From the NCBI RefSeq assembly GCF_037042905.1, contig NC_087252.1, positions 36,766,001 through 36,830,000 on the forward strand: 64,000 nucleotides of DNA. Reading direction: 5' to 3'. Below are positions 1 through 64,000 of this stretch, piece after piece. This DNA comes from Lytechinus pictus (Eukaryota). Position numbers and translations under genes: made by a program. How positions within the stretch are numbered: the stretch's first letter is position 1; each line of letters starts with the position of its first letter. Under the pieces are notes generated by a model. That model had not been told where the DNA came from. It saw only the letters and a list, made by a program, of their open reading frames with translations, and did not search any database.

Positions 1-257
1 AGGCAGTGCGCGCACACACTGGACACATTTTCAATGAGCTTGGAAGCGAGTTACACTATAGCAAGAGTTTACAGTTTAAGACCGTAACACATGTTCACGA
101 CTCAAACCATGTTATCTCACAGAACCACCACTACAGAAGCAGGGTCTTGATTAGAATGGATTTTCATCTCTATTGACACAGACAAAAGAATCATGTTCTG
201 TAACGATTCTGTTGAACTTTGGTTCACAACACAAAAAACAGAAAATAACGAAGAGTT

Positions 258-302
258 ACCTCGAAATTTTCGGCTGCTAACTGCAACCTTCGTCAGCGAT
301 GT
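258..302 (-). ncRNA. Second hammerhead copy in the inverted pLTR
   Basis: Reverse complement of 2696-2740. Confidence 0.65.
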
Positions 303-630
303 GACCCGATTTGACCTTAGTGACGTAATGGTCGATGATCGGGTCGTAGACATTCGGAAGCTTGTATCGCCCCCCGTCTCTGTTGAGAGAAGGTCTGAAC
401 GCCCGGATGTAGATGGCCTCTTTCACACCTCTCTCGAAGTACCGCGGCTCCCTGTTCAGCACTTGTACCTTGTTGATGTCAACACGATGGCCAGGGGATT
501 CGATGTGGATGTGCTGAGATACCTCGGAGGAAGTGGAGCTAGGGCGTCGGTGTTCAAGGAATCTTGTCCTAAGGGAACGTTCTGTTTCTCCTATATAAGA
601 TTCCTGACATAGACCCTTAGTCGTCTGTCC

Positions 631-2721
631 TTGACAAGGAATCAAATAAATATGACATGGTTGTTGGAGAAGAAAAACGCGGAAAATTCTCGGAATTTTA
701 ACACCAACATCGCGTCAGATTGCATCGGTAAATGGGTGAAAAACTGCTCTGATCGTCTGTTGAGAGATTCTGAATTGTCGGTGTTAGTGAAAGGGCTTAA
801 TTTCTCCGTAGCGCCTACAGAGGTTCCCGCTGTTGACATCATCACTAGTACGGAAACCGCATGCCGTAAGTTGAACGAACGCAGTGCTACTGAGTTGAGA
901 TCTAAAGTCGTTGGATTACTGAGCCGACCGAGAAAACTCGAGCCCAATCTCAACAAAGAAGAAACTGAGGCTTTGAACGATTTGAAGAAAGACAAGAACA
1001 TCAGAGTTTTACCAGCAGACAAAGGTAGGACTGTGGTTATTCTGAACACTTGTGATTATAATAGCAAATGTGAATATCTTTTGGATGATACCAACACTTA
1101 CAAGAAACTTGGTTCGAAGGATCCTACAAGCAAGTATAAGAAGGAACTTGTTAGTGCTCTACAAGAAATAGAGAGAGACGGTGGTATCAACAGAGACGAA
1201 TATCGCAGGTTATACCCAACTACAGATACCCCTCCTAAGTTTTATGGTCTCCCTAAAATCCATAAACCGAACATTCCACTTCGACCGATTGTAAGTAGTA
1301 TTGGATCAATTACTTATAACTGTGCCAAGCATCTTGCCTACATTCTGTCACCTTTAGTTGGTCAGACTTGTCACCATGTAACTGGTTCTCAATCTTTTGC
1401 TGAATGTATTAAGAATGCGCGTGTTGAGGAAGACGAGGAACTGAGATCATATGACGTGACAGCTCTTTTCACTTCAGTTCCTATTGACAAGGCCCTGAAG
1501 ATTATCCAATCCAAACTTCAGAGCGTGAACACTTGGAAAGATAGGACTCGCTTATCAGTGGACCACATTGTGAAACTGTTGGATGTTTGCCTGCGATGTA
1601 CTTATTTTGTTCACAATGGCATATAATATCAGCAGATCCATGGAGCAGCGATGGGATCGCCAATTTCCCCCATTGTTTGTAATCTGTACATGGAACATTT
1701 TGAACAATTAGCTCTTGAGTCAGCACCTCATCCTCCAATATGGTGGTTTCGATATGTTGATGATACACACACTAAACTCAAGAAAGAATTCTCGCAGGAA
1801 TTTACTGATCATCTGAACTTGATTGATCCGGACATTCAATTCACCACTGAAGGTGAGGAAGGACGGTCACTGGCATTTTTTGACACTTTGACGGTTATTC
1901 AACCAGACGGCAACTTGGATATCAAAGTTTACCGTAAACCTACGCACACCGACCAATACCTGAACTTCTCCTCTAATCACCCACTTGAACATAAGCTTGG
2001 TGTGATCAAGACTCTTTTCCATCGAGCGGAAGCGGTTATCACAGATCCAGTCACCGTTTCTGAGGAAAAAGCTCACGTTAAACGGGCTCTCTCCAAGTGC
2101 GGCTATCCTAGTTGGGTCTTCAACAAGATCGATAACTCAGCTAAAGGAAAGTCTCCGCCTAGAAAGGACAACCCCAAGCCACCCAAAGGACAGATTGTAC
2201 TTCCGTACGTTAAAGGATTATCGGAAGCCCTTCGTAGGAATTTCAGTCAATTTGGCATTAGGATGTGTTACAAACCAACAAGGACCCTTAGACAGTACTT
2301 GGTTGCGCCGAAAGATAAGACAGAGAAGAAGGATATCACCGGTCCTATTTATTTGATTCCTTGTCAAGGACAGACGACTAAGGGTCTATGTCAGGAATCT
2401 TATATAGGAGAAACAGAACGTTCCCTTAGGACAAGATTCCTTGAACACCGACGCCCTAGCTCCACTTCCTCCGAGGTATCTCAGCACATCCACATCGAAT
2501 CCCCTGGCCATCGTGTTGACATCAACAAGGTACAAGTGCTGAACAGGGAGCCGCGGTACTTCGAGAGAGGTGTGAAAGAGGCCATCTACATCCGGGCGTT
2601 CAGACCTTCTCTCAACAGAGACGGGGGGCGATACAAGCTTCCGAATGTCTACGACCCGATCATCGACCATTACGTCACTAAGGTCAAATCGGGTCACATC
2701 GCTGACGAAGGTTGCAGTTAG
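631..2721 (+). pseudogene. Penelope RT/GIY-YIG endonuclease ORF, 5'-truncated, one nonsense codon
   Basis: ORFs 631-1626 and 1651-2721 are in the same frame, separated by TAA at 1624-1626 (NGI*YQQIHGAAMGSPISP). Motifs: FYGLPKIHK, LRPIVS, SYDVTALFT, RYVDD, YRKPTHT, GPIY..IPC..YIGETER. Confidence 0.93.
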
Positions 2722-2740
2722 CAGCCGAAAATTTCGAGGT
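2696..2740 (+). ncRNA. Minimal type I hammerhead ribozyme in Penelope pLTR
   Basis: ACATCG-CTGACGA-A-GGTTGC(AGTTA)GCAGCC-GAAA-ATTT-CGAGGT: CUGANGA/GAAA core, 6-bp helix II, palindromic AAUU in place of helix III, imperfect helix I. Confidence 0.7.
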
Positions 2741-2866
2741 AACTCTTCGTTATTTTCTGTTTTTTGTGTTGTGAACCAAAGTTCAACAAAATCGTTATCT
2801 TTTACCAACACAGATGAACTTTCATGATCGTAATCATGTTCTGTGTTGACCCTTCCTGACTATTTC

Positions 2867-3565
2867 TGCTCGTTTTGCAGATTTTGCAATTCAGACCTCA
2901 TCCAACACTTTTGAATCATGCTCTTTTCGTGATGGCATGATCATAACATGCATGGTATCATGTTAAAGAGAATTAAATGATCTTTTGAATGATGTCAAAT
3001 ATGCATTTTGGGAAATTGGGAGTTGGGAGAAATTAATGGCCAAACTCAGATTTCCTAATTTTTTTTTGCTCGTTTTGCAACTTTTCAGTTCAGACCTCAA
3101 CCAACACTTTTGAATCCTGCTCTTTTCGTAATGGCATGATCATAACAAGCATGGTATCATTTTAAAGAAAATTAAATGATCGTTTGAATGAAATCAAATA
3201 TGTATTGTGTAACATTGGGAGTTGGGAGAAAATAATGGCCAAACTCAGATTTCTAAACTTTTTTTGCTCGTTTTGCAGCTTTTCAACTCAGACCTCAACC
3301 AACACTTTTGAAATTTGCTCTTTTCGTGATGGCATGATCATAACAAGCATGGTATCATTTTAAAGAGAATTAAATGATCGTTTGAATGATATCAAATATG
3401 TATTGTGTAACATTGGGAGTTGGGAGAAAATATTGGCCAAACTCAGATTTCCAAACTTTTTTTGCTCGTTTTGCAGCTTTTCAATTCAGACCTCAACCAA
3501 CACTTTTGAATCCTGCTCTTTTCGTGATGGCATGATCATGACAAGCATGGTATCATTTTAAAGAG
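2867..3565. repeat. ~198-200-bp tandem repeat, ~3.5 copies
   Basis: TGCTCGTTTTGCA recurs at 2867, 3067, 3265 and 3463. About 1.5 copies of the same unit lie at ~48196-48487. Confidence 0.9.
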
Positions 3566-4337
3566 TATCGTAGCACAAACGCTGAAAACAAAGAATAACG
3601 TACTGTTAGGAAAAAAATTGCTTGCATTTTTTCATCATAAACGTGTCTTCTTTCTTGAATAAAATCCAAGCACCTCGTTGAAATTGAATGTTCTTTAACA
3701 TATTTGAAAATAAAATCCGCCACCGTGGTGCTTATTTATATGATTTTTTGTGAGGGCAGGTCAGAAAACCCCATTCACTTTGTACAGGAAAGCTATATGG
3801 TGAGTTCCAAAAAGATTATGTCATGCGACGATCAATCCCTGTTATTCGAGATACTGTCGCTCTCGCAAAACCTGACATACCCGACTGCTAATGTCCATTC
3901 ACATCGATATTTCGATCGAGTCAAATCATTATTTGTGTAAATAATGCGTGCAGCCAGCACATCATAAAAGCTTGTAAAATTAGACATTGGAATCGTTTAC
4001 TCCTATAATCAAGTTATTTTGTTCGACTTTGAGACCAAATAGTTTAGTGAGTCAGTATCATATTTAAAATTGGAAGTTGACTTGAAACGAATATTTAGTC
4101 ACGCGAATCATGCAAAAATTCCTACGCTTCTAACAGGAGTAATTTAAAAAAAAAAAAAAAAGGACCTTTGTTTACTAAGGTCGATTCCTTGATGGATATG
4201 TATACAAATCAGTTATGCAAAATAGGATTTCTAGCTATTCAAATGTTGTATAATTATCGCGGTAGTTATATCGGAATGAAATCGATTTATTACATTTTCA
4301 CAGTGTGTCAACAACTACTACAAACAAATTGAGAGCC

Positions 4338-7300
4338 ATGGCTGGATCTGCAGATAAAGATTATCAGTAAGTAAGCCTATACTATGTATATTTCCCGACC
4401 CAACCAACCCCCCCCCCCCCCTCGAGAAAAGTGGGATTTCAGGAAAAATATATAAAAAATCAAACTAGCATAAAACTGAAATTTTAATAAAAATAGGATG
4501 TACGTTATAAAAAAAATGATATTTAAAGGTCAAAGCCCCCAAGAAATGTATTAATTTGAATAAATAAAGAAAAATATTTAAAAAAGATATATATAAAAAA
4601 ACAATCATGAAGCTGAAGCCTTCATCAAAATCTGATGTAAAATAAAAAAGTTATGATATTTTGAATTTTCGCATATTTTTCTCAAAACAGTTATATGCAC
4701 AACTCAGTGACATGCAAATGCGAGAGTCTATGATGTCTATCACTCACTATGTCTTTTGTTTTTTATTGTTTAAATTATACAATATTTCAATTTATACAGA
4801 ATTGACAATAATGTAAAACTTGACTAAACTACAGAATGTTAAACAATTTTAATTCCACAAGTTCAGGGAGGAATAAAGCTCGATTTCAAATGACATGGGT
4901 GAGAAAATTAGAATATTTCATATTTCATATAATAAAATACAAAAATAGTGAGTGCGTGGTGTCATCAGTCTCCTCATTTGCATACTGGCCAGGATGTGCA
5001 TATAACTGTTGTGTGAAATTTTGCGAAACTTTAAAATGTTATACCCTTTTTTTTATATAAAAATGAAAGTCAATGACGTAGCCCACTCAATAATCTTTTT
5101 TTTTCTTCTTCTTTTTCTTCATTGTGTTCCATGTTGAATATTTCTTTTTTGTAGAGAGCGTGTGTCAGTGGTAACCCAACATATTCAAGGATGAATCCAA
5201 TCTTCTTTCTCACTATAATGTGTGAAACGCGTTTTAGATAATAAATAGTGAGTGGATAGCGTCATCAGTTCCCCATTTGCCTACGGACAAAGATGAGCAC
5301 ATACATGATTTAACAGTTTTGCAAAATAATAAGTGAACATTGAAACTTAATTTCTATGATTTTACATCTTAACTTGTTAAAATTAGCATTATGCAATTTT
5401 TTTTTCTCGTTTTTTTAATTAGATATTTGCTCTTGTGGACATGTCTTTTAAATACTATCTTAAAATAATTTGATAGGTTATACAGATGAAAGTAGCGGTG
5501 AGTTTACATGATTATAATATATACTTGAATACAAGCGGTGATCTATAATTTAAAAAAAATGCGGCATTTCTTTTTTTTTCTACGTCTTCAGCTTTCTAGA
5601 CCAAAAGCTTCAGTCTCTGTATTTTGGTTTTTCCGCTGAACTGCGTTGGCCCACTCACCAATACATAGAATGAAGAGCTTGGAGGCCCGTACGTACAGAC
5701 AACGTATTAGCAGTAACGTTAGATCTAACATTCGGCGGAAACCCGATTTTCGGATCGTTTTTTTTTTTGTACATAAAATGTCACATTATGAAAAAGAAAT
5801 CACATCCATATTTACGAAAAAATGTTTAAAATTAAGAAATATCGTACCTTAGACCGCAGTTACCGCTCATTCCTTTCAAATGATGATCAAAACATCGTCA
5901 TCTTCGATCCTTTCGTTGGTCAACGTAAGTTGCCATCTTGGATGACGTCATCATCCTTACAGACGTATTTACCAGTCGCTATATATAGCGATTTGTGCCG
6001 CTGCTTTGCGCTTGTAGATGTGCGTGCGTTTGGAACTTGTCGCTCGCATTGATTGGCCAGGATATCGAAAATTTAATCGGAAAGCCTTGTAAAAGCACAA
6101 CTCGTAGACGGCTGCCATTTTTCCCTCTCCGGCAGAAAATTAAAAAATAAGGAATAACCCGGGGAATAACTCATCGGTAACACATATTTTCGATATTTTA
6201 TAGAACTTACATAGTATCAAAAGAAAGATTAGAGTCTAACGAAAATAGTGGGCCTTCATTCAAGATAATATAATGTCATTTAAAAGAAATTAAAATCTGG
6301 AAAAAAAAACCGTCCTCCGAATTGCCGACCAGATTACACATGCAGGCTCGCACTAGCACACTACCGTCGGTGAATGGGGATTTAGTAAAATGTCAGAAAT
6401 TGTTGAATAAATCCCCAGAAACGACGTTTATTCCTGTCTACAGCTTTTCATGCGTTTCATTATTTTCACGTACAATGTTTAAGGTCCAGCGAGAGGATGG
6501 TTACCGATCGCGAAATCTTAAAGATAAATGCCAGTTGTGGTAACGATCTCAAAATGACTTTTTACAGAATCCAATATATGAATAAAAAACATGTGCCGAA
6601 GGATTCTGGAAGAAATTGTGTAATCGCTGAGAAATAAGCGCGGATTCGGGCACTTCCGTCAGGTCTTTATTCCAGCAGTATAATATACACTGTACCGCGT
6701 ATGCCTATCTGTGTTGGCGATCTTCAGTGTGATTGTTTTTCAGCTTAGATTTTATGATTTCACAAAGTTCAGTTCATGTAACTGTACCAGATCTGGATCG
6801 ACGATGATAAAGCAATACTTAACCTTGGTTTTACAGACTCTCTCATGAAATAAGTGTTTTACTGCAACTACTGTAATTTAGCTTTAAACTTGTCAAGCGT
6901 CATGCCATTCGACAGTTCGATACACTCAAAGTGTGGTACGGTATGTCACTATTAAAACAGCTGCCATAGGACTTGTGTGCCAAAATTTATTAATTTTTTT
7001 TCATTTACTATTTTGTAATATTTTTTTTTGCTTCAATGGGGTCCCTTTCGACCAAAAATGATGGGGTTCAAATTTCGGCTCGGTGTAAGAATGGCAGAGG
7101 TAAAAATGGCAAAGGTAAAAATGGCAGAGGTAAAAATGGCAGAGGTAAAAATGGCAAAGGTAAAAATGGCAGAGGTAAAAATGGCAGACGTAAATATGGC
7201 AAAAGTAAAATGGCAGAGGTAATAATGGCAGAAGTAAAAATGGCAGAGGTAAAAATGGCAGACGTAAAAATGGCAGAGGTAAAATGACAGAGGTAAAAAT

Positions 7301-10300
7301 GACAAAGGTACCTGATGATAACACTTGAGTTGGTATTTCTTTTTTTTCCTGGACTTATATGCACGACCTTCTTAAGTCAAATAGCTCTTCTAATATTCAA
7401 ATATGAAAAAAAAAAACACTCTGAGTCCCAAATATTGTACTGCATTTATTAAAGGGGAAATTCACATTGACATAAAGTTTATTAAAATGATATTGGTGAT
7501 AGTAAGGGGGAATCCATCAATGATTTAAAAAAGCTACTAAAATTTTACATTTAATGGGGACGTCACTTGCGAGCAGTTTTCCTCATATATGGTGTAATTA
7601 AAAATATCAATGAAATGACATTTTCTAAACATATGAAAATGGTTTTAATTGTACCTTAAAGATTCTAACATGCAAATAATTTCACATCCGGTCCTGAAAG
7701 ATTTTTTTTAATTAGGAATAATGGACCACTGACAAAAAAATTGAAAAGTAGACATTTTGGTGCATAAATTACGGGGTAGTTACTAGTATATGACGTCACA
7801 GATCAAAAACTCAAGCTTCTAATAACTTTCTTAATCTTTGATGGGTTCCGCAAACCTTCACCAATATATTTTTTCTGCTATTTTCAGCAGGGTGTCAGGT
7901 TGTCAGGGTGAATTTCCGCTTCAAAACAGGTCGATAGAATGGTAACTAAGAAACATCTAAAAATCTAAATCCCTGATTCGCTACACATTTCAAAATTCAT
8001 GCGGTCACCGTTACCATAGAAACTAGTTACTGATATCCACTTGGACTGAGGTATTATTCTGAAAAAAATGAATACTTGTTGCTATTATTATATCATTTAC
8101 ATTTAACTATATACGTATCATATCAATATCTATTCGGATCCATTATGATGTTGAAATATGAAAAATTACTTTTATTACAGAACGTTTTGTTGTTTTTCTG
8201 CTATCCAAGTTATGTAAGTGGTTCAAAGAAATCCCGAACTCGTCTATTTCAGTTTGTTAATGGTAGCGTGCATTGGTGTTTACATTACAATTCGTTTGGT
8301 ATGTATATGATGAAGTGCTGTACTGCTATACGAACTGACCAAGATAAATCCTTTAATCACTCACTTATTGAAATCATTTTGGCATGAAAATATTTGAGTA
8401 TAATCATATCAACGATAAAATATAGACCTAAAATTATTATAAATAATCCAAATAATATCTCATCTGTTCATAATATTCATTTTGTCGATAGGAGTCCATT
8501 TGAGGTCAATAATCATGACTGATATTAACTGGAAAGACTCTATCTTTTCCTTGCTGATATAGCATGTCATGATCTTTACCTCTGTCATTTTGCCTCTGCC
8601 ATTATTACCTCTGCCATTTTTACTTCTGCCATTATTACCTCTTCTATTATTACCTCTGCCATTTTTACCTCTGCCATTATTACATCTGCCATTATCACCT
8701 CTGCCATTTTTACCTCTGCCATTTTTACCTTTGCCGTTATTACCTCTGCCATTTTTACCTCTGCCAATTTTCCCCGTTACCCAAATTTCCAGACCCCTCC
8801 TTTTCTTCGTGGGAGGTCTCTTTGGCGCCAAATTGGCTTATACAAAGACCAATAGGATAATCTACTCTTTTTAACTTTTTTTTTCACTTTCTCCCCCAAT
8901 TTTATTTTCAAGTTATCTGAGGTGCACGAGAATGATTATTTGATGATGTTGTGATGTCAATTTTTTTTTTTTCACTTTTACCACATGGGGGTAGACTTTA
9001 CGGAAAATGCTGAAAAATGTAAAATACTGCCCAAAAATATTATTTTCCCTCATGTTGACACTAAAATTAGGACACAAAGATTACAACATGAAATAAATAT
9101 GTATTGTTATACAAACCAATAACAAGAGGAATAGAGCACATTTAATTTATACCATTATTTTAGTCAATTGATGTAAGAATCAACTTTATTTCATGATTTT
9201 ATGCAGTGAAAATCTTACTACAACACTAAATGGAGCAATATCTAATGATGATATTATCTCGAATATGGGCACTTTGTTTTGTTTCTACCCCCCCCCCCCC
9301 TATTCATTCTTACTTACTTAGGTTGCTTTAACTCGTTTTCTATTCAATTGTTTAAATGGTAAAGAAGTACATCGGGAAAAGTTACAAGGACAGCCAATGG
9401 TCTGGTGTGCCCAGAAAACCAAGATGGCTTCAAAAAATGGGGTTTAAAATGGCTGTTGATATTTCAAATGCACATTTTATATCCATCTATGACAGATGGT
9501 TTTGCTGTCTCGATCGTGGTTTCAATCGTCAGAAAATACAATGGGCAAAGTTACAAGGGCAGTCAGTGGACCACTGTCAGTCTCGTATGTTGAAATATCC
9601 AACATGGCTTTCAAAAAAGGGAGTTTAAAATTGTTGCTGCTACTTAAAAACACCCGACATATAGTTTGTTTAATATCCGGGAATATGATTGTTTGTGTCT
9701 ACCATGGGTCAAATGATGGAGAGTCGATGGTCAAGTATGTTAAAACATGGAGTACATATTAGCCACAGCTGTTTACAAAATTGGTTGACATGTGATATCC
9801 GTCAAGGGTATATGGTTTTGATTTCTAAACCGTGATTTTTAAAGTCAGAAAACTAGTTACAAGGACAGTCAGTGGTCTAGTATCTTACATCGGTCGCGAT
9901 TGATCGATCACTGAATTACCTCTTCAACCGTACTCAGTGACCGATTGTTATTGACCAAAACGGTCGGTCGCTGAGCACGATGAAATGATTTCACATCATG
10001 ATCATCAGTCGCCAGGTCCGGTCGACCGTACCCAGCGGCCGTACCTTGACGTGAAAGCAAAAAATTGTCACTGTGGGGTTGTTGCCCCCAGAATTCTATA
10101 CGATAAAGTACAATGAAATGAGTAAGCCTTCTTTTTATTGGATAGAAGTTGTTGTTTCAAATCATATCTATAGGTAAGCTCATGGTATATTGTGTAGTTT
10201 AGGTGATAATTGTATTTCCAGACACAAGGAGCAAATAAATCTTCTTTTAAATAGATAGATAGATATATTTGAATGTAATATTGAGGTCCTGATATCCACA

Positions 10301-11176
10301 GTTAATTAAAAAAATCATATTACAATATGCTAGATAAGGCAACATTTATTCTAGTCCTAATAGACCCATCTCCGTGATCAGGAAAAGATCTAGATCGGCT
10401 ACGCTTTAATTTTTTTTTGTGGAGCGTTGTGGCCCAGTGATTAGTCTTCGGAGTTTGAAACAGAGGGTCGTGGGTTCGAATCCCAGCCATGGCGTAATTT
10501 CCTTCAGCAAGAAACTGATCCACAATGTGCTGCAATCAACCCAGGTGAGGTTAATGGGTACCGGTAGGAAGTTATTCCTTAAAAAGCTGTGTGCGCTATC
10601 AACGCCTGGCTTAGCCGGGTAATATAGGAGCGCCTTGAGCAACTAACAAGTTGGATATGTGCGCATTATAAATACCCTATATTATTATTATTATTAATTC
10701 CCATTGTCCACAACTTGATGTTCTGTTGGTATATTAAACAGCAACCGGACTTCTTCCAGAAATCTAGGGTTATTGTTCTATATTCTATCAAATGGGTCCT
10801 CTTCTCATTGTTCACTTCTCTTTCTTATTCAAGACCTTCCGTAAGATATGAGCTGTTCCAAGCAAACTTGCCTTCTGTATCGTTTCAAAGGACACCTCGA
10901 CTCCTAGAACAGCCAGAAAGCTTCTGTGTCTTGTTGTCACTGTTCCTAAGGCTCCGATGACTATTGGTACCACCTTCGTCTTCACCTTCCATATCCTTCT
11001 CAGCTCCCATGCCAGATCGTTATACTTCTGTATCTTTTCCTCCTCTTTACGCCAAGCTCTGCAGTCTCCCGGAATCGCAATATTTATGATGAGACATTCC
11101 TTTTCCTTCTTCTTTAAGAGAACGATGTCTGGTCGTCTAGCTTCAATGACCTTGTCTGTCTGGATATTATTATGAA

Positions 11177-11218
<42 letters not shown>

Positions 11219-13027
11219 GCAAAATTGGCTAGCCGGTTGTTGAATAGACGACGCTCGGCTGCTACACACCGACCCCAAGCATCACACTCGGGGTGGTTTA
11301 GTGTTGCGCGGCGGTTGTGAGCTCTTTTAACTCCACATACCGGTTGTGAGTGGTCAAACTTTAATATGGAATGGACATAGAACAAATATACCAGGCGTTT
11401 CTTTTGAAATTATAGCGGAAGTATTCATCCTCGGTTGGTCCTGCAATGTCGCAGAACCGACCTCGGATAAAATATTTCCACTATTTTTTTATCAAACCCC
11501 GTGTAAATGAAAAATACCCCCACTCCCTTTCTTATATATCACAAATCTTTTCTTACATCATATTTATCGATGAATGCCGATGTGACAGTTTCATAGTCTT
11601 CTGATATAATCTCATTTAGTTCGTCAGTGCATATATATGATTACGTGTAAACTTCATACTTGACTACTAATTGCCTCCCCACCCCCATCCTCTTGGGCAT
11701 GTCTCTGTCTCCCTCTCTGTCATCTGCATAATTATGATCACAGATAATAGTGTGCAGAGGTGTCGTGATAAAGCGGTTCAGTTACACGAGAGTTGATTAG
11801 ATGTGATTAGATTGGCATGTGTGTGCCTGGCTAGGGTACTCCCCTTGGAGTAGAGATGCGCACTTCATGATGTAAAGCGATTAGAAACCAACGAATGCAG
11901 TATGGAGCGCTGGATAAATGATGAATTTAGTTGCAAAAGGGGTTAGGTCCACTTTGGACCATTCCGAGAAAACCCATGTTTTTTTTTTATTCTCACTTAT
12001 TGCAATATTCTTATGAGAAACTAAATTGTCATGATGTACTACCCTATCATGTGAACATAAAATTTGGTATAAAAGAAATATACCTTTCTTAATTTTTGTT
12101 CTATATAGTTTTTGAAAAATTATCATTATGGACATAACCCCTTTTGCAAGCAAACTAAAATGAATCAATTGTCTTTTGATTAAAAAAGTGATTTGTATTT
12201 GCCACTTTCATTCACGTATTCATTTGAAGTTCAAATTTTCTTTGGTATCATCAAGGCGACTAAAAATTTAGAGGTTTAGAGACAAAAAAATAAAATTTAG
12301 GAAAAATTAACCTAACCCCTTTGGACAAATTAGTTCTTCAGAAGAGTTTGGTTGTAAAAGGGGTAAGGTCCACTCTAAGAAAAACATTTTTTCTCCAATA
12401 TTGCGATATTCTTATGCGAAACTGGATTTGCATGATACTCAACCATGAGAGCATAAAATTGGGTATAAAAGAAATCTACCTGTCTTCATATTTTTTAAGA
12501 TATTCTTTTCCAAAAAAAATCTGTGGGACCTAACTCCTTTTGAAAAAAAGGTGATTTTCTTTGCAATTTTAGCTATTTTTTTGTGGGAATTTCAACTTTT
12601 CTTTGGTATCATCTTATAGAGCTACTAAAAATCTTTACATTGAGACATAAATATCAAATTCGTTGAAAAATGGACCTAACCCCTTTTGCAAGTGAGCTCT
12701 TCAAATGTAACTATTATTTTCATTTTTATTTTTATCATTATTGTAATTATTACGTTCATTTTCAGTGCCAATATTCAAGTATCAGAGAGCAGTCTTGAAA
12801 ATCTTGCTGCCAATTTCCCTCACACGAAGTATAATGCCATATGCCCGAAGTTAGGGTGGACACACAACCAAGCTATGAGTAGATTGGCCCATCACAAAGA
12901 AGATTACACAGCAGCCACCTTGGAAGCTCTTAATGCGTGGAAGAATCAAACAGGAGGGGACAAGGCTAAATTGATCGAGATACTGAAGGACATCAAACTT
13001 GGTGGACTTGTACAATATTTAGATTAA
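4338..13027 (+). CDS. Death-domain protein, gene 1 (96 aa from the exon-C ATG; longer if upstream coding exons exist outside the window)
   Basis: join(4338-4366,12766-13027). gccATGG start, CA|gtaagt donor, ttttcag|T acceptor, phase 2 matched. MAGSADKDYH-ANIQVSESSLENLAANFPHTKYNAICPKLGWTHNQAMSRL...LEALNAWKNQTGGDKAKLIEILKDIKLGGLVQYLD; helical death-fold pattern (LG.., L..W, L...L..I). AATAAA at 13123. Confidence 0.75.
5597..6440 (+). mobile_element. Non-autonomous DNA transposon, TAGAC..GTCTA termini (Academ-like)
   Basis: Flanks CAGCTTTC / CAGCTTTTC. Both ends recur in the derivative at 24232-24454. Confidence 0.7.
6522..6883. mobile_element. Kolobok-like MITE
   Basis: TTAA on both flanks; imperfect TIR AGATAAATGCCAGT / ACTGTAATTTAGCT. 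Confidence 0.6.
7077..8781. mobile_element. Foldback DNA transposon (MULE/Merlin-type) with inverted 15-bp tandem arrays
   Basis: (ATGGCAGAGGTAAAA)n at ~7090-7310 and its reverse complement at ~8575-8770; GG..CC termini; 8-bp TSD CAAATTTC at 7069-7076 and 8782-8789. Confidence 0.75.
7453..7920. mobile_element. Kolobok-like MITE nested in the foldback
   Basis: TTAA|AGGGGAAATTCAC ... GTGAATTTCCGCT|TCAA. Confidence 0.6.
10421..10695 (+). mobile_element. tRNA-derived SINE
   Basis: A box TGGCCCAGTGA, B box GGTTCGAATCC, non-tRNA body, (TAT)n tail. Second copy at 51592-51878. Confidence 0.85.
10696..11165 (-). mobile_element. 5'-truncated R4/Dong-clade non-LTR retrotransposon fragment (REL endonuclease plus 3' UTR)
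   Basis: RRPDIVL...IINIAIP...KIQKYNDLAWELRRIW...PIVIGALG is a PD-(D/E)xK REL domain with the second D changed to N. Both ends abut (TAA)n. Confidence 0.8.
11920..12702 (+). mobile_element. ~780-bp MITE, Sola1-like, copy 1
   Basis: TIR core TTGCAAAAGGGGTTAGGTCC, terminal ..GAGCTCTTC, AAAT TSD on both sides. Confidence 0.75.
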
Positions 13028-14544
13028 TGACACCTATGAAAACTACACCCGAAATATTAAGTCATGTAACATAGTGCATTGTCCTGATCATTATGGTATA
13101 TAAACATGATAATAATAATGATAATAAAATGGTTAATGTATGTGGTTAGCGTGACTGTGAAATGGTGGAAACGCAAATTGTAATCGTTGATTTGATGTAA
13201 ATAGGGATATTTAATTGGTTTTCATAATTAAAAAATAAGAAAAACAAAGTCATTAAAGAATATCAGAGTTTCATTTTCAGTTATAATTTGTAAGTAACGT
13301 GCAAACAGCACAAAACACATTAATGTAATATCACAGGAAGATGCAATGTAATATAACGGGTTTTTTTTTTTACCAAAATGTATTTTATATCATGTTATTT
13401 TCCATTTATTACTTTTGTACAAATAAGACTGTAGTGACCAAACAAATTTCTTGAGATTTTTAAATACTTTTAACCACCATACGACCATTTCGGGTGTGGT
13501 AAATTATGACAAAGACTGCAAAACCTCATTAATTTTGGGGTCACGTGGGTCTTGTGTCAGTCTGCCGAGGAAAAATAGTCTTCCCCTTTATTATTCTAAA
13601 TCATATATTACTATTATTGTTGAACATATATGCATGAATATAAATATACAAATGTGTATGTTATATATACATTAACATCGATTTGATTTTATATTCATAT
13701 CAAAATTTGATGCAAAAGAAGTGATGTCGTGAATATTGAAATGCGGAGATATATCAGGAAAATCCCTGTAACGGGGCAGTAACATTATCCCATGCACAAC
13801 ATAAAAATGAAGTTGTCGCTGGCCGACTTGGGCCCCAACAAGACATTACGAACAGTTGAATGTGATGGTGTGCTGAATCACGTTTGCCTTTCGTTCAAGC
13901 ATGGTTGAATTGATAATTTATGGTCCTATGTGACATCATAATTTAGCAAAAATATATATTATTTTGTTATGAATTTCGGTTAAACTTCACAATTATTTTG
14001 GCTTTTTCATCTTTAATTGTATCAAAATCATTTTATTGTCAGAACGGTCTTTCTCTTTATTTTTCCAATTATTATTTCTCACTAGCAGCAATTACCCGTG
14101 GCCGCACAGGGGGTAGGAGTCATTTTTCTTTATCAAGGTGTGTATGTACAGCTAGACTTCCTATTCACACTGATAGCCAAGCAGTTTATTGATGAAATAA
14201 ATCTAAATAACTGATTCATATCAGACTTCTTTTTCAATATAGATAGGAGGTTCAATTAAGTTAAGCATCTTGGGTTGAACTGGAGAAAGAACTTCAATAA
14301 TCATTCCAGAGGGAAATCCAAATCTAACTATAAAATAAAAAAATGTATTAGAACACGGTGTATCCTGTAAGCAGTCAAGAGGCAATTATAGTGATATATA
14401 TATGTTTTCATTACATGTATTGGATCAGAAATAAATATGTACACTAAGTACATTGCACATACCTTACACCGTACATTAGACTGCGGTTGTTCGTACTTTT
14501 TAAATCAAAGGTTACGGGATGTCGAAAAGGAGTGAGAGTGAGAG

Positions 14545-14830
14545 AAGGGGGGGGGGGGTGATAACATGAGACAGAAACATTGGTGGGAAAAATGAGTCAG
14601 ACAGACAGTGAGGAAAGTGAGAGACAGACAATGGGAACATGAGAGAGGGAGGGAAAAATGAAAGAGACCCAAACGGGGAAAAGGAATGAGATAGAGGCAG
14701 ACAGACAGTAGGAAAAATGAATGAGAGAGACAGAGAGTGGGGAAATGAATGTGAGAGACAGTGGCATAATCAGAGAGAGAGATGGAGAGATATAGAAATT
14801 ATAAAGAATACAAGAGAGAGAGAGAGCAGG
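14545..14830. repeat. GA-rich low-complexity tract
   Basis: Degenerate (GA)n/GACA runs. Confidence 0.7.
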
Positions 14831-15346
14831 TTTTAGATGTTAATTGTGATAAAATGATAAGGTTTGTATGGCTTTCATGGACTTTTAAAATGTTTTTTTA
14901 AAGGTTTTAGATATCTTTTTGGTGGGTCAAATAGTTATGCATTGAAACAATTGATAAAATTTTTAGAAAGTACACGTACTGTATATGTATATATAAAATG
15001 GAATTATTATGTCTTTTAAAAGTTGCATGGGCATCTTCACTGATTAGAATACAATATTTAATTTCATTCAAATGAATAACAATGTTGATAGATCTAACGT
15101 TACGTGTATGTCAGATTATGTCTTTTTTAATAGAAATGTAAAACACAATGTATAAAATATAATCATGTTAATTAAAGGCAAGTATACACTGCCAATAACA
15201 TAAAAACTTTCTTACCACTTATGACCAGCATTTGATAGTAGCCTAGGCTTAGGGCTAGCATATAGATTTATAGATCTATAGAGTTTTTTAAGTAACGTTA
15301 AGTTCTCTCGGCCTAGACTCCGACTATAGAATCACTATTACCAATG

Positions 15347-15522
15347 CAGGGGCCGCGGAACGGTTTTCAAAGTGGGGGGGGGGGGGGGCTGAGCCAAAAG
15401 TGGGGGGCTGACCATGCTAAAAATCACAATCATATGGTCATTTTTACGTTTTTGTACACGGTTTTGGAAAAAAGTGGGGGGGGGCTGAACCCCCCCCCCC
15501 CCCCCCGGTTCCGCGGCCCCTG
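15347..15522. mobile_element. 176-bp MITE, CAGGGGCCGCGGAAC TIR
   Basis: 15-bp TIR; 5-bp TSD CAATG at 15342-15346 and 15523-15527. Confidence 0.85.
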
Positions 15523-16849
15523 CAATGTATTATTTAACCTATACAACCATGGTATAGACACAAACATCACACTAATTCACTACTTACTGCAATCACTTTG
15601 CAATAATTATGTTACCAAATAGCAAAACAGTTTCGTTTTCAGTGTAAGATTAAACACTATACAAGCACTGTCAGTGCTAAATTAGCACTTCATTTTTTTA
15701 CAGTGTATGTGTGACAAAGATATATCCCACTTATAACTTTGTGTGAGGTTGTGCTATTGTTGAAATTAAATTCTGTTAAAATGGTAAACATGTTCAAATG
15801 GTCGATTAGCTTTATTGTTGTTGAAACGTTTGGCAAACAAACGCGACAATGGGAAATCTTATGTTAACGCCAAAAGAACAAATTCTCCATGCACTGAATA
15901 TTTTTTTTAAAATCTTTGTGAACCTATGGGGTTTTGATTTTAAGGAAACATAATACGGAGTAGGCCTGCTAGTTTTTAGTAGGGCGGCGTCGAAGGCAGG
16001 GATGGATTAACTGTAGGATATAACTATTCTTAGAACTAGTGGATATAAAAATGAGCAAACAAACTAAAAAAGCAACATTAAAATACTGACTATATTCGGC
16101 AGGCAGTCAGTACCAGTAAATGTCTACGTCAAATAAGTCAAATATTTATATAAATGGTTAAAATGAATATTATCTTTGGACTTTATATTATAATCAATAC
16201 AAATATGTTTGTCCAAATAATAAATGAGTCATGATAGCGATGTACACTGCGTCCCAGAAAAAAGACGAAAGCGAGATTTATCGATGATTTATCCGAACTT
16301 TATTAGAAAACTCAGATACCCACCGTCAAATTACTTTTTGGTATATATATATATTCTTTTCTTATAGGGTTTACTCACTTATGCGTGAATGAGATTTTTT
16401 TACCAGGTGAAAGAGGAGACTCTAAGCTGTACAATGATTTGTAATTTATTTGTTATATTTACGAATAGGTTATGATTAATCATCAATTAACCTCGTCTTC
16501 CTTTTTTTTTTGGGGGGGGTGTGGAGCCGTGATATGTGCAAACGCCGGGATATGTGCAAACAACGGTATATGTGCAAAATTTCGCCGGAATTTGTGCAAA
16601 CAACGGAATTTCTGCAAACGCCACGCCGGGAAATGTGCAAATCTGTCAAAATTTATCAACGGCATCTGTGCAAACGTGACGACGGGATATGTGCAAATGA
16701 ACAATTTTCACGGGAAAAGTGCAAACCTCCGGGATATGTGCAAATCACTGCATTTATCCATATAAAGGCTATTTCTCATGAAATGTCTCATAAAATTACT
16801 GTTAAAAATGCTTTTCAGAGAGGCAGGGGGGGGCACCAACCTTAAATTG

Positions 16850-18260
16850 AAGATCCACTATCGTTTGGAATGACATGGATGTAGAGTGTAGTCTTTTAAT
16901 GCTCCAGACCCGGTCATTTAATAATTTGAAGATCCTTCTGAACTAAGATGCTGTACTAAAGCATACATAAGGAGCATAGCCATTCAAAAGTAATTAAAAA
17001 AACTGCAACACCTCACCGTCTACCAAATTAAGACCTTGTAGAAATGAGTAAAGAATGTAGTCTTTACCCTAGACCTTGTTGTATCAATAACAAAAAAATC
17101 AAATTTAATACCTCACCGTCTAATTCCTATGGAATAAGTTGTTGTAGTTGTTGTTTTAGCTTATACGGCGCGTGTCATTCAGTAGTGAATATTTGCACCA
17201 AAAAAAAACACATCCACCGAGCCGGATTCGAACCAGCGACAAAAGGTTAACAGTTGTCAATCATCTACAGTCCTCCGCTCTACCAACTGAGCTATCGGTG
17301 GTTACTGGAATTAAAGTGAAGTCTTTACTCCAGACCGGGTGATGAAACAAATTCAAAACTATTTAAGCCCCGCCATCTTCCACTACTAAGACTCTGTTAT
17401 AAAGAACGTGTATATAACGTATTCTCAATTCTCCAGACCCGTTTATTTACACAAATTTTCAAGACCCCACAGTCCCATTCCTGTTTAAAAAAGATGGATA
17501 TAAAGCGTTGTCTTTTCTCCAGACCTTTTATTAAAAAACCTTCAGAATTAAGACCCAAGACTAAGACTCCGTTATAACGCAAGGGTACATATATCGTAGT
17601 CTTTACTCCAGACCCGTTTACAAAATTATGTTATAATTTTAAAAAATAAGACCCTGTAAGAAAGCATGGATATAAGAGCACAGTCTTTACCCCAGACGCT
17701 GTTATTTAAAAAAATTAGGAGATCTTCAATTTGACGACCCCACCGTCTCATCTCTGTGGGAAACAATGGATATAGAGTGTAGTCTTTACTCCAAACCTGG
17801 TGATTAAAAAACTTAAATACTAAGACCCCATCATCTTCCAAACTAATAGTCTATAACAAAGCACGGGTACCCATAGCATAGTCTTTACTCCATACCCATT
17901 TATTAAAAAACTACACTGTACACTGTACACACATTGTATAATTACGCTGTATACCCATGTGCTACATTACTGGGTCTTAGTATTGAAGATGACGGGATTG
18001 ACGTTTCGAAGATTCTTGATTTTTTTTTTCAAATGACTGGGCCTGGAGAAAATAATAACTCTATATCCATATTCATGCTTGATTACATGGCAATAGTTTA
18101 GAAGATGGTGAGGTCTAAGTTTTAAAGTTTATTTATCTTTTTTAACCACCGGGATTTGAGTAAAGACTGCGCTTAGCTGGTCCAGGTATAGCGTTAATCC
18201 TGTTGTTTGGAAGAATATATGACCAAGACTGAGTATTAAAAAGTAGACTAATCACCTTCA
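16850..18260. repeat. Degenerate ~80-85-bp minisatellite, orientation switching near 17930
   Basis: Recurrent GTAGTCTTTACTCCAGACC...TAAGACCC units; reverse-complement units after ~17970. Confidence 0.65.
17213..17301 (-). tRNA. trnY: tRNA-Tyr(GTA) with 16-nt intron (possibly a variant or pseudogene)
   Basis: CCACCGA TA GCTC AGTTGGTA GAGC G GAGGA CT-GTA-G [ATGATTGACAACTGTT] A ACCTT TTGTC GCTGG TTCGAAT CCGGC TCGGTGG A. Paired acceptor, D and T stems; A:A mismatch at 31-39; T9 terminator at 17200-17208. Confidence 0.8.
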
Positions 18261-18828
18261 TCTTGTAGGGTAAGCTCGCATTGGGTCTGGAAAAGGAGAC
18301 TACCAGCATGGGTCGGCAGATCAAAATTGATAGGGGGGAGGGCACAGCGAAAAAGGGCACTTCCTCTTTTGAAAAGGGCACTTGAAAAAAAAAAAAAAAT
18401 TAAAACAAAATAGCATATGTACCCTAGTAGGGTAATGAGCAAAATGATTGAGGGGGGCAAACATGGCGTATTGGGCAAAATTTCTTTAAAGCTGCGAGCG
18501 AGCATAGAGAACACTATCATATTTCACCACTTTTCTTTCCTTTTCTTCTTTTCTTTTTCTTGGTCTTGAAAACTTTTGGGGTCCACGGAACGAGGTCCAT
18601 TTCTTAAAGGGGCAAGTGCCCCCCCCCCCCCTCCCTCGGCTCAGATGCCTTTGCATAAAAGAAAGGACGCTAATTGCAAATACATATACCTTATATTAGC
18701 AAATTGGACATTTGAACAAACCAGAAGAGAAGGGGCATTTATCAGAATATTCATATGGGGCACTTGATCAAAGGTGAAAATGTACACACTACAGAAGAAG
18801 AATTTCACTCTGAAAATGGGCAACTTAA

Positions 18829-19616
18829 CCTTATCTAGGCCGGGGTATTTTTGGAGTTCATATGGCCGGGGGGGGGGCCTCTCATGCCCTCCCCCCCCCC
18901 CCCCCCCTTGAGATCTCGGCCGTCGACCGCGCGATCGCACCGAAAATTGGCACGCATGTTGTCTGATATATATTATCTACAAAATTGTATAGTAATTTAT
19001 TTCATGCAAATCGTTATTACGTAATTATGCTAATTTATGCGTAATTGGTATGCAAAATCATACTTTTTCCTCTAACTCCATAAATAAAGCTCCAAATGTT
19101 CTAATTTTTTGCATAGAAACCCTTTGTGATGTTCTTAGCAAGTGTACATGAAAAAATGTGATATCAGATCAATTTCTTATGTATTATATTGTTTTTTGCA
19201 ATTTCTTATGTATTTCTTTGTTTTTTGGACCTTTTGTTTTTCATTATTTTTTCAATGAAATTCGTTGGGGACTCTTCTAAGATAAACAGCATAAACAGCA
19301 TAATATTTAGGCCAGCAAAACTAAAAATAATCATACATTTATGATTTTTGGTTGAAAACACAATTTACATTGACTTTGTACACGAAATCACGTTTTTGAG
19401 CAATTTTTGGTCTGACATGCACTTACATAACATTGCGTAACTTCGGAACCGCGTACCCGGGTGACGCAAAATTGGTCTCAAAAGTTGTGGAAGACTTGAA
19501 AGTAAAAAGTCAGCGAGCAGCACGGTCAAAAAATGTTGTGCGACGAAAATATCGCGCGAATCGTTTAGGGGGAGGGGGGCCTCCGAGCCCCCCCCCCCCC
19601 CCCGGCCTAGATAGGG
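18829..19616. mobile_element. piggyBac-type MITE
   Basis: TTAA|CCTTATCTAGGCCGGGG ... CCCCGGCCTAGATAGGG|TTAA. Confidence 0.85.
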
Positions 19617-21869
19617 TTAAAGGGGCGAGAGGAACATTTTAAGAGGATTTTTATTATTTAAATACGCACTTTTAGAAGGGAAAAGAACGCGAAATAAGGA
19701 AAACGGGCAATGATAGGGCATGAAAAGAGCGGTTTAAAGGAATGGAAACTTATCTGATACCAGAATGGGCACTTATATTTATAAAAAGGTAAAGGGGTAC
19801 ACTTTAACACATAAAACGGGTCCTTCTAAGATGAAAGGGGCAAAGTTCTTGGGTTAAAAGGGAAAACTGTTTAGTGCTTCAAAAAGTGGGGGCACTGTGA
19901 ACCCCCTGCCCCCCCCCCGGATTGCAGCCCCTGCATACATATCATATGGAACATTCGTTGTAAAATCGAGGAGGTGTATGAATTGCAACCTAAAGATATT
20001 GCATTTAGAGAGTAAAGTGCATCGCATTTGTGGGTATATAGTTCAAAATTAATGCCTCTTGTTGGTAAAGTGCGCTAGTATGACATGATTGTGTGTGAAA
20101 TATTTGTATATACGTTAGTGGGTACAGTGTTTTTACACATGTGGCTGATATTACACAAGCTGGCGTCGGTACATCACTTTGGGTGTGTTAAAAGAGATAG
20201 GAAACAATGTCTTGTTTGAATGTTTATAGATTCATAAAAATTAATATCAAATGCCATAGTAATCAAGACATTTTGGGTTCATAATTAAATTTTAAAGAAA
20301 TTCGACAACTTCTGATGAAATCTGGAAATGAAATCAACAGATCAAGTTCAATGTGTGTATCAGTGGAAATCATGCTTGCCTCTCCCACCCCCTTTAATTA
20401 ATTGTCCCATGCAGTGTTCGAAACAGTTACTGTACTAAATGTCCCTTTAAGGTGACACGACATTTACTCCTGCGACAATTGCGACAATTAATATCTCGGA
20501 GGGCATAGGATTAGTGTTAGGATTGTGATAGAGTTTTTGGTTCAGAATATTGTCATGATTACGATTAGGGTGTATTTAGTTGTGGAGGTTAGCTTTTATG
20601 TTTCGCTTAATGTTTAGATTTTCCATCGGAGCAATTGTCGCCGGAGCAAATGTCCACTAAGCCTGGTGCCCCCCCCCCCCCACTGCCTCTCTGAAAAGCG
20701 TTTAATTGCCGATGACACTAGCTGTAGATTCTACTTTATGCAACCATGTTTCTCATTTTAACAGTAATGTTATTAAACATTTTTCATGAGAAATATCCTT
20801 AATATGGATAAAAACAGTGATTTGCACATATCCCGGAGGTTTGCACTTTTCCCGTGAAAATTGTTCATTTGCACATATCCCGTCGTCACGTTTGCTCAGA
20901 TGCCGTTGATAAAATTTGACAGATTTGCACATTTCCCGGCGTGGCGTTTGCACAAATTCCGTTGTTTGCACAAATCCCGGCGAAATTTGCACATATACCG
21001 TTGTTTGCACATATCCCAGCGTTTGCACATATCACGGCTCCACAGGGGGCGCACTTTTGTTCTTAGATATCATAATAAAGCATCGTTGTATCACACGTAA
21101 ATGTTGTCTTATTCTGATAAGAACTCATTCTTTGATCAAGTTGATGAGACTTAAATCAGCTTTTCCATTCATATCGAAATTTCTAATGGTTTGTTTACGT
21201 TGGGGCCAATGATTTAGCTATTTATCCTGATTCATACGATTCCATATAGCACGCGATGTATTGCGATCATATAATAGGTAGTTCAGAGTTTGTACAGAGA
21301 TCACGCGGAAATTTGAGTAAGATCTTGGCCCGATTTTTTTTTACTCCGTATTGCTCATAATTTTAATGAACTTGACAAACATAAGTTTGTATTTTATTTT
21401 TTTTACATTTAACGCCCTTTCACACGGTAAAATCGTAATTTGAATGATGATTCCAGTAAGAAATAGGGCTGCTGATGATATTTAGCACCTGTGAAATCAG
21501 ACGATTAGAATAACGAACGTTTATCACAATCACGAATTCAAATTCTACTCCGGAGGTGAATTCCATTTAAGTTTCACACAAATTACGGTACGAATTTTGC
21601 GTGTGAAAGGCTTGACCTCCAAAACATCTTTTAGGGGGCGGAACTTACGTTGCCTTTCAAGCACTTCCGTATGAGGCGCCGATTGTACCAATATTATATA
21701 GAACAATTATTTGTTATATAATCATTATTTATTAAATAATAACTATCATTTATATATAATTTAAATTTTATTTGTAAATAATTACTATTATATAAAATAA
21801 AATTTCTAATTATTTATATATAATTCCAAGTAATACTTCATTATTTGTCAATAATAATAGTTCGACATT

Positions 21870-22620
21870 CCATTATTTATAAATAATGATTATTTGATTT
21901 TCATTATTTATAAATAATGATTATTTGTTTTCATTATTTATAAATAATGATTATTTGTTTTTCATTATTTATAAATAATTTTTATTTGTTCTTCATTATT
22001 TATAAATAATAATTATTTGTTTTTCATTATTTATAAATAATGATTATTTGTTTTTCATTATTTATAAATAATGATTATTTGTTTTTTATTATCTATAAAT
22101 AATGATTATTTGTTTTTTATTATTTATAAATAATGATTTTCGTTTTTCATTATTTATAAATAATGACACTACGTACTTCATTATTTATAAATAATTGCAA
22201 TTCGTGTTTCCATTATCTATAAATAAGTTTTCTATTATTTATAAATACTAATCATTTATTAACAATGCCAGTGCACATTTCTTTATTTATGAATAATTTG
22301 TTGAGTTTCCCATTATTTATAAATAATGATTATTTGTTAAATAATGAAAACGTCTACTTCATTATTTATAAATAATTTTTTCGAGTGTGCCATTATTTTC
22401 ATTATTTATAAATAATCATTATTTAATGTTCGAGTTTTCCATTATTTATACATAAAGATTATTTGTTAAAAAATGAAATATCTACTTCATTATTTATAAA
22501 TAATAATTTAGTTTCAATATCCCATTATTTATAATAATCATTATTTATAAACAATTTTTACAGTTTGCCATTATATACAAATAATCATTATTAATATACA
22601 AATAACCATTATTTATTAAA
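21870..22620. repeat. AT-rich ~30-bp tandem repeat with palindromic core CATTATTTATAAATAATG (left arm)
   Basis: Directly visible; mirrored at ~37840-38525. Confidence 0.9.
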
Positions 22621-24231
22621 TAATGGAGAACTCGCTATAACATGCTAATGTGGGACCGCCCATGATATGAATATTCATGATGCGATTTCCTTTTTCGTGA
22701 TTTTTCTTCACAAATTTTTGTCCGTTTTCTCTTCATAATGGCATTTCTTGAAGCAATTTTCTAGGGATATGGTCTGATTGTAATATTCTTCATTTTCTAT
22801 ATAACTTCGTCTTCGTAGAAATATCAAAAAGTGTAATTTTATACGATGTTTCCTACAGTTCACAATCCCCGGAGGCGCGCGTGTATTTCACCTTTTCTCT
22901 CTGATCGTAGGAACAACCCAAGGGTTCATTACATGTTGTCGCGCACAGAAAATTTAAGCCATAGAATTTGCGTGCTGTGGACACCAGAAGTGAGATCCCA
23001 GCACGCGAGACCCACTTGTTAGAAATCCACAGAAAAATGCGGTTCATGGTGCGACCTTAGTATACGGTACCTCGCAATACGAAATATTACGTTGGTTGGT
23101 CCCCGGAACTGTCGGGCGGAATTTAGCCCGAAATCCGGATCCTTAATGGAAGTGGATCAAGTGCATATGAGCTGAGAGAGTGAGTGTAAGTGCATCAGGA
23201 TCTTCTACTTTCTATAATTTTTTGTTTTTGTTAAAACTTAAGTTAATTTTTCTCCAAAATGCTTGCAACGACAATACGGGGGCATGATGACCCCTAAATT
23301 TTGAAAACTTATTTTTCTATTGAAAATTATCACAAAATTCACCAAAAGTGTGCACGAAAGCCTTCATATTTCACTTTTAAAACTCCAAAAAGTGCCCAAA
23401 TGACAAGCTTGGTCGCTTCGCTGTGTCGCTTTCAACTTGAGAACGAGTTTACGCGCATGCTCCCCCCCCCCCCCGAAAGAAATTCTGTGTACGGCCATGC
23501 TCAAAAGAGCCTGGCACATTGATTTATGTATACTTTTCAATTTCATTATTTTTATCTCATTATCACTATGGCCTTACGCAGAAATTTCCGGGGGGGGGGG
23601 AGCATGATGCGCGTAAACTTTCTCAAAAAAAATCTTGAAAAAGCGAAGCGACCAAGAAGCGACCAAGCTTGTCATTTGAGCTTGGTCGCGTCGCTGTCTT
23701 GCTTTCAAGATTTTTTTTGAAAGTTTACACGCGTCCTGCTCCCCCCCCCCCCCGGAAAAAAATTCTGCATAAGGCCATGATGATAATGTGATAAAAATAA
23801 TGAAAATGAAAAGTATATATAAATCAATGGTGCCATATGCTCTTTTGAGCATGGCCGTTCACAGAATTTCTTTCGGGAGGTGGGGGCAGACGCGCGTAAA
23901 CGCTCTCAAGTTAAAAGCGAGACAGCGAAGCGACCAAGCTTGTCATTCTGGCTTGGTCGCGTGGTTGTCTCGCTTTCAAGGTTTTTTTTTTAGAAAGTTT
24001 ACGCGCGTCATGCCCCCCCCCCCCCCTCCTGAAACAAATTATGCGTGAGGCCATGGTGATAATGAGATAAAAATATAAAAATAATGAAAATGAAAAGTAT
24101 ATATAAATCAATGTGCCAGGCTCTTTTGAGCATGGCCGTACACAGACTTTCTTTCGGGGGGGGGGGGCATGCGTGTAAACTCGTTCTCAAGTTGAAAGCG
24201 ACACAGCGAAGCGACCAAGCTTGTCATTTGG

Positions 24232-24454
24232 TAGACAGGAATAACCGTCGTTTCTGGGGATTTATTCAACAATTTCTGACATTTTACTATAATCCCCATT
24301 TACCAATACCAATACATTTATGTATTGGTGAGTGAGCCAACGCAGTTCAGCGGAACAACCAAAATACAGAGACTGAAGCTTTTGGTCTATTGGTGAGTGA
24401 GCCAACGCAGTTCAGCGGAACAACCAAAATACAGAGACTGAAGCTTTTGGTCTA
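24232..24454 (-). mobile_element. 223-bp deletion derivative of the TAGAC..GTCTA family
   Basis: Perfect 9-bp TSD GTCATTTGG at 24223-24231 and 24455-24463; empty site in the opposite arm near 23395-23405; terminal ~65 bp tandemly duplicated. Confidence 0.85.
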
Positions 24455-25178
24455 GTCATTTGGACACTTTTTGGAGTTTTAAAAGTGAAATATGAAGGCT
24501 TTCGTGCACACTTTTGGTGAATTTTGTGATAATTTTCAATAGAAAAATAAGTTTTCCAAAATTTAGGGGTCATCATGCCCCCGTATTGTCGTTGCGAGCA
24601 TTTTGGGGAAAAATTAACTTAACAAAAACAAAAAAACAAAAAATTATAGAAAGTAGAACGGCCTGATGCACTTACACTCACTCACTCTTTCAGCTCATAT
24701 GCACTTGATCCACTTCCATTAAGGATCCGGATTTCGGGCTAAATTCCGCCCGACAGTTCCGGGGACCAACCAACGTAATATTTCGATGAAGAGCATTTCG
24801 TCAATTCACCGGTTGTTCCCACTCGAGGTACCGTATACTAAGGTCGCACCATGAACCGCATTTTTCAGTGGATTTCTAACAAGTGGGACTCGCGTGCTCG
24901 GATCTCACTTCTGGGGGGCGTTTCATGAACATTTCCCGTCTGACATCTTGTCAGATCCGACAACTACGTCATCGTCTGACATCTTGTCAGAACTGACCAA
25001 AAAACCGTTTCATGAAGCTCGCAGCGGCCGTCTGACATCTTGTCAGACGGTTTTAATTATTACATCGTAGTGAACGAGCCTACTGACCAATTAGGCTCCG
25101 CCCCAAACTAGCGGCAAAGAAAAACATTAAAAATTCTCGCGATCGTACCCTTCTGCTGCTGCTGCTGTCTGAGCAAAG

Positions 25179-28100
25179 ATGGACACGAACACAGAAGAAC
25201 CGACGGTAAGTACAGTTTTTGAAAGTATTTGAGCCGATGAAATGAAAATAATGATATTACTTTTGCATATTGGCCTGAATATTTAGATTGCCTTGATACG
25301 GAATGGTATTGGAGCAACAGTTTAGAGGCATGAAATTGGTGCGAGAAGACTCATTGTGGTCCCACCAATGCCTTTCTGTGTTTTTTTTTACTTTCGCGAA
25401 AATGATGGTACGCGAGCTCGACAATTCTAACTTGTACTTGTAGTTGTAGTTGTACTAGATCTAGACTAAAGCTATACTTAGTCTAGGTCACTTATCCAAT
25501 GTACAAGGTTATGAAATAACCTTGTCCTGAGTTAGTAACCCCTGTGTGGTGAAATAAAGTGGGAATAATGTTTGTTTTTTTTTCTCTTGTTTGGGGGGAT
25601 AAATCAAATGCGTGATTTGTTTTGACAATGAATGTAGTAGAATGCATTCTTTTAATTATTTTTTCTGAATTAAAAAGAGAGTCTGTGACTATCTATGGAG
25701 ATGGAGATTGCCATCAATCTCAGTTTTCCACCAAAAGAGGTTGTCATAAATATCTGCCTAAAATTAAAGAGGTTTTTTTAGCGCTCTGGTGAATAAAAAA
25801 AAAAGATTCCCCAAAGACCCAAGTCTAGAAAATCAGAACTTAATCAATGGCAACTGATTTTTTTATTGTCACAAAGGGTATTTTAAAGACTTTTTGAGTG
25901 TGTGTTGTATGATGCATAGATTCATCACATACAGGGTGGTTGCAGAGTGCACATGGTCTAGGCCTAGACATAAAAAGCTGTCAGATTCTGGGGATTTATT
26001 AATAATTTCTGACATTTAACTATCATCCCCACAGAGTTTTCCAAACTCGATCGCACTTTATCTTTATGGAGCACCTCGTCCTTGAATGTAATACATTGGA
26101 TAAATGCTCTACGTCATATCTATGAGTATTATTAATAGATGTAACGTAGACCACTTATCCAATGTTCACCCATAAATATTATGATAATCTTGTCCTCAGT
26201 TAGAAACCAATGTGTGTTAAAATTACATGAATAAGATTGTCAATGTTTGACTTATTTCTCTTGATCTAGAATGGATAAATGCTTGATTTCTTGGCACAGT
26301 CAGATTTTACTACAGTAGATTCTAATTCATCATAAAAAAATATGTCTTGGCCCAAAACTAAATTGGATTCTTTAATTTTTTTTTTCTTTCTAATTAGCCT
26401 CTAAAGCAGGGATTCTCAAATGGTGGCGCGCGTGCCACTTGTTGAGCACCGAGCCTTGTGGAGTGGCGTTTGGGAGCCGGTTTAAAAAAAATAAAAATAA
26501 GGAAAAATTGGGGAGAAAAAATGTATCTACCAGTAACGTGAGGATTTGGTGATCATATTAATACAAAGAGAAAACAAAAAATCTTTACTTGAAACTTAAG
26601 TACTTATTGATTTCCTCAAATTTTGTCAAATTTAGCACTCAATAATTCTTATAATGGAGGATCGATGGTGTTCTTTTTATTTATTCTATGCTGTACAGAG
26701 TTTATGTGCCACACAAGTGATTTGAAAGCCCCGCTTGTAGGATTTCTATTTCTACGGCGAATAATTTTGCATTTCCAGAGTATACGTTTTGGTTAAGAGT
26801 TAAACATCAAATAATATGATATTCAAAGGACATCCTGATAATAACAGATAATGAATTAGGGACATAATAAGCCGAAACTTTGTTTTTGAATCCGATTAAA
26901 ATCCGAAGTTGTAAAAGTAAAATATGCTCGATGTATTGCCTGCCACGATTGCCTGCATGCACTCTTGTTTAACACGAGTTGTAGAGAGAGAGGGGGGGCA
27001 GTTTTTGGCGTTAGTGCAGTGCAACGCCTAATTTTCAGCCCATGGAAAATCAGGGACTGTAAATTCAGCCACTGGCGTACAGATTGGGGTGGGGATTGGG
27101 GCCCTAAAGTGTTTCAAGGACAAGGGGGAAAAAGGAGAAAAGGAAAGGGAATGAGTGGAATATTGCATTATTTTCTTAATATTATGTCAAAATATAGATT
27201 TTCGTATTGAAAAGTTCAACATTTTTGCTTCAGCTGCCATATCTAGCCCCCTCATTTTCTTTTTACTCATTACGCCACTTGCTTCAGCCAATAGATCTGG
27301 TGCAGAACAGTCTGAACTAGTTGTTTCATTGGTATGTTGTGAAAAAGTCATTAATCATTTTTCTTTTAATAAATATAATGTGTAGTTTGTTGGCGTTGGT
27401 ATTTTCTTCTGTTGATATTAATTAAAGCCCCTCTGGGCAATTTAAAAGGCCTAATATTCCAAAACTTCTGGGGGCTCTGCCCCCTCGACCCCCACCAGGG
27501 GCCTCTAGACCCCTTCTAAAATACTTTGCTGGTTTGCGTAATGGATAGTGGCGCATTACAGATTCTCAACAAGAAATATGGCGCTTCAAAAAAGTAATTG
27601 AGAATGGCTGCTCTAAAGAGAGTCTGTGGAGATGAAGATCTGCATCAATCTCAGTTTTCCACCCATAGAGGTCACCAAAATATGCTCAAAATGAAAGCTT
27701 TTGAGCACTCTGGACTTTCTGGTGAATAAAAATATGATTCCTAAGACTGGAACTTGGTGTTGTTGTTTTTTTTTTCTTCACAAAACTCAAAAGTGATATT
27801 TTAAAGACTTATTTTAATGTATGTTAAATGTTTAATGTATGACCCACCACAGACAGGGTGGTTGCAGAGTGCAAGTGACGTAGACTTGGTCTTGGGAATC
27901 ATTTTTTTTTTCATTCACCAGAGTGCTAAAAATCTTTAATTTTGTCATTTCGAGCATATTTTTGAGACAATTACCATTGTTATAAATTTAACTTCAACCT
28001 TGGAAAAATTACATGATTTTTTTTAGCAGGATGCTGAATGAGCACTTCATCATTGATATTTTTTGTAACATGAACTTTAGTGAAATTAGGTCTGATTTTG

Positions 28101-31100
28101 ATGTATAAAATGGGCCAGTGTTCATTGTAAATTCCATCCATTCTTTATTTTTAAATTTTCCATTGTTTTGAAACAGGATGGACCGAGAGTAACATATAAC
28201 GATGCCCAAGTACAGGCAATATGTTCATATGTGAGAGAGAATTACACTGAATTATTTCCATGTAGTGACAAGCCAAATGTAAGTACCACTTTATTGTAGA
28301 AACCATGACATTGTTTGATCCAAGTACCAGTTTAATTCATATGCAGACAATAGTTATTACAGGATTCTTATTTCTGTAACTTGTATCGCAATCTTCCCAA
28401 TATTTCAAAGAAATTTTATTATTGCTATCAATTTTATAAGGTCAAAATTAAAGAAATAATCATCCAGAATCGAGTTTTGTTTTATGAAGGTCCCTGCAAC
28501 ATTCAATAGTATGCATGCAAATTATCCTATAATCCTATTCAGCTTCATCTTTTTGAATGCAAGTTATCATTTTTAATTTGTCTTTCTCAACCCTCTTTTC
28601 ACCTCTTGCCATTTTCTCCATATCCTCCCAATCTTCCTCACAAAACATGTTTTGTTTCATTCAATGTTCCCAAATTGTTTTACTTGATAAATTGTATAAT
28701 TGATCTTGTTTAAATTTCATTTCATATGCTTCATTAAATGAATGAATCTTGATTTGATTTTGAACTTTTAAAGTGTTTCTTGTGGTCATCAGCACAGACT
28801 TTTTATTGTTAAAAAAATATTGACATACACCTTTTTACATTTACAACATACAATGAACTAAATCTGTTTAATAAATAAAGAAATTATTAGTCTAGTAATG
28901 AAAATGGTAAAATTTATGTTCAAAATATCTAGAACATTTCATAATTTTTGTCTCGCCTGCATAGCATAGCGAGACTATAGGCGCCTCGGAAAAACCGAAT
29001 TGACATTTTCTTCAATCTCATTTATCCACATTTTTTCCGATGGCGACGATAGCAGCGGCGACGACGGCAGCGTCAACAATGAAATCTTGACCAAGGTTAA
29101 TTTTATGAAATGTCATAACTTAGAAAGTATATGGACCTACTTCATGAAACTTGGACATAAGGGTAACCAAGTATCACTGCTCATTCTGCACAAATTTCCA
29201 GGTCACATTATGAAGGTCAAAGGTCATTTAAGGTCAATGAACTTGGACCATGGTTAAGTTTTTTTGAAATGTCAACATAACTTTAAAAGTTTAAAGGCCT
29301 TTTTCATGATACTTGAACAAAGGATTAAACAAGTATTGCTGATTATCTTGCATCAGTGTCAGGTCACATGATCAAGGTCAAAGGTCATTTAGGGTAAATG
29401 AACGAACGTTAACCATCAGCACTGCTGCTGTATTGAATTGCGTAATGCAGGCGAGACTGCCAGAGGCGTTCCACTTGTTATTGAGTGTGTGTCATTCAGA
29501 ACAAAACATCAAATTTGATAAACAAAACACAGATTTAATGCATTTTTTCGTCTACCTTTCAGACCAAAGGACGTGTTGCAGAGGCATGGGACAGGGCAGC
29601 CACCACATTGATGAGTGGTGGTCTGCCCATTTCTAATGCCAAGAAGGCCCCTGGTGTGCACCTCCGTGACCTATGGCACAAGATGGTGTCGAGGGCCAAA
29701 AAGTACCGTGATGACCGTTCACGTACAGGTAAGATTGAGACATATTTCACGAACCTTGGTTACATTTTGAAATTATTGTATGTTCTACATTTGAACACTT
29801 TGAATGCCCGTCGACAATGGGTGATTTCAAGTTCGGTGTTGGCCTTGGTGTTGGTGTTAGTGTTGAAATTTCGATTGCTTCCCCTAGCTCCAAAACTTAT
29901 TCAGAGTTTGTAAAACTGATCCAGATCACATTATTGACATCTCAACAACTAGTGAGTGACTTTTCGGGACCATCCTCATTTTATGTTTGGTGTAATAATT
30001 GTGTAAAAATTGACCCAACACCAACACCAAAAGGTCAACACTGAACTTGAAATCACCCAATATGTGTCCTGTTGTAACAATTTGTTTTTTCCTTGTGAAT
30101 TTATTCATCGTAGGATTTTAACAAGTATTGGTTCATATAATATAGAATAAGATGCATGAAATACAAAAATTCCATGCTTGTTGATGAAATTGATTGATCA
30201 TTGGAACCTTTGTAATGTTGTATCCTGTGCAAATTTGATTACTGTTTGTGCCAATTAGAATGCTGTTCATGTTTAATTGAATTCGATTTTCCTAAAAGTC
30301 AATCACATGTTGAAATCAAATGGACCTTAAATATTTGCTAAATAATTTTGATAGACATTGACAATTGATTTCACATCATAATGAAGGAACTTTCATTTAT
30401 CCCAACGATAAGTTCATGAAGTTAGCAGGAAAATCCTTTAAACACATTAACTCATCTTAATAGGTGGTGGCCCTCGACCCAGATTCCATCAGCGCCATGA
30501 AATGGTCATGGAGGTGCTACCTAAACCTGCATGCATGGGCTTTCTTGGCCAAGAGAGCGAAGGAGGGAATTTAATTGCCTTAGTGAGTAATCATTTCTAA
30601 TGCTTCATTTGCAACTCTTCTGTCATTCATATATTTCATGTATCCTCTGTATATTTCTTCTTCTCTTCTTACAATGGAAACAGAAACTTTGTCTGCAAAC
30701 ATACACCACCAGTTCTTGTGAAAACAATTACATAAGAATGCAAGAGTGGTGCCAAAGCACACCTGTGAATCTTGTACTACTTATTCTTCTCTTTCTCCTT
30801 TTCAAATCTACCTTTTGCTCTTGTTCATCTCCTAGATCTTCAATATTTACATTTCTATATTTGTTATAAAAATGAGGAAAATTGCCCGCTTTTTTTTTGG
30901 GAGGGGGGTACCTTTTAAGAAGCCTAGATTCCCTCCCCCCTAAATAAAACAAAAATTATGCATGTTGTTAATTGTAGTTTTACCATTTGATAAAACTAGT
31001 AAATTTTATGATCTGTGCAATCTCCCCTCCCAATTTCTCTCTTTCTCTCTTTCTTTTTTTTGAAATTTTCCAATAGAAAGGGCATATTATCGCTTTACCC

Positions 31101-32120
31101 TAGAGACACCATTTTTTCAGTTTTCTAAAATGCAAATCTTGATGTTCTAAACATCAAAGTTTACATTTTCATTAGACATTTTATGAACATGTCACCCGGT
31201 ATACAGATACTTTTTTACTTGAAGAATAGATAGTGAAAGCAGCGTTAATTCGTAGATACTGCTTTGAACTGATTTTTTTTTTTTTTGATTTGGAAATGAT
31301 TTTCAGGATTATACAGATTTTTTTTTCTGTTTACTTTCTTAAATTGCAAAAAAAATAGATTTGCATGTTCTTTCTATGTTCCTCAAACTCTTTCATTTTA
31401 TTCATCACAGAAAAATGGAGTCTCTACAGCTTTCTTACTTAAAAAGGATGTAATGAAATTAGACCTTAAATGACACACAAAAAAAATGATATTTGTAATA
31501 TTCTTATGAAAATATCAATTTAATGATACATGCACTATTAACGATGATCTACAGTAATAAATCTTTTTTTGGATTAATGAAAAATATTTACAAAGTCTAA
31601 ATGAGTTTTTGTTTTTTCATTGCTGATTAAAAAGTCTCTGTATTTCAAAGGTAAAAAAAATTAACATTTTACTGTATTTAAATTTCAGCTAACGAATACG
31701 GAAGACTTTGATAACATGGAAGAGCAATATCAGACAACACGGCAGCATCAACAACAGCAGCAGCGGCAGCAACAACAGCAACAACACCAGACACAGCAAC
31801 AACACCAGACAGGGCAACAACAGCAACAACACCAGACACAGCACCAGACCCAACAACAACACCAGTCACTCCAGACCCAGCAACAGCAAGTGCAACCTTT
31901 GAATGAACACCATCAACAAGATCGACGGCAAAAACCACAGCATTCTAACCTTCGACAAGTGCGAAAAAGGAAAGCAGATTATCAGTGGGAGTTGCTGGAG
32001 TGTGAAAAGGAAAAGCTAGGTGTAATGAGGCAGAGACTAGAGGTTGAGAGAGAAAAAGTTCAAGTATTGAAGCAAATATTTAACAAACTTAGTGGCAATG
32101 TGTCAGAGAATGAATCATAA
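25179..32120 (+). CDS. Harbinger ORF2: Myb/SANT-like DNA-binding protein with Q-rich tract and coiled coil (281 aa)
   Basis: join(25179-25205,28177-28278,29563-29728,30464-30582,31689-32120); all GT-AG with matched phases. RVTYNDAQVQAICSYVRENYTELF..KGRVAEAW..LRDLWHKMVSRAKK..RTGGGP. Confidence 0.85.
26407..27610. mobile_element. hAT (Charlie-like) MITE in Harbinger ORF2 intron 1
   Basis: CAGGGATTCTCAA ... TTGAGAATGGCTG; perfect 8-bp TSD CTCTAAAG. Confidence 0.85.
28945..29479 (+). mobile_element. Helentron-associated (HINE/DINE-like) non-autonomous element
   Basis: T-run plus subterminal IR GTCTCGCCTGCA ... TGCAGGCGAGAC, GCG-rich microsatellite, internal ~150-bp tandem unit, 3' CTTGTT. Confidence 0.55.
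29819..30058. mobile_element. Tourist/PIF-type MITE
   Basis: TIR GGGTGATTTCAAGTTC(G/A)GTGTTG; 3-bp TSD AAT. Confidence 0.75.
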
Positions 32121-32432
32121 TTCCATAAACAATTTTGATAGAGTAAAGAAAGTAATAACTATAAAGACCAATTTTGGAATAGTTAGAACAATCACGGTTT
32201 GAATGAAAGTGATTGGAAATAATTGCATTTATCATTAAATGCACACAAAGGTACTGTGTTCTAATTTGTTTCATTAGATATGGTTTCAAATGAAAACTTA
32301 CAATTGATGATTAGGAATTTTATAGCAACCAGACAATAGTAAAGGACTTTTCCTCAAAAGTTTGGTATTAAAACCGATGACAGATAAATTTTGGTACAAG
32401 TAAATTTAAAGGATGACAAACTGACAGTTGAT

Positions 32433-35400
32433 TTATGCAAAAAAACTACGAATGATGTCATCTCTAACTTGTTTTCCTGTCATGGCATCCCCCTCTTCAT
32501 TGAGGTCGTTGGCTTCATCACCAGCGTCGTCGTCAACCCTCTCCTGTTCAACCTCTGGCTGCTTCATCTGCTTGCTTATGTTATGAAGGCAGGCACATGC
32601 CGTTATCACATCGCTCGCTCGTTCTGGAATCATGTTGAGCCCTCCACCAATCAGGCAACGGAATTTAGACTTCAATTGTCCGTTGACTTGTTCTATCACA
32701 ACTCTGGTGCAACTGTGAGCTCTGTTTGAAAATGAGAGAGAGAGAAGATTAATAGGACTACTAATTTCCTTCTCAGAGGTCTTTTAACCCTAACTAGGCC
32801 TGGTTTTTTTGGTTGTTCTGTGGCCGTAGGGGGTTGATTTACCCCCCCCCCCCGGCCGTTTTTTGTCTTAAGGAAGAAACAATGTTATCTATGATGATCT
32901 CAGGATTTTTTTTTTCTTGCTCCTTTACTCTTACACATGATTATTGTGAGTGAAGTTTCAAATGCCATGTTATCTGTTGTAAGATAAATATGATATTGGT
33001 ATACAGTGGACAGGTAATGCAGTAGGTATTATTAACTAAGAAAATGGTGGCATTGATTGTTACATACTGATTGTATCTTCTCTCTCCTCGTGTTCTTGGC
33101 AGTGGTACCGGTGTCATTAGCCATGATTGGAGGCCGTAGCCAGAGTCCCCCAGCAACAATCCATTTAGTGCTCCTTCTCTGAAGGCCTGGGCAATTACGC
33201 TGGTCTGTTGAAATGAGAGCAAGACATTTCATATGAAAATTTCCCCCTCAGTTCTTCTGGCATTTGTATAAAGAGTGACTAACATTGTAACTTTAGCTTC
33301 ATTATTGCTCTATACCACAATTTGCTTCCTTCTGGCTTGAATTAGCAGTGGTTGTTATTGACAAAATCCCCAATCTATAGCTATGAGGTACATTTACATT
33401 TTTTAGTATTCATTGTACTGAAAATTTCTTTTTGTTCAGTATAATGTTTCCAAATTCCTAGTTATGGCTCCAGGTTCATTTTATAGCCCTACTTATGTAT
33501 TCATCTAACTTTAAATAATAATAATAATATACAACATTTATAAAGCACTTTATACAGTTCAAGAATACTAACTGAGTCATGTTGATTTTTTTTTTCATGT
33601 TATCTATTTTTTTTTGGGGGGGGAGGGGGAAGGGAGGATAAAAAACCTTCAAATCTTACCCTGCAAATCCTGCTATCGTGCGTAGATCCAGGCCATCGAG
33701 CAGAAATGCTTGTTATCTCATACAGGGCATTGCATGTTAGTTGGACATTTATACTGTAGAAGCCCTTTCTGTTTACATAGAGATGTTCGGCTGCTCCTAG
33801 GGGGACTCCATTGATCCGAACATGAGTACCGTCAATAGCCCCAACCACGTTGGGAAAGCTTGCCAGGAGGAAGAAACGTCTTTGGGTATCACGCACTTCT
33901 TCTTGTGTGCAGGGAAATTTAATGAACTGTAGAAAAATGATTGATAAAAAAAGAATTGTTTGAATATTCAGACTCTCTTCATTTGAGATTAAGGCTAATG
34001 AAGCTTGCCTGCAAGGTATAAGAACTTGCTTTGTTGTTTTAACCAAGTATCCGATATATTGTGTTAACAAATGAAATAATATATGTACATATATATATAT
34101 AGATATTGATTAACTCAATCGTATGCTCATATTGTACAACATCCAGTTAGCAGGTCAATATTTGTACATAAAATTACACATGTGCTAAATGTCCAGCAAG
34201 TAAGAAATGTCTTTAAATTATTTGTAAATATGCATGATTTAGAATAATTATCATATAAAATTGAACAGAAGATATGAATATTTTTTCAATGAAAATGTTA
34301 ACAGCAAAATTCCACACTAACACTCATGTGTATTTCTTTGATGTATTTTCTTGAAATTTGAAATAATTTATTAACTGCATGCTTACTTTCACATATTGTA
34401 TTTTCTACAGAAAAGTAAAACAATTGTTGTACAAACATATTTATTTGATGCAGGATACAAATGAATATTGGATATTGTTATTGAAAAATATATATTTGAA
34501 TTTAACACAGTATTGTTTAAAATAGCAATATATAGTACAAGTAATATATGAAAATAAGATACATGTTTGATGATTATTTATTAATAAATTCCAATCCCAG
34601 AATTAAAGCAATTGCCTCCCTATATTTCTTTACTTTTTGGATGCTGTCTCTGTTTTGCATATTTTCCAGGTAACTAACAATTGCTGTAAATACATATTTT
34701 ATGTGGTGGGTAATTATAAATGATAATATTTATGAATGAATTTTGTAATACCTGTATTTGTGAATTTAAAGAAAATATTTAAAATAACTGCCAGTAGTAA
34801 TTAATGAAAAAATATGATGTGTAAAATGAAATTGATTAATTAATGTTAGCAATAAAATTGTATGCTGTAAATTATAATAGATAACTTGCTTGCTTCTATT
34901 CCTTTACTTTTTGCAGATGGTATAGGGGATTAGCAATGAGCTGCCTTTATTTTTCCATCTTTCATGAAAATGTTCACATCTTCTACAGTTGATATGTTCA
35001 TCTTTTTATAAGTTTTGAAATAAGAAAAAAATCATTGAGTTTTTTTAAGAAACATAATTAACTTGTAACATGTAGATTTACATATCTAATAAACCCTAGA
35101 AATATGAATAATAACTTTCCAAGATATAGAGAATGCAGCTTTTTGATCCACCAATGTTGGATCTTTTTCATAAAGGGCTATTGAGAATATTTCTCCCCAC
35201 TGCCTGTTCACTAATTTCTTTAGTATCTTGCTTCTACCTTCTCTAATTATAACTGCATCAGTATTTCTCATTTCATATTAGAAATAAATGCTTTATTCGA
35301 GAATCAGCATCGTTAACCAGTAAACAAATATTTTTTGTTTAATTATCCAACATATCAAAATTGATTTAAAATTGAGGGTGGGATAGGTTTATAATCAATC

Positions 35401-37227
35401 ATCATCAACATCAATCATGATCATCACTGTCGCCATCAGGGGTGTCGATCCAGAGGGAGATATGGAGATATTGGCCTAAATATAAGGTCTTGGGGCCATG
35501 GACCCCAGAAGTTTCATGATCAAAAGGAGGGTAGAAAAAAGAGAAGGAAGAAGGGTTAATATGATGTTTTTTAAAATGTCAAAATGCATCAAAAATTTTA
35601 TTTATATCAAAATGTCAAAATTTTTGCTAGTTCGTTTTGCGGGTTCAATTTTTTTTTACCCCATAGGCCTACATAAATCGGGCCCCTCAAATTTGGCTAA
35701 CTGTGCCACCCCACCCCGTCTAAATTAAAAATAAAGGGAAAAGAAAATTGTGAGAACCCCCCCCCCCACCCCCAGAAGGGGGTCTTCATATTCATAGAAT
35801 AAAGTCAATTGCTGTCAACTTAAAAAAAAATTGACAAGCCAAAAAGAAAAAAGAAGGAAAAGTGGTCTTTAATGACTACCAAATGAAGGTGATTTTTAAT
35901 CTTCCCAAAAGTAGCATACCCAACAAAAATTTAGGGGGGTTCACCCCTCTTTGCAAGGGTTGTGGATTTAGTTGTTCATGAGAAATAAATGCTGTATTTC
36001 AATTTGTTTTGTCTTATGAGAAACCAGTTATACAAATGATTTGTAGAGAAATATGCATTGGTTTGAGATATGTCGTCATTAAAACACAAGATCAAAAGGC
36101 ATGCAGGTACAAAATTAGGTGTATCAACCTCCCAGGATTTGTTTAAAATATAATTTTTATCATTATTTCTGAAGTATTCCACTGCGGCCCGAAATGACAT
36201 TGAAATATTCTTCGAAATGCCGCCAGCTTTCGACCATGTGTAAACAACCCTGGACAAAATGTAAACAGTACGGTGTACAGTTGTGGTCACGACAGTCTTC
36301 CGTTCTCTGAGAACTGTAGAACTTCGGCTTAATTGAAGAATGACCTTCCAAAATGTTCATAAACTGATGTAAGTAATACAGATCTCTAGGCATATCAACT
36401 GTTTTTATCTAACTTGAAATATTTGGAGTTTTTGGACGCAAACAGCTGCAGTCTTGCAGACATGGACGTACAGTTATACGATCGAGTTGTATTGACAATA
36501 CTATTGACTTTTGTGTTTGCAGACGACATACAATCGCCAACAATATTTGGTATGTATGGGACTGAAGTGAAGGCTGTGCGGTGCAACGAGAAGTGAGTGC
36601 GATCGATCGATGACGATGGTCAATCGCACTCTTCTTTCCCCCATATCGACTTGAAAGAAAAAGAAATAAAATGAACGAAATACATTATATCAATCTTGCT
36701 CTCAGGATCATGACTTTTCAATATTTTAGGACCCCACTATATAACTTACTTAGTGTATTCTAGAGACTAGGCTAGATCTAAGTAAAAAAAACTTTTTTAT
36801 TCATGATGGCCAAAGTTAGACTGTCTCTACGACGTAGTAGAACTAGATCCAAATTAATAGAAAAGGACAATTAAGAACTTACCTCATCTCTTTTAGAGCA
36901 CAAAGCAAGTGTCACCCTTCTTATGACTCTTGATGCTGTTGATCTACTGCAGCCGTGGATAGTGGCTGAACTATCCAGCACAGATCCCGTGGCATAGAAC
37001 CTCAGTGCTACAAAAATTTGCAGTGCTGGGGTCAGTGCATTACTCCTTTTAGTATTGTGTTTCAATTCATCTCCAATATAATCAATAATGAAGCTTACAC
37101 CATCTCTGGTGAATCGATATTTTCTGAACATATCTCTGTCATCGCACAGTTCAAAAGGATTGGATTTGTCGCGAAAAACACGCTCCCTATGCAGAGCGGC
37201 TCCAACCATAGCATTCACTAACGCCAT
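32433..37227 (-). CDS. Harbinger DDE transposase (HARBI1-like fold, 345 aa), intact
   Basis: complement join(37227-36883,33926-33660,33204-33068,32721-32433); GT-AG, phases 0/0/2. Motifs ALRFYATG, GAIDGTHV, YVNRKG, ARWPGSTHDS, LLGDSGY, YNQAHSCTRVVIEQ..G.LK..FRCL, CACLHNI. Confidence 0.93.
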
Positions 37228-37839
37228 CTTGGTTGTCATGTGCAGTGGACTTGTCGGATGAAATTTTGACTTGTCGGATGAAATTGGCATTTGTCGGTAG
37301 GTAAAGGGTGACCGACCAAATTCAAGATACTTGTCGGATCAAATTAGAGCACTTGTCGGATTTTTCATCCGACAAAGTTTCATGAAATGGAAAGTTGTCG
37401 GACGAATAAAAGTTGTCGGATAAAATGGGACTTGTCGGATAAAACGTCCGACAAGTCCTTTCATGAAACGCCCCCCGGGTGTCCACAACACGCAACTTCT
37501 ATGGCTTAATTTTTCTGTGCGCGACAACATGTAATGAACCCTTTGGTTGTTCCTACGATCAGAGAGAAAAGGTGAAATACACGCGCGCCTACGGGGATTG
37601 TCAACTGTAGGAAAAATCGTATAAAATTACACTTTTTGATATTTCTACGAAGACGAAGTTATATAGAAAATGAAGAATATTACAATCAGACCATATCCCT
37701 ACAAAATTGCTTCAAGAAATGCCATTATGAAGAGGAAACGGACAAAAATTTGTGAAGAAAAATCACGAAAAAGGAAATCGCATCATGAATATTCATATCA
37801 TGGGCGGTCCCACATTTGCATGTTATAGCGAGTTCTCCA

Positions 37840-38525
37840 TTATTTAATAAATAATGGTTATTTGTATATTAATAATGATTATTTGTATACAATGGCAAAC
37901 TGTAAAAATTGTTTATAAATAATGATTATTTATAAACAATGGGATATTGAAACAAAATTATTATTTATAAATAATGAAGAAGATATTTTATTATTTAACA
38001 CATAATCTTTATTTATAAATAATGAATAACTCGAACATTAAATAATGATTATTTATAAATAATGAAGTAGACGTTTTCATTATTTAACAAATAATCATTA
38101 TTTATAAATAATGGGAAACTCAACAAATTATTTATAGATAAAGAAATGTGCACTGGCATTGTTAATAAATAATAATTATTTATAAATAATAGAAAACTTA
38201 TTTATAAATAATGGAAAAACGAATTGCAATTATTTATAAATAATGAAGTATGTAGTGTCATTATTTGTAAATAATGAAAAACGAAAATCATTATTTACAA
38301 ATAATAAAAGACAAATAATCATTATTTATAAATAATGAAAAACAAATAATCATTATTTATAAATAATGAAAAACAAATAATCATTATTTATAAATAATGA
38401 AAAACAAATAATCATTATTTATAAATAATGAAAACAAATAATCATTATTTATAAATAATGAAAATCAAATAATCATTATTTATAAATAATGAAAAACAAA
38501 TAATCATTGTTTATAAATAATGGAA
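37840..38525. repeat. AT-rich ~30-bp tandem repeat (right arm)
   Basis: Reverse complement of the array at 21870-22620. Confidence 0.9.
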
Positions 38526-51878: not shown

Positions 51879-52386
51879 GTTTTATTCAATTTTGGACCGT
51901 TTTGGGGAATTTAAAGAAGAGAGCGCCCTTGTAGTAGAAAGCGCCCTCCGTTTTTTTAAGCAATAATATGTTTCCCAATAATTACACATTGATACATTAT
52001 TTCAAAGCAATGAAGCAATATAGACTGAGTAAGTGATGAGAAAACTCAATGGAATTCTCTTCTATCTGCATTTTTTTCAATGGGGAACCCGAGCACTAGC
52101 TTCGACTTTCTTAAAAAGTATCTGCACTTTCTCTAATATCTTAGTAAAAAAAATATAAGTTTGGGATGGGGGGCTTAAAATATGCAAATGTATTACTGAT
52201 ATACAATATAATATGAATATGTTTTTACATAATTGTGTGGCGTATGAATTAGAGAGGATAGAAGTTCAGCAACTAAAGCAATACAACTTTTTTATTACAA
52301 GTTTTGCTGTTATTGGGGTATGTGACAATATAAGCGGGGAGGGGGGTAATAATAGGTTCATTTTCAATTTTCTTGTGTATGTTATA

Positions 52387-53203
52387 CAGTGCGTCCCACA
52401 AAAACGAAACCGAGCTTTATCGTTGATTTATCATAACTTAATCACAAATACAATAGACAAATAACCTACCATTGTAAAGCTTTGAATCTCCCCCTTTCAA
52501 CCAAAATTATTTAGATTATATCACATTCACGCATGAGTGAACAAAAACAATTTGAAGAGGGGATACCAAAAACTCACTTGGCGGGCTGAATCTGGGTTTC
52601 AAAGGAAAACCACACCTTAAAAAAGTTAAAAATCTGTTCTTTTATATGATGCCTCAATTACACAAAATGGTCACGAAAAAACAAAGTTCTGGTTATTGGA
52701 AATAAGGCTTGAATTTCAACAATTTCATAAAATGAAGAGGCAATCGCCCAGACTCACTCGACACTTCGTTTTGTTGACGATCGGCCATGCATTAAGTCTA
52801 TTTTGTTTTACAGTGCGATAGCTTCTGTGGGAAACCGGTGAAAACACGTTTATTTAAAGAAATTATGTAAATTCAAGCATTGTTTCGAAGGAATATGACT
52901 GTTTTACTTCTTGACCATTTTCTGTGATTAAGGTATCAAATGAAAAGGCAGATATTGAACTTTTTAGGCATATGATTTTCTTTTTAAAATTCAGATACCC
53001 CCACCTAATGAGTTTTTGGTATAATTCCTTCACATTGTTTCTGCTCACTTATGCGTGAATAAAGAATAATCTAAGTAATTTCAGATGAAAGCAGAGATTC
53101 TAAGCTTTACATTGGTGGGTCATTTGTCTATTTTATTTATGATTACGTTGTGATAAATCATCGCTTAATATCGGTTTCGGTTTTTTTTTTGTGGGACGCA
53201 CTG
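52387..53203. mobile_element. Tc1/mariner-type MITE (CAGTGCGTCCC), copy 1
   Basis: TA TSD, long imperfect TIRs; second copy at 55634-56456, fragment at ~16245-16440. Confidence 0.88.
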
Positions 53204-54062
53204 TATAGTAACTTTTACAAATATCGTTAGTACTCTGTGGCCGAGTAATAGTAGCAAACACAATTTTATGTGTGTGTGTGCTCTCTTTAAATACCGACAG
53301 CTGTAATATTTTTCCTCTGATTTATGTAATCGAATCATATTTAGGTAGTATTGTCCTCGCTATTGTAGGCCTACATAGTACGAATTCATTTTTTTTTCTA
53401 TTCTGCTGACTTTAATATTGTTCGAAATTGTCATTAAATTCAAATCAATGTATTATTCAATTTACATGAATGATATCATGTCTGATTTGTACACAATGTT
53501 AATTCTTATTATGTTATATTGCTTTTGTGCTATAAATTACGTAAAATATGTAAAACTAATTCAAATATCAAATACAATTTGCAAACTGAAAAAAAAAATA
53601 GTTTCATCACTACATTTAAGAAATTCAGGGCCCTCGGAAATGCAGAGACCAGAGTAAGCAAGTGTGCAAATTTGTGTGTAGAAGAGAGAAAAAGAGACAA
53701 ATAGGCTAAATGACAAAATCAAAGCATGAATTTTATTATGTTGACGATTATGAGGGACTAAAAATAATAAATACTGTCTGTGACAGCCACAATATTTTTG
53801 AACAAATTGGTTTAAAAAAATACTACAGGCTATACGGTAGGAAGCCTACCAGACTTTTTATTTCGACTTAAATCAGTTTAGTTTGGGTGCGCAGATTATC
53901 ATCATTATCATCTTCATCATCTGATATAGAAGTCGTTGCGGTGGCATGTAATTCCCGGTCAACGAGGAATAAGAAATAGTAGGTTTAAGATCCACTCAGA
54001 GCAACGGTGCTCCCTGTGTTACAAACAGTGCATTTATCTGCATTGTTGAATGCAGCACTCTA

Positions 54063-54508
54063 CACAGCAAAAACTGTGGTGTTAACCGGTGTACATAGAG
54101 GAACACACCAGTTATTTTACACCGGTGTTTAATTGACAGTGTTAGTTTAACACCTATGGGCATTTTCACGGTAACTGACGTTACACGGCACAAGTTTACA
54201 CACTTGTCATTGTGTGTATGATTATCTCTAAAACAACAAATGATGGGAATTTGCTTTAAAGCAAACTCCCATCATTTGTTGTTTAAGAGAGAATCATACA
54301 CACAGTGAAAAGTGTGTAAAATTGATTGTGCCGTGTAACGTCAGTTACCGAGAAAATGCCCATATGTGTTATAACAGCCACCTTCGGTTGTTACATTTAC
54401 ACTCTTTTGTGTTATGTTCAATCTCTAGTGTGTGGTTTCAACACCTCAGGGTGTGGTCCTCTATTGACACCAACTGGTGTCGGTTTTAACACCACGGTTT
54501 TTACAGTG
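54063..54508. mobile_element. CAC..GTG palindromic MITE (EnSpm/CACTA-like)
   Basis: TA on both flanks; near-perfect internal hairpin ~54150-54370 centred on GCTTTAAAGC. Confidence 0.7.
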
Positions 54509-54632
54509 TAAACGCAGCTAGAAACAAGTCTGGACTCTAAATTTCAGTCAGGAATCAGGGTAATCACTGCTGAAATTGTGTCTGGCTTCATGAATCATGG
54601 CATTCTTCCCGAGTATAATAATAAAATATATA

Positions 54633-55623
54633 CAGTGCATATCAAAAAAAAGTTTACACTTTGAAAAAGCTCTGGGAATTCAAAAATATACAACATGTGG
54701 GTATTTTTCTCACATATAATCTTGGGTTGGGTCTCATCTATCCAATGAAAGTAAAAGTTTTGACAGAATGTTACACTTGATGGACCACTGTCCATTTTTG
54801 TAAAGCTCGCAGAAATCTGTTTGCGCAGAAATGCTCATTTTCACGCTGTGTCAAGGGGAAAGGGCGAAATCAAACTTACCCTGCCAAACATTTCTCATAT
54901 ATCTCCTTTGCACTTTTAGTCAATTGAAATAAAACGGATACATTCAAGCATTTTGTAACAATTTTGCCACCCAAATTGAAATTTCAACATTTAGTAAGCA
55001 CAACCTTTACCTTTTTGTGCCAGCTGGATTTTGATGACATAACTGAACCTGAACAAAAGTTTATATATGAGACATCTCCAGCATGTATTCACTGAGTTTT
55101 TATTATTTAAAGTGGGTTTACATTTCATTTTTCATTTAATACTTGTTTCTCCACGCTTTTCCCAAGCTTGACAATGATTAACAAAATTCAAATCAAGCCT
55201 AAGCCATTTCATGTAAATCACAGCTCAGTGTAAAGCAAATATCGTCTCGATGGCCTCGGTGTGTGGGGGAGTGGGGTGGGGCGCAATGCACCCTTCGAAG
55301 TGTTTTGGGCAAGGAAACAAGTTCAAAAAGGTAAAAGATATCTTCAAATCAATTTTGCTAGCTAATTTCCATGTTTTCTTCATGATTTAGGTCTACTTTT
55401 ATTTACATATCTAACTACTTCAAAGTTCTGCGCAAATCATTTTTCACTAAATTTTCAAAAGTAAGTGGTGCTCACTCGAGTGGAAACATTTTTCGACAGT
55501 TATATCGTCATTTGCTTAAATAGATCTGTACCAATGTTAAAATGTCGAAAAATCTTCATGATATTAGAAATATATAATTTTACAGGATTTATTCATTGTG
55601 TAAACTTTTTTTGATACGCACTG
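54633..55623. mobile_element. Tc1/mariner-type MITE (CAGTGC(A/G)TATCAAAAAAA)
   Basis: TA TSD; TIR CAGTGCATATCAAAAAAAAGTTTACAC / GTGTAAACTTTTTTTGATACGCACTG. Confidence 0.88.
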
Positions 55624-55633
55624 TATATATATA

Positions 55634-56453
55634 CAGTGCGTCCCACAAAAAACGAAACCGAGATTTATCGGTGATTTATCATAACTTAATCACAAATACA
55701 ATAGACAAATGACCTACCATTTTAAAGCTTAGAATCTCTTCTTTCCTCTGAAATTACTTAGATTAAAAAAAATCCATTCACGCATGAGTGAGCAAAAACA
55801 ATTTGAAAAGGGGATACCAAAAAGACACTTGGCGGGCCGTATCTGGGTTTTAAAAAGGAAAACCACATTTTCAAAAAGTTCAATATCTGCTCTTTAATTT
55901 GATACCTCAATTACAGAAAATGGTCAAGAAATAACAAAGTTCTGGTTATTTGAAATAAGGCTTGAATTTCAATAATTTCAGAAAATGAAGAGGTTTTACA
56001 GGCTAGCGTTCAAACTCACTCGACACTCCGTTTTGTTGACGATCAGCCATGTATGAAGTATTTTGTTACCGTGCGATAGCTTCTGTGGGAAACCGGTGAA
56101 AACACGTTTATTTAATGAAATTATGGAAATACAAGCATTGTTTCGAGGGATCCTTACTTTTTTACTTCTTGACCATTTTCTGTGATTAAGGTATCAAAGA
56201 AAAGAACAGATATTGAACTTTTTAGTCATGTGATTTTCTTTTTGAAATTCAGATACCCCCTGCCAAATAAGTGTTTGGCATCCTTTCTTCGAATTGTTTT
56301 TGCTCACTCATGTGTGAATGAGGAGTAATCTAAGAAATGAAAGAAGAGACTCTAAGGCTAAGCTATACATTGATAGGTCATTTGTCTATTTTATTTATGA
56401 TGAAGTTATGATAAATCATCGCTAAATTTCGGTTTCGTTTTTTCTGGGACGCA

Positions 56454-56456
<3 letters not shown>
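55634..56456. mobile_element. Tc1/mariner-type MITE (CAGTGCGTCCC), copy 2
   Basis: Colinear with 52387-53203; embedded in (TA)n. Confidence 0.88.

Positions 56457-56524
<68 letters not shown>
56457..56524. repeat. (TA)n microsatellite
   Basis: Direct observation. Confidence 0.95.
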
Positions 56525-56530
<6 letters not shown>

Positions 56531-56876
56531 ATCAGACAGCAGATTTTTCCGTCTCTAACCGGCCAAGCTATGGTCATGACCATGCCAGCGCTACATGGCC
56601 AGTTTAGAAACCTGCATGAAGAAACAAATCTGCTGCTAAAAGTAATCGTTACTTTGTAATAATTAAAGACTTAACTAGGCAATAATGCATGATTTTAGAA
56701 TAAAATTAGATTTGTATCTGTCACCTGACCTGAATACATCGTCAGAAAAAGTAGTCATTCATCTTATAGATCTCTTCATTCTGTCTTTGTTCTACTTCTT
56801 CGCCTCCTCCCTCCTCCTTAAAATGGATTGGCAGGGTAAGGGTTCCCAGCCCATCAAGGAAATCGTGATTTTTTTT

Positions 56877-57529
56877 CGTTTACACTTCGTCATTCCGAAG
56901 GTTCGTTATTCCGAAGGTTCTTTATTCCGAAGGTTCGTAATTCCGAAACACGTAAATTGCCTATACCTCGAAGTTCGTTCATCCGAAAACGAAAAAGGGT
57001 TCGTTAATCCGAACATTTGTGGCGTAATTCCGAAGGTTCGTTAATCCGAAAAGGAAATGAGAGTCGTAATTCCGAAGTTTCGTTAATCCGAAAACGAAAT
57101 GAGGCTTGTAATTCCGAAGGTTCGTTAGTCCGAAAACGAAATGAACAACGAACCTCATTTCGTTGTCGGATAAACGAACCTTCGGAACAACGAACCTTAT
57201 TTCGCTTTCGGATTAACGAACCTTCGGAACAACGAACCTCATTTCGTTTTCGGACAAACGAACCTTCGGAACAACGAACCTTATTTCGCTTTCGGATTAA
57301 CGAACCTTCGGAACAACGAACCTCATTTCGTTTTCGGACAAACGAACCTTCGGAACAACGAACCTTATTTCGCTTTCGGATTAACGAACCTTCGGAACAA
57401 CGAACCTCATTTCGTTTTCGGATTGTCGAACCTTCTGAACAACGAACCTTATTTCGCTTTCGGATTAACGAACCTTCGGAATATCCGAACCTTCGGAATA
57501 ACGAAGCTTCGGAATTACGAATGTATACG
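56877..57529. mobile_element. Tandem-repeat foldback MITE, copy 2, with expanded 42-bp array
   Basis: AACGAACCTTCGGAACAACGAACCT(T/C)ATTTCG(C/T)TTTCGGA units; reverse orientation of 41618-41985. Confidence 0.75.
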
Positions 57530-58169
57530 TTTTTTCTAGTCAGGGTAAAATCAGGGACTTTTGATCTGCCCAAAGGTCGAAAGCACGATAGTCAGTGAGA
57601 CTCTGTTTCTGTTATATTTTGTTGTATATTAAACAATATTCATTGAATGACATGGTTTTTTTAGCGTAGCCTTTTTACTACCGTACAAGTAAGCCTACTG
57701 ATTAACTGGTATTAGGGCATTTTTAAACTTCTTCACAGAAAAATCTGGAAATTTTGTTTTCTTGAAAAGCTGGGAACCCTGAGTGGGTTAAGCCAGCCGT
57801 TAACTATCTACAGTAGATCATATACATAGTGGTGGATAAATAAACATCATAATTTTTCCACCTCTATGATCGTATCATAGCGTTATTTTACAGAAAAATA
57901 GCCAAATGTATTGTTTTATCCCAAATTTTCAAAAATCCCCTGAAACAGACAAAAAATCCCCAAAGTTTGTTTGATCCCCAAATGATTTGTTTTCATCTCC
58001 ACAGGCTTTTGAAAATCCCCATATTTTTCCAGATTTGGGGATGGAGATATGGTCTCTCTAAGTGTACTCCAAATCGAGGGGCGCGCGTGTGAAGATTCGA
58101 ATCCGGTGCGCGGAAAGTAACTTTAAAAATTTCATCAGAAAATTGAAAACAAGTCACCATGTAAACTTT

Positions 58170-58620
58170 ACACATTAGACCAAGTGGCATGTAGACGAAA
58201 TGAATGTTAGACTATCTGGAAATTAGACCAATTGGAAATTAGCCGAAGTGGAAATTAGACCAAGTGGAAATTAGCCGAAAATGAAATTAGACCAACTGAA
58301 TAATGGACCAAGTGAGGATTAGACCAACTGGTATTACACCAAATGCAATTAGACCAAGTGATAATAAAATACCTTAGACGAAATGGCAATTACACCAAAT
58401 GAAAATTAGACCAAGTGACGATTAACCCAACTTGGCATTAGACCAAGTGGCTATTAGACCAAGTGTTCATTAGACCAATTGGCTATTAGACCAAGTGGTT
58501 ATTAGACTAATTGGCTATTAGACCAAGTGGTAATTAGACCAAAAGAAAGTTTGACTAAGTGGGTTTAGCCCGAATGTTGTTAGCCTATCTGATAATTAGA
58601 CCAAATGATATTAGACCATC
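58170..58620. repeat. ~20-bp minisatellite (ATTAGACCAAGTGG core)
   Basis: About 20 degenerate units. Confidence 0.85.
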
Positions 58621-58732
58621 CGTCAGTAACCCCCCCCCCCCTCCTTCACACTTCTTTACCAATGAACACTGGCACCACCATTGTTATATCAACATGTATA
58701 TTCCATCACTAAGTAAACAGACTTCCCATTGT

Positions 58733-59310
58733 GTAAGTCAGCCCACCTCAGGAAAATGTTGATTTGAATAAATGGAGAAAAATCAACTAGCATAATACTG
58801 AAAATCTCATCAAAATCGGAAGTAAAATAAGAAAGTTATTACATTTTAAGATTTTGTTTATGTTTCACGAAACAGTGACATGCAAATGAGACAGTCAATG
58901 ATCTCCCTCACTCACTATTTCGTTTGTTTGTTATTGTTTGAATTATAAATATTCATTTTTTACAGATTTGACAATAAGGAACAACTCACTGAAACATACA
59001 GTATTCGACAATGCTAATTCCACATGTTCAGGAAGGAATTAATCGTTGCTTCACTTGATAATGTGGTGAAAATAAGAACATTCACATTTCATATGATGAA
59101 ATATATAAGAAATAGTGAGTGGATGACATCATCAGTCTCCTCATTTTCATATCGGCCAGGGTGTGCATAAGACCTTTTTTTAAATTAAGCGAAACTTTAA
59201 AATGTAACTTTCTTATATCACATCCGATTTTGATGAAATTTTCAATGTTATGCTTGCTGGATTTTTCTCTTTTTATTCGAATCATCATTTTATTGGGTTG
59301 GACTTGACCT
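58733..59310. mobile_element. Kolobok-like MITE (..GGACTTGACCT|TTAA); relatives at ~4525-5450 and ~48880-49070
   Basis: Shared motifs TTCATCAAAATC(G/T)GA and GACATGCAAATG; TTAA at the 3' end. Confidence 0.6.
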
Positions 59311-59564
59311 TTAAAAGCTTATCGAGATTCAGAAATATCCAACAATCGTCTGCTTGTTCGAGGATCAGTTTCTTGCCCCCTTATTGCACGGTTTTGCTTA
59401 TTCTAATCAATATTCCAACGGTATGAATGTAGAAAGAAAACAAAATATGTTCATGATTTCTAAAAGAATAATAACCCGTCTGACTTGATCCTATGGCAAA
59501 TATAAATTAGGAAAAAACATTTTGCCGATTTATCGACATGTGTAATAGACCTTTTTGCTGTGTG

Positions 59565-59980
59565 TATTAATGAAGCACGCATTCGTTTGCCCTTAAGATG
59601 AGATAAATGTTTGTCATTCGCGGTCATGAGCGATAATATTACACGCAATAACTATTGTAGCAAACAATGCATTTAACCGCCGAGTCTATGGTTGTTTTGC
59701 CTTCGCCTATATTATAGTAGTCTATCGTCAAAAAGCCTGGTCAAAAAAGGAAAAGTATAATAAGGTAAGTACGTAATATCTGAATTGCTAAGTTTACTGT
59801 CAGGTGAAAAAGGGAACACAGAGAAACCTAGATATAAAGATGGGATACTGATTCGCCAATCGACATAGGTCCGGCGGCCTAATATTACCGTGCGCTGACG
59901 AACATTTTACATGACTGCACTGGCACGCACTCAAACAGATCAACTGTTGTTTGATACCACTATCGTGTGTTTGATACATT
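59565..59980 (+). promoter_or_regulatory. Putative promoter and first non-coding exon of DD gene 3 (donor AAG|GTAAGT at 59765)
   Basis: Consensus donor; colinear with 43260-43640. Confidence 0.5.
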
Positions 59981-60861
59981 TACACAGGTGAACTCTAAAT
60001 TTTGTTTCTCTCTCTTTTTAATCAGACGTTGATGAATCCATTCATCCATAACTGATCTAGAGATTTTGATTTTCGAATAATTTATCTTTGTTTGATTTAG
60101 ACTGAGATCTCATTTATATCAGTTAATACTCATTGATATATTTTTGTTCTTGGTTTGCTTTCTCTCTTGAAAAATTTAGTCACCAAATTATTCCCAAGGG
60201 GCTAGATTCGAAACATTTTTTATTCTAAAAGAGCTAAATTAAGTGTTAAGTGTCTTGACTATGAGTGTAGGATCTTAATGTATTTTTTTTTTCGTGACTG
60301 TTGCCTCATTTTGTATTTCTTTCAAATTTTCACTGGGTAGACATCAGAAAATATATAAAATATACTCTCTTTCACGTACGATATCGGAATGTCAAAATTA
60401 AATTAATGTGCTAAAATTGACTTTCTACTCAGTTTTTATTCCACATGAGCTATATGGAGCTATAAGGGGCTACATCCACGAAAATAAATATATATAATTG
60501 CTAAAATGGAAAGAGATAGTAGTGATTTTTAAAAAAACTTTGTTCACTGATTGAAACGCTCATTGTGGACTTAGCTCCATTTTGGAATAAGAATCCTCAT
60601 ATTATTATCATGTAATACAAAAAAAAGACGTGGAGAAACAAAACAGAGTGGAAGAAAGACTAGAGGAAGAGCAAAAATAAAAGAGGACTGGTAGCTCCAC
60701 AATGTTTCAATTAAGAAAAATATATGACGTCATCTTAAAGTCCCCTTCCCCCTCAAAATATATCATGTCGCAGTTTTTGTGCTGTTCCATATTTTACAAC
60801 CATCAAATTTCATGACATTTATTATCTGCCATTGTTTGTTTTGTTTCATGTTCTTAGAAAA

Positions 60862-60996
60862 ATGATCTCGAAGAACAATATGGACTTCGATTGGATTTTA
60901 AAACAAATCACAAAGGATTTACATAAAATATCCGAGATCGATGATCTCGGATCAGCCTTGGGATTCACTTCAGCAGATATCGGTCGATATACTGAC
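60862..60996 (+). pseudogene. Truncated duplicate of the DD exon (N-terminal half)
   Basis: MISKNNMDFDWILKQITKDLHKISEIDDLGSALGFTSADIGRYTD aligns with residues 1-45 of the 61147 ORF, then similarity stops; has its own acceptor ttcttag at 60857. Confidence 0.7.
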
Positions 60997-61146
60997 GTTG
61001 CAGACATATACATCAATTTATTAAATAATGCACAACTTGTACTTGATTTTTATGTAATGTTTTTTAATGTGTTTTCCTTTTTGTTTTTTTCTTTTTACCG
61101 AATCAGAACAAAATAAATCCACGGGGATATAAGCTACCTTTGCAAA

Positions 61147-63447
61147 ATGAGCTCAGCTACCAAACCGGATTTTGATGGAACCTTAAAACTAATTGCTAGG
61201 GCTATACACAAAAAGGTGGAGGTTGATAATCTCGGATCAGCCCTGGGATTCGGCCCTGCAGATATCGGTCGATATACTGATGAGAATGAAAAGCAGGGCG
61301 GGAACTATATGGGTACATTGGACATGCTCAGGACGTGGCGAAAAAGGCAGACGGTTTCCACTGAAAGACGGAATCTGAGATCCGCACTATCGACAGCTGA
61401 TTTAGCATCCCTGGCGGATCAGTATCTAAGCACACCCGAAAATGGTTAGCATGAACTTTGCTTTTGTTATCATCATTTATCATTATTACTATCAATTTTG
61501 CATACCATTGATTATGGAGTGATGCAAGAATAGATGAAGAGCTCACTTGCAGAAGGGGGTAGGTCAATTTTTCATCAAATTTGAATTTTTGGTCTCAATG
61601 TATAGATTTTAAGTATAGCTCTATAAGATGATAGCAATGAAAAGTTGAAATTCCCATTAAAAGTGAACTTAGAGGCAAAGAAAAATCACTTTTTTTTTTC
61701 AAAAGGGGTTAGTTCCATTTCAGTTTGGTTGCAAAAGGGGTTAGGTCCACACATAATTTTTTTGGAGAAGAATTTCTTTTTTAATATGAAGATAGGTAGA
61801 TTCATTTTTATACCCAATTTTGTGTTCTCATTGTAGGGTATCATAACAATTTAGTTTCGCATAAGAATATTGCAATATGGAATAATAAAAACAAATGATT
61901 TTCTTGGAGCGGACCTAACCCCATTTGCATCCAAAATCTTCTGAAATGCTAATCTGTCAAAAGGGGTTGGGTCCATTTTTTATAAATTTTGTTTTCTGTT
62001 TCAATTTTTTTTTTTAGTCGCTCTTGTGATACCAAAAAGAAAAATCACATTTTTTAATCAAAAGAGATTGGATTCATTTCAGTTTGCTAATGGGTTAGGT
62101 CCACAATAATATAGCTTTTGTTTAATATATAGAAAAAAAATTAAGACAGGTAGATTTCTTTTATACCCAATGTTATGTTCACGTGATAGGGTAGTACATC
62201 ATGACAATTTAGTTTCTCATAAGAATATTGCAATAAGTGAGAATAAAAAAAAACACGATTTTTCTCGGAATGGTTTAAAGTGAACCTAACCCCTTTTGCA
62301 ACAAAACTCTTCATATTTGGCATACATTTTCAAATTTTTACTGGAAATTTAAAATTGAACTATACTGTACTGTAGCAAATGACATTGAGCTTCTTGTTTG
62401 AAAAAGAAGACCAGCAACTGAATGTTAACCTAAAATAAATTTGTTTTGACCAAGTTTTTTTGCGACCCTCCATATGTATTGGTTCCCCTATTTTTGTGGA
62501 TGTGTGTTTGAGCATGATTGTTATTGATATTGATTTCATAACTTAATATTTATAATGATAGTGGTAGTAGTACGAGTAGCATTTAGTAGTAGGAGTAGAN
62601 NNNNNNNNNNNNNNNNNNNNNNNNNNNNNNNNNNNNNNNNNNNNNNNNNNNNNNNNNNNNNNNNNNNNNNNNNNNNNNNNNNNNNNNNNNNNNNNNNNNN
62701 NNNNNNNNNNNNNNNNNNNNNNNNNNNNNNNNNNNNNNNNNNNNNNNNNNNNNNNNNNNNNNNNNNNNNNNNNNNNNNNNNNNNNNNNNNNNNNNNNNNN
62801 NNNNNNNNNNNNNNNNNNNNNNNNNNNNNNNNNNNNNNNNNNNNNNNNNNNNNNNNNNNNNNNNNNNNNNNNNNNNNNNNNNNNNNNNNNNNNNNNNNNN
62901 NNNNNNNNNNNNNNNNNNNNNNNNNNNNNNNNNNNNNNNNTAGTAGTCCAACAAGTAGTAGCATCTATTATCAAAATTGATATTTGTTATCATAATTATC
63001 CTGATCCTCACCATCATCATCAACATTCTAAATATCATTTCTAAGATCCCTTGCCACTGGTCTATATTAGGTTAATCTTAGTACATATACCGATTCATCA
63101 AGCATTTGTTTTGCAGTTTTTGACAAAATGAATGACTGTTGATCTCTTCCGAAAGAAAAGGAATAATTGGGACATATTCAAACATATTTCTTATGATGTG
63201 ATGTGATTGCTGTAAATCTAAGGAGGACATTCTTGGTCATTGAAGTTAGTATAAATCTGTCCTTAGAAGTTATTTCATAATTGATACTAAAAGAGGCAGG
63301 GTTGCGATGGTTCTGTGTGAACATGGTAAAGGGGTTGTAGCATGGTAACTTCAATGAAATCAATTGATTTCAATAATTGTCCACAGGGTCAAACCCTCAG
63401 CCGACAATCCCACCACCAACACAGGGTGCAACAAACATCAATAAGAA
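61147..63447 (+). CDS. Death-domain protein, gene 3 (N-terminal DD plus Pro/Thr linker; 3'-incomplete)
   Basis: join(61147-61444,63387-63447,...). DD: DNLGSALGFGPADIGRY...GTLDMLRTWRKRQ..ERRNLRSAL...LASLADQYL. G|gttagc phase 1 joins ccacag|GG giving GSNPQPTIPPPTQGATNINK, then AA|gtgagt (phase 2). The unspliced ORF 61147-61449 would give 100 aa. Confidence 0.75.
61536..62312 (-). mobile_element. Sola1-like MITE, copy 3
   Basis: Reverse complement of 11920-12702; GAAGAG..CTCTTC termini; flanks AGAT / ATAT. Confidence 0.75.
62600..62940. other. Assembly gap (N)
   Basis: Run of N flanked by (TAG)n. Confidence 1.
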
Positions 63448-64000
63448 GTGAGTACATTATTTTCTGCAATCGTGTGATTTCATTGGCATTTCCATCCGTT
63501 TTCAGCAATTCGATAAAAATGGATTTACAAAGAGGTAATAGTTTATAACAATGATAAATAGTGATAATATTAATAATGGAAACCAGTGATTAGGATTAAA
63601 ATAGATGATGCTGGGTATGATAATTATATTCCATTTATCTAGAATTCTGATAACCACGATGTATTAATAAATATCAAAAATCTGGTAATATCATTAATAT
63701 AAGAAGAAATATGAATGATAAGATGATGATGACCATGATGATGATGATAACAATATAATTAATTGTGATAATAGTTACAATAATGGTAATAATAATAATA
63801 ACAGTCCATTTTTCGTTCTTCGAAATAAAAATCAGAAGTAAAACTTCTCCGGACAATTATTTTTTTTTCCAATTGATCCGATATATTTCTGAGAGCCAGT
63901 GAGCAGCGCCAGATAGACGTTGCCATATCCATTAAATCATTGAACGCAAAAAAGAGCATAGCAAATACTTCCATCTTTTAATCCTCTTATGGGGTGTTGC

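What the first reader, a model, noticed from the sequence alone, without database searches (positions are those of the whole stretch)
4304..63447. Hidden tandem family of small death-domain genes: DD-linker-(DD) adaptors and DD-only derivatives
Seen: three same-strand paralogous units that the ORF track does not join. Genes 1 and 2 each have a 63-nt exon (4304-4366; 48769-48831) with a TTTTCACAG acceptor, an ATG at the same offset and a phase-2 GTAAGT donor. Each splices in frame to a terminal ~87-90-codon death-fold exon, and both share the same upstream repeat. Gene 3 has a different N-terminal DD and a 61-nt linker exon exiting in phase 2, the phase the 63-nt exon accepts. Both 63-nt exons are open upstream of their ATG. 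Established: echinoid genomes have expanded DD-containing immune genes, and single-domain death-fold proteins (mammalian COPs/POPs) act as decoys. Inference: the ancestral unit is DD(A)-linker-linker-DD(B), a bipartite adaptor, and some copies are reduced to ~96-99-aa DD-only proteins. That would be an adaptor/decoy signalling cluster whose proteins have diverged strongly while exon structure is conserved.
Basis: partly seen in the sequence, partly recalled or inferred. Interest (0 to 1): 0.8.

Follow-up and report, generated by a model that had tools for sequence, protein, structure and literature searches.

The report
Sea-urchin small death-domain gene cluster
The window holds three real, same-strand members of a sea-urchin family of small death-domain signalling genes; one is shown by RNA to encode a 99-residue protein that is just one death domain, and relatives are already annotated, as uncharacterized proteins, in other urchins.

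Summary
Both 63-nt exons, their ATGs, their GTAAGT donors and the two terminal exons lie where stated.

- **Domains:** both terminal exons pass Pfam's Death threshold. All three domain types give confident six-helix models whose best PDB matches are death domains.
- **Gene 2:** RNA contigs from four runs show junction 48831/50101. They also show that the 63-nt exon's acceptor is used by a non-coding first exon ending at 43438. Gene 2 is therefore a three-exon gene for a 99-aa DD-only protein.
- **Gene 1:** its terminal exon is transcribed, but its junction is not shown.
- **Four-exon unit:** DD(A), 61-nt linker, 63-nt linker, DD(B) exists as consecutive exons in the Lytechinus variegatus ortholog LOC121419506. 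There it sits behind Ig and transmembrane exons. S. purpuratus has ~200-aa DD(A)-linker-DD(B) proteins with one linker exon.
- **Order of blocks:** in this window the two orthologous blocks are permuted. E1-L2-DD(B) (gene 2) lies upstream of DD(A)-L1 (gene 3) on one contig. What gene 3 joins beyond 64000 is unknown.
- **Gaps:** both assembly gaps are intronic.

The adaptor/decoy function is inference. This is a new member of a known kind.

The parts
4304..4366 (+). Gene 1, 63-nt exon (L2 type). Acceptor ttttcacag, ATG at 4338 in a good Kozak context (gccATGg), donor GTAAGT, exit phase 2. The frame is open upstream of the ATG (VSTTTTNKLRA).
   Evidence: Whether the acceptor is used, and by which upstream exon, was not shown.
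12766..13027 (+). Gene 1, terminal DD(B) exon (coding part; the transcript runs at least to about 13500). With the ATG at 4338 it gives a 96-aa ORF.
   Evidence: Pfam Death 23.1 bits against a cut-off of 22.6. AF2 pLDDT 93.9 with six helices. Best PDB matches are TNFR1, RAIDD and ankyrin death domains, TM 0.76-0.81. Stretch 12740-13500 is held at 0.96-0.97 by eight runs.
43324..43438 (+). Gene 2, non-coding first exon E1 (the 5' end is approximate). Donor AAG|GTAATA. It carries an in-frame TGA and two short upstream ORFs.
   Evidence: An RNA contig of run X1 carries 113 more letters upstream of 48767. The last 30 match 43407-43436 uniquely. The exon end and donor are conserved in L. variegatus.
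48769..48831 (+). Gene 2, 63-nt exon (L2). ATG at 48803, exit phase 2.
   Evidence: Both borders are used in contigs of four runs. It is orthologous to the fully coding 63-nt exon of L. variegatus LOC121419506, with 75% aa identity when read in full.
50101..51238 (+). Gene 2, terminal exon. DD(B) coding part 50101-50371, then a 3' UTR running at least to 51238. The ORF is 99 aa.
   Evidence: Junction 48831/50101 in four runs; contig pieces cover 50101-51238. Pfam Death 25.0 bits. 91% aa identity to the C-terminus of LOC121419506, with dN 0.047 and dS 0.064.
60863..60999 (+). Truncated upstream copy of the 5' half of the DD(A) exon. It keeps the L. variegatus-like acceptor (ttcttag|aaaaATG), diverges after codon ~45 (RYTD), and its frame then runs to a stop at about 61114.
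61147..61444 (+). Gene 3, DD(A) exon of 298 nt. It has its own ATG, an in-frame TAA 30 nt upstream, and a donor G|GTTAGC in phase 1.
   Evidence: No Pfam hit at E<=1. 139 representative relatives. AF2 pLDDT 88.3 with six helices. Best PDB matches are TRADD, ankyrin-G, FADD and RAIDD death domains. The family profile finds the Fas DD at 1.2e-3. 69% aa identity to L. variegatus, dN/dS 0.40.
63387..63447 (+). Gene 3, 61-nt linker exon L1 (phase 1 in, phase 2 out; encodes GSNPQPTIPPPTQGATNINK). Donor GTGAGT. The gene then runs off the window.
   Evidence: It is orthologous to the 61-nt exon of LOC121419506 (encoding GSTPQASIPPPTLGATSINKK) by collinearity.
2859..3565 (.). 198-bp tandem repeat upstream of gene 1's 63-nt exon. 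A second copy lies at about 47797-48487 upstream of gene 2's.
   Evidence: Contig depth over the second copy is high in all runs, and the repeat is also at L004 46.5-47.1 kb. It is a multi-copy element.
46888..47105 (.). Assembly gap inside gene 2's intron 1.
   Evidence: The RNA contig that runs on upstream of the 63-nt exon matches 43407-43436, on the other side of the gap. Not filled.
62600..62940 (.). Assembly gap inside gene 3's intron, between DD(A) and L1.
   Evidence: The flanks are collinear with L004 35346-35805 and 35866-36383. Not filled.

Best explanation
What is shown.
- The window carries three same-strand pieces of an echinoid gene family built from two distinct death domains.
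- DD(A) is the same subtype that heads urchin NACHT, TIR, helicase and GTPase-like proteins. DD(B) is a canonical Pfam Death domain.
- Two mini-exons join them: L1 (61 nt, phase 1 to 2) and L2 (63 nt, phase 2 to 2).
- Gene 2 is transcribed from its own non-coding first exon E1 into L2 and the DD(B) exon. Translation from the ATG inside L2 gives a 99-aa protein that is only DD(B).
- Gene 1 has the same L2-plus-DD(B) layout, with a strongly diverged DD(B) (28% identity) and a transcribed terminal exon.
- Gene 3 is the DD(A)-L1 half and runs off the window.
- In L. variegatus the orthologous exons form one annotated gene: A, L1, a 21-kb intron containing E1, then L2 and B.
- In this genome the A-L1 block sits downstream of the E1-L2-B block. 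That fits the junction of a tandem duplication, or a transposition.

What is inferred.
- The long form is a two-headed homotypic adaptor. DD(A) would dock onto the DD(A) heads of sensor proteins, and DD(B) would recruit a DD(B)-type partner into a helical death-domain oligomer.
- The DD(B)-only products made from the internal promoter would compete for, or cap, the DD(B) side. That would make them regulators of the COP/POP kind.
For: Exon signals and ORFs.

RNA: junction 48831/50101 and use of the acceptor at 48769 by the exon ending at 43438, in contigs of four runs. Gene 1's terminal exon is held at 0.96-0.97 by eight runs.

Death-domain identity: Pfam Death above threshold for both DD(B) exons. 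AF2 six-helix models with pLDDT 88.3 and 93.9, with death domains filling the top of the PDB hit list. Profile hits to the Fas and PIDD death domains.

DD(A) as a shared head: its relatives carry NACHT, TIR, DEAD-helicase, GTPase-like or Death domains.

The four-exon unit in L. variegatus LOC121419506.

S. purpuratus relatives: tandem ~200-aa A-L1-B genes, and a DD(B)-only isoform X2 of LOC105446927.

Collinear blocks and their permutation. E1 donor conserved in L. variegatus.

Constraint: dN/dS is 0.25 against the paralog LOC121420649 and 0.40 for DD(A).
Against: - Gene 1's upstream exon and gene 3's downstream exon are unknown.
- DD(A) has no Pfam hit, and its profile hit to the Fas DD is only 1.2e-3.
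- DD(B) of gene 2 against its ortholog gives dN/dS 0.72 on 13 differences, so there is little power to show constraint.
- The L. variegatus long form is a computational RefSeq model. Its Ig-TM part could be a fusion of two genes.
- No binding or signalling data exist. The literature searches were not aimed at this family by name, and the papers read do not describe it.
Confidence: 0.7

Rival explanations
1. Gene 3 is an orphaned DD(A)-L1 remnant. After the rearrangement it has no L2-DD(B) cassette downstream, so it is a DD(A)-only gene or a decaying half-gene.
For: Its orthologous L2-DD(B) lies upstream as gene 2. Its exon is locally rearranged, with a truncated duplicate of the 5' half and a new upstream flank. 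DD(A) is more diverged from L. variegatus (dS 0.58) than the flanking non-coding DNA (about 80% identical).
Against: The 99-codon ORF is intact with dN/dS 0.40. L1 keeps its length, frame, acceptor and a GTGAGT donor. The block junction is what a tandem duplication would leave, and that predicts a second cassette beyond 64000.
Confidence: 0.25
2. The block order in the window is an assembly error. In reality DD(A)-L1 precedes E1-L2-DD(B) as in L. variegatus, so genes 2 and 3 are one gene with two promoters.
For: The L. variegatus order. The window has two gaps and many repeats near the junction at about 57.5-59.9 kb.
Against: L2, DD(B) and the DD(A) exon lie in that order on one gap-free stretch, 47106-62599. 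The E1-to-L2 order across the first gap is confirmed by RNA.
Confidence: 0.08
3. Gene 3 continues into a large effector domain (NACHT-LRR, TIR, helicase), so it is a sensor rather than a two-DD protein.
For: The DD(A) subtype heads such proteins in S. purpuratus and L. pictus.
Against: L1 is collinear with the L. variegatus L1 that is annotated as joining L2-DD(B). Its peptide resembles the linkers of the S. purpuratus two-DD genes, not those of the NACHT or TIR members.
Confidence: 0.07
4. Gene 1 is not a working DD-only gene. Either its 63-nt exon and DD(B) exon are not joined, or the transcript is non-functional.
For: The junction across the 8.4-kb intron was not seen. No close homolog was found among proteins of 47-150 aa.
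Against: The ORF is intact, all 15 invariant family columns are kept, the six-helix model is confident, the terminal exon is transcribed, and the 63-nt exon is conserved with matching phase.
Confidence: 0.1

Closest known systems
Lytechinus variegatus LOC121419506 (XP_041469893.1, 'uncharacterized protein', 701 aa)
   Same: Residues 471-701 come from consecutive DD(A), 61-nt, 63-nt and DD(B) exons that are collinear with genes 3 and 2 of the window. Amino-acid identity is 91% for DD(B), 75% for L2 and 69% for DD(A).
   Different: In L. variegatus the exons are in the order A-L1-L2-B in one gene model, behind two Ig domains, a TM segment and nine 60-nt repeat exons. In the window the blocks are permuted, no Ig or TM exon is present, and RNA shows an E1-L2-B transcript.
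Strongylocentrotus purpuratus two-death-domain proteins LOC100893340 (194 aa), LOC100892994 (206 aa) and the neighbouring 207-aa gene
   Same: A 298-nt DD(A) first coding exon in phase 1, a linker exon going from phase 1 to 2, and a terminal DD(B) exon accepting phase 2. The genes lie in same-strand tandem.
   Different: They have one linker exon only (31 or 58 nt) and no 63-nt L2. The proteins are 27-64% identical to those of the window.
S. purpuratus LOC105446927 isoforms X1 (202 aa, two death domains) and X2 (110 aa, DD(B) only)
   Same: One locus is predicted to give both a two-DD protein and a DD(B)-only protein through an alternative 5' end.
   Different: Isoform X2 starts in a coding alternative exon. 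In gene 2 the first exon is non-coding and the ATG lies inside L2. The S. purpuratus models come from an older annotation and could not be located on a contig.
Mammalian single-domain death-fold regulators (CARD-only COPs, PYD-only POPs); comparison from general knowledge
   Same: A protein that is just one death-fold domain and is related to a domain of a larger signalling protein.
   Different: Those are CARD or PYD subfamily proteins with a shown inhibitory function. Here the domain is a DD-subfamily domain and no function has been tested.
Death-NACHT-LRR receptors of sea urchin (Zhang et al. 2010, PMC2858798)
   Same: The DD(A) subtype of gene 3 is the N-terminal domain of S. purpuratus NACHT proteins (P0006, P0009).
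   Different: No NACHT or LRR exon lies in the window. The collinear L. variegatus exon chain ends in DD(B).

Membership tests
Death domain (Pfam PF00531; DD subfamily of the death-fold superfamily) | Sequence match to the family model above its curated threshold | tested here: met
   Gene 1 DD(B) scores 23.1 bits and gene 2 DD(B) 25.0 bits against a cut-off of 22.6. The DD(B) profile finds the PIDD DD at 6.6e-6.
Death domain (Pfam PF00531), applied to gene 3's DD(A) | Sequence match to the family model above its curated threshold | tested here: not met
   No Pfam family at E<=1. A 40-sequence family profile reaches the Fas DD only at 1.2e-3. Membership of the fold therefore rests on structure prediction.
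Death-fold superfamily | Six-helix antiparallel bundle | tested here: met
   AF2 models: DD(A) pLDDT 88.3 and gene 1 DD(B) pLDDT 93.9, six helices each. The top of the Foldseek PDB list is filled by death domains, with TM up to 0.71 and 0.81. E-values are weak (0.02-1), as is usual for small helical domains. These are predictions, not solved structures.
Death-fold superfamily | Homotypic oligomerisation into helical signalling assemblies | not testable with these tools
   No complex prediction or binding assay was available.
Echinoid two-DD genes (DD(A), linker(s), DD(B)) | Exon plan: 298-nt DD(A) exon in phase 1; L1 going from phase 1 to 2; optional 63-nt L2 going from phase 2 to 2; terminal DD(B) exon accepting phase 2 | tested here: met
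   Each exon type is present with the right length and phase. The plan matches L. variegatus and S. purpuratus genes.
Echinoid two-DD genes (DD(A), linker(s), DD(B)) | Both domains joined in one transcript in this genome | tested here: inconclusive
   The only transcript seen (gene 2) is E1-L2-DD(B), without DD(A). No DD(A)-like ORF lies upstream of gene 2 in the window. Gene 3's 3' end is off the window.
Single-domain death-fold regulators (COP/POP-like decoys) | The mature protein consists of one death-fold domain only | tested here: met
   Gene 2: the spliced contig has an in-frame stop upstream of the ATG and a 99-aa ORF, of which 89 aa come from the DD(B) exon. Gene 1: a 96-aa ORF if it is spliced as proposed.
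Single-domain death-fold regulators (COP/POP-like decoys) | Inhibits assembly or signalling of the multi-domain relative | not testable with these tools
   Needs binding and signalling assays.

The most novel reading that the evidence does not exclude
The locus may work as a mix-and-match system. One DD(A)-L1 5' module could splice into any of several alternative L2-DD(B) terminal cassettes. The cassettes of genes 1 and 2 both keep an open, conserved L2 frame and a phase-2 acceptor, yet their DD(B)s are only 28% identical. Each cassette also has an internal promoter that releases its DD(B) alone. That would give a combinatorial set of adaptors and matched competitors from one cluster.
Probability: 0.1. 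Interest if true: 0.7.

Novelty: new member of a known kind. Interest (0 to 1): 0.4.

Why it matters
Sea urchins have hundreds of NLR, TLR and death-domain genes, but little is known about how those sensors connect to downstream signalling. A small protein that pairs the sensor-type DD(A) with a second, different death domain is a natural candidate for that link. A DD(B)-only product from an internal promoter would be a built-in regulator.

The cluster also gives a clean example of exon phases preserved across S. purpuratus, Lytechinus and this genome, while the domains diverge to 28% identity and the blocks are rearranged.

The genes themselves are not new. Close relatives are already in RefSeq as uncharacterized or 'death domain-containing' proteins.

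Tried and rejected
1. A wrong turn of my own. This was refuted by LOC121419506, which has the 61-nt and 63-nt exons in series, both coding.

2. LOC121420649 (P0001, 75% identity) first looked like gene 2's ortholog. It is a paralog elsewhere on the same L. variegatus chromosome record. The ortholog is the tail of LOC121419506 (91% identity, collinear).

3. A protein search with gene 1's DD(B) found no candidate.

4. P0146 is not on record for a locus look-up.

5. A search for Ig or TM exons of LOC121419506 in the window found none.

6. Earlier scan notes could not be queried beyond the window's ends, and a word search found nothing.

7. The literature search on 'death domain-only' and 'decoy' gave nothing relevant.

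8. dN/dS among the window's paralogs was not attempted. At 28% aa and 45% nt identity they are too diverged for it to mean anything.

9. Rfam found only one tRNA in the window.

Full report
**1. The observation**

- Exon 4304-4366 follows ttttcacag, has an ATG at 4338 and ends before GTAAGT.
- Exon 48769-48831 has the same acceptor, an ATG at the same offset (48803) and the same donor.
- Both leave in phase 2 and continue in frame into terminal exons at 12766 and 50101. The ORFs are 96 and 99 aa.
- Gene 3 has a 298-nt exon from an ATG at 61147 (phase 1 out) and a 61-nt exon at 63387-63447 (phase 1 in, phase 2 out).

This is more than chance. The two 63-nt exons are 63.5% identical without gaps, and 8 of 200,000 random window pairs reach that. 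The terminal exons find each other at about 1e-5 among 1,532 six-frame fragments. No other DD(B)- or DD(A)-like ORF exists in the window, apart from a truncated DD(A) copy just upstream of gene 3.

**2. The gaps**

Both gaps (46888-47105 and 62600-62940) fall in introns.
- The first is bridged by RNA. A contig runs from the 63-nt exon into 113 further letters, the last 30 of which match 43407-43436 uniquely.
- The second has flanks collinear with the L. variegatus intron. Window 62135-62591 matches L004 35346-35805, and 63023-63537 matches L004 35866-36383.

No reading frame crosses a gap, and nothing was filled in.

**3. Are they death domains?**

- Both DD(B) exons pass Pfam's Death threshold (23.1 and 25.0 bits against 22.6).
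- Gene 3's domain has no Pfam hit at E<=1. It does have 139 representative relatives.
- With alignments, AlphaFold2 gives six-helix bundles for gene 3's DD(A) (pLDDT 88.3) and gene 1's DD(B) (pLDDT 93.9).
- Death domains fill the top of the Foldseek PDB list for both. For DD(A) these are TRADD, ankyrin-G, FADD and RAIDD, with TM up to 0.71. For DD(B) they are TNFR1, RAIDD and ankyrin, with TM up to 0.81. E-values are weak, as expected for small helical domains.
- Family profiles find the Fas DD at 1.2e-3 and the PIDD DD at 6.6e-6.

**4. RNA**

Eight small runs from one organism hold about 0.22 of the stretch 48500-50500 (seven runs) and 0.75 (one run). They are labelled 'RNA?' or of unknown type. 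I laid four of them.
- All four contain the junction 48831/50101 (GT..AG).
- In three, the contig also starts at or runs upstream of 48769. The acceptor of the 63-nt exon is therefore used.
- The upstream partner ends at 43438 with donor AAG|GTAATA. It has an in-frame TGA and two short upstream ORFs, so translation starts at 48803.
- The 3' UTR runs at least to 51238.

Gene 2 is thus a three-exon gene for a 99-aa DD-only protein.

For gene 1, the stretch 12740-13500 is held at 0.96-0.97 by eight of the same runs. The terminal exon is therefore transcribed, but its junction was not seen. No RNA test of gene 3 was possible.

**5. Relatives**

*DD(A) as a shared head.* DD(A) is a promiscuous N-terminal module. 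Its relatives carry NACHT, TIR, a DEAD helicase, a GTPase-like P-loop, or Death. This fits the Death-NACHT-LRR receptors described for sea urchin (PMC2858798).

*S. purpuratus.* It has ~200-aa proteins with DD(A), one linker exon and DD(B). Two of them lie in tandem on one strand. It also has a predicted DD(B)-only isoform of one such locus. From these I first thought the 63-nt exon was merely the single linker's homolog.

*L. variegatus.* That idea was wrong. LOC121419506 (701 aa) has consecutive exons for:
- DD(A);
- a 61-nt linker, GSTPQASIPPPTLGATSINKK;
- a 63-nt linker read in full, VSTKTTKASIGMAAAPKNSNA;
- DD(B).

These exons sit behind Ig, TM and repeat exons.

**6. Orthology and rearrangement**

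Unique alignments give two collinear blocks.
- Window 21058-53594 matches L004 50966-62748. This block holds E1, L2, DD(B) and the downstream flank.
- Window 60007-63732 matches L004 33642-37064. This block holds DD(A) and L1.

In L. variegatus the second block precedes the first, separated by a 21-kb intron. In the window it follows. L2, DD(B) and DD(A) lie on one gap-free stretch, 47106-62599. Gene 3's DD(A)-L1 therefore cannot be cis-spliced to gene 2's cassette.

The junction is what a tandem duplication of the whole unit would leave: the downstream-of-B flank followed by the upstream-of-A flank, at about 57.5-59.9 kb, filled with repeats. A transposition is also possible.

Further details of the blocks:
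- E1 and its donor are conserved in L. variegatus inside the long intron. The E1-L2-DD(B) transcript is therefore probably an old internal-promoter product.
- The truncated DD(A) copy at 60863-60999 is the positional ortholog of the 5' half of the L. variegatus exon, and it keeps that exon's acceptor.
- The full exon at 61147 has a new upstream flank, an in-frame stop and its own ATG.
- The window has no Ig or TM exons.

**7. Constraint**

| Comparison | dN | dS | dN/dS |
|---|---|---|---|
| Gene 2 DD(B) vs paralog LOC121420649 | 0.134 | 0.529 | 0.25 |
| Gene 2 DD(B) vs its ortholog | 0.047 | 0.064 | 0.72 |
| Gene 3 DD(A) vs L. variegatus | 0.23 | 0.58 | 0.40 |

The ortholog comparison rests on only 13 differences, so the exon is much better conserved than the surrounding ~80-83% identical DNA. 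DD(A) is more diverged than its flanks, and the differences are concentrated in its first half.

**8. Reading**

Shown:
- a cluster of real death-domain genes;
- a verified DD-only transcript;
- conserved exon phases across three urchin lineages;
- a permuted block order.

Inferred:
- The long form is a two-headed adaptor linking DD(A)-headed sensors to a DD(B) partner.
- The DD(B)-only products regulate that link.

Unknown:
- gene 1's upstream exon;
- gene 3's downstream exon;
- whether the L. variegatus Ig-TM fusion is real.

The family is already present in public annotations as uncharacterized proteins, so this is a new member of a known kind, of moderate interest.

Noticed in passing
window 51590-51760 and 10419-10584: A tRNA-derived SINE-like element with a tRNA-like head containing GGTTCGAATCC. 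One copy lies in the stretch downstream of gene 2's shown 3' UTR and one in gene 1's long intron (88% identical). Contig depth there is 41,000-55,000 in all four runs, so it is a very abundant repeat in transcripts.
   Followed up: partly
window 17213-17301 (-): An 89-nt tRNA-Tyr (GTA) gene, presumably with an intron. Rfam scores it at 52.5 bits, and ARAGORN agrees.
   Followed up: partly
window 193-2721 (+): Three consecutive long ORFs (139, 331 and 356 aa). The last has a weak reverse-transcriptase match (RVT_1, E 0.0036). This is probably a decayed retroelement at the window's start.
   Followed up: partly
window 21671-38723: About 17 kb that is absent from the collinear L. variegatus locus. 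It contains a DDE_Tnp_4 (Harbinger-type) transposase ORF at 33603-34070 (-) (E 1.4e-11) and flanking 31-bp tandem repeats at 21871-22226 and 38198-38556. This agrees with another note of the scan that calls it a Harbinger.
   Followed up: partly
window 11919-12706, 42338-43099, 61540-62316 (-); L004 16.7-28.6 kb: A ~640-800-bp repeat present next to all three genes. In L. variegatus it is amplified as nine ~1.3-kb tandem units, each carrying one 60-nt exon of LOC121419506 (repeat peptide NKDEEQEAPVSNDPESDSKH). This looks like an exon array carried on tandem repeat units.
   Followed up: no
window 4279-4386 vs 48744-48851: The 63-nt exons and their intronic flanks are 66% identical between genes 1 and 2, while their DD(B) exons are only 45% identical in DNA (28% in protein). 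The small, largely 5'-untranslated exon is better kept than the domain. Either the exon is under constraint or the two copies have been homogenised by gene conversion. This remains unexplained.
   Followed up: partly
window 50101-50371 vs L004 60022-60288: The DD(B) exon of gene 2 is 95% identical in DNA to L. variegatus (dS 0.064), while the surrounding introns and UTR are about 80-83% identical. Synonymous sites look unusually conserved, though the counts are small.
   Followed up: partly
window 57023-57481: A 42/84-bp tandem array (about 8 copies, 89-97% identical) near the rearrangement junction. The ORF across it gave only a chance-level Pfam match (Endotoxin_C, E 0.00097, below its threshold).
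   Followed up: no
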